From Bacteroidales bacterium (GTDB lineage Bacteria > Bacteroidota > Bacteroidia > Bacteroidales > UBA12077): a DNA stretch of 64,000 nt. The position numbers and the translations under genes are program-made. Under the pieces are notes generated by a model that ran no database searches, had not been told where the DNA came from, and saw only the letters and a list, made by a program, of their open reading frames with translations. Within the stretch, counting starts at the first letter, position 1. Each line of letters opens with the position of its first letter. The stretch spans positions 1 to 64,000 of the forward strand of contig JANQHR010000113.1 in assembly GCA_028282585.1 (NCBI GenBank). The letters are read 5' to 3'. This document shows, one piece after another, positions 1 through 64,000 of this stretch.

Positions 1-4
1 GTAA

Positions 5-91
5 CTTTGTGTCTTCTTTGTGGTTCTCTGTGTAACAGCCTTTTATAATTATACCACAAAGTTTCACAAAGCAGGCACAAAGAACACTAAG
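5..91. repeat. Inverted arrays of CTTTGTG / CACAAAG units (9-11 bp spacing)
   Basis: CTTTGTG at 5 and 16 and CTCTGTG at 26 face CACAAAG at 55, 65, 76 and CACTAAG at 85. Confidence 0.7.
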
Positions 92-117
92 ACTTTTTGG
101 ACAACCCCTTACTATAT

Positions 118-1743
118 TTATTTTATTATAGGATTGGTGACGTAAACCTGATTATAACCCCGACAGGAAGGAATAGTGTCTAATATTTCGAATTTGGTTT
201 TATCAAAATGCCTATCCTGCACCAAATAAATTGCATCTTTTTTAATTTCAGTTGTTTGTTCGATAATGTTTTGATAGCTAGCAGTCAGATAAAACAAGAA
301 CATATAGTTTGTTATAATTTTTCCATAATATGGATGTGGCTCAACTTCTGGACTCCAATAAGTATATAGTTTTTCATTTTGGTACATCTTACCAACATTT
401 TTGGCAACTTCCCTGCAATGCACATCTTGGGTATTTTGATATCTCTGAGGAAGAACAAACCAATCAAACCCTAACCTGAAAATGAACATGAATACTAGGA
501 ATATTGCTACTCTGAATTCTTTTCTTTTTATAAAGACTATAAAAATAAAGATAATTGCAATGCTCAATACAATAACCTTAATGTAATAAAGCTTAACCGT
601 TAGAATTTCAGGATAAAACTTTGAGGCTATGATAAAAGCTATAAAAACAACCACTATAGTAGCTGCAAAAAATATATCTACTAATAATTTGTTCAGAATA
701 AACTGTTTATCTGTACGGTTTTCATAAAAGTAAACAAGAACTGTAAATGCTAAAGGAACTAACATGATTAAATATCGAGCATAAACTTCAACTGAAAACC
801 AATAAATCAGAATATTAAACAAGAAAATTAATGCGTTAAAATGTACAAAGTCATTTTCTCTTAGTTTCTTAAAAAAGTCTTTTCTGATTAGAAAAACAAC
901 AAATAATGTCCATGGCAGGAAATGATAAATCATCTCAAAAGGAAATGTAAATAAATTTAAAACGGTTTTAACAATACCAAACCTTATTCCGGTTCGCCTT
1001 GATGATTCTGTAAATAATGTTCCAAAAAGTTCAGCTGGTTGAATTTGATTTTTTGTAAAATACAAATAGTAATAACCGCCAACAATAATTAAGAAAATTC
1101 CAATTCCTACAAAATGTTTCCAATTAAATAAGAGTTTGAATTTTCGCTTCCATATAAAGAAAGTAAATAAAGTAATACCTGTAAACACAACTGTGGGTAA
1201 TCCCTTCATAAGATATGTTATCGCAGATATAAGATATACAAATACAAATAAAGAGAGAAGTTTATCCTTTTTGTAAAATCTATAAACCGTTATGAAAGAA
1301 ATATAAGTTAACCATGAATAACTTATGTCAATTAAACCATGCAGGGATTCATAAATTATGAGCCTTCCGCAAGTCATAAACATAATTGAAGTTATAATTG
1401 CTATTTTTTCACCAAGTTCTTTTTTAACGACAAAGAATATAGTTAATGTAAAAAAGAAAATACTTGCAACTGCAGGGAATCGCATCCAAAATTCGTTGTA
1501 TTGGCCAGACATTTCAAAAAATAAATGAATGATCCAGTTATATAGTGGAGGTTTTTTAAAATATAAAGCACCACTTAATGTTGGTGTGATAAAATCATCT
1601 GATAATTTCATTTCTAGGGCTACTAATCCACGTATTCCTTCATCAGGTATAAATGGCAATAAACCCAGATTAATAAAATAAGCAGGTATAAATAATATTA
1701 AGGATATTATAAAAATATATCTGTGATTTAAACTTTTAAACAT
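118..1743 (-). CDS. ArnT-like (GT83/GT39-type) polytopic membrane glycosyltransferase
   Basis: PDEG...EM, 'YFKKPPLYNW', 'MKG' motifs; many TM segments. Confidence 0.8.
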   Translation of the reverse strand: MFKSLNHRYIFIISLILFIPAYFINLGLLPFIPDEGIRGLVALEMKLSDDFITPTLSGALYFKKPPLYNWIIHLFFEMSGQYNEFWMRFPAVASIFFFTLTIFFVVKKELGEKIAIITSIMFMTCGRLIIYESLHGLIDISYSWLTYISFITVYRFYKKDKLLSLFVFVYLISAITYLMKGLPTVVFTGITLFTFFIWKRKFKLLFNWKHFVGIGIFLIIVGGYYYLYFTKNQIQPAELFGTLFTESSRRTGIRFGIVKTVLNLFTFPFEMIYHFLPWTLFVVFLIRKDFFKKLRENDFVHFNALIFLFNILIYWFSVEVYARYLIMLVPLAFTVLVYFYENRTDKQFILNKLLVDIFFAATIVVVFIAFIIASKFYPEILTVKLYYIKVIVLSIAIIFIFIVFIKRKEFRVAIFLVFMFIFRLGFDWFVLPQRYQNTQDVHCREVAKNVGKMYQNEKLYTYWSPEVEPHPYYGKIITNYMFLFYLTASYQNIIEQTTEIKKDAIYLVQDRHFDKTKFEILDTIPSCRGYNQVYVTNPIIK

Positions 1744-3326
1744 TATTCAAGGGTTTCAAGGTTAACATTTGAATAGACCAAAGTAATACGAATCTCAAAT
1801 AAATCTTTGGTTCTAACAATTTCTCTTGCACCCTTAATTCCTTCGAGTTGGTCTTCATACCTTGCATTCGTTAATAAAAGGGCATTTTCGTTTTCTTCAA
1901 AAAAACGATTAATCTCTTCTACACTGTTTAAACGTGGAATAACCTTTTTTGCATAAAAAGTAAATGATGGATTAAACCTGCCATAAAAAGCTACATTTTC
2001 AATTTCTCCTACTATTCTCCTGGTTTCAGCAACTGGATTGGTTGAATCTATTTTAGGATAAATAATGAAAAATATTAATAATGATGTTATGATCCAGCCC
2101 GAAGAAAGGGCGATCAATGACTTTTTATTTTCTTTAATTCTGCTAAAATAAAATCCAATTAATGACGCTGCTGAAATTATTAATAACAGAAAAGCATAAT
2201 TTTTTAAATGTGATAAATCTTTTTCTAAATGAAAACCGATATAAGCTGCAATGGTAATGAATATTCCAATTAAAAAACTAATTATAAAATAAGATTTTAA
2301 ATTTTTCTTTTCTAACCTACTAATATAAGATCCAATAAGTATTGCTAAAAATGGATACGAGGGCATAGGATAATTAGGAAGTTTTGTACTTGAAATTGAG
2401 AAGAAACCTACAATTACCAATGAAACTATAATTAAGAATAAGTATAATTTGTTTTCTTTCCTTGATTTCCAACTACTTTGAAAAGCTCTGAAAATGAAAA
2501 TTGAGAACGGTAATAAACCTAAAATTACAAAAACGGTTGGTAATAAAAATGTACCACCATGTCCTTCCATTGGCCCAGAGAATCTTTCAATATTGTGTTT
2601 AAAGAAAAACCCGGATACCCACTCTCCATCTGTAGCCTCATAAACCAAGATGTACCAGGGAAGTGTTACTAAACAATAAATTATAATTCCAATTACTGGT
2701 TTAAATTTTTGAATGGTTTTAAGGTTAAATTCCCGATTAGCAATTAAGAAAAATAAAGCTATTAATCCAGGTAATCCAAGAGCAACAGGCCCTTTTGTTA
2801 GTGTGCCAAGTCCTAGTGCTATATAGAATATGAGTAGTTGCCTGATTTTTTTTGAAACATAGAAATCATAAAATGAAAATAGGCTAAGGCTGATAAAAAA
2901 TATTAAATATGGATCAGGAACAGCTAAATGGAATTCTAAGGCAAAATGCAAAGATGATATCAAAACTATAATACTCCATATTGCAACCTTGGAGTCAAGG
3001 AATTTTCTAGTATAAAAAAAAGTGATTAATAAAGTTCCAATTCCTGCAATTACTGAAAAAAATCTAGCGGCAAATTCATTTACTCCAAAAACCGAGTAAG
3101 AAAGCATCATAAAAAAATAATGAAGTGGTGGTTTGTCTGTTCTTAATTCTCCATTATATGTAGGAACTATAAAATCATTCCTATCCAACATTTCTCTTGC
3201 ACAAACAGAATTTTTCGATTCGTCTAAGATATAAATACTTACCCCCCAAATGTTTGAGGAAAATACAAAAGCCCCTAATACAATAATAAAAAATAATAGA
3301 GATTTTTCTTTTCTAAAATGAGTCAT
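1743..3326 (-). CDS. ArnT-like (GT83/GT39-type) polytopic membrane glycosyltransferase
   Basis: 'LDESKN..CAREM', 'DKPPLHY', 'TKGP', 'KLPNY' motifs; ATG at 3326 preferred over the ORF-track start at 3350. Confidence 0.85.
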   Translation of the reverse strand: MTHFRKEKSLLFFIIVLGAFVFSSNIWGVSIYILDESKNSVCAREMLDRNDFIVPTYNGELRTDKPPLHYFFMMLSYSVFGVNEFAARFFSVIAGIGTLLITFFYTRKFLDSKVAIWSIIVLISSLHFALEFHLAVPDPYLIFFISLSLFSFYDFYVSKKIRQLLIFYIALGLGTLTKGPVALGLPGLIALFFLIANREFNLKTIQKFKPVIGIIIYCLVTLPWYILVYEATDGEWVSGFFFKHNIERFSGPMEGHGGTFLLPTVFVILGLLPFSIFIFRAFQSSWKSRKENKLYLFLIIVSLVIVGFFSISSTKLPNYPMPSYPFLAILIGSYISRLEKKNLKSYFIISFLIGIFITIAAYIGFHLEKDLSHLKNYAFLLLIISAASLIGFYFSRIKENKKSLIALSSGWIITSLLIFFIIYPKIDSTNPVAETRRIVGEIENVAFYGRFNPSFTFYAKKVIPRLNSVEEINRFFEENENALLLTNARYEDQLEGIKGAREIVRTKDLFEIRITLVYSNVNLETLE

Positions 3327-3525
3327 ATATTTGTGTTTTATACCACACAATAGGTATTATCAAGTTAGATATAAAAAACAGGCGTTCAAAGTAACAAAAA
3401 AAATAAAAAAATATCCAAATGAAATGTCATGGTTGTTACATTTTATGTTGAATTAATCATTTGGTAATCTTTAATTAAAGTGTTATTCTTGATCAAGATG
3501 TTAATATTGCTAAAAAGTTTATTAA

Positions 3526-4488
3526 ATGAAAAATATAAAACTTTCAATTGTAGTTTCAGTTTTTAACGAAGAAGAAAATGTGATCCCATTAACAAAGAAT
3601 ATTAATCTGGCTTTAAAAGGTTTTAATTACGAAATAATATATGTTGATGATGGATCAACAGATGAAACTGTAAGTATAATTAGATCATTAAAGGATCCAA
3701 ATGTGCATCTGCTGGAATTGCAAAAGAATTATGGTCAGAGTTCAGCGCTAGCAGCAGGAATTGACTATGCAACAGGAGATTATATTGTCACAATGGATGG
3801 TGATTTACAAAATGACCCAACGGATATTCCAAATATGGTAAAGCTTGCCAAAGAAGAGAACTGGGACTTAGTGGCAGGTATTCGTGCAAAAAGAAAAGAT
3901 GGTTTTGTATTAAGAAAATTACCTTCTAAAATAGCGAACTACATTATCCGAAAATCTACTGGTGTACATATGAAAGACAATGGTTGTGCGCTTAAGGTAT
4001 TCAAATCAGATATAGCTAAGAGTATTGGATTGTATGGTGAATTGCACCGTTTCATAGCTATTTTGGCACATTTTGAAGGAGCTAAAATTACTCAGGTTGA
4101 TGTTAAGCATCATCCTCGGATTCATGGTAAATCAAAATACGGATTGACCAGGACATTTAAAGTAATCAGCGATTTAATGTTGATGTTGTTCTTTAAAAAG
4201 TATTTACAAAAACCAATGCATTTATTTGGCACGATTGGTTTCATTTCTACATTTGCAGGAATAGCAATCAATTTTTATTTGTTAATACTTAAATTATTAG
4301 GAAATGATATCTGGGGAAAACCCTTATTGATTTTAGGTGTGATCTTATTTATCGGAGGGATTCAATTTATCACTATAGGAATTTTGGCTGAGTTTCTTAT
4401 GAGGACCTATTATGAGTCGCAACAAAAAAAGCCATACCGAGTTAAAAATATATTTATAAGTGAAAAAGAAGTATTGGAATCTGCTTAA
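3526..4488 (+). CDS. GT2 polyprenyl-phosphate glycosyltransferase (ArnC/GtrB-like)
   Basis: 'VDDGSTD', 'NYGQS', 'MDGDLQNDP', 'GELHRFI', two C-terminal TM helices. Confidence 0.9.
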   Translation: MKNIKLSIVVSVFNEEENVIPLTKNINLALKGFNYEIIYVDDGSTDETVSIIRSLKDPNVHLLELQKNYGQSSALAAGIDYATGDYIVTMDGDLQNDPTDIPNMVKLAKEENWDLVAGIRAKRKDGFVLRKLPSKIANYIIRKSTGVHMKDNGCALKVFKSDIAKSIGLYGELHRFIAILAHFEGAKITQVDVKHHPRIHGKSKYGLTRTFKVISDLMLMLFFKKYLQKPMHLFGTIGFISTFAGIAINFYLLILKLLGNDIWGKPLLILGVILFIGGIQFITIGILAEFLMRTYYESQQKKPYRVKNIFISEKEVLESA

Positions 4489-5317
4489 AACAATAGGAAA
4501 ATTCCTTGTAACAGGAATTGCTCTCTATTGGGTATTTACTAAAATAAATTTTACCGAAGTAATTGGAATAATTGGCAAATCAAAAATATTTGATATGGCA
4601 ATAGCGATTGGTCTTTTTGCCTTGTCAAAGATAATTGCTTCCATGAGGTTGAATTTAATATTTAAAGAAACAAATATTGATATAGACTTTCAACCAAATT
4701 TGAAACTATATTGGTTGGGTATGTTCTATAATTTGTTTTTACCGGGTGGAATAGGAGGAGATGGATATAAAATTTATTTAATTAATAAAAATAAGAGAAC
4801 TACGGTTAAATCAGCATTTGGAGCTGTATTTGTTGACCGTTTGGTAGGTGTTTTAGCGTTAACGGTACTCGTAACTTTTATTGTTCCATTTATTGAACAG
4901 ATTTTTCCATATCAAAAGTTTACTTTTTTACTTACTTTTTTGCTTCTTGGTGGATTTTATATATTTCTCAGGCTTTTCTATAAATTATACATAGGACTTT
5001 ATCCAACAATTTTTGTTTATTCTCTCGGAGTTCAAATGCTACAGTTAATTTGTGCCTATTTTATTTTATCGGCATTAGGGTACCAGGATGAAGTATTTAA
5101 ATACCTCACTTTATTTTTAGTTTCATCAATTGTTGCAATTCTTCCGTTAACAATTGGAGGAGTGGGAGCAAGAGAATTTACGTTTTTGGTTGGTGCAAAT
5201 TATTTGGCACTGAATCCCGAAATATCAATCGCATTGAGCTTATCATTTTATTTGATAACTGCTCTTGTTTCTTTGGTCGGAATTATCTGGGTAATAAAAC
5301 CAATAAAACTTGATTAA
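4460..5317 (+). CDS. Lysylphosphatidylglycerol-synthase TM / flippase-like protein (UPF0104-like)
   Basis: 'FYNLFLPGGIGGD' and 'P.TIGGVGARE' motifs; hydrophobic; GTG start overlaps the GT2 gene. Confidence 0.8.
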   Translation: MKKKYWNLLKTIGKFLVTGIALYWVFTKINFTEVIGIIGKSKIFDMAIAIGLFALSKIIASMRLNLIFKETNIDIDFQPNLKLYWLGMFYNLFLPGGIGGDGYKIYLINKNKRTTVKSAFGAVFVDRLVGVLALTVLVTFIVPFIEQIFPYQKFTFLLTFLLLGGFYIFLRLFYKLYIGLYPTIFVYSLGVQMLQLICAYFILSALGYQDEVFKYLTLFLVSSIVAILPLTIGGVGAREFTFLVGANYLALNPEISIALSLSFYLITALVSLVGIIWVIKPIKLD

Positions 5318-5321
5318 AATT

Positions 5322-6356
5322 TTAATGAATCCAACCTTGGGCCTGTAACTGAATACTTTCGCCTGCAGAAGTTATTAAAACTGCACCGTGTTTTTTATCC
5401 GCAATATGACCTATTGGGTGTATTAGTGGATTGTTTTTTACTATTTCCAAATCATTTACATTAATTGTAAAAAGTAGTTCATAATCTTCACCTCCATTTA
5501 GTGCGGCTGTTAATGGCTCCATATTAAATTCAGTAGCCATCTTTGAAGCATTTTCATCGATAGGTATTTTATCTTGAAAAATTTTGCAACCAACATCCGA
5601 TTTTTCGCAAATGTGTTTAATTTCAGAAGATAATCCATCAGAAATATCAATCATTGATGTTGGCTTAATGCCTGAATCTTTAAAAAAATCAATTACTTCT
5701 TTTCTGGCTTCTGGTTTTAACTGGCGTTGTAGAATATAATCATATCCTTCCAAACTTGGTTTGAAGTTAGGATCATTATTAAATAATTCCTTTTCTCGTT
5801 CAAGTAATTGTAATCCCATATAAGCGCTTCCCAGGTTACCAGTAACACAAAGTATATCATTCTTTTTTGCACTACTTCGGTAAACGATATCACTTTTTTG
5901 AGCTTCTCCAATCGCGGTAATACTTATTGTTAAGCCTGTTAATGAAGAAGCTGTGTCACCACCAATTAAATCAACATTATAATTCTCACATGCAAGTTTA
6001 ATTCCATTGTAAATTTCTTCAACATGCTCAATGGCAAATTTCTTTGATATTGCAATAGAAACTATTATTTGTTTTGGAGTCGCATTCATGGCATAAACGT
6101 CAGAAAGATTTACAACCACAGCTTTATAACCTAAATGTTTTAAAGGAGAATAAATTAAATTAAAATGGATTCCTTCTGCCAATAAATCTGTTGTAACAAC
6201 TGCACAAGTTTTACCATAATCTATTACAGCAGCATCATCACCAATTCCTTTTAAGGTATTTGAATGTTTAAGATTTATATCTTTCGTAATGTGGTTGATA
6301 AGTCCAAATTCACCTAATTCTGATATTTCTTTATATTTCTTTGTGTTTTCACTCAT
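5322..6356 (-). CDS. thiL: Thiamine-monophosphate kinase
   Basis: 'GEFGLI', 'GIGDDAA', 'NLSDVYAM', 'DISDGL', 'GGEDYELLFT'. Confidence 0.95.
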   Translation of the reverse strand: MSENTKKYKEISELGEFGLINHITKDINLKHSNTLKGIGDDAAVIDYGKTCAVVTTDLLAEGIHFNLIYSPLKHLGYKAVVVNLSDVYAMNATPKQIIVSIAISKKFAIEHVEEIYNGIKLACENYNVDLIGGDTASSLTGLTISITAIGEAQKSDIVYRSSAKKNDILCVTGNLGSAYMGLQLLEREKELFNNDPNFKPSLEGYDYILQRQLKPEARKEVIDFFKDSGIKPTSMIDISDGLSSEIKHICEKSDVGCKIFQDKIPIDENASKMATEFNMEPLTAALNGGEDYELLFTINVNDLEIVKNNPLIHPIGHIADKKHGAVLITSAGESIQLQAQGWIH

Positions 6357-6427
6357 CTTTAGAATTGATATTTATCATTAATAAAAAAGATTAAACAATG
6401 ATCCTTTAATTGTTGTTAGATTTTAAA

Positions 6428-6461
6428 TATATTTGTACCCCAATTTAGAATTAATCTATTT
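6428..6461 (+). promoter_or_regulatory. suf promoter (-7 TAnnTTTG) followed by a Fur-box-like imperfect inverted repeat
   Basis: TATATTTG at 6428-6435; ATTTAGAATTAATCTATTT at 6443-6461. Confidence 0.5.
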
Positions 6462-6498
6462 AAATTTAGCTTAGATCCTAAAAGAGTTTTGCAAAGTT

Positions 6499-7947
6499 AT
6501 GGAAAAAGATCAAGATAAAATATTAAATGAAGTAACGCAGGGAGAGTATAAATACGGGTTTGTTACAGATATTGAGGCAGAGGCGATTCCAAAGGGATTG
6601 AATGAGGATGTAGTTCGCTTGATATCACAAAAGAAAAACGAGCCTGAATTTATGTTGGATTTTAGATTAAAGGCGTTTCGACACTGGCAAACCATGAAGA
6701 TGCCCGAATGGGCACATCTTAAAATACCAGAAATTAACTATCAGGATATTATTTATTATTCGGCTCCAAAGCAAAAAGCTAAATTGGAAAGTATGGATGA
6801 TGTTGACCCTGAGTTGAAAGAAACTTTTGAAAAGTTAGGAATTCCGTTAGATGAACAAAAACAGCTTGCCGGAGTTGCGGTGGATGCAGTTATGGATAGT
6901 GTTTCCGTAAAAACTACATTTAAAGAAAACTTGGCTGAGCTCGGTATTATTTTTTGTTCTTTTAGCGAGGCTGTCCAAGAACATCCTGATTTAGTTAAAA
7001 AGTACATGGGGTCAGTGGTTCCGTACACTGATAATTATTTTGCAGCATTAAATTCTGCCGTATTTAGTGATGGATCGTTCTGTTATATTCCTAAAGGGGT
7101 GCGGTGTCCAATGGAGTTGTCTACATATTTTAGAATTAATGCAGCCAATACAGGTCAATTTGAAAGGACATTGATAGTGGCAGATGATGATTCATACGTA
7201 AGTTATCTTGAAGGATGCACTGCACCGCAGCGTGATGAAAATCAGTTGCATGCGGCTATAGTTGAAATTGTTGCAGCGCGTAATGCAGAAGTTAAGTATT
7301 CTACAGTACAGAATTGGTACCCCGGTGATAAAAATGGTAATGGAGGAATTTATAATTTTGTTACAAAACGTGGTAAATGTGCAGGTGAAAATTCAAAGAT
7401 ATCTTGGACGCAAGTAGAAACTGGATCGGCAATTACCTGGAAATACCCAAGCTGTATTTTATTAGGAGATAACTCTGTTGGAGAATTTTATTCTGTTGCT
7501 GTAACTAATAATTATCAACAGGCAGATACTGGTACAAAGATGATTCATATTGGTAAAAACACGAAAAGTATAATCGTATCAAAAGGAATTTCTGCAGGGT
7601 TTAGTGAAAATAGTTATCGGGGATTAGTTAAGGTAGTTAAGAATGCTAGAAATGCAAGAAATTTCTCTCAATGTGATAGCCTTTTATTAGGAGATAGGTG
7701 TGGCGCTCATACATTTCCCTATATCGAAGTTGATAATAAGGATTCAATAGTTGAACATGAAGCAACTACATCTAAAATTGGAGAAGATCAAATTTTCTAT
7801 TGTAACCAGAGAGGTATTAAAACCGAGGATGCAATTGGTTTAATAGTAAATGGTTACGCTAAAGAAGTTTTAAATAAATTACCAATGGAATTTGCTGTAG
7901 AAGCTCAGAAACTATTACAAATTAGCCTGGAAGGCAGTGTAGGATAG
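6499..7947 (+). CDS. sufB: Fe-S cluster assembly scaffold SufB
   Basis: 'YLEGCTAP', 'YSTVQNWY', 'EHEATTSKI'; first gene of suf operon. Confidence 0.98.
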
Positions 7948-7984
7948 AAAAGTTCTGAGTTTGAAGTTAAAAGTTTAATGTTAT

Positions 7985-8374
7985 ATGGCAACTATTGAAA
8001 AATTTGAAGATTTAGAAGTTTGGAAAAAAGCAAGAGAATTATGTAAACAAATTTTTAAGTATACTCAGCGAAACGAATTTTCAAAAGATTTTGCATTAAA
8101 AAATCAAATTAAAGATTAGTCAGGTTCAGTTATGGATAATATAGCAGAGGGATTTGAACGTGAAGGAAAAAAGGAATTTATTCAGTTTTTGTTTATAGCT
8201 AAATCTTCTTTAGCTGAAACAAAGTCTCAACTTTATAGAACTTTAGATCATGAATATATAACAGAAGAAGAATTTAAAGATACATATAATGAATGCAATG
8301 ACATTGCTAAGATGCTAATGGGGTTAATTAAATATCTTCAAAAATCAGAATATAAAGGAATAAAATTCCAATAA
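7985..8374 (+). pseudogene. Four-helix-bundle protein (TIGR02436-like) with internal TAG
   Basis: ATG 7985 reads MATIEKFEDLEVWKKARELC...[19 protein letters not shown] in one frame; stop at 8117-8119. Confidence 0.85.
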
Positions 8375-8416
8375 TTTAATAAACACAAAACATTGAACGT
8401 TAAACAATAATATAAG

Positions 8417-9172
8417 ATGTTATCAATAAAAAATTTACATGCAAATATAGAAGGAAATGAAATTCTAACTGGAGTTAACCTGGAAGTAAAAGCAGGTGAG
8501 GTTCATGCTATTATGGGGCCGAATGGTTCTGGTAAAAGCACATTGGCATCGGTTTTGGCTGGTAGAGAACTATTTGAAGTAACCGAAGGAAAAGTAAAAT
8601 ATTTAGGCAATGACCTTTTGGAACTTTCTCCTGAAGAAAGAGCAAGTGAAGGTATTTTTCTTGGATTTCAATATCCAATCGAAATTCCCGGAGTAAGTAT
8701 GGTTAATTTTATGAAAACTGCTGTTAATGAGCAAAGAAAGCATAAGGGATTAGAGCCATTATCATCGCAAGATTTTCTAAAATTAATGCGCGAGAAAAAA
8801 GCATTAGTTGAACTGGATACTGCATTGGCTAATCGTTCGGTAAATGAAGGATTCTCAGGAGGTGAAAAAAAGAGAAATGAAATATTTCAAATGGCTATGC
8901 TGGAGCCCAAACTATCAATTTTGGATGAAACTGACTCCGGATTAGATATAGATGCCCTAAAAATTGTTGCTAATGGGGTTAACAAATTAAAATCTTCGGA
9001 AAATGCAACAGTAGTAATTACGCATTATCAAAGATTATTAGAATACATAGTCCCAGATTATGTTCATGTACTTTATAATGGTAAAATCATTAAATCTGGA
9101 AATAAAGAGTTGGCTATAGAGCTTGAAAAAAAAGGATATGATTGGTTGAAAAAAGAAGAGTTAGCACAATAG
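8417..9172 (+). CDS. sufC: Fe-S cluster assembly ATPase SufC
   Basis: Walker A GPNGSGKS, 'FSGGEKKRNE', 'LDETDSGLD'. Confidence 0.98.
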   Translation: MLSIKNLHANIEGNEILTGVNLEVKAGEVHAIMGPNGSGKSTLASVLAGRELFEVTEGKVKYLGNDLLELSPEERASEGIFLGFQYPIEIPGVSMVNFMKTAVNEQRKHKGLEPLSSQDFLKLMREKKALVELDTALANRSVNEGFSGGEKKRNEIFQMAMLEPKLSILDETDSGLDIDALKIVANGVNKLKSSENATVVITHYQRLLEYIVPDYVHVLYNGKIIKSGNKELAIELEKKGYDWLKKEELAQ

Positions 9173-9207
9173 TTTGAAAACTATAGTCGGATTTTAAAAA
9201 GCAAATT

Positions 9208-10575
9208 ATGAGCTTGGATACGGTTAAAATAGAAACAAAAGATAAATTCATTGAATTATATCAAGAAAACAAAGAATTGATTCAAAATGATTCTCCCGAT
9301 TACATTAATGAGATAAGGAACAACGCTTTTGAACAATTTAAAAATCTAGGTTTTCCCGATAAGAAAAGTGAGAAGTATAAATATACTGATCTGGATAAGG
9401 AATTTAATAACGGTTATAGAACCTATTTGTCACCTAAAAATATAAAATTTCAAATCAACGATATTTTCAGATGCGATGTGCCAGAGTTAAACACAAAAGT
9501 AATTTTACTTTTAAATGGTTGGTATTATGATAGAGAAAATCTGATTAACGAGCTTCCTAATGGAGCTATTGTTGGAAGTTTACAGGCAGCGGCTAAATTA
9601 TATCCTGAAATATTTAGGAAGCATTTTGCTAGTTATGCTGATGTAGAAAATGAAGGTATGGTAGCCTTAAATACCGCTTTTGCTCAAGATGGTGTTTTTG
9701 TATTTGTTCCAAAGGGTGTTATAATTGAAAAACCTATTCAAATAATAAATATTTTGATGGACGAAGAAGAGGGTTTAACACAACACAGGAATTTATTTGT
9801 ACTTGAAGAAAATAGTCAGGCATCAATAGTTGTTTGCGATCATACCTTATCAACTCCAAATTTCTTGACAAATTCTGTTTCAGAATTTTATATTGGACAA
9901 AATGCGCATTTTGATTTTTCAAGAATGCAAAATGAGCATAACGGATCAAAACAGGTTTCGCATTTATATTTTCAGCAAGAAAGAAATAGTTATGTAAATG
10001 CTAATACAATTTCTTTACACGGTGGCTTAATTAGAAATAATGTAAACGTATTACTGAACGGTGAAGGATGTGAAAACAATACATATGGCCTTTACTTAAC
10101 CGATAAAGGACAACATATAGATAATTATGTGCATATGGATCATGCGTTTCCAAATTGTACAAGCAATCAATTATTTAAAGGTGTATTGGATGATTTTGCA
10201 ACAGGAGTTTTTAACGGTAAAGTTTTGGTAAGAAAAGATGCACAAAAAACACAAGCATTCCAGGCAAACAATAATATCTTGCTAACCGATGATAATGACA
10301 TGAATACAAAGCCTCAGCTTGAAATTTATGCTGATGATGTAAAATGTAGCCATGGTGCAACTGTTGGCCAGTTGGATGAGGATGCATTATTTTATTTGCG
10401 GGCCAGAGGGATTAATAAGAAGGAATCAAAGTTATTATTGATGTATGCTTTTGCCAACGATGTAATAAAAACAATACAGGTTCCTGCTTTAAAGGAAAGA
10501 ATTCAGGATTTAGTTGACAAAAGATTGCGAGGTGAATTATCTCGCTGTAATTCTTGTCAAATGCATTGTTGTTAA
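9208..10575 (+). CDS. sufD: Fe-S cluster assembly protein SufD
   Basis: 'KPQLEIYADDVKCSHGATVG', 'FYLRARGI'. Confidence 0.97.
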   Translation: MSLDTVKIETKDKFIELYQENKELIQNDSPDYINEIRNNAFEQFKNLGFPDKKSEKYKYTDLDKEFNNGYRTYLSPKNIKFQINDIFRCDVPELNTKVILLLNGWYYDRENLINELPNGAIVGSLQAAAKLYPEIFRKHFASYADVENEGMVALNTAFAQDGVFVFVPKGVIIEKPIQIINILMDEEEGLTQHRNLFVLEENSQASIVVCDHTLSTPNFLTNSVSEFYIGQNAHFDFSRMQNEHNGSKQVSHLYFQQERNSYVNANTISLHGGLIRNNVNVLLNGEGCENNTYGLYLTDKGQHIDNYVHMDHAFPNCTSNQLFKGVLDDFATGVFNGKVLVRKDAQKTQAFQANNNILLTDDNDMNTKPQLEIYADDVKCSHGATVGQLDEDALFYLRARGINKKESKLLLMYAFANDVIKTIQVPALKERIQDLVDKRLRGELSRCNSCQMHCC

Positions 10576-10655
10576 TAAGACTAAGATTTGAAACGTAGGT
10601 TTTTTAGCCGAATTAATTCCGAGCGATAACGAGAAATCTATTATAAAAAGTAAAA

Positions 10656-11876
10656 ATGAGTTTAGATATTCAAAAAATTCGCAATGACTTTCCAATTTTA
10701 AGTCGGCAAGTTTATAAAAAACCACTTATTTATTTTGATAATGGTGCCACAACTCAAAAACCACAAGTTGTACTTGACGAGGAAATAAAAATCTATACTC
10801 AGGAAAATAGCAATATACACCGAGGAGTACATTATTTAAGTGAGCAACTTACGCAACGTTATGAGGATGCTAGAAAAGTTGTTCAGAAGTTTGTTAATGC
10901 TCCTTATGATCACGAAGTAATATTTACAAGTGGCACAACTGAATCTATTAATACAATAGCTTTTTCTTATGGTGAGAAATATGTAAATGAGGGAGATGAA
11001 ATAATAATCTCAACACTTGAGCACCATGCTAATATTGTGCCTTGGCAGGTACTTTGCGAACGAAAAAAAGCGGTATTAAAGGTCATTCCAATAAATGAAT
11101 CTGGAGAACTAATTCTCGATGAATATGAGAAAATGATTTCGCCAAAAACTAAAATGGTTTCGGTAAATCATGTTTCTAATGCTCTAGGAATCGTAAATGA
11201 TGTTAAAAGAATTATTGAGATCGCACATCAAAATGATGTTCCGGTTTTAGTTGACGGAGCACAAAGCGTTCAGCATGGCAAAGTTGATGTGCAGGAATTA
11301 GATTGCGATTTTTTTGTATTTTCAGGACATAAAGTTTATGGTCCTAATGGAATAGGTGTTATTTACGGAAAAGAAAAATGGTTGAATGAAATGCCTCCAT
11401 TTATGACAGGTGGAGAAATGATAAAAAAAGTAACTTTTGAAAAGACCACCTTTAATGAATTGCCTTTTAAATTTGAGGCAGGAACACCTAATTATGTAGC
11501 AGCTATTGGTCTGGCAACAGCAATCGATTATATTCAAGATGTTGGAATAGAAAATATTATTGAGTATGAAAAGGAACTTCTTGATTATGCCACACAAAAA
11601 CTTGAATCAATCGAAGGTTTAAAAATTGTTGGTACTGCTGAAAAGAAAATAAGTGTAATTTCATTTAATCTAGATAACATTCATCACTACGATGCTGGTA
11701 TGGTTATCGACAAAATGGGAATAGCAGTACGCACGGGCCATCACTGTGCTGAGCCTTTGATGCAACGATTTAATATTGAAGGTACAATTCGGGCTTCATT
11801 TTCATTTTATAATACAAAAGAAGAAATTGATAAATTGTGCGAAGCAATTATAACGGTTAAGCAAATGTTTGGTTAA
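10656..11876 (+). CDS. sufS: SufS cysteine desulfurase
   Basis: 'YFDNGATTQKP', 'FSGHK', 'RTGHHCA'. Confidence 0.97.
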   Translation: MSLDIQKIRNDFPILSRQVYKKPLIYFDNGATTQKPQVVLDEEIKIYTQENSNIHRGVHYLSEQLTQRYEDARKVVQKFVNAPYDHEVIFTSGTTESINTIAFSYGEKYVNEGDEIIISTLEHHANIVPWQVLCERKKAVLKVIPINESGELILDEYEKMISPKTKMVSVNHVSNALGIVNDVKRIIEIAHQNDVPVLVDGAQSVQHGKVDVQELDCDFFVFSGHKVYGPNGIGVIYGKEKWLNEMPPFMTGGEMIKKVTFEKTTFNELPFKFEAGTPNYVAAIGLATAIDYIQDVGIENIIEYEKELLDYATQKLESIEGLKIVGTAEKKISVISFNLDNIHHYDAGMVIDKMGIAVRTGHHCAEPLMQRFNIEGTIRASFSFYNTKEEIDKLCEAIITVKQMFG

Positions 11877-11933
11877 TTTTGTGCTAATTTTAAAATAAAG
11901 GACTTTGGTCCTAATGCTTAAAAGTTTTGAATT

Positions 11934-12353
11934 ATGAATTTAAACGAACGTCAAGATGAAATAATAGATGAGTTTTCAATATTTGATGACTGGATGGATA
12001 AGTACAATTACTTAATTGAATTAAGTAAGGACCTTCCGGAAATTGATCCTAAATATAAAACCCAACAATATCTGATAGAAGGTTGCCAGTCAAAAGTTTG
12101 GTTATACGCTGATATGGAAGATAATGTTGTTAGGTATTCAGCAGATAGTGATGCAATTATAACAAAGGGAATAGCAGCGTTATTGATTCGTGTATTGGAT
12201 GGACAAAAACCATCTGATATTATGAATAACGAACTTTATTTTATTGAAAAAATAGGATTACAACAAAACTTATCGCCAACTCGTTCAAATGGTTTATTGG
12301 CTATGGTAAAGCAAATGAAGTTATATGCTATGGCCTATAATGCGTCCCGATAG
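11934..12353 (+). CDS. sufE: SufE sulfur acceptor
   Basis: 'GCQSKVW', 'DSDA.ITKG', 'LSPTRSNGL'; stop codon lies inside a palindrome. Confidence 0.95.
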   Translation: MNLNERQDEIIDEFSIFDDWMDKYNYLIELSKDLPEIDPKYKTQQYLIEGCQSKVWLYADMEDNVVRYSADSDAIITKGIAALLIRVLDGQKPSDIMNNELYFIEKIGLQQNLSPTRSNGLLAMVKQMKLYAMAYNASR

Positions 12354-12362
12354 CTATCGGGA
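12345..12362. repeat. Perfect 18-bp GC-rich palindrome TCCCGATAGCTATCGGGA
   Basis: TCCCGATAG is the exact reverse complement of CTATCGGGA. Confidence 0.9.
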
Positions 12363-12384
12363 GGAAAATTAAGGAGGAACTACT

Positions 12385-12705
12385 ATGGATCCAAATGAAT
12401 TAATGGCTTTGGAAGCGGAAATTGTAAAAACATTAAAGGACATTTATGATCCTGAAATACCAGTAAATATATACGACCTTGGTTTAATCTATGCGATTGA
12501 TGTAGACGACAATAGAAATGTTGAAGTAAAAATGACATTAACAGCCCCAAATTGCCCTATGGCCGATCAGTTATTAGGCGAGGTTAACGAAAAAACCAAT
12601 GCAATAGAAGGGGTGAATGAATCAAAAATCAATTTAGTTTTTGACCCACCCTGGGATAAAAGTATGATGAGCGAAGAAGCGATGTTAGATCTTGGATTAC
12701 TTTAG
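12385..12705 (+). CDS. DUF59 / SufT-like Fe-S assembly protein
   Basis: 'DPEIPVNIYDLGLIY', 'MTLTAPNCP', 'FDPPW'. Confidence 0.92.
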   Translation: MDPNELMALEAEIVKTLKDIYDPEIPVNIYDLGLIYAIDVDDNRNVEVKMTLTAPNCPMADQLLGEVNEKTNAIEGVNESKINLVFDPPWDKSMMSEEAMLDLGLL

Positions 12706-12798
12706 CTATTTCTGTTTTTTAATAAACTGGCTGTGAATTTTAATAACACCCGAATTTGAAACAAGGTTAAAAATTTCAGTTTCAAAGTTTGAAGTTTT

Positions 12799-12836
12799 CT
12801 GTGTGATCCTTGGTGTCTTCTTCGTGTACTTTGTGG
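12799..12836. repeat. Orphan CTTTGTG-type array, same family as 5-91
   Basis: CTGTGTG, CTTGGTG, CTTCGTG, CTTTGTG; GTGTCTTCTTCGTG matches 9-22 at 13/14. Confidence 0.55.
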
Positions 12837-12886
12837 TAAAATTTAACACTGATTTTATACATTTGTAATGTTCTGATCCTAATAAA

Positions 12887-13804
12887 TTGAATACTAAACA
12901 AGAACATACAACAAAAATTAAACAAAAAGCACTGGAGCTTGGTTTTTCTGCCGTTGGTATATCTAAAGCTGATTTTCTCGAAAAAGAATCACAACAATTA
13001 AAAAAATGGCTTGAAAAAGGTTTACATGGTGAGATGCAATACATGGAAAATCATTTTGAGAAACGTGTCGATCCAAGAAAATTAGTTGATGGTGCCAAAT
13101 CAATAATTTCGGTTTTATTCAATTACTATCCTAAAGAAAAACAAATAAAGAATACATATAAAATTTCTAAATATGCGTATGGTAAAGATTATCATTGCGT
13201 TATAAAAGAAAAGTTATTTTCGTTATATGAATATATAAATTCAGAAATAAGAGAAATATCAGGACGAACATTTGTAGACTCGGCTCCTGTAATGGATAAG
13301 GTATGGGCTGCAAAATCAGGATTAGGGTGGATAGGGAAAAATACAAATCTAATTTCAAAGGAACTAGGTTCTTTTCAATTTATTGGTGAACTTATCATTG
13401 ATTTGGATTTGGAATACGATCAGCCGGTAAAGGATTATTGCGGAAATTGCACCAACTGTATTGATTCTTGCCCGACAGATGCATTATCTCCTTACCAGTT
13501 AGATGCACTAAAATGTATTTCCTATTTAACCATTGAAAAAAAGAGAGATATACCTGAGGAACTTAAAGGAAAATTAGATAATTGGATTTTTGGATGCGAT
13601 ATTTGCCAGGATGTTTGTCCATGGAACTCAAAAACAAAACCACACAACGAACCTCAGTTTGAAATTTCGAAAGAACTTCAAAATTTAACTAAATTAGATT
13701 GGCATGAGATTAATAAAGAAGTATTTGAAAAAATGTCGAAGAATTCTCCAATTGAACGTATTAAATTTGAGAAGTTCAAAAAAAATATTCAGAATTTAAA
13801 GTAG
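12887..13804 (+). CDS. queG: Epoxyqueuosine reductase
   Basis: 'YAYGKDYH', 'VDSAPV', 'GWIGKN', CxxCxxCxxxCP and '[12 protein letters not shown]'. Confidence 0.95.
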
Positions 13805-13898
13805 GACTATATTCACCTCACATCTAAATTAAAAGTAAATAAATCATAATCTATTTTTACACTAATCCTTATTTAATAAGAGATTTGTTTTAAAACAG

Positions 13899-13987
13899 GG
13901 GTAATTACCCTATATAAAATGAAGTAATTCCTATTTAGTTTCGTGTTTTCACCTTCCTACCTAAAGTCTTCATTGATCGTATATTTG
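13899..13987 (+). promoter_or_regulatory. Putative operator palindrome plus -7 promoter element
   Basis: Perfect GGGTAATTACCC at 13899-13910, partial copy GTAATTCC at 13924, TATATTTG at 13980-13987. Confidence 0.5.
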
Positions 13988-14033
13988 ATAAAAGATTTGA
14001 ATGCAAATGAATTTAATTTAAAAGATAAAGATT

Positions 14034-14615
14034 ATGAAAACAATAGGTAGAACTTTAGCAATAATATTTAGCTTACACGTAATAATAAGTTTAAATAATG
14101 TTACAGCACAAAGCATAAATGCTGAAAACATAAGTAATCTCATGAACTCTAAACAAAATAATGGTGTGGAAAGATCTGAAGATGGTAAAATTAAAGTTCA
14201 GGTAAACACAGAAATACTAGAAAAGTATTACAATTATTTATCAAATTCTGATGATGATCGAGTTTCCTGGGATGAGATTCTACATACTTACAAATTTGAT
14301 CAAGAAGGTTTTAACCTGTTTTGGAAAAAATACAAAGAATCTGAGGAGCCTGTTTTAATTGATCGAGAATTTAAAACCAATTTAGAAAAGGCCAAAGAAA
14401 TTGGAGGAACAGAATATTTTGCTGATGGAAGTATTAAAGTTAAAATTAACACCGAGATAATTGAAGGTTTTTACAATACTTATGAAAATCAAACATATAT
14501 ATCTTGGAGAGAGGTTTTTATGAGTTATAGAGCTGATAAAGAAAATCTTTTGGCTCAGTGGAAAACATTTAAAAACTCAGAAGAAGGAAATTTATACTTA
14601 GCAGAAAAGAAATAA
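14034..14615 (+). CDS. Secreted hypothetical protein with two internal repeats
   Basis: Signal-peptide-like N-terminus; DG.IKV..NTEI.E..YN...SW......Y..D......WK..K.SEE occurs twice. Confidence 0.75.
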   Translation: MKTIGRTLAIIFSLHVIISLNNVTAQSINAENISNLMNSKQNNGVERSEDGKIKVQVNTEILEKYYNYLSNSDDDRVSWDEILHTYKFDQEGFNLFWKKYKESEEPVLIDREFKTNLEKAKEIGGTEYFADGSIKVKINTEIIEGFYNTYENQTYISWREVFMSYRADKENLLAQWKTFKNSEEGNLYLAEKK

Positions 14616-14643
14616 AATCATATTTACAACAAACCTAACAAGA

Positions 14644-15024
14644 ATGGCTGACTTAATTATTTCAAAAGAAGATGTTACTCCATTTGTATCCTTTAAAGAA
14701 AATGGAAAGTTACATATCGAAGGTAGATCGCTTTCTGAAGATCCTAAAAAATTCTATTTAAGATTATTTGAGTGGGTAAATAAACTAAGTGTTACGAAAG
14801 TTGATTTAATATCTAAAATTGAATATATGAATACAGCCTCAACCAAAATCTTTTTTGATCTTTTACAAGCAATTGAAAATAATAAAAGTATTGAAACAAT
14901 AAATATTGAATGGCACTACGAAATGGACGATTTTGATATGGAGGAGATTGGTGAGATGATTGAGAGCAAACTGGAAAGGTCTAATTTTGATTATATTAGT
15001 TGTATTGATATGGAGTACGTTTAA
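14644..15024 (+). CDS. DUF1987 / SiaC-family regulatory protein
   Basis: 'TP.V', 'G.L.IEGRS..E...FY', 'Y.NTAS.K', 'WHYE.DD.DM.E.GE'. Confidence 0.8.
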   Translation: MADLIISKEDVTPFVSFKENGKLHIEGRSLSEDPKKFYLRLFEWVNKLSVTKVDLISKIEYMNTASTKIFFDLLQAIENNKSIETINIEWHYEMDDFDMEEIGEMIESKLERSNFDYISCIDMEYV

Positions 15025-15107
15025 TCATAATTATATATAAATAGCAATATATTTTAGTTAATTTTAAATAAAAACTTTACGGATGGTTTAGATAAAGTTC
15101 TACAATT

Positions 15108-15145
15108 AAAGGGAGCAAACTAATTTTAGTTTGCTCCTTCTTTAT
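15108..15145 (+). terminator. Intrinsic terminator
   Basis: GGGAGCAAACTAA / TTAGTTTGCTCCT stem followed by T-rich tract. Confidence 0.75.
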
Positions 15146-15315
15146 TTTAAGTAAATTAGTGTTTAGTTTGTTTAAAATAGTCCGGCAGATATAATTAATA
15201 ATTATTATAGACTATTTTAAATTAGAATCTTAACTTGCATATTAAACTAAAATTAAAAAAAATAAAGGTTTTGTTTTAAGGATTAGTTTAGGTTTATTGT
15301 GTTTAGATTGGTATT

Positions 15316-17754
15316 ATGGTTATAAAGAAAGAGAAGTATTCAGCTTTATTTCGGCGTAGAGCATTTTTAGATACGGAGCAAATAGTAAATTCATTACTAG
15401 TAATTTTTTCATTACTGGTTATTCCTTATATATTTATTGCTCTCTCTAAAATTACTTACTTCGGTTATCAGCCTCAATTTATTCTTGATATTGGTTTTGC
15501 ATTGTTAGTAATTATATTAGGACAATTACGATACCTTTTAAATTATAGGGTTAAATTAATAATTGCCTTAATTTTTGCATATATAAGCGGAATTGTAGGA
15601 CTATTATATCAGGGATTTGAAAGTGTAAGTTGGTTAGCTTTTATTTTAATTGCCATTTTTACAGTTCTTTTATATAATATTCGTATAAGCATTTTATCTG
15701 TTTTTCTGTCGCTTTTAACCTTATTAATTATTGCTTGGCTTCATAATTCGGGAATTGTTGAAAAAGAAGAATATAACAAAGGTTCAGTTGAAAAAACTTT
15801 ATTGGTTATATCGAACATATGGGATATTATCCTTTGGCTTGGATTAATCATTTATATTATAAATCATATTTCCAGAAGTCTTAACATATTATTACAAAAT
15901 AAAAGTGTTGAAAATGAAGAGTTGAATGCTACAGTTAGTTTGCTTAGTAAAAAAATAGGTGAAAATATTGAACTCCAAAAAAACATAATCCAAAAAGAAA
16001 AAAATTTTAGAAATATATTTGATGGTAGTAAGGACCCTATAGTTATTTGCGATCCTGAATGTAATTATATTACTTCAAACAAATCATTTAAAAACCTTAT
16101 AGGAGAAGAAACCTATAATTTAAAGGAAATTAAAGTATATCAAATGCTTTCTCCGGAATGTAGGGATAGTTTTATCAACCAGGTTAATAATAATTTATTT
16201 AGTGATTTTGCTCCGGAAGAATTGGAGTTAATAACCCAAAAAGGTATAATAGAGTTCGAAGCAAAAACCCAGGCGATAGAATATTATGATAATCAACGAA
16301 TAATGATTGTTTTTAGGAATATTTCCGAGCGGAAAAGATCTGAGAAGTTATTAGAAGAAAGTAACAATCGTTGGAGGATTGCAGAAAGGGCAATCAATAT
16401 GGGGATCATGGATTGGAACCTGGAAACAGGTTCTTTAATCTTGTCAGAACAAATGGAAAAGATTTTGGATTTAACAGATGAGCATCAATTAAAAGTAACA
16501 GATTTGCAAAACCTTGTTCATCCATTGGACCAAAATAAATACAGAAGTACTCTGACCAAAAGATTAAATACCATTTCAAAAGATAAGCAGCTTAGAACGT
16601 TTTATGATCCAATTGAGTACAGAGTTAACCTTAAAAGTGGTTTAAGTATGTATTTAAAAGAATACGGTGTTGTTTACTATAAAAATAATATACCAATTCG
16701 ATATGTAAGTGCAATTGTAGATAACACAGAAATTACAAATTCAGTTAAAAAACTTAATCAACAAAGAAAATATTTTAGCGATTTGGTAGATGCTATAAAA
16801 AATAGCTTTATTGTAATTAGAGGAGTAAATAAAGTTGGGGGTATTTTTAAAGATTTTGTTGTTCTTAATGCAAATCATGCTTTTCTACAAATAACAGGTA
16901 AAAACTTCGATGATGTATTTGAAAAAACCATACGCAGTATTTTACCTGAACTGGACGATAGTTTTTATATGAATTGTTCTGAAGCTGTATTAAAAGGAAA
17001 TCCAATTGTAGAAGAGGTTTATTCAGAAGATCTTAAAAAGCATTTAAGCATTACATATCAAAAAGTAAAATATAAAAGTCTTTTTCTAATAATTGAGGAT
17101 ATCACAGATAAAAAGATGATGCAGAATAATATGCTTAACTCTATTATTTCTGCAGAAGAAAAAGAACGGGCGCGGATATCAAAAGAATTACATGATGGTA
17201 TCGGACCACTGCTTTCAACACTTAAAATGTTTACCGAAAAGTATTGTACAACAAATAAATTGGAGGTTAAACAAGAAATAGAACCCCAGCTTTATAATAT
17301 AATTGATGAGGCTATTTCTAATATATCAACAATTTCAAATAACCTAACACCTAAAATATTAGAAAATTTTGGTCTTAATAAAGCATTAAAAAAACAAATT
17401 AAACAGTTTGAAATTGCTTCAGGATGTAAAATTGATTTTAAAATGAATACAGAAGAGAGGTTTAGGGATGAAATTGAAATTTCTATTTATAGAGCATTAA
17501 CCGAAATATTGAATAATAGCGTAAAATACTCCGATTCGAACTTCATTAAGCTAAATATTAATTACAATGGAAAAGTAATAAAGGTTAGTTTCTCTGATGA
17601 TGGCAAAGGATTTGACTTTGAAAAAGAGCTAAAAAAGAGGAAAGGGCAGGGGTTAATTAATATTAAAAGCAGAATTGAATCAATTGGAGGAAAAGTTGAA
17701 TTTAAAGGAGGAATAAATAAAGGTTCAAAATATCAAATAGAGTTGCCCGTTTAA
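15316..17754 (+). CDS. Membrane PAS-domain sensor histidine kinase (HisKA_3, NarX-like)
   Basis: N-terminal TMs, several PAS-like segments, 'ERARISKELHDGIG', 'DDGKGF', 'GQGL.NI'. Confidence 0.88.
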   Translation: MVIKKEKYSALFRRRAFLDTEQIVNSLLVIFSLLVIPYIFIALSKITYFGYQPQFILDIGFALLVIILGQLRYLLNYRVKLIIALIFAYISGIVGLLYQGFESVSWLAFILIAIFTVLLYNIRISILSVFLSLLTLLIIAWLHNSGIVEKEEYNKGSVEKTLLVISNIWDIILWLGLIIYIINHISRSLNILLQNKSVENEELNATVSLLSKKIGENIELQKNIIQKEKNFRNIFDGSKDPIVICDPECNYITSNKSFKNLIGEETYNLKEIKVYQMLSPECRDSFINQVNNNLFSDFAPEELELITQKGIIEFEAKTQAIEYYDNQRIMIVFRNISERKRSEKLLEESNNRWRIAERAINMGIMDWNLETGSLILSEQMEKILDLTDEHQLKVTDLQNLVHPLDQNKYRSTLTKRLNTISKDKQLRTFYDPIEYRVNLKSGLSMYLKEYGVVYYKNNIPIRYVSAIVDNTEITNSVKKLNQQRKYFSDLVDAIKNSFIVIRGVNKVGGIFKDFVVLNANHAFLQITGKNFDDVFEKTIRSILPELDDSFYMNCSEAVLKGNPIVEEVYSEDLKKHLSITYQKVKYKSLFLIIEDITDKKMMQNNMLNSIISAEEKERARISKELHDGIGPLLSTLKMFTEKYCTTNKLEVKQEIEPQLYNIIDEAISNISTISNNLTPKILENFGLNKALKKQIKQFEIASGCKIDFKMNTEERFRDEIEISIYRALTEILNNSVKYSDSNFIKLNINYNGKVIKVSFSDDGKGFDFEKELKKRKGQGLINIKSRIESIGGKVEFKGGINKGSKYQIELPV

Positions 17755-17788
17755 AATCTGAAATTATGTATCTTTAAGATAAATTTAT

Positions 17789-18424
17789 ATGGATATGATT
17801 ACTGTAACCATAGCTGATGATCATGACCTTTTTAGAGATGGTGTTAGAATGATACTTTCTGAAGAAAAGGATATTGAAGTAATAGGTAGCTTTAAAAATG
17901 GTTCTGAGCTGATTACCTTTTTACAAAATAAAAGACCCGATATTATTTTAATGGATATCTCAATGCCTTTAATGGATGGATTTGAAGCAACAAAAAAAGC
18001 ATTACAAAGATATCCTGATATTAAGATATTAGTTTTGAGCATGTTCGATGATGAAGAACATTATCATAAAATGATAGATTTAGGCGTAAAAGGCTTTATT
18101 CTTAAAAAATCAGGTTCATTTGAGATGATAAAAGCAATTAGAGAAATATACGAAGGAGGGAATTATTTTAGCCAGGAACTTTTACAAAAGGTCATAGTAT
18201 CTTTTAACAAAAAGAATAAAGTAGAAATTGAACTTACAGACAGAGAACAGGAAGTTTTAATTTTAATTTGTAATGGGCACACTAATAATGAAATTGGTGA
18301 AAAATTATTCATCAGCCCTAAAACTGCTGATAATTATAGAACAGCATTGCTTAAAAAGACAAAAACAAAAAATTCAGCTCACCTCGTTATGTTTGCCATG
18401 AAAAATAAGCTTATTGAAATATAG
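17789..18424 (+). CDS. NarL/LuxR-family response regulator
   Basis: 'IADDH', 'MDISMP.MDG', 'LTDREQEVL', C-terminal HTH. Confidence 0.93.
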   Translation: MDMITVTIADDHDLFRDGVRMILSEEKDIEVIGSFKNGSELITFLQNKRPDIILMDISMPLMDGFEATKKALQRYPDIKILVLSMFDDEEHYHKMIDLGVKGFILKKSGSFEMIKAIREIYEGGNYFSQELLQKVIVSFNKKNKVEIELTDREQEVLILICNGHTNNEIGEKLFISPKTADNYRTALLKKTKTKNSAHLVMFAMKNKLIEI

Positions 18425-18454
18425 TTATAGATTAATTAAGACTCCCAATTTTGC

Positions 18455-18859
18455 TTAATTTTTAATAATTGTAATTAAAATATTCCTCTTATTACGTGGC
18501 CCGTCAAATTCACAGAAAAATATATTTTGCCAGGTTGATAATCCCATCTTTCCATTGATAATTGGAACCGTCTCACTTGGTCCGACTATACCTGCTTTTA
18601 AATGTGAATCACCATTGTTGTCTTGGGCATCATGTTCCCAAACGCCCGAAGGAATCAATTTATTTAGTAAAGTTATTACATCATGTTGGACTGAATCATC
18701 CCAGTTTTCCTGAATCATAATAGCAGCCGTTGCGCCTTGTGCATATATATTAACTAATCCGGTTTGAATTTTACTATTTGTTACGATGGCTTCAACCATG
18801 TTTGTAATATCATATAAACCATTGTGCCGTGTAGTTGGTATTTGTATGATTTGTTGCAT
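18455..18859 (-). CDS. yjbQ: YjbQ / UPF0047 family protein
   Basis: 'NGDSHLKA', 'LSTWQNIFFCEFDGPR'. Confidence 0.88.
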   Translation of the reverse strand: MQQIIQIPTTRHNGLYDITNMVEAIVTNSKIQTGLVNIYAQGATAAIMIQENWDDSVQHDVITLLNKLIPSGVWEHDAQDNNGDSHLKAGIVGPSETVPIINGKMGLSTWQNIFFCEFDGPRNKRNILITIIKN

Positions 18860-18905
18860 AATATCAGTAAATTTGATACAAAATTTAAAATTAAGTTACT
18901 TATCT

Positions 18906-19745
18906 ATGAATTACAAATCAACAGCATATGCTTCATACGATGGAATGAAACTTTCAGGTTACTTATGGGAGCCTGAGAAAACCCCTAAAGCGTTAATAAA
19001 TCTAGTCCACGGATTCGGTGAATATAGTGAACGTTATGACAATTGGGCTATGCGTTTTGCAGAAAAGGGTTTTGTGGTGCATGCAATTGATTACCGCGGA
19101 CATGGAAAATCGGATGGAAAGCGAGGTTACATCAACAGTTTTGATGATTTTCTAAAGGATGTTGATGTTCTAATTAAAGAATCAAAAAAACTTTATCCGA
19201 GCCTGCCACAGTTTATTTATGGGCATAGTTTAGGAGGTAACATTGTAACCAACTATATTTTTAAAAAGGAACATCAATTGACTGGTGCAGTAATTTCATC
19301 ACCATGGTATAAATTAGCATTTAATCCTTCTTCATTAATGTTGATTTTGGCAAGGATAATGAATAAATTGTATCCTAAATTTACACAAAATTCAAATTTG
19401 GAGGTTATAGGTCTAACGCATGATAAAGATATAATTGATCAATATATTAAGGATCCATTGATTCATGAAAAAATCTCTGTCCGTATGTTTTTTGAAATTT
19501 ATAATGCAGGGCATTGGGTGTTAGAAAATACTGAATACATAAATTTACCGGTTCTTATTCAGCATGGTAATGATGATAATATAACATCTTATAAAGCAAG
19601 TAAAGTATTTTTTGAAAAAGCAAAAGATCAGAGAAAGAATATTGACTACAAAGAATGGGAGGGTTTGTACCATGAGTTGCATAATGAATTAGAGAAAGAT
19701 GGAATATTTGACTTTGTTAACGACTGGATAAGTAAAAAGCTTTGA
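18906..19745 (+). CDS. Alpha/beta hydrolase, lysophospholipase-like
   Basis: 'VHGFGEY..RY', 'DYRGHG.S.G', nucleophile 'GHSLGG', 'YHELHNE'; ATG 18906 avoids overlap with yjbQ. Confidence 0.88.
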   Translation: MNYKSTAYASYDGMKLSGYLWEPEKTPKALINLVHGFGEYSERYDNWAMRFAEKGFVVHAIDYRGHGKSDGKRGYINSFDDFLKDVDVLIKESKKLYPSLPQFIYGHSLGGNIVTNYIFKKEHQLTGAVISSPWYKLAFNPSSLMLILARIMNKLYPKFTQNSNLEVIGLTHDKDIIDQYIKDPLIHEKISVRMFFEIYNAGHWVLENTEYINLPVLIQHGNDDNITSYKASKVFFEKAKDQRKNIDYKEWEGLYHELHNELEKDGIFDFVNDWISKKL

Positions 19746-19799
19746 GCTACCAGCCATGAGCTAAGAGTAAGTAAAATTGTTTACGCATAAAATTTTATT

Positions 19800-20149
19800 A
19801 TGAAGAATTTCAAAAAACTTAAAATCTGGCAAAAAGGATTTAAGATTGATATTGAAACCTATAAAATAAGTAAGGAATTTCCAGTTGAAGAAAAGTATGG
19901 ATTATGTAGTCAAGTAAATCGCGCAGCAATCTCGATAAGTTCAAAAATAGCAGAGGGAAGCAGTCGAAGAAGCCAAAAAGATTATTTCCGTTTTATTGAA
20001 ATTGCTTTAGGTTCACGTTTTGAACTAGAAAGCTAGTTTTTAATTGCATATGAACTAGATTTTGAAAACAAAGGAAAATTGAAAATATTTTGCAAGAAAT
20101 TGACGAAGAACAAAAAATGCTAATCGCCTTTATGAAGAAATTGCAATAA
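19800..20149 (+). pseudogene. Four-helix-bundle protein with internal TAG and a frameshift
   Basis: 'FKKLKIWQK...E.YGL.SQ..RAAISI...IAEG..R'; TAG at 20034-20036, then FLIAYELDF; shift near 20075 into ...EIDEEQKMLIAFMKKLQ*. Confidence 0.8.
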
Positions 20150-20187
20150 TCTCAATGCTCATAGCTAGTAGCTCAAATCTTAATAAA

Positions 20188-21141
20188 ATGAAAGAATTCC
20201 GAACAAACATAAAACCAGAACTATCCAAAAACAAAATAAGTTACCACACACCAATTTTGTTTATGGGATCATGCTTTACCGAAAATATTGGGAATAAAAT
20301 GGTTGATTTAAAGTTTCCGGTTTTAGTAAATCCTTTTGGCGTTCTTTATAATCCTGTATCGGTTAGGCAAAGTTTGGAGATTATCCTGGACAAAAGAAAT
20401 TTTGAAGAAAGCGACTTGGGTTTCTTTAACAACCAATGGTTTAGTTTTTATCACGATACGGAATTTTCTGATTCTGATAAACAACAATGTTTAGATAATA
20501 TAAATTCGCACTTAAAGATAGCAAGGCAACATTTAAAGTCAGCTGATTATTTGATTGTAACTTTTGGAACTGCATGGGTATACCAGTATATTAAAACCGA
20601 AAAAATAGTTTCAAATTGCCACAAGATTCCGGCAAAAGAATTTAAAAGGTTTAAATTAGGCGTTGAAGATATTTTTGTACAATGGGCCAAGCTTTTAAAT
20701 AGGTTAGAAGATTTTAACCCAGGCTTAAAAATTATTTTCACTGTTAGTCCTGTTAGGCATTGGAAAGATGGTGCTATTCAAAACCAATTAAGCAAGTCAA
20801 CTTTAATTTTAGCAATTCATCAATTAATCAAAGTTTTTGACCATATTGAATATTTTCCAGCCTATGAAATTATGATGGATGACCTCCGAGATTACCGTTT
20901 TTATGCTGATGATATGTTACACGCATCAAAAGTAGCTATTGATTATATTTGGAAACAATTTTCAGAAACTTATTTCGAAAAAGAAACAAGCAGTATAATC
21001 AATGAAGTAAATAAAATTATTCGAGCAGAAAATCATAACCCATTAAATTCAGATAGTGAAAATCACAAAAGATTTCTTGAAAACCTTTTAATGCAGAAAG
21101 AGATATTAAATAGTAAATATCCGTTTATTAAGTTTGATTAA
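20188..21141 (+). CDS. GSCFA-domain (SGNH-like) protein
   Basis: 'MGSCFTENIG', 'NPFGVLYNP', 'TVSPVRH', 'YFPAYE...DDLRDYRFY..D.LH'. Confidence 0.9.
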   Translation: MKEFRTNIKPELSKNKISYHTPILFMGSCFTENIGNKMVDLKFPVLVNPFGVLYNPVSVRQSLEIILDKRNFEESDLGFFNNQWFSFYHDTEFSDSDKQQCLDNINSHLKIARQHLKSADYLIVTFGTAWVYQYIKTEKIVSNCHKIPAKEFKRFKLGVEDIFVQWAKLLNRLEDFNPGLKIIFTVSPVRHWKDGAIQNQLSKSTLILAIHQLIKVFDHIEYFPAYEIMMDDLRDYRFYADDMLHASKVAIDYIWKQFSETYFEKETSSIINEVNKIIRAENHNPLNSDSENHKRFLENLLMQKEILNSKYPFIKFD

Positions 21142-21211
21142 TTGTGGAATCTTATCTGAACAATTTGTTTAATTGTGTGTTTTGAAAACTAAACAAACTG
21201 CAAGTCGGATC

Positions 21212-23626
21212 ATGAAATTAAAACTAATACTACTGGTACTTTTATTAAGTATTTCTTATAGTGCCTATAATCAGAACTATAACGGAACTATTGAAGGAAG
21301 AATATTTAACAGTAAAAATAACGAACCGGTTCCTTTCGCTAATGTAGTTATCTTCCAAACCAATATTGGCTCAGCTTCCAATTTCGATGGTGAATTTAAA
21401 TTCACAGGTATAAAACCTGGATTTGTTAGGATACAGGTTTCGGCTGTGGGTTATGAAACATATGTTTCGCCTGAACTAATGGTTTCTAACGCCAGAACAG
21501 TTAATATTGAAATACCTTTGGTTGAAGCGAATATAAAATTAGAAGAGGTTGTTGTAAAACCTTCAGCTTTTAGGAAAACAGAAGAAAGCCCTGTTTCGTT
21601 AAGAATAATTGGGGTTCAGGAAATTGAAAAAATACCTGGAGCTAATAGAGATATATCGAAAGTTATTCAGTCATTTCCTGGAGTGGCTTCAACTCCTGCA
21701 CAACGTAATGATGTAATAGTTCGCGGTGGCGGACCAAGTGAGAACTCGTTTTTTTTGGATGATGTCGAAATTCCTAATATAAATCATTTTGCAACACAGG
21801 GCGCTTCGGGTGGACCAGTAGGAATTATAAATGTAGATTTTATTCGGGAAGTAAATTTATATTCCGGTGCTTTCCCGGCTAATAGAGGAGATGCATTGAG
21901 TTCTGTTATTGAGTTTAAACAAAAAGACGGGAACTCCGAAAAACTGGAAGTTCAAGCATCACTTGGTTCATCGGAAGTAGCACTAACATTGGATGGTCCC
22001 ATTGGAGATAAAACTTCATTTATTTTTTCTGCACGAAGATCTTACCTGCAACTGTTATTTTCAGTGTTGGAATTGCCATTTTTGCCAACATTTAATGATA
22101 CGCAGTTTAAAGTAAAAACTCGGCTTAATAAAAAAAATGAGCTAAGCTTAATAGGATTAGGAGCATATGATATCTCCGAATTAAACTTGGAAGCAAATGA
22201 GTCAGAGCTTCAACAGTATATATTAGGTTTTTTACCGGTTAATGAACAATATACTTATACGCTTGGTGCAGTTTTTAAGCATTATCGCGAAAAAAGCTAT
22301 GGAACCTGGGTTCTAAGTAGGAGTTATTTAAATAATTATTCTTTTAAATACCAAAACAATATTGAAGTTGATTCTTTGCTAACATTCGATTATTTATCAT
22401 CGGAAGCTGAAAATAAATTTCGGTATGAAAACACGACCAGAACAGATAACGGTTTTAAAATTAATGTAGGAGCAGGTTTAGAATATGCACAATATACAAA
22501 TGAAACTTTTCGAAAAGATTTTATTGGGACTACACCCGTAACAACAGATTATGATATCGAATTGGATTTTTGGAAATGGTCTATATTTGGTCAGGTAAGT
22601 AGAGATTTCTTTCAAAAACAATTGATTCTATCCTTGGGTTTTCGTTCTGATGCTAACAATTATTCATCAAGTATGTCTGATTTGTTGGATCAATTTTCAC
22701 CAAGGTTTTCGGCTTCTTATAAGTTTTTGCCTGCTATTTCTTTTAATTTTAATACAGGGAGGTATTACCAGCTTCCAGCTTACACAACGCTAGGCTTTAG
22801 TGATGGAACCGGCGATTTTATAAATAAAGAAAATGGTTTAAAGTATATTTCTGTTGATCACTTAGTTGCTGGTTTTGAATATTTACCAACCGATCAATCA
22901 TTTTTATCTATCGAAGGATTTTATAAATACTATCGTGATTACCCTTTTTCAATTAGTGATTCCATTGCACTCGCAAATAAAGGAGCTGACTTCGGAACAT
23001 TTGGTGATGAGGAAGTTTTATCAATAGCTGAAGGGCGTTCATATGGTGCAGAATTATTGGCACGGTACAAAGATTTACTGGGATTTAATATGGTAATGTC
23101 CTATACATTGGTTAGAAGTGAGTTTAAAGAATTTGACGATAACTTAAACCTCACATCCAATTATATTGTAAGCTCCTGGGATAATGTCCATATATTCAAT
23201 ATTACTGCAACACGGGATTTAAAAAAGAATTGGCAATTTGGGTTTAAATGGCGGTTTGTTGGAGGAGCTCCTTTTACACCGATTGATAAAAATAAAACTA
23301 GTTTAATTGAAGCTTGGGACGCTCGAGGACAGGAATTTTTGGATTTCTCACAATTTAACTCTAAGCGTTTAAGGTCATTCCATCAGTTAGATATCAGGAT
23401 TGATAAACAATATTTCTATGAAAAGTGGTCTTTAATGTTATATTTGGATATTCAGAATTTATACAACTTTAAATCGGAAGAACCTGAAATATACAATCCA
23501 CAAAGAGATGCAAATGGTAATAACATAGTAGACCCTCAGGATCCTACCAGATATTTAATGAAAACCATTGAAAATGATGGTTCAGGGACTATTTTACCTA
23601 CCTTAGGAATTATTGTTCAATTTTAA
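21212..23626 (+). CDS. TonB-dependent receptor
   Basis: Signal peptide, carboxypeptidase-regulatory-like N-domain, plug 'VRGGGP.EN', C-terminal aromatic residue. Confidence 0.9.
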   Translation: MKLKLILLVLLLSISYSAYNQNYNGTIEGRIFNSKNNEPVPFANVVIFQTNIGSASNFDGEFKFTGIKPGFVRIQVSAVGYETYVSPELMVSNARTVNIEIPLVEANIKLEEVVVKPSAFRKTEESPVSLRIIGVQEIEKIPGANRDISKVIQSFPGVASTPAQRNDVIVRGGGPSENSFFLDDVEIPNINHFATQGASGGPVGIINVDFIREVNLYSGAFPANRGDALSSVIEFKQKDGNSEKLEVQASLGSSEVALTLDGPIGDKTSFIFSARRSYLQLLFSVLELPFLPTFNDTQFKVKTRLNKKNELSLIGLGAYDISELNLEANESELQQYILGFLPVNEQYTYTLGAVFKHYREKSYGTWVLSRSYLNNYSFKYQNNIEVDSLLTFDYLSSEAENKFRYENTTRTDNGFKINVGAGLEYAQYTNETFRKDFIGTTPVTTDYDIELDFWKWSIFGQVSRDFFQKQLILSLGFRSDANNYSSSMSDLLDQFSPRFSASYKFLPAISFNFNTGRYYQLPAYTTLGFSDGTGDFINKENGLKYISVDHLVAGFEYLPTDQSFLSIEGFYKYYRDYPFSISDSIALANKGADFGTFGDEEVLSIAEGRSYGAELLARYKDLLGFNMVMSYTLVRSEFKEFDDNLNLTSNYIVSSWDNVHIFNITATRDLKKNWQFGFKWRFVGGAPFTPIDKNKTSLIEAWDARGQEFLDFSQFNSKRLRSFHQLDIRIDKQYFYEKWSLMLYLDIQNLYNFKSEEPEIYNPQRDANGNNIVDPQDPTRYLMKTIENDGSGTILPTLGIIVQF

Positions 23627-23636
23627 AATTTAAGTC

Positions 23637-24374
23637 ATGAAAAAGAATGTAATAATTACAACGATACTGGTATTATTTATGAGTACAACTTTTGCCCAGA
23701 ATAAAACTAAAAATGAATACATTCAATTAGAAACCAATAAAAATGGTACTGGACCAATGTTTGAAATAGAATTTCAAAAGGGGAAGGAATTTTATTATCC
23801 TTTATTTGTATTTTGGATAGAAGATTTGGAAGGGAATTACATTCAAACTTTGTATGTTTCTCAATCTATTGCCACAGGAGTTTTTAATTACGGTAAAGTA
23901 AAGGATGACAAATGGGTAAAAGAAGGCAAAAGAAGACCTGCAGCATTGCCCTATTGGGCTCACAAAAGAGGTGTGAAAGCGAAAGATGGTTTATTCATAC
24001 CAACACCAGATGAACCAATTGCAGATGCTTATACAGGAGAAACGCCACAATCCAATTTTATACTTACAACTAGAGCGGACCAGGAGTTACCGGAAAAGTT
24101 TAATGTTCTGTTTGAAATAAATCAATCATGGGATTGGAATGAATATTGGACCAATAATAAATATCCGGAAGATGAAGATTATAAAACTTCTTCACAGCCC
24201 GCTTTAATATATTCAACTAGTATCGATCTTAATTCAGATATACAAGATTATAGTTTCGAACTTATTGGTCATAGCCATTATTCTGGTAAAACGGGAAGTA
24301 TATATAAGGATTTAACTACAATTACAACGGCAAAGGAAATTGTAAATAAAACAACTTTGTCTATAAAAAAGTAA
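23637..24374 (+). CDS. Secreted hypothetical protein, DUF2271-like
   Basis: Signal peptide; 'WIED..GNYIQTLYV', 'LPYW', 'DAYTGETP'. Confidence 0.55.
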   Translation: MKKNVIITTILVLFMSTTFAQNKTKNEYIQLETNKNGTGPMFEIEFQKGKEFYYPLFVFWIEDLEGNYIQTLYVSQSIATGVFNYGKVKDDKWVKEGKRRPAALPYWAHKRGVKAKDGLFIPTPDEPIADAYTGETPQSNFILTTRADQELPEKFNVLFEINQSWDWNEYWTNNKYPEDEDYKTSSQPALIYSTSIDLNSDIQDYSFELIGHSHYSGKTGSIYKDLTTITTAKEIVNKTTLSIKK

Positions 24375-24400
24375 GCCCAAGGTATTTGCCATGGGCTTAC
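24371..24400. terminator. Hairpin between convergent genes
   Basis: GTAAGCCCA...TGGGCTTAC stem. Confidence 0.55.
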
Positions 24401-24439
24401 CGTCAAACAGAAAAGAATCCTAAAATTACAATCAGCTAT

Positions 24440-24997
24440 TTAGTTCCATGAAATGTCGAACTCTGTAACCTGATCTCCTTTTGTAAGCGATTTTGTAATA
24501 TTTACTTTTACATCATCACAATTTGTAAGTTCAAGCGCTTTCTGAATCCATCCGGCAATTCTATATTCAATTACATGATCGGGCTCGGGGAATTTAGTTA
24601 TATGCAATGTAACACCTTTTATTTTTGTCTCTACCACTTCCATATCTGTGGGGTTATAGTATGATTGAAATACTCTACTCGCTCTTTGGATAATATAGCC
24701 TGGTTTTGCTATCATTATAAAAATCTTATATACGCCTTTTAATCCGATTTCCGCACTATATCTACCTGATTGGAAAGCAGCTTCTTTAACATCATTATTA
24801 AAAAACAGTTTAGCAATTGTTTTGGTAGGTGCAATTGCAGCATCTTTCATCGGATACCAACTGTTTGCAAAAATTCCGCCCTTTAATATTTCCTGAGTAG
24901 TTTTTGGTAGAGAATTAAACCATTCATCCGATCGTTCTTTAAACTTATTATCAACAAAATCTTTAATAGATTTTACTGCAGTACCCTTTATTTCCAT
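24440..24997 (-). CDS. Hypothetical protein (DUF2378/V4R-like fold suspected)
   Basis: Clean 185-aa ORF; 'KGT', 'WYP', 'GW...ALE', C-terminal 'F.ISW'. Confidence 0.55.
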   Translation of the reverse strand: MEIKGTAVKSIKDFVDNKFKERSDEWFNSLPKTTQEILKGGIFANSWYPMKDAAIAPTKTIAKLFFNNDVKEAAFQSGRYSAEIGLKGVYKIFIMIAKPGYIIQRASRVFQSYYNPTDMEVVETKIKGVTLHITKFPEPDHVIEYRIAGWIQKALELTNCDDVKVNITKSLTKGDQVTEFDISWN

Positions 24998-25092
24998 TTT
25001 AATTCAGTTTTGTAAATTGTACTATGAAATTACAATTTATATAGCTAATTTTCAATTGTTTTTTTATGAGCGTATAAAAAATGTTGATAAAT

Positions 25093-25118
25093 AAAAAAAG
25101 CTCAAATTTTTGAGCTTT
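25093..25118 (-). terminator. Intrinsic terminator of kdsB
   Basis: AAAGCTCAAA / TTTGAGCTTT stem with a U-tract on the minus strand. Confidence 0.65.
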
Positions 25119-25148
25119 CGCGAAGTTATCTTAATATTAGTGAGATTA

Positions 25149-25892
25149 TTATATTGATCTTAATATTTTCTCCAGGTCTTCAGGAGTATCTATTCCCGGT
25201 GAATCAAAAATCGTTTTACTTACTTTTATATTATAACCATTCTCTATCCAACGAAGTTGTTCCAATGATTCAGCTTTTTCCAAATATGATTGTTCAAGTT
25301 TAGTTACTTTACGTAATGTTTCTGTTTTATAGGCATACATACCAATATGACGATAGAATTTATGATGATCCAGCCAATCAGTTTTTTTAACATTTCTTAA
25401 AAATGGAATAGGCGAACGACTAAAAAAAATTGCATTCATATTTTTATCTAAAACAACTTTGGGTTTATTTTCATTAAAAATGTCTTCTGAACTTTCTATT
25501 TCTTTTACTAAAGTTGCAATCTCAGTAGTTTGATCATTAAAACAAGATTTTATTTCTTCAATTTGTCCAGGTTGTATAAAAGGTTCATCACCTTGGATAT
25601 TAATTACCACATCGAAATTTTGATTAAGATCATTTTGTATAAGTTCAATTGCTTCAGCAAGGCGATCTGTTCCGCTTTGATGATTTTCAGATGTTGTAAC
25701 TACTTTACCTCCAAAATGTTTCACTTCTTCAGCTATCCTTTGATCATCAGTTGCAACATAAACCACTTCTAATGCTTTTTTAGATTGCTCATAAACTCGT
25801 TGGATCATTGTTTTCCCTTTTATGTCAACCATTGGTTTACCTGGAAATCTTGTCGATGCGTATCTGGCTGGAATAATTCCGATAAATTTCAT
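25149..25892 (-). CDS. kdsB: 3-deoxy-manno-octulosonate cytidylyltransferase
   Basis: 'IIPARYASTRFPGKP', 'SGTDR', 'NIQGDEP', 'ESLEQLR'; ATG at 25892. Confidence 0.96.
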   Translation of the reverse strand: MKFIGIIPARYASTRFPGKPMVDIKGKTMIQRVYEQSKKALEVVYVATDDQRIAEEVKHFGGKVVTTSENHQSGTDRLAEAIELIQNDLNQNFDVVINIQGDEPFIQPGQIEEIKSCFNDQTTEIATLVKEIESSEDIFNENKPKVVLDKNMNAIFFSRSPIPFLRNVKKTDWLDHHKFYRHIGMYAYKTETLRKVTKLEQSYLEKAESLEQLRWIENGYNIKVSKTIFDSPGIDTPEDLEKILRSI

Positions 25893-26061
25893 ATTAGTTT
25901 TATTTAGTAAAAGCAAAAATACAATTTGAAATCTTAAATCTGAAATTTGAAACCTGCCTTAATGACAGTAAAATTTTCTTAAAACTTGTTAAAAACAACG
26001 AGAATACTAATTAAAAATTGTAATTTTGTCATATCTAAAAAATGAGTAAAATATATCCATT

Positions 26062-27291
26062 ATGGATGTTCAAAAAATAAAACAAAGATTTGGAATTATA
26101 GGAAATTCACACGGATTGAATCGTGCTATTGATGTAGCTTCTCAGGTAGCGCCAACCGATCTTTCGGTACTTATAACTGGTGAAAGTGGAACAGGAAAGG
26201 AAGCATTTCCTCAAATAATTCACAACTTTAGTTCTCGAAAACATGGTAAATATATTCCGGTAAATTGTGGCGCAATTCCTGATGGAACGATAGATTCTGA
26301 GTTATTTGGACATGAAAAAGGTTCGTTTACCGGTGCACATGATAGTCGCCAGGGATATTTCGAGGTTGCTAATAATGGTACTATTTTTTTAGATGAAGTG
26401 GCTGAACTACCTATGTCTACTCAAGTTAGATTATTAAGAGTTTTGGAAACCGGTGAGTTTTTAAGAGTTGGATCATCCAAAGTGCAAAAGACCAATGTTC
26501 GTGTAATTGCCGCAACTAACGTAGATTTAGTAAAAGCTATTGAAGAAAATAAATTTCGCGAAGACTTGTATTACAGGTTAAATACAGTTCCAATTATAAT
26601 TCCTCCTCTTAAAGAACGCGGAGGAGATATATATTTATTATTTAGAAAATTTGCAACCGATTTTGCTGAAAGATACCGGATGCCTCCGGTTAGTTTGAAT
26701 GAAGAAGCTCGAAGAATTTTAGATAATTACGAATGGCCGGGAAATGTCCGTCAATTAAAGAACATAACAGAACAACTATCTGTTATAGAAGAACAAAGAG
26801 TAATATCTGAAGATATTCTGAAAAAGTATTTACCCGATTATTATCCGAATAAATTACCAGCAATTTACAGGAATGATTTAGTAGATGAGAAGACCTTTGC
26901 TACAGAAAGGGAAATATTGTACAAGATCTTATTTGATATGAAATCCGATTTAAATAATCTGAAAAAGTTGGTTAATGGTTTAATAGAGAAAGGTGTAGAT
27001 TTAGAAGATATAAAAAGTGCCGATCATTTAATTCAGAGCTATAATCAGGATTCTTCTTCCATAATAAATACACCTGAGCCTAAATCAACAGCAATTAATA
27101 AGATTGAGGAATCTAATATTGAAGATACGGAAGAATTTGTTGAAGAATCACTTTCTTTGGAGGAAAAGGAAATTGAGTTAATTAAAAAGGCGTTAGAGAA
27201 GCATAATGGTAAAAGAAAATATGCTGCGCAAGATTTGGGAATATCTGAAAGAACGCTTTATAGAAAAATAAAAGAATACGATATCGATTAA
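26062..27291 (+). CDS. Sigma54-dependent enhancer-binding protein (AAA+ and Fis HTH, no receiver domain)
   Basis: 'GESGTGKE', 'SELFGHEKGSFTGA', 'FLDEV', 'WPGNVRQL', 'LGISERTLYRK'. Confidence 0.93.
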   Translation: MDVQKIKQRFGIIGNSHGLNRAIDVASQVAPTDLSVLITGESGTGKEAFPQIIHNFSSRKHGKYIPVNCGAIPDGTIDSELFGHEKGSFTGAHDSRQGYFEVANNGTIFLDEVAELPMSTQVRLLRVLETGEFLRVGSSKVQKTNVRVIAATNVDLVKAIEENKFREDLYYRLNTVPIIIPPLKERGGDIYLLFRKFATDFAERYRMPPVSLNEEARRILDNYEWPGNVRQLKNITEQLSVIEEQRVISEDILKKYLPDYYPNKLPAIYRNDLVDEKTFATEREILYKILFDMKSDLNNLKKLVNGLIEKGVDLEDIKSADHLIQSYNQDSSSIINTPEPKSTAINKIEESNIEDTEEFVEESLSLEEKEIELIKKALEKHNGKRKYAAQDLGISERTLYRKIKEYDID

Positions 27292-27294
27292 AAA

Positions 27295-27798
27295 ATGAAA
27301 AAACTATCATTAATAATATTAGCATATATATTTATAAACCAGGCTTGTACTATAAATTACTCTTTAACTGGCGCTTCAATAGCTCCTGAAGTTAAAACTG
27401 TTTCTATACAGCACTTTGTAAATCGTACACCAATGGGAGTAGCTAATATGGAACAGTATTTTACAGATGAGTTAAAGGATAAATTTAAGTCTCAGACAAG
27501 TTTAGTTGTTGTTAATGATTTGGGACATTTAAATTTTGAAGGCGAAATTACAGATTATAATACCAGACCAATTGCTATTACTGGTGATGAAATAGCTGCT
27601 CAAAATAGGCTTACCATTACCGTAAAAGTCAAGTTTACAAATGAGATTGAGCCACAATATAATTTCGATTCGAGCTTTTCGCAATTTGAGGATTATGACA
27701 GTGATCAGGACTTATCATCAGTTGAACAAGACTTAATGGAGAAAATATTTGAAAAACTCATCGAGGACATTTTTAATAAATCAGTTGTTAACTGGTAA
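27295..27798 (+). CDS. lptE: LptE-family LPS assembly lipoprotein
   Basis: Lipobox-like 'QAC', 'YSLTGASI', 'NRLTITV.V', C-terminal 'W'; Bacteroidota synteny. Confidence 0.75.
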   Translation: MKKLSLIILAYIFINQACTINYSLTGASIAPEVKTVSIQHFVNRTPMGVANMEQYFTDELKDKFKSQTSLVVVNDLGHLNFEGEITDYNTRPIAITGDEIAAQNRLTITVKVKFTNEIEPQYNFDSSFSQFEDYDSDQDLSSVEQDLMEKIFEKLIEDIFNKSVVNW

Positions 27799-27800
27799 TT

Positions 27801-28787
27801 ATGAACCAATTGGAAATAAAAAAATATATAATTAATCCCAACTTACTTGTTAATTGCAATTTAAGTGAGTTAAAGAATTTAATTTATAATTTTCCATTCT
27901 TTCAAACTGCGCATATTTTGTATTTAAAAGCTCTTTTAATTCAGGATAAAGAGCAATTTGAAAAGCAACTTTCTATTTCTTCTACTTATATTTCGGATAG
28001 AGACCTATTATTTAAATTCTTAAACCGGGAGATTGAGATCGAAAAAGAACCAATAGAAGCTAAGGAAAAAACAGAATCAAAACCTGGGACTGAAGATGAT
28101 CAAATCCTTTTAAAAAATCGAAATGTAAAACGTAAAATAAACGATAGTTTCGAAGGTATGGGCGAGAATATTTCTGAAACCATTTCAAGCCAGATTGAGT
28201 TTTCAACGGTAAAAGAAAAAGATGGGCTGGAGTATCCCCCAGAGATATATTTTATTGAGGAAGAGAGAGATGGGAAAAATGATATTGTCACAATTGATGC
28301 AGATCCCGAGAATGTCAAAAAGTTAAGTAAGCAAAAAGATATTCTTCAGATTGATGAGGAAGGACAGCAAAAACAAAAAAAGGAGATTAAAAATAATAAG
28401 GAAAGTAAGGATGAACCGTTCGAATTATTGCATTCGGATGAATTAAAGAATAAAAAAGAAAAAAAGAACTCCGAAGGCTATTTTGATATTTCAGAATATG
28501 AATCAAAAGAAGAAACTATAAAAGATGATTTAATTTCTAGGTTTATTAAAGAAAATCCAAGAATTGAAACAAAAGAAATTAAGGAAGAGATTGATGATAT
28601 TTCAGAAGAAAGTGTAAAAGAAGATTCGAACCTTTTATCAGAAACTTTAATAAAAGTATACATCAAACAAGGCTTATTTGAAAAAGCCATTGAATCTTAT
28701 AAGAAATTAAGTTTGAAATATCCAGAAAAAAATACTTACTTTGCGAGTCAAATTGAAATATTAGAAGATAAAATAAAAAAACAATAA
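27801..28787 (+). CDS. Conserved hypothetical protein with C-terminal TPR-like motif
   Basis: 'FPFFQ.AH' N-terminus; 'SETL.KVY.KQG..EKA...Y..L.LKYPEK..YFA' C-terminus. Confidence 0.75.
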   Translation: MNQLEIKKYIINPNLLVNCNLSELKNLIYNFPFFQTAHILYLKALLIQDKEQFEKQLSISSTYISDRDLLFKFLNREIEIEKEPIEAKEKTESKPGTEDDQILLKNRNVKRKINDSFEGMGENISETISSQIEFSTVKEKDGLEYPPEIYFIEEERDGKNDIVTIDADPENVKKLSKQKDILQIDEEGQQKQKKEIKNNKESKDEPFELLHSDELKNKKEKKNSEGYFDISEYESKEETIKDDLISRFIKENPRIETKEIKEEIDDISEESVKEDSNLLSETLIKVYIKQGLFEKAIESYKKLSLKYPEKNTYFASQIEILEDKIKKQ

Positions 28788-28789
28788 AA

Positions 28790-29140
28790 ATGTACGTATT
28801 AGTTTCAGTATTAATCATTATTGCGAGTATATTACTTACACTGATTGTGTTAGTTCAGAACTCGAAGGGAGGAGGATTAGCGTCGAATTTTTCATCTTCA
28901 AATCAGGTAATGGGAGTAAGAAAAACGGCTGACTTTCTTGAAAAAGCAACATGGACATTGGCGATAAGCTTAGTAGTTTTATGTTTAGCAGCTGCTATGA
29001 CAATTCCACGAGGAGCCGTTGAAGAAAGATCAAGAATTGAGCAAGAAGTTAATAATGCTGTTGATCCAACCCAAATGCCGCAATTTCCAACTTCAGTTCC
29101 TGAAACAGAACAACCAACTGAAGGTGGTGAAGGAAACTAG
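28790..29140 (+). CDS. secG: Preprotein translocase subunit SecG
   Basis: 'VLVQNSKGGGL', 'FLEKATW'. Confidence 0.93.
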   Translation: MYVLVSVLIIIASILLTLIVLVQNSKGGGLASNFSSSNQVMGVRKTADFLEKATWTLAISLVVLCLAAAMTIPRGAVEERSRIEQEVNNAVDPTQMPQFPTSVPETEQPTEGGEGN

Positions 29141-29162
29141 AAATTAGACAAATTTATTATAT

Positions 29163-29200
29163 AAAAGTGTCAGTCTGTCATAAAGGCTGACACTTTTTTT
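29163..29200 (+). terminator. Terminator after secG; contains TGTCA/TGACA motifs
   Basis: AAAAGTGTCAGTCT / AGGCTGACACTTTT stem with T7 tail. Confidence 0.75.
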
Positions 29201-29212
29201 ATACATTTCTAT

Positions 29213-29228
29213 TTGGCATAAATTATGA
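29213..29228 (+). promoter_or_regulatory. Sigma54-like -24/-12 promoter for groESL
   Basis: TTGGCATAAATTATGA gives GG-N10-GA spacing. Confidence 0.5.
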
Positions 29229-29262
29229 TTAGAAGGGAATGCAATCAAAAAAATAAGTTTAA

Positions 29263-29302
29263 CCCGTCTGCCAATTTATTTGCCATAGGCATCACAGGCA
29301 GG
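29263..29302 (+). repeat. 40-bp GC-rich element, copy 1
   Basis: CCCGTCTGCCAATTTATTTGCCATAGGCATCACAGGCAGG; 32/40 identical to 31283-31322. Confidence 0.8.
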
Positions 29303-29321
29303 CAATAAAATATTAGAAAAA

Positions 29322-29600
29322 ATGTCAGAATTTAAGTACAGACCTTTAAAAGATCGAGTTTTAGTTGAGCCTCATAAGGCTGAAGAAAAAACTGCAAGTG
29401 GAATTATAATTCCTGATTCTGCTCAGGAAAAGCCTCAAAAAGGAACGGTTGTAGCTGTTGGTGATGGAAAAAAAGATGAGCCTGTGTCTTTAAAAGCAGG
29501 TGATGTGGTAATCTACGGAAAATATGGTGGAACAGAAATCCATATTGATGGAAAAGATTATTTAATCATGCGTGAAGATGACATTTTATTAGTTGAATAA
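29322..29600 (+). CDS. groES: Co-chaperonin GroES
   Basis: 'PL.DRVLV', '[20 protein letters not shown]'. Confidence 0.98.
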
Positions 29601-29618
29601 TTAATTATTAAAATTTAA

Positions 29619-31271
<1,653 letters not shown>

Positions 31272-31282
31272 AATCAATCATT

Positions 31283-31322
31283 CCTGTCTGCCGACTTATT
31301 TGCCGGAGGCATGACAGGCAAA
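31283..31322 (+). repeat. 40-bp GC-rich element, copy 2
   Basis: CCTGTCTGCCGACTTATTTGCCGGAGGCATGACAGGCAAA. Confidence 0.8.
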
Positions 31323-31337
31323 ACTTATTTATTATTT

Positions 31338-31372
31338 AGCCCTTTGTTGCTTTGTGCGCAAAGGGCTTTTTT
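31338..31372 (+). terminator. groESL intrinsic terminator
   Basis: AGCCCTTTG / CAAAGGGCT stem followed by a T-run. Confidence 0.8.
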
Positions 31373-31593
31373 ATTAATTGAAATATCGAACGATCTAACC
31401 TTGTCCGAAAGCAGGGATTAACGAATGATCATGTAAGGAGTAAAATCTTAATTCGACATTCGTTGATTGATATTCATTATTTAAAAAACCTCAAGGCTTT
31501 GTAATTAAACTAAAATATAATTTCTAATTTTACATGAAACAAAACAATATCTGCCACTTTGATATGTTTTTAGAAGTAGAATAAGTAAACTGT

Positions 31594-32415
31594 ATGGATA
31601 TGAAAAAGCAAAAATCTCTGGTAACTATAATAATTGCATTACTTATAAACCTTCAAGCTACGGCCGGATGGATAATAACTCAACAAAGTTATGATTCTGA
31701 TGAAGGAGTTGAAACAGCGTTAATTGAAACAATTTACCTTCAGGATAATATCATGAAAGTAGTTCAATCAAAAATGGTAACCATGTTTGACTTAAATAGT
31801 GAAATGATCACAATAATGAGCCCGGCTAAGAAAGTTTACTGGACAGGCAAGGTAGCTGATTATAAAAAAGAAATTAAAGAGGCTATGCGATCAGCAATGG
31901 AGGAACAGCTAAAAAATGCTCCCGAGGAACAAAAAGAAATGATTCAAAAAATGTATAAAGGAATGATGGAAAGTATTGATGACCCATCAAAATTTGCAGG
32001 TGAAGAACCTGAAGAATATGATTTGCAAATCGAAAAAACAGGAGACAAAGAGCGTGTTGCAGGAAGAATGGCTCATAAATATGCAATTAAAGTAAATGGT
32101 TCTGTAAAGGAAGAAGCATGGCTCTCTGAATCAGATAAACCTCACGAGGAATTTGATATTGGTATATTTTATGATATTTTTGGAGATTTTACAAGCCAGG
32201 CAAATACAAGTGCATTTTATCAGAATGATAAAAAATACATTGAGTTTGCAAAAAAGGGTTTTCCCTTAAAGTCAATTAGTTATTTTGGTGGATACGAATC
32301 TATAAGTGAAGTAACCAATTTGAAAAAAGAAAATATTGATAGTTCTAAATTTAAAGCCCCAACGAGGTATCAAAAAGTAAGCTTGATAGAAATCGGACTG
32401 GAAGAAAATAACTAA
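31594..32415 (+). CDS. Secreted DUF4412-like protein
   Basis: Signal peptide; 'KTG....VAG..A.KY', 'E.W', 'GFPL', 'F..P..Y'. Confidence 0.65.
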   Translation: MDMKKQKSLVTIIIALLINLQATAGWIITQQSYDSDEGVETALIETIYLQDNIMKVVQSKMVTMFDLNSEMITIMSPAKKVYWTGKVADYKKEIKEAMRSAMEEQLKNAPEEQKEMIQKMYKGMMESIDDPSKFAGEEPEEYDLQIEKTGDKERVAGRMAHKYAIKVNGSVKEEAWLSESDKPHEEFDIGIFYDIFGDFTSQANTSAFYQNDKKYIEFAKKGFPLKSISYFGGYESISEVTNLKKENIDSSKFKAPTRYQKVSLIEIGLEENN

Positions 32416-35400
32416 TTTGAAATCTTAGGATTTGCAATAAAACTTTAGTTCCACAAGCATTTCCGTTATCATCTTTTAAGTCAATATATTCTACCTTAAA
32501 ATCCTGATTAAATAACTTATTAATAGAATCAATACGCTTTCCGGTAATATTTGTTCCATAAGAAATATGCCTTTTGTTCTTTTTCTCTCTGATTTCCATA
32601 GCCTTTTGCCGTCCTATGCCATCATCTTCTATGATACAAAGAATCGAATCTTTATTATTTCTAACCTCTATTTTTATATTCTTTTCTCCTTCTTTATGCA
32701 CTAAACCGTGCCATATGGAGTTTTCAACATAAGGTTGAATAAGTAAAGGATGTATTTGATATAATTCGACATCAACATCATTTGTGCTGATTTCATAATT
32801 TAATTGATTTTCTAACCTCATGGATTCTAATTCTAAATACAATTGCATTGCCTCCAATTCTTTTTGAACCGGGATGGTGTCATGTTGTGAATTATTAAGG
32901 ATAACTCTCATTAGTTTTGAAAACTTCGAAAGGTATTGAGTGGAAGAATTGATATCGTTATCGTAGATATAGAACTGAATTGAGTTTAATGTATTAAAAA
33001 TAAAATGTGGGTTCATTTGTTGGCTTAATGCTTGTTGGCGGAATTTGTTAATTTCAAGTAAAAGTTTTCTTTCAAGTGTGTTTCTTCTTTTTATTTCAGA
33101 GATTTTTATATAGTAAATTGTGAGTAATACTCCCGCTATTATAATAATTGTTGAAATGATAATTAATCCAATAAACCACCAACTTTTCCAATAGGGAGGT
33201 TTAATGAATATATCTACTGATGCAGGATTTATACTTTCGATATTATTTTCATTAATTGCAAGTACCTTGAAAGTATATTGGCCAGGTGGTAGAAAAGATA
33301 GTCTAACGTGGTTTTCATTAGTTTCAATCCAGTTTGCTTCTTGACCGTGTCGTACAATCTGATATTTATATGTTTTATTATATTGATTTTTATAATTTAA
33401 ACCTACAAATTCAATATTTATAGAATTATTTTTATGTGAGAGAATATAACTACTTTGTACAGATGTATCTTTTTCTAAGATACTTACATTATTTATGTAG
33501 ATTGGTGGAGGGTAACTGTTAGTAATTAGTTTCTTTGTATTAAATTTCGAAAGCCCTTTCTTTGATGCTACATATGCTGTTAAATCTTTAATATATATAT
33601 CATTAATTTCATTAGAAGCTAATCCATCCAAGGTACTAAATATTTCAATTTTATATTTATCGTTTATTTTATCGCTCAACAATGTAATTTTGTTTAGTCC
33701 ATTTTGAGTGGAAACCCATATAATGGTATCTTTTTTAAAGAATGAATTAATGTTATTATTTGATAATCCATTTTTTGTGTTGATATTAAAAATAGTATCT
33801 CTATCATAAATTATAATTCCATTTGTACCAGTTCCTATCCAGATATTATTATGAAGATTATTTTCGATCATGCTGGTAATTTTACTGGTAAATAGGTAAT
33901 GTAAATCACCTAAGTATTTAGTTTCATTTAGTTCAATATTATGTTCCCATAAACCATTATTACATCCTAATAGAATTCTATTTTTAACTTTTGTTAATGA
34001 GTTAATTTTTTGTTTAAAGTTACCAACTTTATAAATTTCGTTTTCTTTTTTTGATTAGTAATATTATGCAATCCGGAATAAGTAGCAAACCAAATTAATC
34101 CATCTGGTTCCAAATAAAAATCTTTGCAATGAATATTTTTTGCTATACCGTTACCGTGATTATGATAGTAATCTTCAATTTTTGAGTTTTTAATTGTAGT
34201 TAAAGTTTGGGATCCAATCCACAATTTAGTATTAATGCTATCGTAAAAAATGTTATAATTAAAAATATTTAACTCGTTAATTTTAATGGGATTATAAACT
34301 GTTTCATTGGTTAAGTTTTGTACATAAAAATTATTATAGCCCATCCATAAACTGGTCGAATCAAAAGTTAGTGATCTTACATCATTTTCTACTAATCCAT
34401 CAACCTTAGAATACGATTTTACATTAATATTAGGCAGATAATAAATACCATCGTAAAGAGTAGAAAACCAATATCCACCTTCATTATCATTTAAAATTGA
34501 AGATATTTCTTTATCTTTTAAAAGAATCAAAGGTGGACTATTTAAATTTAAATCTTTATAACAGTATGCACCTTTTACTGTCCCAACCCATACATTATCT
34601 CTGGAATCAATACTTATCCATATTATATGCTCATGGATAACTACTGAATTAACAAAAGTAGAATCCTTAAAATGAATTACAATACCATCTCGTACGATGA
34701 AAGTATTATTGTTTTTATGTGCACCATATATCCTGCCAACAAAAGGTTTTTTAATTAAATGTTTATCAAAAACAACACTATGTTTTTCTACAAATGAAAT
34801 TTGTAGAATGAGCTGGTTTTAAAGTCTGAATACTGGTTACCTATAAGTACGGAATTATTTTTTATATAAAATTCAATATAGTTTTTGTTATTTCTAAATT
34901 TCTGTACTCTCCCGTATTTATCAATAATAAATGATCCTTTCTTTGTGTCTCTGAAATAGATATTATCATTTGTATCTATAAAGAAACTTAATTTTACCGG
35001 ATTTCCGTCACTTTCCAAAACATCTTGAATCACATCATTGTATTTAAAATGCTTTAGGGTATCATTTTCCAAGTATGAAAGATTTACAGAATATGGAACA
35101 ATCCATAACCTATTTTTATAATCTTCAAAAAACTCAAAAACTGTGTTGTCTGGTAAACCTTCTTCTTTTGTATAATTTTTAAATTTAGTCCCGTCAAATC
35201 TGCTAATGCCGTCATCTGTTGCAATCCAAATAAATCCTTTGGAATCTTGATACGCATGATATGTTTCTGAACTAATTAAACCGCCTTTAACTGTATAGTT
35301 CTTATAATGATATGATTGCGCATAAATGTTGGAAGAATAAAACGATATTATAAAAGCAAAAAAATGCAATATTTGCTCACGAAATTTCTTACAGCAGATT

Positions 35401-35435
35401 TCAACTGAAATATATTCACTTAGATACTGATTCAA
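32412..35435 (-). pseudogene. Frameshifted LytS-type sensor kinase (propeller, Y_Y_Y, His_kinase); paralog of 36513-39536
   Basis: Three ORF fragments are collinear with the intact paralog; single-base losses near 34820, in the T7 run at 34046-34052 and near 32428. Confidence 0.85.
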
Positions 35436-35443
35436 TTCTTTTA

Positions 35444-35569
35444 CAAATATAATTCGTAAAAATCTGAAATCAGAATTTACACTTTATTACTTCAAACTTA
35501 CATTTTATTACATCAAACTAACACCACACTACATTACTCAAAAAAATAGAAAAGTATTTCATATGTTTG
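35444..35569. promoter_or_regulatory. Divergent promoter pair with 21-bp direct repeats (LytTR-type boxes), copy 1
   Basis: Minus-strand -7 at 35444-35451; TTACACTTTATTACTTCAAAC / TTACATTTTATTACATCAAAC at 35477-35518; plus-strand TATGTTTG at 35562. Confidence 0.7.
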
Positions 35570-35713
35570 AGCAGAATTTAGGACGTACTCAAAAATAGAA
35601 ACTATTAACCTAATTATAATTACGCTGAACTAATATAACGAAGGCAATTAAGAAAAAGATCTTAAGTTTAAGAATAAAGTAAACTTGTTAAATTAAGATT
35701 GATTATGAGAAGT

Positions 35714-35744
35714 GGAATCCGACAAAAACGTCGGATTTCTTTTT
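35714..35744 (+). terminator. Intrinsic terminator, T-tail on the plus strand, probably bidirectional
   Basis: GGAATCCGAC-AAAAAC-GTCGGATTTC followed by TTTTT. Confidence 0.75.
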
Positions 35745-36495
35745 ATATGAGATTAAAATTCTCCATTATTTTAAGGAACTCAGCTTTCTTTTCCCGCGCT
35801 ATAGCAACTTGTGATTCATCTTTCATTATAATATGCCCACCTTCGGTTTTAACATACATTTTTACAAAATGTAGATTTATTAAATGTGATTTATGGGTAC
35901 GGTAAAAATATTTTTCATCCACATAATCAATAAATTCTTTGAGCATTTTTGAAACAGTGATTTTTTTATTATTTATCAAATAAATATTTGTATATCTTCC
36001 GTCTGCTTCAAATCTTATTATATCTTTAAGCTTTATATATTCGAAACCCTTACTGGATGGAATAACTAGTTTTGTAGGAGATTTTTTTTCAATATTTTCT
36101 TTTAAAACCTGAAAGTTGATTAATTGATTGATTACTTTATTTCTTTTCGATTTAACTCTTTTAATTGAACAAATAAAATCATCTATATCAATTGGTTTTA
36201 CAAGATAATCTATTGCACTGTATTTAAATGCTTTTATTGCATACTGATTATAAGCTGTAATAAATACTAATTCAAAGTTTCTTTCAGTAATTGCTTCCAA
36301 AACATTAAATCCTGTACCATCTTGCATTTCAATATCCAAAAAAACTATATCCGGACTGTAAATGGAAATCGCAGTAATCCCTTCTTTTACAGAAGATGCT
36401 TTTTCAAGAATTTTTATTTCCGGGAAGAATTTTTTTATAATTGATTCTATGAAATCTCTTGTCTTTTTCTCATCATCTATTATAACTGCATTCAT
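35743..36495 (-). CDS. LytTR-family response regulator
   Basis: 'IIDDE', 'FLDIEM', 'FITAY', 'DYLVKP', LytTR 'FYRTHKSHLIN'. Confidence 0.95.
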   Translation of the reverse strand: MNAVIIDDEKKTRDFIESIIKKFFPEIKILEKASSVKEGITAISIYSPDIVFLDIEMQDGTGFNVLEAITERNFELVFITAYNQYAIKAFKYSAIDYLVKPIDIDDFICSIKRVKSKRNKVINQLINFQVLKENIEKKSPTKLVIPSSKGFEYIKLKDIIRFEADGRYTNIYLINNKKITVSKMLKEFIDYVDEKYFYRTHKSHLINLHFVKMYVKTEGGHIIMKDESQVAIAREKKAEFLKIMENFNLI

Positions 36496-36512
36496 AATAA
36501 CTATTTTGTCTA

Positions 36513-39500
36513 TTAGTTAAAAATTTTAGGAATTTGAAGTATAACCTTTGTTCCACATCCTATTCCATTTTCATTTTTTAGATCTATAAATTCAACTTTA
36601 AAATTCTTGTTATAAAGTTTATTTATAAGTTCAATGCGTCTATTCGTAATATTAGTCCCATGAGATTTATGCTTCGATTTTTTTTGCTTTTTTAATTCCA
36701 TTGCTTTTTCTCTTCCAATTCCGTCATCTTCAATAATACAAAGAATTGAAGATAAATTAAGTTGAAAATCGATCTTAATCTTTCCCTTCGTTTTTTTAGG
36801 AGTTATTCCATGCCATATTGAATTCTCGACATAGGGTTGGATTAACATTGGACTGATATGATATAATGAAGGATCCAGATTTTTATCTATTTTAATTTCA
36901 TAATCAAATTTACCTTCAGTTCTTAAACTTTCCAATTCCATGTAAAGTTCCAACGTATCAAGTTCTTTAAATATAGTAATCGTGTCATGCTGTGAGTTAT
37001 CCAATATTAAACGCATAAGTTTTGAAAACTTTGCCAAATATCTGGTAGATGAAATATTATCATTTTCGAAAATATAGTATTGTATTGCATTTAAAGTATT
37101 GAATATAAAATGCGGATTCATTTGTTGACTTAATGCTTGTTGTCTGAATTTATTGATTTCTTGCATTAACTTTTTCTCTAAAGCATTTCTTCGATTGATT
37201 TCATTAATTCTGATTTTGTAAATAACAAAAAGTATTGAAAGAATTACAAAAAGGCTTAAAAGAATAATTGAACTTACAAACCACCAGGTTTTCCAATAAG
37301 GAGGTTTAATCGTAAGACTTAGTGTAGCAGGTACACTGCTTTCATAATCATCTTCGTTTATAGCTATTACTTCAAAATTATATTTTCCGGGCGATAAGAA
37401 TGATAAGTTCACATGATTATCTGGTGTTTCAATCCAATTTGCCTGATTCCCGGACTGATTTAATCTGTATTTATACTTCTTATTCTCTATGTTTCTGTAC
37501 ATTAAGCCAATAAACTCAATATTTAAGGAATTATGATTATAAGGCAAATCGTAATGTTTTTTTATAATGGTATCTTTATCTTGTATTTGAATACTTTTTA
37601 TATAAACAGGTGGAGGGAAACTATTTAGTTTCATTCTATTATGATCTATAACGGAAAGTCCGTTATGGGTAGCAATATATGCCATCGAATCGTTAACATA
37701 TATATCATTAATTTCATTTGAAGCTAATCCATGCGTAGTATAAAATGATTCTATTGAAAAATCATTCGTTATTACTTTACTATTTAAACTAATTTTATTT
37801 AATCCATTTTTAGTTGCTACCCATATTGTAGTATCCATGATAAAGAATGATGTAATGTTATTACTCGACAATCCATTTTCAGTAGTAATATTATAAATGG
37901 AATCAGGATCATATACAATAATCCCATTAGAACTGCTTCCGATCCAAAAGTTATTGTGAAAGTTATTTTGCTCTATACAAAGTATTTTACTTTCCAATAG
38001 TTTTTTATTACCTAAAAACAGAAATTCTTTAGTTGAAATTGAATACTCCCATAAACCATTATTACAGCCTAATAAAAATACATCATTTGTTTTTTGATTT
38101 ATAGTATTTATTCTATAATTAGAGCCTTTTAATTTGCTGTATTTTAAGTAGTTATTAGATAGTTTGTGTAAACCATCATAAGAAGCTATCCATAAGTCAT
38201 TATTTTTATCAATAGCCAAATCTCTGATTTGAACATTAGTATAATTTTCCGGGAAATCTTCTATTGTAAAAAATGATCTTAAAACATTGTTTTTAAACAA
38301 ATATAAGGATGAAGAGGCTATCCACAACTTTTTCTCTTTTTTATCATAAAATATATCATAAATAAACTCAGCTGATTTATCCAATTTAATTTCCTTATTT
38401 ACTTTTCCTGATTCAATTCCCTGTACATAATTATTATTAGATCCAATCCATATCGTTGATGAATCTTTTTCTACTGTTGTTATCACTTCACTTTTTAAAC
38501 CATCTTTTACATTGAAATTTTGAGATGCTATATTGGGTAAATAGTATAAACCATTCTGAAGTGATGAAAACCAATAACCTCCTTCTCTGTCTTCAAGAAC
38601 AGAAGAAATACTTTTATTTTTTAAAAAGTGTTTACCTTTGCTTCCAATATTCAAATCATTATAAACATAAGCTCCATTATTAGTTCCAAGCCATAAATTA
38701 TTTTTACTGTCAATATTCATCCAAATTATATTTACAGGAAAATTTTTTTTACAAAAAATTGCTGAGTCTTTAATGTGGATTATATTGTTTCCATGGACAA
38801 TGAAGTAACTATCGTCTTTTTTTATTCCAAATTTCATCCCGAATTCAATTTTTGGATCAAAAGATCCTTGATATATTTTAATACTATCTTCTATTATTGA
38901 ATATAAATAAGGGTTGAATTTAATTTTTCTATTAACATTTCCCTGAAGTAATTTATTATCTTTTACAAAATACCACAATTGATTCATATTCTTTCCTGGA
39001 GTGCTTATGTTTCCCAATGAATCAATTATATATAAAGCATTATTCTTTTTATCTCGAAAATAAATATTGTCTTTGCTATCAATATAGAACATCAACTTAT
39101 TGGGATTTGAATTCCCTTTTAAATAGCTTTGAATCTTATCATTAAATTTATAATGATAAATACTGTCATTGAGGTAATAAGAAAGGTTTATGGAATGTGG
39201 CATAAACCAAATTCGTCCTTTATGATCTTCAATAATTTCGAAAACGGTATTGTCAGGCAAACCATCTTCTGCGGTAAAAATCTTAAATTCATACCCATCA
39301 TATTTACTAACCCCGTTATCAGTAGCAATCCAGATATATCCTTTTGAATCCTGAAAAACATGATAGGTTTCAGAAGTTGGTAGCCCGTCTTTGGCTGTAA
39401 AATGGCGGAATGGATACGATTGTGATAAAGCTTCAAAATTAATACATAATAAAATAAAAATTAGTAGCAATAATCTTTTTAAAAGCGGTCGTATATAATT

Positions 39501-39536
39501 GAACTTATTTTGATATAAAATCAAATGTGTGTTCAT
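36513..39536 (-). CDS. LytS-type sensor histidine kinase with periplasmic beta-propeller and Y_Y_Y domains
   Basis: 'DSKGYIWIAT..G' propeller repeats, 'LSPGKY.F.V.A', TM after 'PPYWKTWWF', 'QMNPHFIFNTLN', 'QPYVENSIWHG'. Confidence 0.93.
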   Translation of the reverse strand: MNTHLILYQNKFNYIRPLLKRLLLLIFILLCINFEALSQSYPFRHFTAKDGLPTSETYHVFQDSKGYIWIATDNGVSKYDGYEFKIFTAEDGLPDNTVFEIIEDHKGRIWFMPHSINLSYYLNDSIYHYKFNDKIQSYLKGNSNPNKLMFYIDSKDNIYFRDKKNNALYIIDSLGNISTPGKNMNQLWYFVKDNKLLQGNVNRKIKFNPYLYSIIEDSIKIYQGSFDPKIEFGMKFGIKKDDSYFIVHGNNIIHIKDSAIFCKKNFPVNIIWMNIDSKNNLWLGTNNGAYVYNDLNIGSKGKHFLKNKSISSVLEDREGGYWFSSLQNGLYYLPNIASQNFNVKDGLKSEVITTVEKDSSTIWIGSNNNYVQGIESGKVNKEIKLDKSAEFIYDIFYDKKEKKLWIASSSLYLFKNNVLRSFFTIEDFPENYTNVQIRDLAIDKNNDLWIASYDGLHKLSNNYLKYSKLKGSNYRINTINQKTNDVFLLGCNNGLWEYSISTKEFLFLGNKKLLESKILCIEQNNFHNNFWIGSSSNGIIVYDPDSIYNITTENGLSSNNITSFFIMDTTIWVATKNGLNKISLNSKVITNDFSIESFYTTHGLASNEINDIYVNDSMAYIATHNGLSVIDHNRMKLNSFPPPVYIKSIQIQDKDTIIKKHYDLPYNHNSLNIEFIGLMYRNIENKKYKYRLNQSGNQANWIETPDNHVNLSFLSPGKYNFEVIAINEDDYESSVPATLSLTIKPPYWKTWWFVSSIILLSLFVILSILFVIYKIRINEINRRNALEKKLMQEINKFRQQALSQQMNPHFIFNTLNAIQYYIFENDNISSTRYLAKFSKLMRLILDNSQHDTITIFKELDTLELYMELESLRTEGKFDYEIKIDKNLDPSLYHISPMLIQPYVENSIWHGITPKKTKGKIKIDFQLNLSSILCIIEDDGIGREKAMELKKQKKSKHKSHGTNITNRRIELINKLYNKNFKVEFIDLKNENGIGCGTKVILQIPKIFN

Positions 39537-39592
39537 AAGTAAGTCGTTTTAAGTTTATTAATAACAAGGATGAATAACATATTTTGAATTTA

Positions 39593-39714
39593 CAAATGTA
39601 CAAGTTTTTATAACTTTATTTTAACACTTTACAACATCAAACTTACATTTAATAACATCAGATTTACTGTATATAACTTTAGCTGGAATATGAATAAAAA
39701 TGAATTTATGTTTG
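39593..39714. promoter_or_regulatory. Divergent promoter pair with 21-bp direct repeats (LytTR-type boxes), copy 2
   Basis: Minus-strand -7 at 39593-39600; TAACACTTTACAACATCAAAC / TTACATTTAATAACATCAGAT at 39622-39663; plus-strand TATGTTTG at 39707. Confidence 0.7.
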
Positions 39715-39866
39715 AACAAGTTTAGAGTGCTAAACAGTAGTTGAGTGAAATGAGCAGCTTGTTCTCATCTGTCTTATTCAACACTTAAATATAGGTACAC
39801 AATAGGAAATAAAGGGAAAATTCCAAACCCAAATTAAAAATAATTAACTAATTAAAAAATAAGGAA

Positions 39867-40439
39867 ATGAGAATGATTTTAAAACTGAACAAAAAAGTAT
39901 TAGTTGTTTTAATGGGATTATCATTAATTACTATTTCATGCGAGAAGGAAGATGAAAATGATAATAACGAAGAACAAATAATTGAAAATTCATTTACATA
40001 TGATGGTACAGAATATCCAACTCCTAATGCAATTGTAGTAAATGCAGGAGAAACAGAAGATGGGGAAACTGAATTTGAGTTGTTTTTTTATTCTTCAGCA
40101 GTAGGTTATGAAATTGATGAAGGTGAAGTTTATTTTTCTTCAGGTGTAGGTGAGTTAGTTTCATTGTATTTAACTGCAAATATGTTATCGGAGAATTTAC
40201 CAGAAGGAGATTATGCATATGTAGGAGATGGAAATTTACTGGATATGGCAGAAATTGAAATTAACACAGATTTTGGTTCTGATGATGATACCGGAATTTA
40301 TTTGGAAGAATTAAACGGTCAAGTTAAAGTTACAAAAGATGGAAATGAATATCATATTGAATATACATTGCTATTGACTAATTCGAAAACACTGCAAGGG
40401 CAATATAAAGGTGTAATTAAACAGGAGTCAAACCAATAA
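39867..40439 (+). CDS. Acidic lipoprotein, probably surface-exposed
   Basis: Lipobox 'TISC' followed by acidic EKEDEND, resembling the Bacteroidota lipoprotein export signal. Confidence 0.75.
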   Translation: MRMILKLNKKVLVVLMGLSLITISCEKEDENDNNEEQIIENSFTYDGTEYPTPNAIVVNAGETEDGETEFELFFYSSAVGYEIDEGEVYFSSGVGELVSLYLTANMLSENLPEGDYAYVGDGNLLDMAEIEINTDFGSDDDTGIYLEELNGQVKVTKDGNEYHIEYTLLLTNSKTLQGQYKGVIKQESNQ

Positions 40440-40477
40440 ATATTCATATAACTAACAATTTAAAAATCTGAAGATTC

Positions 40478-41103
40478 ATGAAAAAAGGGACGTATATTTT
40501 TTGCCTAATGCTATTAGGATTAATAATAAGTAATAAAGCTTTGAGCCAAACTGCAATTGGGTTTAAAGGGTCACTTCAAATGACGAAGTTAGATAGTAAA
40601 TGGAACTATAGCGATGATATAGAAACTATGTGGGTTTATATGCCAGATTTCGGCGTTGTTGTTAATTTTGGATACGAAAATCCACTATCATTTCAAATGG
40701 AATTTAATTATTCTCCAAAAGCTACAAAATATACTGAATTTGGTGAAGAAACGAAACAAACAAACTATTATTTAGATTTGCCTCTACTTTTAAAAGCTCA
40801 GTTTGGTAAAAACGAGGCTAAATTCTACTCGATTTTTGGTGTAACTGCAAGCTTCCCATTTGTAATAAAGTATAATTCTGATGAAGATGAGTCAAAAGTC
40901 AATATTATGTAAAGACGAAACAGCAATTGAGGATTATTTGGATGCTGCTTTATCAATAGGGGCGGATTTTTCTTATGAATTAGATAACGGTAGTTTTTTT
41001 TACTGAAATAAGATATAATCACGGCTTAGGAAACACTCTAGATTTTGGAGATTATGATAGTAAAGCGTTAAGGCTTTCAGTTGGGTACTTATTCCACTTG
41101 TAG
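40478..41103 (+). pseudogene. Outer-membrane beta-barrel (porin-family) gene with two frameshifts
   Basis: Signal peptide, 'YLDLPLLLK'; continues after shifts near 40910 and in the T8 run at 40994-41001 to 'EIRYNHGL...LSVGYLFHL*'. Confidence 0.75.
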
Positions 41104-41347
41104 TTTATATATTTTAATATTATATGCATTGTTAGACCTATTAATAGGTTTCAATTATAAGTTTTGAGATCCGAGAATTCAGTCGTATTTCTTTTTATGT
41201 ACCCTTTTACGCGACTAAACCAATATTTAATAAATAGCAAATGGTTGAAGGCTAGTTGTTAAAGGTCAATAGCTTAAAACTAAAAATAAACAAGAAAATG
41301 AAATAATCTAAATAATGAACACTTAATAACTTATTAAACCAAAAAAC

Positions 41348-42613
41348 ATGAGAAAATTACTTTTACTTTTTAGCGCAATCTTTTTAACTGCAGGTATTTG
41401 GGCGCAAACAACAAATACTTTTCCAGAAAATGGTAATGTTGGTATTGGAACAACAAATCCTGCTTATAATTTAGATGTTAAAGACATAACACCAACTATA
41501 AGACTTGAGAGTGAAGTGAACAATGCAACCGGGTCGATGATTCGATTTACTGAACTTGCTTTCCAAGGAGCTTATCTTCAATACAAAGGAGACGCAAATA
41601 GATTTGATATTGGAATGCATAATGTAAATAGTTATTTAACTACTGACGATATTCCTGCTATTTCTATCTTACGTAGTAACAATAATGTTGGTATCGGAAC
41701 AACAAATCCGGTTACCAAACTTCATATTGAAGGAGCATCAGTTAATTGGAACGAAATGGTTCCAGGTAAAAATTATGGAACTATTCACTTGAGTACAGGT
41801 ACTAGTCTTGATCACTATGGAAATGCTATTACATGGGGAGCCAGTGATGCAGGAAATGCGCAAGCAGGTATTTATGTTAGAAGTGACGGCTCATATGGAA
41901 CAAAAATGTATTTTGCAACTACGGATTCTTATGTAACAGGTTCTAAAACAAGACTATTTATTGGACATAATGGCAACGTTGGTATCGGAACAACAAGCCC
42001 CAATGCTAAACTTGATATAAAAGCTGCTACTGGTGATATAATGGTGTTAGAAACTACTTCTGCAATAAACAATGTTATGAGATTTAAAAACCAAGGCATA
42101 GAAAATGGTGCAATCTATAGTTTAGCAGGACAGGATGATTTTTATATAAGAGCTACAAACCCAACTGGTAAATTAATTTTACAAAACGCCGGTAGCATTT
42201 CAATGATACTGGATGAAAATCAAAGAGTTGGAATAGGAACAGCTAATCCAACATACAAACTTTCTGTAGCAGGAACTATTAGCTGCGGAGAATTAATTGT
42301 AGAAGATGTTACAGGCTGGGCCGATTTCGTTTTCGAAGACGATTACAGCTTAATGAGTTTGAAAGATCTTGACAAGTATATTCAGACAAACAAACACTTA
42401 CCTGAAATTCCAACAACTGCCGAAGTGGAAGAAAACGGTATTTCGGTTGGCGAAATGAACACCAAGTTATTGCAAAAAATCGAAGAGCTTACACTTTATA
42501 CGATTCAACAACAAAATTTAATTAATAATCAACAAGAACTTATTGAAGCTCAAGAACAAAGTTATAATGAATTAAAAAACGAAATTGAACAAATAAAACA
42601 ATTAATAAAATAA
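41348..42613 (+). CDS. Secreted GIGT-repeat fibre-like protein with conserved WADFVF/HLPEIP/LLQKIEELTLY and coiled-coil C-terminus
   Basis: Signal peptide; four (G)NVGIGT-type repeats; C-terminus resembles the intramolecular-chaperone/peptidase-S74-like end of trimeric fibres. Confidence 0.75.
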   Translation: MRKLLLLFSAIFLTAGIWAQTTNTFPENGNVGIGTTNPAYNLDVKDITPTIRLESEVNNATGSMIRFTELAFQGAYLQYKGDANRFDIGMHNVNSYLTTDDIPAISILRSNNNVGIGTTNPVTKLHIEGASVNWNEMVPGKNYGTIHLSTGTSLDHYGNAITWGASDAGNAQAGIYVRSDGSYGTKMYFATTDSYVTGSKTRLFIGHNGNVGIGTTSPNAKLDIKAATGDIMVLETTSAINNVMRFKNQGIENGAIYSLAGQDDFYIRATNPTGKLILQNAGSISMILDENQRVGIGTANPTYKLSVAGTISCGELIVEDVTGWADFVFEDDYSLMSLKDLDKYIQTNKHLPEIPTTAEVEENGISVGEMNTKLLQKIEELTLYTIQQQNLINNQQELIEAQEQSYNELKNEIEQIKQLIK

Positions 42614-42644
42614 AATGAGATTCCGTGTCAAAATTTGAGAAAAC

Positions 42645-42714
42645 CAGTCTTGATACTCAAATCTAGCTACTTATGTCTTAATGCTCATATCTTGATACTT
42701 GTGTCTACATACTA
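42645..42714. repeat. Ten-unit degenerate heptamer array (nnnnCTn)
   Basis: cagtctt gatactc aaatcta gctactt atgtctt aatgctc atatctt gatactt gtgtcta catacta. Confidence 0.8.
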
Positions 42715-42727
42715 AAAAACTAAAAAC

Positions 42728-43978
42728 ATGAAAAAATTCTTTTTAATTACACTCACAACCTTTATAACATTTAATGTTTGGAGTCAGACCAACACTTTTC
42801 CAACAACAGGTAATGTTGGCATTGGAACAATAAGTCCTCTCACCAAATTACAGGTAGGACAAAATAGTTCCACGAAAACTTCAGATGAATTAATGAGGTT
42901 AAGTATGGATGTAACCGAACCAGGTATAAAAACTGCACTCCATATTGATGCAAATCTATCTTCTCCATCCTGGGACAAAGGTATAGCTATCGAATTAGGA
43001 TTGAAATCGAACCTTTATAATGAATATACAAGTAGAATAATACATTACGGAAATTCTGCAACTACCAGAGCAAGTAAATTACAATTACAAACTCATTCTG
43101 TAACAGATGGTATTTGGAATGTTGGAATATTGATCGATGATATTGGCAATGTTGGTATCGGAACAACAAGTCCAACTGAAAAACTAGAAGTTAAAGACGG
43201 AAATTTTAGACTAAGTAATTTAACAGGAGTAGCTTACGGCTCACTTGGAAAAATTGATTTCTATAATTATGCGAGTGCTGCAAGTGTTGTTTCTGCAAGA
43301 ATAGAAGGTAAACGAGATAGTTATAGTCACAAAGATGGTAGATTATCATTTTACACATCAGATAATGACGGAAATTTAAATGAACAATTAACTATTGACA
43401 GAAATGGCAAAGTAGGTATCGGAACAACTTCACCTTCTGCTGGTTTTGATGTTTTCATGTCAACAAATGACTATTGGACTGCAAAAATAAAGAATAATGG
43501 AGGTAGCTCCAAGGGACTGCTTCTTGAAGTTGGATATGGTGGGGGCCCTGTCGCAACTATAATGCAACTAAACGATGGAAGTGGAAATGTAAGAGCTGTG
43601 TTTAAAAGTAATGGAAATGTTGGTATTGGAACAACGAACCCAACGTACAAACTTGCAGTAACAGGAACTATTGGCTGCGGTGAATTAATTGTAGAAGATG
43701 TTACAGGCTGGGCTGATTTTGTTTTCGAAGACAATTACAACTTAATGAGCCTGAAAGATCTTGACAGGTACATTAAGATAAACAAACACTTACCCGAAAT
43801 TCCAACAACTGCCGAAGTAGAAGAAAACGGAATTTCCGTTGGCGAAATGAACGCCAAGTTATTACAAAAAATCGAAGAGCTTACATTGTATACTATACAA
43901 CAACAAGAAGTTATTGAAGCTTTAAAAACTGAAATGGAAGTTCAAAATAAAAGAATTGAACAATTAGAAAATAAGTAA
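42728..43978 (+). CDS. Secreted GIGT-repeat fibre-like protein, paralog of 41348-42613
   Basis: Same repeats and near-identical C-terminal domain; different inter-repeat modules. Confidence 0.75.
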   Translation: MKKFFLITLTTFITFNVWSQTNTFPTTGNVGIGTISPLTKLQVGQNSSTKTSDELMRLSMDVTEPGIKTALHIDANLSSPSWDKGIAIELGLKSNLYNEYTSRIIHYGNSATTRASKLQLQTHSVTDGIWNVGILIDDIGNVGIGTTSPTEKLEVKDGNFRLSNLTGVAYGSLGKIDFYNYASAASVVSARIEGKRDSYSHKDGRLSFYTSDNDGNLNEQLTIDRNGKVGIGTTSPSAGFDVFMSTNDYWTAKIKNNGGSSKGLLLEVGYGGGPVATIMQLNDGSGNVRAVFKSNGNVGIGTTNPTYKLAVTGTIGCGELIVEDVTGWADFVFEDNYNLMSLKDLDRYIKINKHLPEIPTTAEVEENGISVGEMNAKLLQKIEELTLYTIQQQEVIEALKTEMEVQNKRIEQLENK

Positions 43979-43980
43979 TT

Positions 43981-46900
43981 ATGGCATATTTAAAACAATT
44001 TAAGAAATTTGGACTGATCTTAATAATCGGTTTAATATACTTAAGTTCCTATGCACAAGATTGTGTAGTAACATTTGAAACTCCTGGACCTATTCACGTA
44101 AATAATACCGCAGGGAGTGTTGAAATTGTAGTAAATAGTACCAGTATGGAATGTCCGTGGGGTGTAAGTGATGATGCAACTTGGGTAACAACTACATATG
44201 AACATAATGGAACAGAAGGTATAATTGTTACTGCAACATATCAGGAAAACCCTACAGAGTCTCAGAGAGTGGCTAATGTTTGTGTCTACGATAAATGCAT
44301 AGAATTGAAACAAGCACCTGCCTGTAGCGATGAACCTGTTATATCTTTAGTTTACACCAATCCAATTGATGCAATGGATTGTAACCTTAAAAATGGAGTT
44401 ATTGAAACTAGGGATTATGTAAAGCTTAATAGTAATTTTTCACACTCATGTGCAGGAGGCCCTGGAGGCCCTATACCGATAGGCGCTACATTACCTACTT
44501 CAACTGCTTATAGAGGTGAATTAAGAATTACAACAAACCCTGATTTAATTTGTAACTCCGAATATTTGTACGTGCCAAAAGATGGTAACGACCGGCCATT
44601 AGATAAAACTGATGCAGCTGTAGGTAGTACCGCTGGAACAGCCGGAGTTTCTCCTAACGGAGCAGCTACATACAATTTACCAATACGAATTCCTCCGGGG
44701 ATAAATGGAATGCAGCCTGCTGTTAGTATAACTTACAATAGTCAGGCCGGCCGCAGTGTTATTGGTAAGGGTTTTAATATTGCAGGACTTTCAAGTATTA
44801 CTAGAACAACACAGAATCTTTATTACGATGAAACTGTTTATTGGTTAAGTTTGGATGGAGATGATAGATATGTTATGAATGGTAATAGATTACTTCATGT
44901 AAATAAGGAATACGGAGATATTGATTCAGAATATAGAACTGAACAAAATAGCTTTGCTCGTATTTTTCAAAGAAATTCAGGCGCAAATCAATATTTTGAA
45001 GTTGAAACAAAGGATGGTAAGACTTTAGAATTTGGTAATACATCAAATTCTAAATATATAATACCCGGCACCGCCAATCCTTTTTCATGGTATTTAAATA
45101 AAGTTACTGACAATAATGGGAACTTTATAGAATATAATTATCAACAAATTGAAGGTGAAATACTATTGAAAAGTATAGAATATACTGGAAACGGAAGTTT
45201 CGATCCATTAAATTCTATTACATTTTACTATGATAAAAGAGATGATAAGAAAGAATACTTTGTAGTTGGGAAAGAAATTAAACAACAACATATCCTAAGA
45301 AAGATTTTAGTAAGAACTAGTGATAAAGTAACTAGAAAATATGAATTCAATTATTTTCAAGATGTAAATGACGAGAGTTGCCTAAATGAAATTGTTGAAA
45401 GTAACGGAGCAGGAGAGCAATTTAACTCAACCATTTTTAATTGGGGGCAATTAAATCGTTTTAACAATACTGTTAATACATCATACGTAAAACCTTTAAG
45501 TATAAGACACCCATGGGAACAAAGCTATACTTCGTGTGATCTAAATCAGGATGGTTTAACAGATTTAATAGGATTTTTTCCTTATGAAATTAGAGTTCCG
45601 GATGACAGTGATGATGGTTATAATGTAATTTCTCATGATAATGATTATGTTCAAACATATTTAGCTAAACCAAACGAGGATGGAAGCATTTCTTTTGAAT
45701 CTTTTGGATTTAGTAGTTTATTGCCGCCATCTGTAGTTTCTCGTTCTTTCGCTCAAATAAATACTCGTCCTATGGTTGGGGACATATGGGGTGAAGGAAA
45801 GGTTGATATTATTTTTCCAATGTATGAGGATTTATTTAATACAAAAATAGGATTCAATTTTATTAATAGAACTATATCAGGAAACATTCCTGGATATGGA
45901 GTGGAAGTAGAACCGGAAGAATTTCCATTGTATACGGTAGATGATATTGAAAATAACGGTAGAGATAATATTATTGTTTTAGATAAAGTGTCTCATAAAT
46001 TAACTATTGTTGAATCAGAAAATGATTTTCAAGACCAGTTGTTTAATGAGATAAGTGTTACACTTGCACTCAGTAGTGATCCAGAAGCTCTATTTACTGG
46101 TGATTATAATAACGATGGATTTAAAGATATCAGAATAGTAACTGAAACAGAAATTTTAACGTTAGATCTTACGGAAGATTTAACAGCAAATCCAACAAAA
46201 TCTGTATCTTATCAAAATATTCACCATCGTTTTTCCAGACAGGGAGATTTTAATGGCGATGGTTTATTAGATATTTTAATTATAGGTAATCAATACGAAT
46301 CGAGTATAGTTGCGTATAGTATTGGTTCATTATCTTTGGATATTAAAACTCTCACATCTATAAAAGGTATAAACGATACATATACTTCTAAAGATAATGA
46401 TGAAGATAATATTATTGTTACTGATTTTAATTATGATGGAAAAACAGATTTTATATTATTTGATTCAAGATATACTGCCTTTGATCATGATTTTGATGAA
46501 TTTGAAATAAAATGGTATGTCTCTGATGGTGATGGATTTCATGCTGTAGAGCAAACTAAAACAACAAACAAAGACCACACTAATAGAGATTTATATGTAA
46601 CAGGAGACTTTAATGGTGATGGTCGTTTAGATTTCTTGAATTATGGCTATGAATGTTACAATGGAACTAGTTATACAGATGGTTGGCGTTCATATAGTGA
46701 TTTTAATGATAATTTCGAAGCAAATCGTGTAAAGTCAATACATAATGGTTTTAACCACAAAACTGAATTTAAATACCGTCCGTTAAGTCACGATATATAC
46801 GATGGAGAATCCATATTCTACAAAAAAGGATCTTCAAGTATAGATAATGTAATTCATCTCCAGTTTCCATTATACATGGTTGAGACTATGACAGAACCAG

Positions 46901-49900
46901 ATGGTAAAGGTGGATTTATTAATACAAGTTATACTTATGAAGGTTTTCGAGCTCATAACCAGGGAAAGGGCATATTAGGGTTCGAAAAAGTTACTGCGTA
47001 TAACGACAAAACTAAATTTAAAACAATATCTTCAAATGCAATAGATCCAACGTTTTTTGTACTTAGTAACCAAACAAGTAAAATATATTATAACGAAACC
47101 ACATTAGTATCCGAAAATACAACTAATTTCGGTTATGAAACATTTACTGAAAACCCCAAACTCATTTTTAATCATCCAACTACTGTTGTAAATGAAAATA
47201 AATTAACCGGTGTAAAAATTACAAAGAATAACTTTACTTACGATACGTTTGGTAATCTTTCATCTCTTAATGAAATATATAAGGAAAGTGACGATGTTGT
47301 TGATGTAACCATAAATACTTCAAATTCTTATTTAAATATTGATGACGGTGTAAATTATTATTCAAGATTAACCTCCACAACTGTTACTAAATCCAATTTA
47401 GTTGATTCAGATGACATCAAAACTTCAACATACTCATATTATACTGATGGTAACCTGGAAACAAGTAATTCTTTGGGAGTAACGGTTACCAACAATTTAT
47501 ATGATCAGTTTGGAAATGTAACTAAACAAACAACAAGTGGTACGGGAGTTGAAAATCATGTAGTTACCTATACTTATGATGCCACAAACAGGTTTGTTAA
47601 AACAACAACCAACGAAGAGTTGAGTCAAACAAGCACAGCAGAATATAACAACCTGGGGCAATTAATTTCAGAAACCGGTGTTGATGGCTTAGCTACCAAA
47701 TATGCTTACGATAACTGGGGTAAACTAAAAACAGTTACCAATCCTAACGGGAAAAAATCGAATTACAGTACTGACTGGGATCAGATTGATGGATTTAATT
47801 TCTATACTTTGGAACAAACGGATGGAGTACCCGACGTTAAAACTTATTTCGACAATTATGGTAGAAAAGTAAGAACAGAAACAACTTCGTTTGGAGGATT
47901 AATGTACTCAGATATTGAATACAACAATAAGGGGCAAGTTGCTAAAACAATTTCGCCTTATTTCCAAGCTTCGGGTTACTCGACCATACATATCACAACA
48001 TATAATTATGACGAATATGGCCGTGAATATAGTGTTACAAAAAATAATCTAACAAAATTAACTAACTACACTTTTGGGAGCAACGATGTTGAAGAAGTAT
48101 TCCCTTCTGGAAAAACAAAAAAGAGCTACTTAGATGCTACAGGGAAAACCTTCCAAATTACTAATGCGGGTGTTGACATGTCCTATCATTATTGGAGTGA
48201 TGGACAGCTTAAAGATGCTTCTGTAACAGGTTCCGGGTCACAAATCGATTTAACTTACGATAATTATGGAAACCGTCAATCTTTAATCGATCCCGATGCT
48301 GGTAATTATGGTTTTACTCACGATGTTTATGGGCGTCTAATAAATAAGACCAGTCCAATTGGAATTTATTCTGCAACATTTGATACAAAAGGTAGATTAC
48401 AAAGCGAAACGGAAGGTGGTAATAACATAACTTATACTTATGTAGAAAATGGTAATGGAATAAATCAGGTTAAAGCCATTTCCGATAATGGTGTTGAGTT
48501 CCAAAGTTTTGAATACGACGAATACGACCGAATAAAGAAGCTTACCGAGCAGGTTGGTGATATTTCTATGGAAGCAAGTTATCAATATGATGAATATGGT
48601 AGAGAATCTGCAATTAATTACCCTCAAGGGTTTGGAATTAAATATTCTTATAATCCTGGTACGGGTGAGCTTATTGGAATAACAACAAACACTGATTTAC
48701 CTATTTGGAACTTAGTTGATATAAATGAACACGGGCAAATTACCAAATATAACTCTGGAAATGGCTTGCAAACTGAATTGATTTACGATGCAAATAATTT
48801 CTTAAGTAGAATTAAAACCGGAACAGTTCAGGATTTAACTTATGTTTTCGATCACAATTCGGTTGTATTGCAAGAGAGAACTGGTTTGATAGAAGGAATG
48901 ACTGAGTACTTTGATTATGATAACCTAAATCAGTTGAAAAATGTTACAGCCAACAGTAAACCGCAACTAAACCTTACAATGACATATGATGAAAACGTTG
49001 CCGGTAGGATGGAATCAAAATCTGATATTGGAGTATTTTCATATACAAGTCCGCGTCCGCATGCTATAACTGGTATCGATATCTCAAATACTAGTTATAA
49101 TCCGGTTACCACTGATACAATTATCTATACTTTATATGGTAAAGTTTCCCGGATTGAACAGGGACAGTTTGATTATGATTTCACTTATGGTCCAGACCAT
49201 CAGCGTAAAATGATGGAAGTATACCAAAACGAAACGTTAATACGCAAAGTATATTACTTTGGGAATTACGAACGCCACGAAGAAGTAAGTGGTACAACAC
49301 ATCTGTTTTATATATATTCGCCAACTGGTTTAACAGCTATTTATAAATTAGCAGATGGGGCGAGTACAGGTGATTTGTATTATATACACAAAGATCATTT
49401 AGGTTCAATACAGATTGTAACCAATCAAAATAAAGCTGTATTAGCTCGATATTATTACAATGCATGGGGTTTAAAAAGTAATTTGGATGTTGCTACGGGT
49501 ACGTTGATTCAAGCAAACGATGATTTACCGTGGTTACATCGTGGATATACTGGGCACGAGCATTTATCCGAAATTGATCTGATTAACATGAATGGTCGAA
49601 TGTACGATGCAGATTTAGGTATGTTCATTAGTCCTGATCCACATGTACAGTCACCTGATCATCCGGTTAATTTTAATAGATATGCATATGTTTTAAATAA
49701 TCCATTAATTTATACAGATCCGAGTGGTGAGTTCTGGAATCTTGTTATCGGAGCTGTAATTGGAGGAGTTGTTAACTGGGCAACAAATGGGGCAGATTTT
49801 ACTTGGGAAGGACTTGGATATTTTGCGGTTGGCGCGGTTGCAGGTGCTGCAGGTGCAGGTATAGGTAGTGGAGTAAGTTCAGCACTTGCTGGAGGAAGTT

Positions 49901-50631
49901 TTAGTTCTGGTTTTGTAAGTTCTGCTGCGGCCCAAACAGCAACAACAGGTTTTACTTCTGGCGCTGCAATAGGTGGTTCTTCAGGTTTTGCAGGTGGATT
50001 TATAACCGGAGCAGGTAATGCATGGCTTGGAGGAGATTCTTTTGGTGAAGGTTTATGGGAAGGAACAAAAATGGGATTAATTTCTGGCATTTCAGGAGCT
50101 ACATTAGGGGGTGTTGCTAGCGGATTAATAGCAACAAATAATGGTATGGATTTCTGGGATGGCGATATAACTTTAGAAGAAAGAATTAAAATAATTGAAA
50201 GCAATATTTCTGAAAGTGATAGACAATTAGGTAGTATTAAATCTGTTAAAATTGGCAAAAGAATGGGGAAAGCAGAAGGAACTACATACAGAGGAGTAAG
50301 AAACTATGCAAAAGATGGAACAGTTTATTATACAGATAATACTATTGAATTAAAAAAATCTACTGTTAGAAGAATATGGAAAGGAGATGTAAGAGGGATG
50401 GAAATTTTGAAACACGAAATATTTCATTCTAAAGATTGGGCTTCAGGTTATCATCATAAAATATATAATGGAATTGGTTATGAAAATAATCAACTTGTCA
50501 AATGTAATATGGAATTCAGAGCTTTCTATTATAATTATAAAAACTCTGGACTAGGTATATTTAAAACTTCGTATCAAAAATGGTACAATGAATATTTTAG
50601 AATTTTATCAGAATTAAATATAACCCACTAA
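43981..50631 (+). CDS. Rhs/YD-repeat polymorphic toxin: signal peptide, BACON-like, SpvB, FG-GAP, TcdB-midN-like, Rhs core, Gly-rich segment, HExxH domain
   Basis: 'GAATYNLPIRIPPGINGMQP', GDFNGDG repeats, 'GKGILGF', YD repeats, 'RGYTGHEHL...NMNGRMYD...NRYAYVLNNPLIYTDPSG', 'HEIFH'. Confidence 0.9.
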   Translation: MAYLKQFKKFGLILIIGLIYLSSYAQDCVVTFETPGPIHVNNTAGSVEIVVNSTSMECPWGVSDDATWVTTTYEHNGTEGIIVTATYQENPTESQRVANVCVYDKCIELKQAPACSDEPVISLVYTNPIDAMDCNLKNGVIETRDYVKLNSNFSHSCAGGPGGPIPIGATLPTSTAYRGELRITTNPDLICNSEYLYVPKDGNDRPLDKTDAAVGSTAGTAGVSPNGAATYNLPIRIPPGINGMQPAVSITYNSQAGRSVIGKGFNIAGLSSITRTTQNLYYDETVYWLSLDGDDRYVMNGNRLLHVNKEYGDIDSEYRTEQNSFARIFQRNSGANQYFEVETKDGKTLEFGNTSNSKYIIPGTANPFSWYLNKVTDNNGNFIEYNYQQIEGEILLKSIEYTGNGSFDPLNSITFYYDKRDDKKEYFVVGKEIKQQHILRKILVRTSDKVTRKYEFNYFQDVNDESCLNEIVESNGAGEQFNSTIFNWGQLNRFNNTVNTSYVKPLSIRHPWEQSYTSCDLNQDGLTDLIGFFPYEIRVPDDSDDGYNVISHDNDYVQTYLAKPNEDGSISFESFGFSSLLPPSVVSRSFAQINTRPMVGDIWGEGKVDIIFPMYEDLFNTKIGFNFINRTISGNIPGYGVEVEPEEFPLYTVDDIENNGRDNIIVLDKVSHKLTIVESENDFQDQLFNEISVTLALSSDPEALFTGDYNNDGFKDIRIVTETEILTLDLTEDLTANPTKSVSYQNIHHRFSRQGDFNGDGLLDILIIGNQYESSIVAYSIGSLSLDIKTLTSIKGINDTYTSKDNDEDNIIVTDFNYDGKTDFILFDSRYTAFDHDFDEFEIKWYVSDGDGFHAVEQTKTTNKDHTNRDLYVTGDFNGDGRLDFLNYGYECYNGTSYTDGWRSYSDFNDNFEANRVKSIHNGFNHKTEFKYRPLSHDIYDGESIFYKKGSSSIDNVIHLQFPLYMVETMTEPDGKGGFINTSYTYEGFRAHNQGKGILGFEKVTAYNDKTKFKTISSNAIDPTFFVLSNQTSKIYYNETTLVSENTTNFGYETFTENPKLIFNHPTTVVNENKLTGVKITKNNFTYDTFGNLSSLNEIYKESDDVVDVTINTSNSYLNIDDGVNYYSRLTSTTVTKSNLVDSDDIKTSTYSYYTDGNLETSNSLGVTVTNNLYDQFGNVTKQTTSGTGVENHVVTYTYDATNRFVKTTTNEELSQTSTAEYNNLGQLISETGVDGLATKYAYDNWGKLKTVTNPNGKKSNYSTDWDQIDGFNFYTLEQTDGVPDVKTYFDNYGRKVRTETTSFGGLMYSDIEYNNKGQVAKTISPYFQASGYSTIHITTYNYDEYGREYSVTKNNLTKLTNYTFGSNDVEEVFPSGKTKKSYLDATGKTFQITNAGVDMSYHYWSDGQLKDASVTGSGSQIDLTYDNYGNRQSLIDPDAGNYGFTHDVYGRLINKTSPIGIYSATFDTKGRLQSETEGGNNITYTYVENGNGINQVKAISDNGVEFQSFEYDEYDRIKKLTEQVGDISMEASYQYDEYGRESAINYPQGFGIKYSYNPGTGELIGITTNTDLPIWNLVDINEHGQITKYNSGNGLQTELIYDANNFLSRIKTGTVQDLTYVFDHNSVVLQERTGLIEGMTEYFDYDNLNQLKNVTANSKPQLNLTMTYDENVAGRMESKSDIGVFSYTSPRPHAITGIDISNTSYNPVTTDTIIYTLYGKVSRIEQGQFDYDFTYGPDHQRKMMEVYQNETLIRKVYYFGNYERHEEVSGTTHLFYIYSPTGLTAIYKLADGASTGDLYYIHKDHLGSIQIVTNQNKAVLARYYYNAWGLKSNLDVATGTLIQANDDLPWLHRGYTGHEHLSEIDLINMNGRMYDADLGMFISPDPHVQSPDHPVNFNRYAYVLNNPLIYTDPSGEFWNLVIGAVIGGVVNWATNGADFTWEGLGYFAVGAVAGAAGAGIGSGVSSALAGGSFSSGFVSSAAAQTATTGFTSGAAIGGSSGFAGGFITGAGNAWLGGDSFGEGLWEGTKMGLISGISGATLGGVASGLIATNNGMDFWDGDITLEERIKIIESNISESDRQLGSIKSVKIGKRMGKAEGTTYRGVRNYAKDGTVYYTDNTIELKKSTVRRIWKGDVRGMEILKHEIFHSKDWASGYHHKIYNGIGYENNQLVKCNMEFRAFYYNYKNSGLGIFKTSYQKWYNEYFRILSELNITH

Positions 50632-50659
50632 ATTACAATGAATTGTAATTAGTCATCCC

Positions 50660-50688
50660 GCTCCCGCGGACTTGCAGTCCGCGCGAGT
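50660..50688 (+). repeat. GC-rich REP-like hairpin
   Basis: GCTCCCGCGGACT-TGC-AGTCCGCGCGAGT; 21/26 identical to 51408-51433. Confidence 0.7.
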
Positions 50689-50758
50689 AATGAAAACGAA
50701 AAGGAACGGATGGTATATCCGTACCAACTTTAAAAGTAAAAACATAAAAAATAAAAAT

Positions 50759-51223
50759 ATGAAACTAAAAATTATAATAATCGGCTTATTGGCAATGGCA
50801 AGTATAAACTGCCTTGCACAAAGCATTGAGTATACCTACGATGCTGCTGGTAACCGCTCAAGTCGTAAGGTTATTCCTGCAGGTCCGCCAAGTGCACCAG
50901 CACAAGAACAAACAAACGAACCTTTCAACAATAACAACGAAGAAAAACAAGAACTGGAAGTTTACAACGATATTGTTGCCGAAACTGAGTTAAAAATTTA
51001 CCCAAACCCAACACGTGGGAAACTAAAAATAGATATTGTAAATTATGAGACCAATACAAATGGTAATGTAAAGGTTTTCGATTTAGGTGGACGTTTGGTT
51101 TACACAATTAACAACCTAAGCCAAAGCATGGAAATTGATATTACCAACGAGCCGGCAGGATCGTATATTATGGTAATAGTAGTAAACAACCAAAAATCGG
51201 AATGGAAAATTATTAAGCAATAG
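50759..51223 (+). CDS. Small secreted protein with a single YD repeat and a T9SS type A C-terminal sorting domain
   Basis: Signal peptide from ATG 50759; 'IEYTYDAAGNRSSR'; CTD 'KIYPNPT...VFDLGGR...PAGSYIM...KIIKQ'. Confidence 0.88.
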   Translation: MKLKIIIIGLLAMASINCLAQSIEYTYDAAGNRSSRKVIPAGPPSAPAQEQTNEPFNNNNEEKQELEVYNDIVAETELKIYPNPTRGKLKIDIVNYETNTNGNVKVFDLGGRLVYTINNLSQSMEIDITNEPAGSYIMVIVVNNQKSEWKIIKQ

Positions 51224-51261
51224 CTTTCTAATTTGAACCTTTAATAAATTTGGTGTTCATA

Positions 51262-51309
51262 CTTCGACAGGCTCAGTATGACAATCTTGTCACCCTGAGC
51301 TTGTCGAAG
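51262..51309. repeat. REP-like inverted doublet with both arms empty
   Basis: CTTCGACAGGCTCAGTATGACA-ATCT-TGTCACCCTGAGCTTGTCGAAG. Confidence 0.85.
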
Positions 51310-51387
51310 GGTGTAAATATTTAGAAGATATTTAAGAGTTATCAAATAGTTTCAAATTAGTGTTTGAAAATTGAAAATTACAAATTA

Positions 51388-51433
51388 GCAGCGTATCGCG
51401 CTGCCCAGCTCGCGCGGATTTGTAATCCGGGCG
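51388..51433 (+). repeat. Short palindrome plus REP-like hairpin
   Basis: GCAGCG-TATCG-CGCTGC at 51388-51404; GCTCGCGCGGATTTGTAATCCGGGCG at 51408-51433. Confidence 0.65.
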
Positions 51434-51663
51434 TTTTATGTAAAAATGAGATTTGTATAATACTAAATCAAAGTATTTTTCATCTTTATGCAGCTTTTCT
51501 ATTTTCTTTATATTTCATTATTTTTTATTGTCTTATAATCAAAATAATACGATAAAAAATGTAAAAATTAACCTATCCTTATCACCCTTTTTTATTTTTC
51601 ATGCGTTTTATCATATAGAAGTGTAAAGGAGGAGTATCAAAAATGAAAAATTCAATAAATAGC

Positions 51664-51695
51664 TTGCATTTATCAGATTTTTGTCTCTATCTTTG
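51664..51695 (+). promoter_or_regulatory. Bacteroidota sigmaA promoter of the met leader
   Basis: TTG at 51664 and TATCTTTG at 51688-51695. Confidence 0.65.
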
Positions 51696-51733
51696 TATAA
51701 AGATTTCAAACATCCTTCACAAAGGGCGTTTGA

Positions 51734-51848
51734 TTTATAAAGAAGAGGGGAGAGATTAGGCTCTGAGAACCTCTGGCAACCAGCTCAAAAAGAGTGTTGG
51801 TGCCAATACCTAGCCCAAATCTGCCAGCTGGCGGAGGGAAATTATAAA
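51734..51848 (+). ncRNA. SAM-I (S-box) family riboswitch
   Basis: P1 TTTATA/TATAAA, P2 AGAGG/CCTCT with kink-turn GA...TGA, loop TAGG pairing with CCTA, P3 GGCAACC...GGTGCC, P4 CCC/GGG; upstream of metY. Confidence 0.85.
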
Positions 51849-51863
51849 CTAAACGCAAAAATC

Positions 51864-51974
51864 ATGTTTAAAGATTTTTTTTGTAAAAGTTATTCCGTAT
51901 TGGGTTTTGTAATTGTCAATCGCTTTTGGTTCAACAATTTTACAATGCCGCTTTTGCCTATGTGCATGCGCTAG
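51864..51974 (+). CDS. Putative 36-aa leader peptide MFKDFFCKSYSVLGFVIVNRFWFNNFTMPLLPMCMR
   Basis: ATG after an A-rich leader 15 nt downstream of riboswitch P1; Met/Cys cluster before the stop; below ORF-track size. Confidence 0.5.
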   Translation: MFKDFFCKSYSVLGFVIVNRFWFNNFTMPLLPMCMR

Positions 51975-52064
51975 CCGGAGAGTAGATTAATGTCTTTCCG
52001 AAGTAGCTCAGTCGTCATTCTGAATGAAATGAAGAATCTATTTTAAGTAGTTTAAAATGGAATG

Positions 52065-52106
52065 CTTCGATAAACCTGCCTGCCAAGAGGCAGGCTCAGC
52101 ATGACA
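52065..52106 (+). repeat. REP arm carrying a 20-bp palindromic insertion
   Basis: CTTCGATAAA-[CCTGCCTGCCAAGAGGCAGG]-CTCAGCATGACA. Confidence 0.8.
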
Positions 52107-52144
52107 GCATTTTAACTTTAACATTTCTAAGCGTGAAATTATAA

Positions 52145-53482
<1,338 letters not shown>

Positions 53483-53499
53483 GTTATTTATTTGTAGAT

Positions 53500-54540
53500 A
53501 TGAAGAAGCATATATTTCAACATACCGGAAAGTTCGTATTAGAAAACGGACAATGCTTGCATGATATTCAAATTACATATCATACGGTCGGAAAATTAAA
53601 TAAAACCAATGATAATGTAATTTGGGTTTGTCATGCTTTAACGGCAAATTCTAATGTAGCAGAATGGTGGCCAAATATGGTTGGCGAAGGATTATTGCTT
53701 GATAAATCTAACTATTTTATTATTTGTGCAAATATATTAGGGTCTTGTTACGGGACAACTGGACCTTTATCAATAAATCCATTAACTGGCGATCCGTATT
53801 ACCATACTTTTCCTCTAATAACTATAAGGGATTTGGTGAAAGCACATGAATTACTCAGAAATAAATTAGGTATTCGTAATATTTATAAACTAATAGGAGC
53901 ATCAATAGGAGGGTTTCAGGCTCTGGAATGGAGTATTATTAGTCCCTCTTTAATTAAAAATCTTGTAATTATTGCAAGTGGTTCTTTTGCTTCACCTTGG
54001 AATATTGCGTTTAACGAATCACAAAGTTTAGCAATTCACGCCGACCCTACTTTTAGAAATAATTATAATAAAGCAGGATCGTCAGGATTAAGAGCAGCAA
54101 GGGCTATAGCTTTACTAAGTTATCGAAATGCAGCTGCTTATAATTATAGTCAACAGGAAACAGAGTTAAATAAACTAGAATGTTTCAAAGCTATTTCATA
54201 TCAAAGGTACCAGGGAGATAAATTAGTACAGCGATTTAATGCCTTTTCTTATAATACAATAAGTAAGGCTTTTAATACGCATAATGTTGGCAGAAATAGA
54301 GGTGGTATTGAAAAAGCTTTAGCAAGTATCAAGGCAAAAGTGCTGCTAATAGCTATATCTTCTGACATACTATTTTATCCGGATGAGATTAAACTAGTCC
54401 ATCAACAAATAAAAGGTTCAAAATATATTGAAATAGAATCATTTTATGGGCACGATGGATTCCTGATTGAGACTAAACTATTAACTAGAACTATTAAGAA
54501 CTTTTTGAATGTTAAAAATCAAAGATTAAAATATGAATAA
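53500..54540 (+). CDS. metX: Homoserine O-acetyltransferase
   Basis: 'CHALT', 'N.LGSCYGTTGP', 'GASIGG', 'SDILF', 'YGHDGFL'. Confidence 0.92.
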   Translation: MKKHIFQHTGKFVLENGQCLHDIQITYHTVGKLNKTNDNVIWVCHALTANSNVAEWWPNMVGEGLLLDKSNYFIICANILGSCYGTTGPLSINPLTGDPYYHTFPLITIRDLVKAHELLRNKLGIRNIYKLIGASIGGFQALEWSIISPSLIKNLVIIASGSFASPWNIAFNESQSLAIHADPTFRNNYNKAGSSGLRAARAIALLSYRNAAAYNYSQQETELNKLECFKAISYQRYQGDKLVQRFNAFSYNTISKAFNTHNVGRNRGGIEKALASIKAKVLLIAISSDILFYPDEIKLVHQQIKGSKYIEIESFYGHDGFLIETKLLTRTIKNFLNVKNQRLKYE

Positions 54541-55720
54541 TAAAATAAATATTGGACTTTTTGGTTATGGAGTTGTAGGCGAAAGCCTTCACCATGTGCT
54601 TAAAAATAGCAAAACTGTTGATGCAGGTGTAAGTAAGATCTGTGTAAAACAAAAGGAAAAAGAAAGGGGCTTAGCCAAAGAATACTTTACTTTTAATAAA
54701 GAGGACATCATTAATGATAAAGACATTAATCTTGTAGTAGAATTGATAGATGATGCTGATGAAGCTTATGATATTGTAAAAAGATGCTTGCAAAATAAAA
54801 AAAGTGTAGTATCCGGAAATAAAAAAATGATAGCTCATCACCTGGATGAATTAATAGATTTACAGGAAAAAAATAATACGGCTTTATTATACGATGCATC
54901 TGCATGCGGTAGTATTCCAATTATCAGAAATATTGAAGAATACTACGATAATGATCTATTGAAATCAATAACCGGAATTTTAAATGGATCTTCAAATTAC
55001 ATTCTTTCAAAAATATTTAATGAAGGTTTAAATTACAATACGGCTTTAAAACAAGCGCAAGTGTTAGGTTTTGCAGAAAGTAATCCCGGTTTGGACGTGG
55101 ACGGATTCGATTCTTTGTATAAGCTAATTATTATTGCAACGCATGCTTTAGGGACTTTTGTTAAACCTAATGAAGTTTTTAATTACGGGATATCAAATAT
55201 AAAAGAGGAAGATATTCAATTTGCACGCGAGAAGAACTTTAAAATTAAGTTGGTAGCACAACTAATAAAATCGGATGATGAATCCTTTACCATGTTCGTA
55301 ATTCCTAGATTGGTTCGTCCTGATAAATACATTTATAATGTTGAGAATGAATATAATGGAGTTGTGATTCAAGGAGAATTTTATGATAAACAATTTATGT
55401 TTGGTAAAGGAGCAGGAGGTTATCCAACCGGTTCTGCTGTGCTTTCAGATATTACAGCCAGGTCGCATAATTATAAATATGAATACAAAAAACAGAAGTA
55501 TTTTAAACGTTTAAAATACAAAGTTGACCATGAAATAGAAATTTATTTAAGATATAATAACGTTGTGGATTTTGGTTATTTCGAATTTGAGTTTATCTCA
55601 GAAAAATATTCAAGCCAAAATAATAATTATGTTGTGGGTAGAATTAGGCTTTCAAAACTTTTGAAATTAAAAACTGTTTTACCAAAACTGGATATATTTA
55701 TGGCTTATATCAGAAATTAA
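54533..55720 (+). CDS. hom: Homoserine dehydrogenase
   Basis: 'GYGVVG', 'NKK', 'GILNGSSNYIL', 'GFAE.NP..DVDG.D', 'GKGAGG.PT.SAV'. Confidence 0.92.
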   Translation: MNNKINIGLFGYGVVGESLHHVLKNSKTVDAGVSKICVKQKEKERGLAKEYFTFNKEDIINDKDINLVVELIDDADEAYDIVKRCLQNKKSVVSGNKKMIAHHLDELIDLQEKNNTALLYDASACGSIPIIRNIEEYYDNDLLKSITGILNGSSNYILSKIFNEGLNYNTALKQAQVLGFAESNPGLDVDGFDSLYKLIIIATHALGTFVKPNEVFNYGISNIKEEDIQFAREKNFKIKLVAQLIKSDDESFTMFVIPRLVRPDKYIYNVENEYNGVVIQGEFYDKQFMFGKGAGGYPTGSAVLSDITARSHNYKYEYKKQKYFKRLKYKVDHEIEIYLRYNNVVDFGYFEFEFISEKYSSQNNNYVVGRIRLSKLLKLKTVLPKLDIFMAYIRN

Positions 55721-55850
55721 TACCAATAGGAAAAATGTAATAGAACATTTAAATCCATCGGCATTAAGCACAATAAATCGAAATTTTTAATTATGCTTAA
55801 TTTGACTTTGATATAAGCTATTTTGTAAATTAGAGTAAAAGTTGTTCAGG

Positions 55851-56339
55851 CTTCGACAGGCTCAGCCTGACAGCTTTAGTTTAATAAAAAATCATTAATG
55901 TCATTCTGAGCCCGCCTGTCCGGCAGGCAGGTTTATCGAAGGATAGACATTCTTAAATAATAAGTATGAAAAAGTATTTCGTTTATATTCTTAAATGTGC
56001 TGATAATTCCTATTACACTGGAATTACAAACGATATCGATAAAAGATTAGTAGAACATAATAATAGTGAAAACAGAAAAAACTAAACTTTTTCAAGAAGG
56101 CCTGTTGAACTTGCTTATGAAGAGTCTTTTCAAAACCCAAATGATGCTATAATGTGGGAAAAAAGAATAAAGGGATGGTCGAGAAAAAAGAAAGAAGCAT
56201 TAATAAAAGGTGATTTTGAGGAACTAAAAAGATTATCAAATCAGAAAAATCACACTTCGACAGGCTTGCCTGCCGGATAGGTAGGCTCCGTGTGACAATT
56301 AAATTGTTGTAATTTCTTGTCGTTCTGAGTTTATCGAAG
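55851..56339. mobile_element. GIY-YIG gene cassette framed by two REP-like inverted doublets
   Basis: Doublets at 55851-55941 and 56255-56339, same family as 51262-51309; no transposase. Confidence 0.6.
55966..56280 (+). pseudogene. Small GIY-YIG nuclease (YhbQ/UPF0213-like) with internal TAA
   Basis: MKKYFVYILKCADNSYYTGITNDIDKRLVEHN...N*TFSRRPVEL...A..WEKRIKGWSRKKKEALI; stop at 56083-56085. Confidence 0.85.
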
Positions 56340-56365
56340 AATGAACAAGAAGAAAATGGAATAGA

Positions 56366-59300
56366 ATGAATTTACTCGAAAAATTAAAATCGGAACTAAA
56401 AGAAAGAATTTTTGTGCTTGATGGAGCAATGGGTACAATGATTCAATCATATAATCTGGATGAGGATGCATACAGGGGCGAAAGGTTTAAAAAAATTAAA
56501 CAACCAATAAAAGGCAATCATGATATACTTTCTTTAACACAGCCAAAAATAATATGCGAAATACATAAGTGCTACCTTGAGGCAGGTGCAGATTTAATAG
56601 AAACAAATACTTTTAATGCAAATGCTATTTCTTTATCAGACTATGGAATGCAGGATTTGGCTTATGAATTAAATCTAGAATCTGCAAGGATTACTAGAAG
56701 AGCTATCGAAAAATTTGGAAGAAAAGATGGGCATTCGAATTATGTAGTGGGATCTATGGGGCCAACTAACCGGACAGCTTCAATTTCTCCTGATGTAAAC
56801 CGGCCTGGTTTCAGAAACATAACTTTTGATGAACTAAAAGAAGCATATTCGACGCAGGCAAAAGGTTTATTAGATGGCGGAGCTGATATTTTATTGGTTG
56901 AAACTATTTTCGATACCTTAAATGCTAAAGCGGCATTATTTGCAATAAATGAAATTGCTGAAAGCAGGAGTGTTGTTGTTCCGGTAATGGTTTCAGGGAC
57001 AGTCGATAAGAGTGGAAGGTTGCTGGCCGGGCAGGTTATTGATGCTTTCTATAATTCTGTCGCACATGTCGATTTATTAAGTATTGGATTAAATTGTGCT
57101 TTTGGGGCAAAAAAATTACGCCCATTTATTGAGGAGTTGTCAGGTATCTCAAAGTTTAATGTTAGTATACACCCTAACGCCGGTTTGCCAGATTTGTTTG
57201 GTAAATACCATCAATCACCAAAGGAAATGACAAGCCTAATCGAAGGAATGTTACAAAATGGAAATGTAAATATTGTTGGAGGGTGTTGCGGCACAAATTG
57301 TGAGCATATTAAGGAAATTACTAAAGTTGTAGCAAAGTATAAACCTCGAAAACTACCTGAAATTCAGTGTAGGACTCAATTATCAGGATTGGAATCTGTA
57401 ATTGTTTGTGAGGGAAGGAATTTCGTGAATATTGGAGAACGGACAAATGTTTCAGGGTCTAAAAAGTTTGCCCAGTTAATTCGTGATGAAAATTTTGATG
57501 CAGCATTAAATGTTGCCAGGCACCAGGTAATAAATGGTGCTCAATTAATCGATGTATCAATGGACGATGCAATGATTGACGCAGAGAAAGTAATGCCGGA
57601 ATTTTTACGTTTAATTGCGTCCGAACCAGATATTGCAAAAGCTCCGGTTATGATAGATTCTTCAAAGTGGACGGTAATTGAAGCTGGTTTAAAATGCCTT
57701 CAGGGAAAATCAATTGTCAATTCAATAAGCTTAAAAGAAGGAGAACAAGATTTTATTGAAAAAGCTAAAAAGATCTATGCTTATGGGTCTGCAGCAATTG
57801 TAATGCTTTTCGATGAGCTTGGGCAAGCAGATACGTTCGAAAGAAAAATTGAAATAGCTGAGCGTTCCTATAAAATCTTGACAGAAAATGGTTTTCCTCC
57901 TGAAAATATTATTTTCGATTCAAATGTTCTGGCAATTGGAACAGGCTTGCAAGAACACAACAATTATGCTGTTGATTTTATTAAGGCCGTAAGATGGATC
58001 AAAGAAAACCTGCCGCACGCAAAAACCAGTGGTGGAATAAGTAATTTATCTTTTGCTTTTCGTGGTAATAACAGGGTGCGTGAAGCTATTCACTCAGTGT
58101 TCTTGTACCATGCAATAAAAGCTGGGTTAGATATGGGTATTGTGAATCCGGCAATGCTCGAGATTTACGATGACATTCCTAGGGATCTTTTACAACTTAC
58201 AGAAGATTTAGTTTTAAACCGAAGGATTGATGCAACACAGCGATTGTTGGCTTTTGCAGATAAAAATGGTTCACAAGGAAAAATAGAGGAGAATTTTAAT
58301 GAGTGGAGGAAAAAGCCCGTACAGGAAAGAATCAATTACGCTTTAGTGAAAGGTAATTTAGATTTTATTGAACAGGATGTTGAGGAAATCAGGAAAAGTT
58401 TCAAAGTGACATTAGAAGTAATCGAAGGACCTTTGATGGAAGGGATGGGCATTGTTGGAGAATTATTTGGTTCAGGAAAAATGTTTTTGCCACAAGTAGT
58501 TAAAAGTGCCCGCGTAATGAAAAAAGCAGTAGCTTATTTATTGCCATTTATTGAAGAGGAAAAAAAGTTAAGTGGCGATTTATCATCTAAAGGAAAAATA
58601 TTGATTGCAACTGTTAAAGGGGATGTTCATGATATAGGCAAAAATATTGTAAGCGTGGTTCTTTCTTGCAATAACTATGAAATTATTGATTTGGGCGTGA
58701 TGGTTCCTTCTGAAACCATAATTGAAACAGCCATTAAAGAGAATGTTGATATTATCGGGTTAAGCGGGTTAATTACACCTTCATTGGATGAAATGATACA
58801 TATAGCAAAGGAAATGCAAGGGAATAATTTTAAAATTCCTTTGTTGATTGGTGGCGCTACAACATCAAAAATTCATACGGCATTAAGAATTGCACCGGAA
58901 TACTCAGCTCCGGTGGTTTATGTAAAAGATGCGTCACGAAGTGTAAATGTCGTAAATAATTTGTTGTCAGCTTCAAAAGAGGATTATCTAAAAGAATTAC
59001 ATGAGGATTATCAAAAATCAATTGAAAAATACGAAAAAACAAAATCCGGAGCCAAGTACTTATCACTTGAGGAAGCAAGAAATAATAAAATAAAAATTAA
59101 ATGGGCTAATTATGAACCCAAAGGCCCGGCTTTTTTAGGTTCAAAACTCTTAGAGAATTACCCCATTAAGCAATTAATAAAATATATTGATTGGACATAT
59201 TTTTTCCATCAATGGGATATTCCAGGCCGGTATCCTAAAATCTTCGACGATCCTGTAAAAGGAGATGAAGCAAAAAAACTTTATGAAGATGGACAAATAA

Positions 59301-60031
59301 TGCTTGATAAAATTGTTCAAAAGAATATGCTTAAAGCGAATGGTGTTTTTGGATTTTATCCGGCAGTTTCCAGAAATGAGGACATGATATTATATAACAT
59401 TAATGGTTCAAAGAAACTGGTTGATTTTAATTTTATTAGAAATCAACGAATAAAAAATGACAATGAACCAAACTTGTGTTTGTCAGATTTTATTATACCG
59501 GAATCAGAAAACCGGAAAGATTTTATAGGGTTATTTGCTGTTACGGCTGGTTTAGGTATCGAAAAGTGGGTAAAGGAATTTAAAGAAGCAGGAAATGATT
59601 ATGATGCCATTATGTTGAAAATTCTTGCTGACAGGTTAGCGGAAGCTTTTGCTGAAATGCTGCACGAGAAAGTTAGAAAAGAATATTGGGGGTATTCTAC
59701 AGATGAAAAGCTTTCTTATGATGAGATACTTCATGAACGATATCGTGGAATTCGTCCCGCTATAGGGTACCCATCATTGCCAGACCATACCTTAAAGAAA
59801 CAGTTATTTGATTTATTAGATGCAGAAAACCAGGCTAAAATAGAACTAACAGATAATTATATGATGGTTCCCCAAGCAGCAGTAAGTGGATTTTACATTG
59901 CTCATCCGGAATCACAATATTTTAATGTTCAGAGAATTTCACAAGAACAGGTTCAGGATTATGCAGTACGCTCTGGTATAAGTATTAATGAAGCTGAAAA
60001 ACGTTTGGCCCAGAATTTAAATTATAAGTAA
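56366..60031 (+). CDS. metH: B12-dependent methionine synthase
   Basis: 'LDGAMGT', 'GGCCGT', 'IGERTNV.GS', 'GDVHDIGK', reactivation domain 'RPA.GYP'. Confidence 0.97.
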
Positions 60032-60038
60032 AGAAATA

Positions 60039-60118
60039 CCCTTCCTAAATCCTCCCAAAAAGGGAGGACTTGATTAGAATTATTCCCTTCCCCAATAGGG
60101 GAAGGGTTATGGATGGGG
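60039..60118. repeat. GC-rich double-hairpin REP-like element
   Basis: TCCTCCC/GGGAGGA (60050-60068) and CCCTTCCCC/GGGGAAGGG (60085-60106) inside outer complementary arms. Confidence 0.7.
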
Positions 60119-60132
60119 CTAAAATATTAACG

Positions 60133-61086
60133 ATGAAAGTAATCAATAAAATAAAAGAATCGAAAAAAACGCTGTTCACTTTTGAGCTTTTACCTCCTTT
60201 AAAGGGGCATACTATACAAGAAATATATGATACAATTGACCCTTTAATTGAATTCGATCCGGCATACATTAATATTACATATCACCAGCAGGAAGTTCAG
60301 TATAAGCAAAGGTCCGATGGTTTAATGGAACAACGTATAATTAGAAAGCGCCCAGGAACCGTAGCTATAGCTGCTGCTATACAAAATAAATATAAAATTA
60401 CCGTAGTGCCACACATGATATGCGGAGGGTTTACAAAAGAAGAGACCGAAGATGCCTTAATCGATTTACATTTTTTAGGAATTAATAATTTGTTGGTTTT
60501 AAGAGGCGACCCTGAAAAAGGAAAAAGAAAATTCATTCCTGAGAAAGGTGGGCATACCTATTCAAGTGAATTGATTGAGCAAATTATGAGATTGAATAAA
60601 GGAAAATATTTGCACAAAGAAATGGAAGATGCTATGCCAACCGATTTTTCAATTGGTGTAGCCGGTTATCCAGAGAAACATATTGAAGCCCCAAATATGG
60701 ATACTGATTTAGAGTATTTAAAACTAAAGATTGATAAGGGAGCAGAATATGTTGTAACTCAAATGTTTTTCGATAATAAAAAGTATTTTGATTTTGTTGA
60801 GAAGTGTAAAAATAAAGGAATAAATGTACCAATCATTCCGGGTATAAAGCCAGTTTCTACTTTAAATGATAGTTCATTGTTGCCACAAACATTTAATATT
60901 GATTTACCAAACGACTTAATTAAGGAAATAAAAAAATGTAATACAATTCAACAAGTTAGGCAGGTTGGTGTGGAGTGGGCAACTATGCAGTCTAAACAAT
61001 TGATAGAGTATGGTGCACCGGGAATTCATTATTATACTTTAGACCAATCTGATAACATTATGAAAATTGCAAAAGGAGTTTTTTAA
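60133..61086 (+). CDS. metF: Methylenetetrahydrofolate reductase
   Basis: 'FELLPP', 'LRGD', 'AGYPEKH', 'TQMFFD', 'HYYTL'; ATG at 60133. Confidence 0.95.
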   Translation: MKVINKIKESKKTLFTFELLPPLKGHTIQEIYDTIDPLIEFDPAYINITYHQQEVQYKQRSDGLMEQRIIRKRPGTVAIAAAIQNKYKITVVPHMICGGFTKEETEDALIDLHFLGINNLLVLRGDPEKGKRKFIPEKGGHTYSSELIEQIMRLNKGKYLHKEMEDAMPTDFSIGVAGYPEKHIEAPNMDTDLEYLKLKIDKGAEYVVTQMFFDNKKYFDFVEKCKNKGINVPIIPGIKPVSTLNDSSLLPQTFNIDLPNDLIKEIKKCNTIQQVRQVGVEWATMQSKQLIEYGAPGIHYYTLDQSDNIMKIAKGVF

Positions 61087-61164
61087 ACTAAGCATTAAAA
61101 ATGAAGTCTTATTATATTCAGTAATTAATGCTCAGATTAATTATTTACTCAAAAAATTATTACT

Positions 61165-62733
61165 ATGAAAAAATCTATTCATCAAATTATAAGTTTATTG
61201 CTAATCTTTTTTGTATTTGGTTGCGATCAAGTAACTCAAACAGAAATATCAGAAGAAGTACTTGAAATTATGAAAGATATTAATAGTGAGGAACTTTATG
61301 CTTTTGTAGATACTTTAAGCTCAGATAGGTTTGAGGGTAGATTATCTGGCCATGTCGGATATGATAAATCAGCTGAATGGGTTATAGAAAAATTTAAACA
61401 ATGGGGCGTGAAGCCTATAAATGATGAAATTGGATATTTACAAAAATTCCCACATCCGTATAATGATGTATTTGAAGGGTGCTTTGTTCAGATGATCGAT
61501 GAAAATGATCAAATAATTAAAAACTACGAATATGTAGAGGAGTTTATACCTGGTTCTACATCAGGTAATGGAGAAGTAAAAGGAGAAGTGGTTTACATTG
61601 GATATGGAATAACTGCACCAGAGCTTGGTTATGATGATTATGCTAATGTAGACGTAAAAGGAAAAATTGTATTAATGGAGCGAGAGTCTCCGGTTAATGT
61701 CAGTAACGATGATTTTTTAAAGTGGAGACCTTATACATTTCATCAGTATAAATTAGTGAATGCCTACAAGCATGGCGCTGTGGGAATGCTTTATAATTAT
61801 CACATTGCCAATCCTAATAATGAATACATTGAAAATTTTGTATTCTCTCACATCGGTAAACAGGCAGTACATGATATTTTCGAAAATACTGGATTTACAC
61901 ATCAGGATGTGGTTAAGGAAATTGATTCATTATTAAAACCAAAATCATTTAATACCAACAAAATATTTAAAATAAAGAATAATACTTTAAGACACCCTGA
62001 TGGTGTGACATCCAACGTAATTGGATTAATTGAAGGTTCTGATCCTGAACTTAAAGATGAGTACATTGTTATTGGAGGCCATTTAGATTTTCTAGGTAGA
62101 TGTTACGAAATTATGCCAGGAGCAAATGATAATGCATCAGCAGTTAGTGTGATTCTCTCAATTGCTAAAAGACTTTCTGATCCAAAGATTCAATTAAAAA
62201 GGTCAGTTATTTTTGTAATGTTTGGAGCTGAAGAAGCGGCAATAAGGGGAGCTCAGCACCTTTTAAAAAATCCTGTCGTACCAAACGAAAGCATTGTTGG
62301 ATTATTGAATTTAGATGGAGTCGGTATTGGAGATAAAATCTGGGCTGGTTTTGCTAAAAACTATCCAAATTTCTATTCATTCATAGATGAATCTAATTCC
62401 AATTTTATTAAGGCTCATATAAGTGCCGATACAATTAATAATATATCCAGACCTAGATTAGATGCTGCGTTTTATGATTGGTATGGAATCCCAACTCTAA
62501 CATTTAGCGCTTATGGAGACCTTCCTCAAAATAAGGCCTACAGGTATCATACAACATATGATAACATATCTAATATTACTCCGGAGATAATGGAAAGCTT
62601 ATCGAAGATTTTATTTCTTTCTGTTGTCAAAATTGCAAATGAAGAACAATTAGAATTTAGAAGAGGAGAACTAAAATCTGAGTTTATAAAAGGGTACGAT
62701 TTTTACTCAATAGTTGAAGAAAATCTGCAATAA
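61165..62733 (+). CDS. M28-family metallopeptidase lipoprotein with PA domain
   Basis: Lipobox 'VFGC', 'GYGI.AP..GYDDY..VDVKGK', 'GHLD', 'GANDNAS', 'GAEE', 'YHT..D'. Confidence 0.88.
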   Translation: MKKSIHQIISLLLIFFVFGCDQVTQTEISEEVLEIMKDINSEELYAFVDTLSSDRFEGRLSGHVGYDKSAEWVIEKFKQWGVKPINDEIGYLQKFPHPYNDVFEGCFVQMIDENDQIIKNYEYVEEFIPGSTSGNGEVKGEVVYIGYGITAPELGYDDYANVDVKGKIVLMERESPVNVSNDDFLKWRPYTFHQYKLVNAYKHGAVGMLYNYHIANPNNEYIENFVFSHIGKQAVHDIFENTGFTHQDVVKEIDSLLKPKSFNTNKIFKIKNNTLRHPDGVTSNVIGLIEGSDPELKDEYIVIGGHLDFLGRCYEIMPGANDNASAVSVILSIAKRLSDPKIQLKRSVIFVMFGAEEAAIRGAQHLLKNPVVPNESIVGLLNLDGVGIGDKIWAGFAKNYPNFYSFIDESNSNFIKAHISADTINNISRPRLDAAFYDWYGIPTLTFSAYGDLPQNKAYRYHTTYDNISNITPEIMESLSKILFLSVVKIANEEQLEFRRGELKSEFIKGYDFYSIVEENLQ

Positions 62734-62842
62734 TTTTCTTAAACAAAAATCGTATATAATATTTGTAATTATTCAATATCTTTGCAATTCCGAAAAATAG
62801 TATTTCGGGTTTGTAAAATAGTGGAGGGTAATTCATTAAGCT

Positions 62843-64000
62843 ATGAATAACATAAGAAATTTTTGTATTATTGCTCATATTGATCATGGAAAGAGCACTT
62901 TAGCTGATAGGTTGTTACAAGCAACGGGGTCAGTTTCCGAAAGAGATTACCAGGACCAGTTGCTGGATGATATGGATTTGGAGCGAGAGCGGGGAATTAC
63001 AATAAAAAGCCATGCAGTTCAAATGAATTATAAGCATCAGGGGAAGGATTATATTTTAAACCTAATTGATACCCCGGGGCACGTGGATTTTTCTTACGAA
63101 GTTTCGCGTTCAATTGCAGCTTGTGAGGGAGCGCTATTAATTGTTGATGCAACGCAAGGAGTGCAAGCTCAGACCATTTCCAATGTATTTTTAGCAATGG
63201 AGCATGATTTGGAAATTATTCCTGTTCTAAATAAAATGGATTTAGATGCCGCTATGCCTGAAGAGGTGAAGGACCAGATTGAGGAACTAATAGGTTGTGA
63301 ACGAGATGATATTATTGCTGCCAGTGGAAAAACTGGAATTGGTGTTGAAGACATCTTAAGTGCAATTGTAAATAAGGTTCCAGCTCCGCAAGGCGACCCA
63401 AATGCTCCACTGCAAGCTCTTATATTTGATTCGGTTTATAACCAATATCGCGGAATAGAAGCGTACTTTAAAATTCAAAATGGAACCATCCGAAAAGGAG
63501 AGTTGGTAAAGTTTATTGCTACAGGCAAGGAGTATGATGCTGATGAAATCGGAGTGCTGAAATTAAAGCAGGAACCAAGGAAAGAATTAAAAGCAGGTGA
63601 TGTGGGATATATCATATCTGGTATTAAAACTGCAAAAGAGGTTAAAGTTGGAGATACTCTTACAAGTAAAGAACGCCCTTGTGAAGAAGCAATTGCGGGG
63701 TTCGAGGATGTAAAACCCATGGTTTTTGCTGGTATTTACCCTGTAGATGCAGATGATTATGAAGATCTTCGTGAATCAATGGAAAAGCTACAGTTAAATG
63801 ATGCATCTCTTACTTTTGAACCGGAATCTTCGGCAGCATTAGGATTTGGTTTTCGGTGCGGATTCCTGGGATTATTGCACATGGAAATTATACAGGAACG
63901 TTTAGATCGTGAATTCGATATGGACGTAATAACAACGGTACCAAATGTTTCATATAAAGCCTATACTACAAAAGGTGTTATGACAGAAGTTCATAATCCT
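62843..64000 (+). CDS. lepA: Elongation factor 4 (LepA), runs off the window end
   Basis: ATG 62843: [25 protein letters not shown]...ERERGITIK...DTPGHVDF...[14 protein letters not shown]; absent from the ORF track because it has no stop in the window. Confidence 0.96.

Follow-up and report, generated by a model that had tools for sequence, protein, structure and literature searches.

By what route does an Rhs toxin that has a Sec-type signal peptide but lacks a T9SS CTD leave the cell? The question is raised by a run of six co-oriented genes in the window, that is, the whole 64,000-nucleotide stretch analyzed here, from the genome of a Bacteroidota host (98% complete, 173 contigs). The run encodes a lipoprotein, a β-barrel, two fibre-like proteins, the Rhs toxin and a small protein with a single YD repeat and a CTD (YD+CTD); all features described below are on the forward strand unless noted otherwise. 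A sequence-only reading had interpreted the run as a candidate undescribed toxin-delivery system under LytS/LytTR control. All of the ORFs it named were found at the coordinates given, the six proteins all have hydrophobic N-termini ending in ...AQ or ...SQ (signal peptides were judged by a crude Kyte-Doolittle check plus reading by eye), and the T9SS CTD is confined to the last protein of the run. The integrity of the barrel gene, the start of the small gene and the domain content of the Rhs protein required correction; of the interpretation, the pairing of the Rhs and YD+CTD proteins was supported, and the inclusion of the lipoprotein, the barrel and the LytTR regulator as parts of the system was not.

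The upstream genes appear, from sequence comparisons, to be neighbors and not parts. A response regulator with receiver and LytTR domains (35743..36495, reverse strand; Pfam Response_reg 4.3e-17, LytTR 3.2e-14) and a sensor histidine kinase that combines a Reg_prop/Y_Y_Y sensor in the periplasm with a His_kinase domain of the LytS type (36513..39536, reverse strand; Pfam Reg_prop 2.5e-26, His_kinase PF06580 2.7e-19, Y_Y_Y 3.5e-7) have a comparable pair beside only one sampled locus (L052). The 190-residue lipoprotein (39867..40439; lipobox LITISC) belongs to no family, with no Pfam match and an NCBIfam match only at the level of the signal peptide. The outer membrane β-barrel (40478..41103; OMP_b-brl_2 1.3e-8, spanning only positions 9-123 of 175 in the profile) was correctly identified in the earlier reading, but its gene is broken: the ORF ends at 40912 (40478-40912), two +1 frameshifts lie near 40909 and 40994, the final strands can still be read, as far as 41103, in two other frames, and sister-strain contigs have one base fewer at 40909 and one at 40994. 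BLAST found no homologue of the lipoprotein or of the barrel, a pseudogene here, at the other fetched Rhs loci.

The Rhs gene (43981..50631; 2216 aa) starts 2 nt past the stop of the second fibre gene, and its product has a Sec-type signal peptide and lacks a CTD, all as previously described. Its identity as an Rhs protein also stands, but its SpvB and FG-GAP domains had been missed; because these are present, the protein is TcB-TcC-like (Pfam SpvB 3.2e-16, FG-GAP_3 9.6e-14, RHS_repeat 1.2e-19; TIGR03696 3.5e-16). The domains run from SpvB through the FG-GAP propeller and the RHS shell to the Rhs core; a Gly-rich segment and a rare HExxH tip complete the protein. The SpvB/TcB N-terminal shell region (residues 224-391; 44650..45153; Pfam SpvB) aligns with YenB residues 24-211, and its profile matches YenB (1.5e-20) and TcdB1 (2.3e-12); a sub-threshold BACON-like N-terminal domain (44095..44280; BACON_2 24.2 bits versus a cut-off of 25, E 3.3e-5) is missing from the protein sequence of the C23 paralogue. 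The FG-GAP (integrin-like) β-propeller region (45538..46641; Pfam FG-GAP_3, FG-GAP) has Asp/Gly columns (D520-G820) that are conserved across 29 homologues. The RHS/YD-repeat shell (47365..49728; Pfam, NCBIfam) ends with the Rhs-associated core (residues 1853-1916, ...YTDPSGE), which is invariant in the 29 homologues at R1854, G1855, E1860, N1871, R1873, Y1875, D1886 ... D1913 and G1916; this conserved core has an autoproteolysis-type motif.

Beyond the core are a Gly/Ala/Ser-rich hydrophobic segment (residues 1917-2070; 49729..50190; G 24%, A 15%, S 10%), with a GAxxG pattern in the 29-homologue consensus, and the toxin tip (50191..50628), a putative zincin-type metallopeptidase with HEIFH at residues 2145-2149. 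The earlier assignment of a protease is consistent with conservation of the HExxH...E pattern: E2146, H2149, D2152 and E2178 are invariant, and H2145 nearly so, in the tip homologues (23 representatives at E<=1e-3 among 1.84 billion proteins, the tip always being C-terminal). BLAST of the tip against the ORFs of 51 fetched loci returned zero matches; in a sister strain the tip is replaced and the YD+CTD gene is retained, with a contig that spans from 50063 to 50773 with 1272 other letters. The C-terminal tip is, as judged from these comparisons, swappable and here zincin-like, and we assign the locus to a Bacteroidota-specific class of polymorphic Rhs toxins.

The resemblance to the Tc cocoon (YenB/YenC2, TcdB-TccC) includes the SpvB shell region, the FG-GAP propeller, the RHS shell, the Rhs core and the enclosed variable C-terminal toxin. 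However, the Rhs protein described here has a Sec signal peptide in place of the ...PKGGGAI.G.GEKF start, its match to SpvB covers only positions 2-181 of 287, a search of this genome yielded no TcA, and the YD+CTD gene is located in TcA's place. Fused BC + TcA loci of the canonical type do occur in Bacteroidota; none of four canonical BC proteins with the ...PKGGGAI.G.GEKF start has a hydrophobic N-terminus, a large ORF follows the BC gene in all four loci, and neither a YD+CTD nor a fibre HMM match was found in any of them. TcA_TcB_BD is present in the three canonical-locus genomes searched (3/3) and was not found in the two YD-type genomes tested. T6SS Rhs effectors (PDB 7Q97, Tse15) provide the best PDB sequence matches (1.8e-42) and share the RHS shell and core; in contrast to these, the present protein lacks PAAR, VgrG or clade domains, has a signal peptide and is encoded by a genome in which no T6SS marker was found. 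The absence of T6SS and TcA markers from the window in fact extends to the whole genome (173 contigs), in which VipB/TssC, PAAR, VgrG, Phage_GPD, TcA, TcA_TcB_BD and VRP1 were searched for and not found; nor was TssC found in any of five genomes tested (5/5), with a model that is unproven on Bacteroidota T6SS. The T9SS is present, as had been supposed, that is, SprA was found. SprA also occurs in 23/23 genomes with such loci versus 297/400 overall (0/87 in family f37), but this co-occurrence is weak evidence because the sampled genomes are related and the T9SS is near-universal in their classes.

The gene downstream of the Rhs gene encodes the 154-residue YD+CTD protein (50759..51223; Por_Secre_tail E 6e-12 to 9e-12; RHS_repeat E 0.04 over 15 residues; TIGR04183 45.6 bits versus a cut-off of 23). 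Its existence and its CTD were correctly recognized, but translation probably begins at the ATG at 50759 (MKLKIIII...) instead of the TTG at 50672. The layout is a signal peptide (...AQ), a single YD repeat (IEYTYDAAGNRSSR), an acidic/Pro linker and a T9SS type-A CTD, with Q21, Y27, D28, G31, P82, P84 and Y136 invariant in 29 homologues. The pairing proposed from this one locus proved general: this genome contains three SpvB-Rhs loci, each with fibres and a YD+CTD paralogue (57-62% identity), and in a phylum sample of 400 genomes, related to one another, an adjacent secreted protein with a single YD motif is found at 37 of the 38 assessable loci of the SpvB-Rhs class. A CTD is recognized in 33: 29 loci have a small gene (<=220 aa) for a signal peptide, YD repeat and CTD, and four have a longer YD protein with Por_Secre_tail scores of 45.1, 30.6, 26.8 and 19.5 bits, against a Pfam cut-off of 27 bits that the two lowest do not reach. 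Conversely, 15 of 17 small full-length matches in the 400 genomes have an SpvB match on the same strand within 13 kb. Among relatives, the Rhs gene adjoins the small gene in 6/10 fetched loci, the remaining four being contig ends or short contigs.

The explanation that we favor, and consider on balance probable from the sequences, is that the Rhs cocoon is exported via the T9SS with the small YD+CTD partner providing the CTD in trans. The Rhs protein would cross the inner membrane by Sec, fold in the periplasm and enclose its tip; its own C-terminus would be buried inside the shell and, we propose, for this reason could not carry a T9SS signal. The single YD hairpin of the small protein would dock on the shell and thereby supply the CTD, and the complex would exit through the T9SS and then be displayed on the cell or released; target binding would derive from co-encoded MAT/phage-like trimeric fibres at about one third of the loci, including this one. 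Several observations count against this explanation. At four of the 38 loci the YD protein lacks a recognized CTD, and one locus has no YD protein; the six ‘large’ SpvB proteins (3273-3848 aa) are accompanied by another kind of CTD-bearing protein, without the N-terminal YD motif; and the 127-nt gap between the Rhs and small genes contains no immunity-like ORF, unlike the two paralogous loci.

Parts of this picture have precedents, so ‘undescribed’ was too strong a label. The toxin class was cataloged as ‘TcdB/TcaC’, with the same series of signal peptide, SpvB, integrin-like propeller, RHS and variable tip and with Bacteroidetes listed (Zhang et al., 2012; PMC3482391); the catalog entry names neither an outer-membrane route nor a YD+CTD partner. 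In Apibacter, SpvB/TcdB-type Rhs genes adjoin genes for T9SS type-A sorting domains, and a T9SS association was suggested (Steele and Moran, 2021; PMC8125069). As described there the gene pairing is the same, but the remark concerns one genus and does not include the single YD repeat, a signal in trans, phylum counts or fibres. TANFOR toxins are likewise Sec-signal polymorphic toxins of Bacteroidetes in neighborhoods rich in T9SS CTD proteins, for which T9SS export is only hypothesized (Jana et al., 2020; PMC7073777); in that account, the carrier is TANFOR instead of an Rhs cocoon, and the neighbors are large SprB-repeat CTD proteins instead of a YD mini-protein. Bacterial teneurin-like proteins are Sec-exported, surface-exposed YD shells around a polymorphic toxin (PMC13018210), and our profile matches 9PT5 at 7.7e-32 over the YD shell only; their description features FN-plug/NHL domains where SpvB and the propeller occur here, and mentions neither Bacteroidota nor the T9SS.

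The same synteny would also be expected if the YD+CTD protein were secreted alone by the T9SS, anchored to the surface after CTD processing, and used its YD hairpin to capture Rhs cocoons that leave the cell otherwise (vesicles, lysis). T9SS cargo is attached to the cell surface once its CTD has been removed, and the long acidic/Pro linker from the YD motif to the CTD would suit a tether. However, 28 of the 29 Rhs homologues have a Sec signal peptide (hydropathy and by eye) and no other outer-membrane route is recognizable, neither a lysis cassette nor a TcA was observed, and the tight gene coupling (the small gene is directly upstream at 20/38 loci, with a gap of <=13 nt in 11 of these 20) fits co-assembly before export; we regard capture at the surface as rather unlikely.

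We give still less probability to a role in assembly, in which the YD hairpin would briefly cap the free edge of the growing Rhs β-sheet in the periplasm and the CTD would only dispose of the cap. The canonical YD repeat is located directly behind the signal-peptide cleavage site in 29/29 aligned homologues, and, as expected of a generic cap, the paralogues within this genome are more conserved than the shells (62-68% versus 29-51% identity). Because the shells are less alike than their partners and the nearest paralogues match in only 9/13 cases, nothing indicates that the pairs diverged together, a further point against export in trans. A cap would nevertheless leave unexplained both Rhs export and the retention of the T9SS signal at 33/38 loci, including longer variants with extra domains.

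An equally improbable alternative is that the two proteins do not interact, that is, that the small gene encodes a separate T9SS cargo and travels with Rhs cassettes, perhaps as what is left of an earlier Rhs gene or as a handle for recombination. Recombination is concentrated at Rhs loci, and both orphan Rhs fragments (L048, L053, L063) and a YD+CTD gene without any Rhs (L057) were found. Yet the small gene is unlike a decaying remnant because its ORF is intact and includes a signal peptide, its residues Y27, D28 and G31 are invariant over at least 12 family codes at 17-35% overall identity, and it is found in two different gene orders and in 847 protein clusters.

The fibre proteins are relatives, by sequence, of the Bdellovibrio MAT and phage fibres. 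Fibre 1 (41348..42613; 421 aa) has a signal peptide, a coiled coil and a conserved C-terminal domain of ~100 residues; its paralogue, fibre 2 (42728..43978; 416 aa), is 41-44% identical with a near-identical C-terminal domain. Each has four VGIGT capping-loop motifs and PHROG tail-fibre matches (4e-16 to 9e-19), and the family profile (A6) matches the MAT fibre 8OND (Bd2133) at 3.2e-23. The signal peptide and the repeated VG(I/G/N)xxxPxxxL motif are shared with the MAT/phage S74 fibres as described (Caulton et al., 2024; PMC10769870); in contrast, the conserved end here is the C-terminal domain plus coiled coil, and the body varies. Peptidase_S74 matched 0/48 family members, and the similarity of the fibre profile to the second half of the S74 domains encoded in this genome reaches only 85%. 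The earlier view of these proteins as fibres is upheld, but not that of a fixed component: fibre genes are beside 12/38 loci (five genomes of four families), the family is large and mostly unlinked to Rhs (66/401 genomes, >5,400 proteins), and fibre 2 is missing in the sister strain (contig joint 42523 to 43956; runs X2 and X3). The fibres are accessory. There is little to recommend a Tc-like injection in which the fibres or another protein stand in for TcA and dock on the propeller, with no role for the T9SS in delivery: TcB docks on TcA through the end formed by SpvB and the FG-GAP propeller, and the fibre and Rhs genes are nearly contiguous, but 26/38 loci have no fibres, and TcA_TcB_BD was not found by a search that detects Bacteroidota TcA.

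Returning to export in trans, the YD+CTD protein looks like a conserved partner of the signal-peptide-bearing SpvB-Rhs class, and its adjacency to the Rhs gene suggests a possible export route for Tc-like Rhs toxins.

The main finding of our analysis is a small protein (154 aa; 50759–51223, plus strand) that is encoded at the end of the island and consists of a signal peptide, one YD repeat, a linker, and a T9SS type-A sorting domain (CTD; Por_Secre_tail, 9e-12; TIGR04183, 45.6 bits, above the cut-off of 23). Its start is most likely the ATG at 50759 (MKLKIIII...), judging from the N-termini of its two paralogues. It is preceded by the gene for the 2216-aa Rhs protein (43981–50631, plus strand), which starts 2 nt past the stop of the second of two paralogous fibre genes (41348–42613 and 42728–43978, plus strand). 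The island also contains, on the plus strand, genes for a 190-aa lipoprotein with no assigned family and an outer-membrane beta-barrel (40478–41103) with two +1 frameshifts and, on the minus strand, genes for a response regulator (receiver and LytTR domains) and a 1007-aa sensor kinase (Reg_prop, Y_Y_Y, and His_kinase PF06580). All of the ORFs that the sequence-only reading had named for 35743–51223 are thus present in this 4.9 Mb Bacteroidota assembly (G+C ~31%), where the window is contig C61. Its assignment of signal peptides to all six plus-strand products agrees with a crude check (each has a hydrophobic N-terminus ending in AQ or SQ), and its restriction of the T9SS CTD to the small protein agrees with Pfam, which identifies no CTD in the Rhs protein, fibres, lipoprotein, or barrel.

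The small protein is not unique to the window. The assembly contains three SpvB-Rhs loci, each with a paralogue of the small protein (57–62% identity) and with fibre genes; the gene order is fibre, fibre, Rhs, 224-aa lipoprotein, and YD+CTD on contig C105, and fibre remnant, Rhs, ORFs of 231 and 262 aa, YD+CTD, and fibre on contig C23. Of 30 related genomes, 8 encode small full-length homologues. The small gene adjoins Rhs in 6 of the 10 loci fetched from relatives, and in other families it is usually directly upstream of Rhs; the remaining 4 loci are at the ends of contigs or on short ones (3–5 kb). A sample of 400 genomes from the phylum gave 17 small full-length matches, of which 15 are within 13 kb of a same-strand SpvB match.

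The pairing is also evident when the loci are identified by the toxin, that is, by SpvB. The proteins of the window's class (~2000–2420 aa) have a partial SpvB match, and we fetched every such locus and searched its ORFs with HMMs; those of the canonical class have a full-length match (E ≤ 1e-62; 15, including fragments). From a total of 65 SpvB matches, our count of 38 assessable loci omits the three in the window's own genome, those of the canonical Tc type, six 'large' ORFs, a 190-aa fragment (G051), and two loci that are not assessable because of their short contigs (G168 and G130, 4.2 and 5.3 kb). A same-strand gene of ≤220 aa with signal peptide, YD motif, and CTD is present in 29 of the 38; four loci have a longer YD-motif protein that matches Por_Secre_tail at 45.1, 30.6, 26.8, and 19.5 bits, two of these scores falling short of the cut-off of 27, four have a protein of 177–278 aa with the same N-terminus in which a CTD is not recognised, and in one locus no YD protein of any kind was found. 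The small gene is directly upstream of Rhs in 20 loci, and in 11 of those the gap is ≤13 nt.

The 29 aligned YD+CTD homologues are 17–35% identical to the window's protein and have in common Q21 at the end of the signal peptide, Y27, D28, and G31 of the motif [FY]xYDxxGN[RQ]xxR, and P82, P84, and Y136 in the CTD, all of them invariant. The 2682 scored candidates include 847 clusters of the family at E ≤ 1e-5. Its sources include Flavobacterium and Chryseobacterium, and the only names given there to the clusters are 'T9SS type A sorting domain-containing protein' and 'hypothetical'. The homologue alignment (A5) has one clade with a CxxC or CxxxC pair after the YD motif (e.g., ...RTLCVNCLP...), which suggests a disulfide-closed loop; the pair is absent from the window's protein. 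A mirror-tree comparison of the YD+CTD and Rhs proteins gave a Spearman correlation of 0.60 (reached by 0 of 999 permutations) and matched the nearest paralogues in 9 of 13 cases; we dropped this correlation as evidence for co-evolution because relatedness alone accounts for it. Pair-specific co-divergence is not seen, because the YD+CTD paralogues in the window's genome resemble each other more than their shells do.

The partner of the small protein was identified as an Rhs toxin in the sequence-only reading; its RHS identity stands, but it is not a bare Rhs, since SpvB (residues 224–391) and FG-GAP repeats precede the RHS repeats and core. The N-terminus is of the TcB type (SpvB PF03534, 59.8 bits, partial match to 2–181 of 287; FG-GAP_3 propeller, 52.2 bits), with a BACON-like domain before SpvB that is sub-threshold (24.2 bits, where 25 is the cut-off). 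The RHS/YD repeats of the shell follow (PF05593, 1.2e-19; TIGR01643, 6.4e-10; 1.8e-42 for a profile comparison with solved Rhs shells), and the Rhs-associated core (TIGR03696, 59.5 bits, above the cut-off of 32.5), with a motif that is invariant in 29 homologues, ends in ...YTDPSGE at residue 1916. Beyond the core are a 154-residue hydrophobic stretch rich in Gly, Ala, and Ser (24% Gly) and a tip of ~150 residues with HEIFH at 2145. As judged from these domains, the architecture is that of a fused TcB-TcC cocoon. In one genome (G137; loci L048 and L053), two Rhs genes are interrupted between shell residues ~1700 and ~1703–1714 by an opposite-strand ORF of 325–376 aa that may be an insertion element.

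With this architecture, the window's Rhs shares SpvB and the propeller with Tc (ABC) complexes; however, it shares neither the signal-peptide-free cytoplasmic BC protein nor a TcA in the genome. The canonical comparison set is four Bacteroidota BC proteins (2567–2656 aa). These begin ...PKGGGAI.G.GEKF, and none of the four has a hydrophobic N-terminus, in contrast to 28 of 29 homologues in the window's class; a large ORF comes after the BC gene in all four loci (2910–3403 aa in three, the fourth being cut by the locus edge), and matches to the YD+CTD and fibre HMMs are absent. The TcA models PF18276 (TcA_TcB_BD) and PF03538 are unmatched across the window's genome, as the sequence-only reading had claimed for the window itself; this absence is meaningful because PF18276 detects TcA in 3 of 3 canonical Bacteroidota genomes (and in 0 of 2 YD-type genomes). 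The canonical fused TcB-TcC genes are at loci L066–L069 (genomes G362, G115, G292, and G340; TcA_TcB_BD confirmed in G362, G292, and G115), and two of these genomes belong to family f37, in which 87 genomes are without a match to the T9SS component SprA.

The third SpvB class, the 'large' proteins (3273–3848 aa), occurs at six loci (L070–L075, in G117, G241, G052, G301, G217, and G057). In five of these, a protein of 460–654 aa with a CTD-like C-terminus (one weakly, E 1e-4) is encoded directly upstream, and a YD motif was not seen near its N-terminus; the 'large' class and its CTD neighbour may be a parallel partner system.

The T9SS is represented in the window's genome by SprA (SprA_N, 1.8e-178, in a 2446-aa ORF on contig C32), but the window's Rhs differs from T9SS cargo in that it has no CTD of its own. 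SprA is found in 23 of 23 genomes with window-class loci, compared with 297 in the whole sample of 400 and none of the 87 in f37, a co-occurrence that is confounded by phylogeny. Delivery as a T6SS Rhs effector finds no counterpart here: the absence of VgrG and PAAR that had been claimed for the window extends to the whole genome, where PF05943 (TssC), PF05488 (PAAR), and PF05954 (Phage_GPD) are unmatched, so that neither PAAR/VgrG linkage nor a T6SS apparatus was found for this protein; TssC was also unmatched in 5 of 5 further genomes, with a model that is not validated on Bacteroidota T6SS.

The tip has few homologues. HMMER, run in full against 1.84 billion representatives, identified 23 proteins at E ≤ 1e-3, including the query's own, and the tip domain is at the C-terminal end in all of them (lengths 90 to 2216 aa); in a Pfam scan of ten, P0122 and P0133 have SpvB- or propeller-type RHS, and P0130 and P0135 have RHS_repeat alone. 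No matches were obtained to longer proteins in a 5.8-billion set (E ≤ 1e-3), to PDB sequences (E ≤ 10), or by BLAST to ORFs at 51 of the fetched loci. Across 20 aligned tips, the invariant residues are E2146, H2149, D2152, and E2178, with H2145 almost so; this HExxHxxD...E pattern fits a zincin-type metallopeptidase. The proposed protease is thus retained for its conserved HExxH motif, but it remains inferred from that motif because significant Pfam or PDB sequence matches are absent; the sole Pfam match, Peptidase_M91 (E 0.19), was counted as no evidence.

The tip is exchanged in a sister strain, a relative identified in contigs from DNA runs X2–X4 (with little or no cover in parts of Rhs, ~45446–46693). 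The runs listed are four from a single study, all of DNA, and one of the four may be the source run. Single contigs cover Rhs to 50063 and resume at 50773, with 1272 letters between these positions compared with 709 in the window (two runs, one study); the small YD+CTD gene is retained with 22 differences in 470. This is classical tip swapping, and the window's Rhs thus has the variable C-terminal toxin, exchanged between strains, by which an Rhs/YD polymorphic toxin is recognised. No cognate immunity gene is located directly downstream of the window's Rhs, where 127 nt separate it from the YD+CTD gene; at the paralogous loci in the genome, unannotated ORFs of 224, 231, and 262 aa are found between Rhs and the YD+CTD gene, and the extra letters in the sister strain leave room for an immunity gene. 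We rejected the 190-aa lipoprotein as an immunity protein: its only match, to BSAP-5i, is in the signal-peptide region and scores 17.6 bits where the cut-off is 150, and it has no homologues at other loci.

The fibres match phage tail-fibre PHROGs and have no Pfam family, including Peptidase_S74 (PF13884). The fibre profile (A6, 48 members) matches the Bdellovibrio MAT fibres (8OND, Bd2133, 3.2e-23; 8OML, 1.2e-12), for which the PDB entries are C-terminal constructs. Each fibre contains four copies of a capping-loop motif (VGIGT...P...L), and the fibres would be trimeric. This repeated motif is common to the window's fibres and the MAT and S74 fibres; PMC10769870 describes it for MAT and S74 trimeric beta-helices that serve as surface adhesins. 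The conserved end of the family is a C-terminal domain of ~100 residues with a coiled coil, and the body is variable. The C-terminal domain aligns with the second half of the S74 domains in the window's genome (hhalign probability 85%, E 6e-6, 56 columns, partly coiled coil), with WADFVF where S74 has SDxxxK.

The fibre family is large (>5,400 proteins at E ≤ 1e-10 among 8,000 candidates scored; 66 of 401 sampled genomes), and the window's genome has ~16 copies, most of them distant from Rhs genes. Of the 38 Rhs loci, 12 (in 5 genomes from 4 families) have adjacent fibre genes, always beside the Rhs or YD gene; this adjacency is far above chance for such a copy number, yet it is not obligatory. 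The co-occurrence expected in the sequence-only reading therefore holds for the YD gene (37 of 38 loci) but not for the fibres as an obligatory part. The number of fibres also varies, with one in the sister strain (joint 42523->43956) and two in the window. Two of the eight Peptidase_S74 fibre proteins in the window's genome (C161:31131-32843 and C58 ~2553) extend past S74 into a CTD-like tail (...YQN.PNPF...) that was identified by eye, and the gene immediately before the one on C161 encodes a fibre of the window's family. At L032 (an Rhs locus in G109), the gene next after the YD+CTD variant (6399–8039, minus strand) encodes 547 aa that include a Phage Tail Collar domain (1.2e-21); this is another fibre type in the same position.

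The remaining genes in the island are not conserved with the toxin. The lipoprotein and barrel had been listed in the co-oriented run, but neither has a homologue at any other fetched locus. The barrel gene is present on the plus strand but is broken: its ORF stops at 40912 after 144 aa, and the remaining strands are legible in two other frames as far as 41103, with frameshifts near 40909 and near 40994, the second of them within a T-run. Contigs of the sister strain, from three further runs of that study, have one base fewer at each of these places, and the barrel is therefore intact in that strain, with its three pieces joined in one frame. The LytTR/kinase pair, to which expression had been assigned, has a counterpart beside only one sampled locus (L052), and the C23 locus is flanked by housekeeping genes; the pair is a neighbour and not part of the Rhs system, and it may control the window's locus. 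A promoter/terminator scan was discarded, with fewer promoter-like sites than in shuffled sequences and models that do not cover Bacteroidota promoters. The island ends at 51223 and is followed by a SAM riboswitch (RF00162, 66.2 bits; 51732–51850, plus strand) and then by methionine-biosynthesis genes (52157–55720; O-acetylhomoserine sulfhydrylase, MetX, and homoserine dehydrogenase).

Much of this has precedent. In their available sections, PMC3482391 lists signal peptide, SpvB, propeller, and RHS as a polymorphic-toxin class; PMC8125069 reports that in Apibacter most such rhs genes are next to ones that encode T9SS type-A sorting-domain proteins, and calls them 'probably' T9SS-associated; PMC7073777 likewise proposes TANFOR toxins as T9SS substrates; and PMC13018210 describes bacterial teneurin-like proteins, another Sec-exported YD-shell class, with no mention of Bacteroidota or T9SS in that portion of its text. 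In the literature outside subscription journals and supplements we found no description of a single-YD-repeat partner or a trans-acting CTD; such neighbours may be among the entries in the supplementary tables of PMC8125069 and PMC7073777. The system had been called undescribed; the toxin class and its adjacency to T9SS genes are already known, but the single-YD-repeat CTD partner appears to be new. A known toxin class with a new candidate export partner is well supported by the sequences.

To our knowledge, all accepted T9SS cargo bear the CTD on their own chain. The Rhs protein would be unable to do so, since the toxin enclosed by the shell forms its C-terminus; a partner gene that encodes one shell repeat and a CTD would resolve this conflict, and the near-obligatory presence of the partner is expected if the YD+CTD gene does so. 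We tentatively propose, as a reading whose probability we place a little short of even, that the ~150-aa YD+linker+CTD proteins are trans-acting T9SS export adaptors that use beta-strand complementation to attach to TcB/TcC-like Rhs cocoons; the cocoons would be the first T9SS cargo with a borrowed sorting signal, and the Bacteroidota would have a T9SS-dependent system for the delivery of polymorphic toxins without TcA or T6SS and with MAT-like fibres as optional target-binding modules. The Rhs protein would be exported by Sec and fold in the periplasm, the single YD hairpin of the small protein would dock on its shell, and the CTD of the partner would serve as the sorting signal in trans; the complex would then be displayed on the surface or released, the fibres would mediate target binding, and the Gly-rich segment may aid membrane passage. 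Direct support extends to the architecture, the conserved pairing of two closely coupled genes, the contrast to Tc loci, the presence of the T9SS (SprA), and the polymorphism of tip and fibres. If the proposal is true, it would answer a question that has been open since 2012, that is, how Sec-dependent SpvB-Rhs toxins without TcA exit from Gram-negative cells, and the T9SS would gain a role in toxin delivery that has hitherto only been hypothesised.
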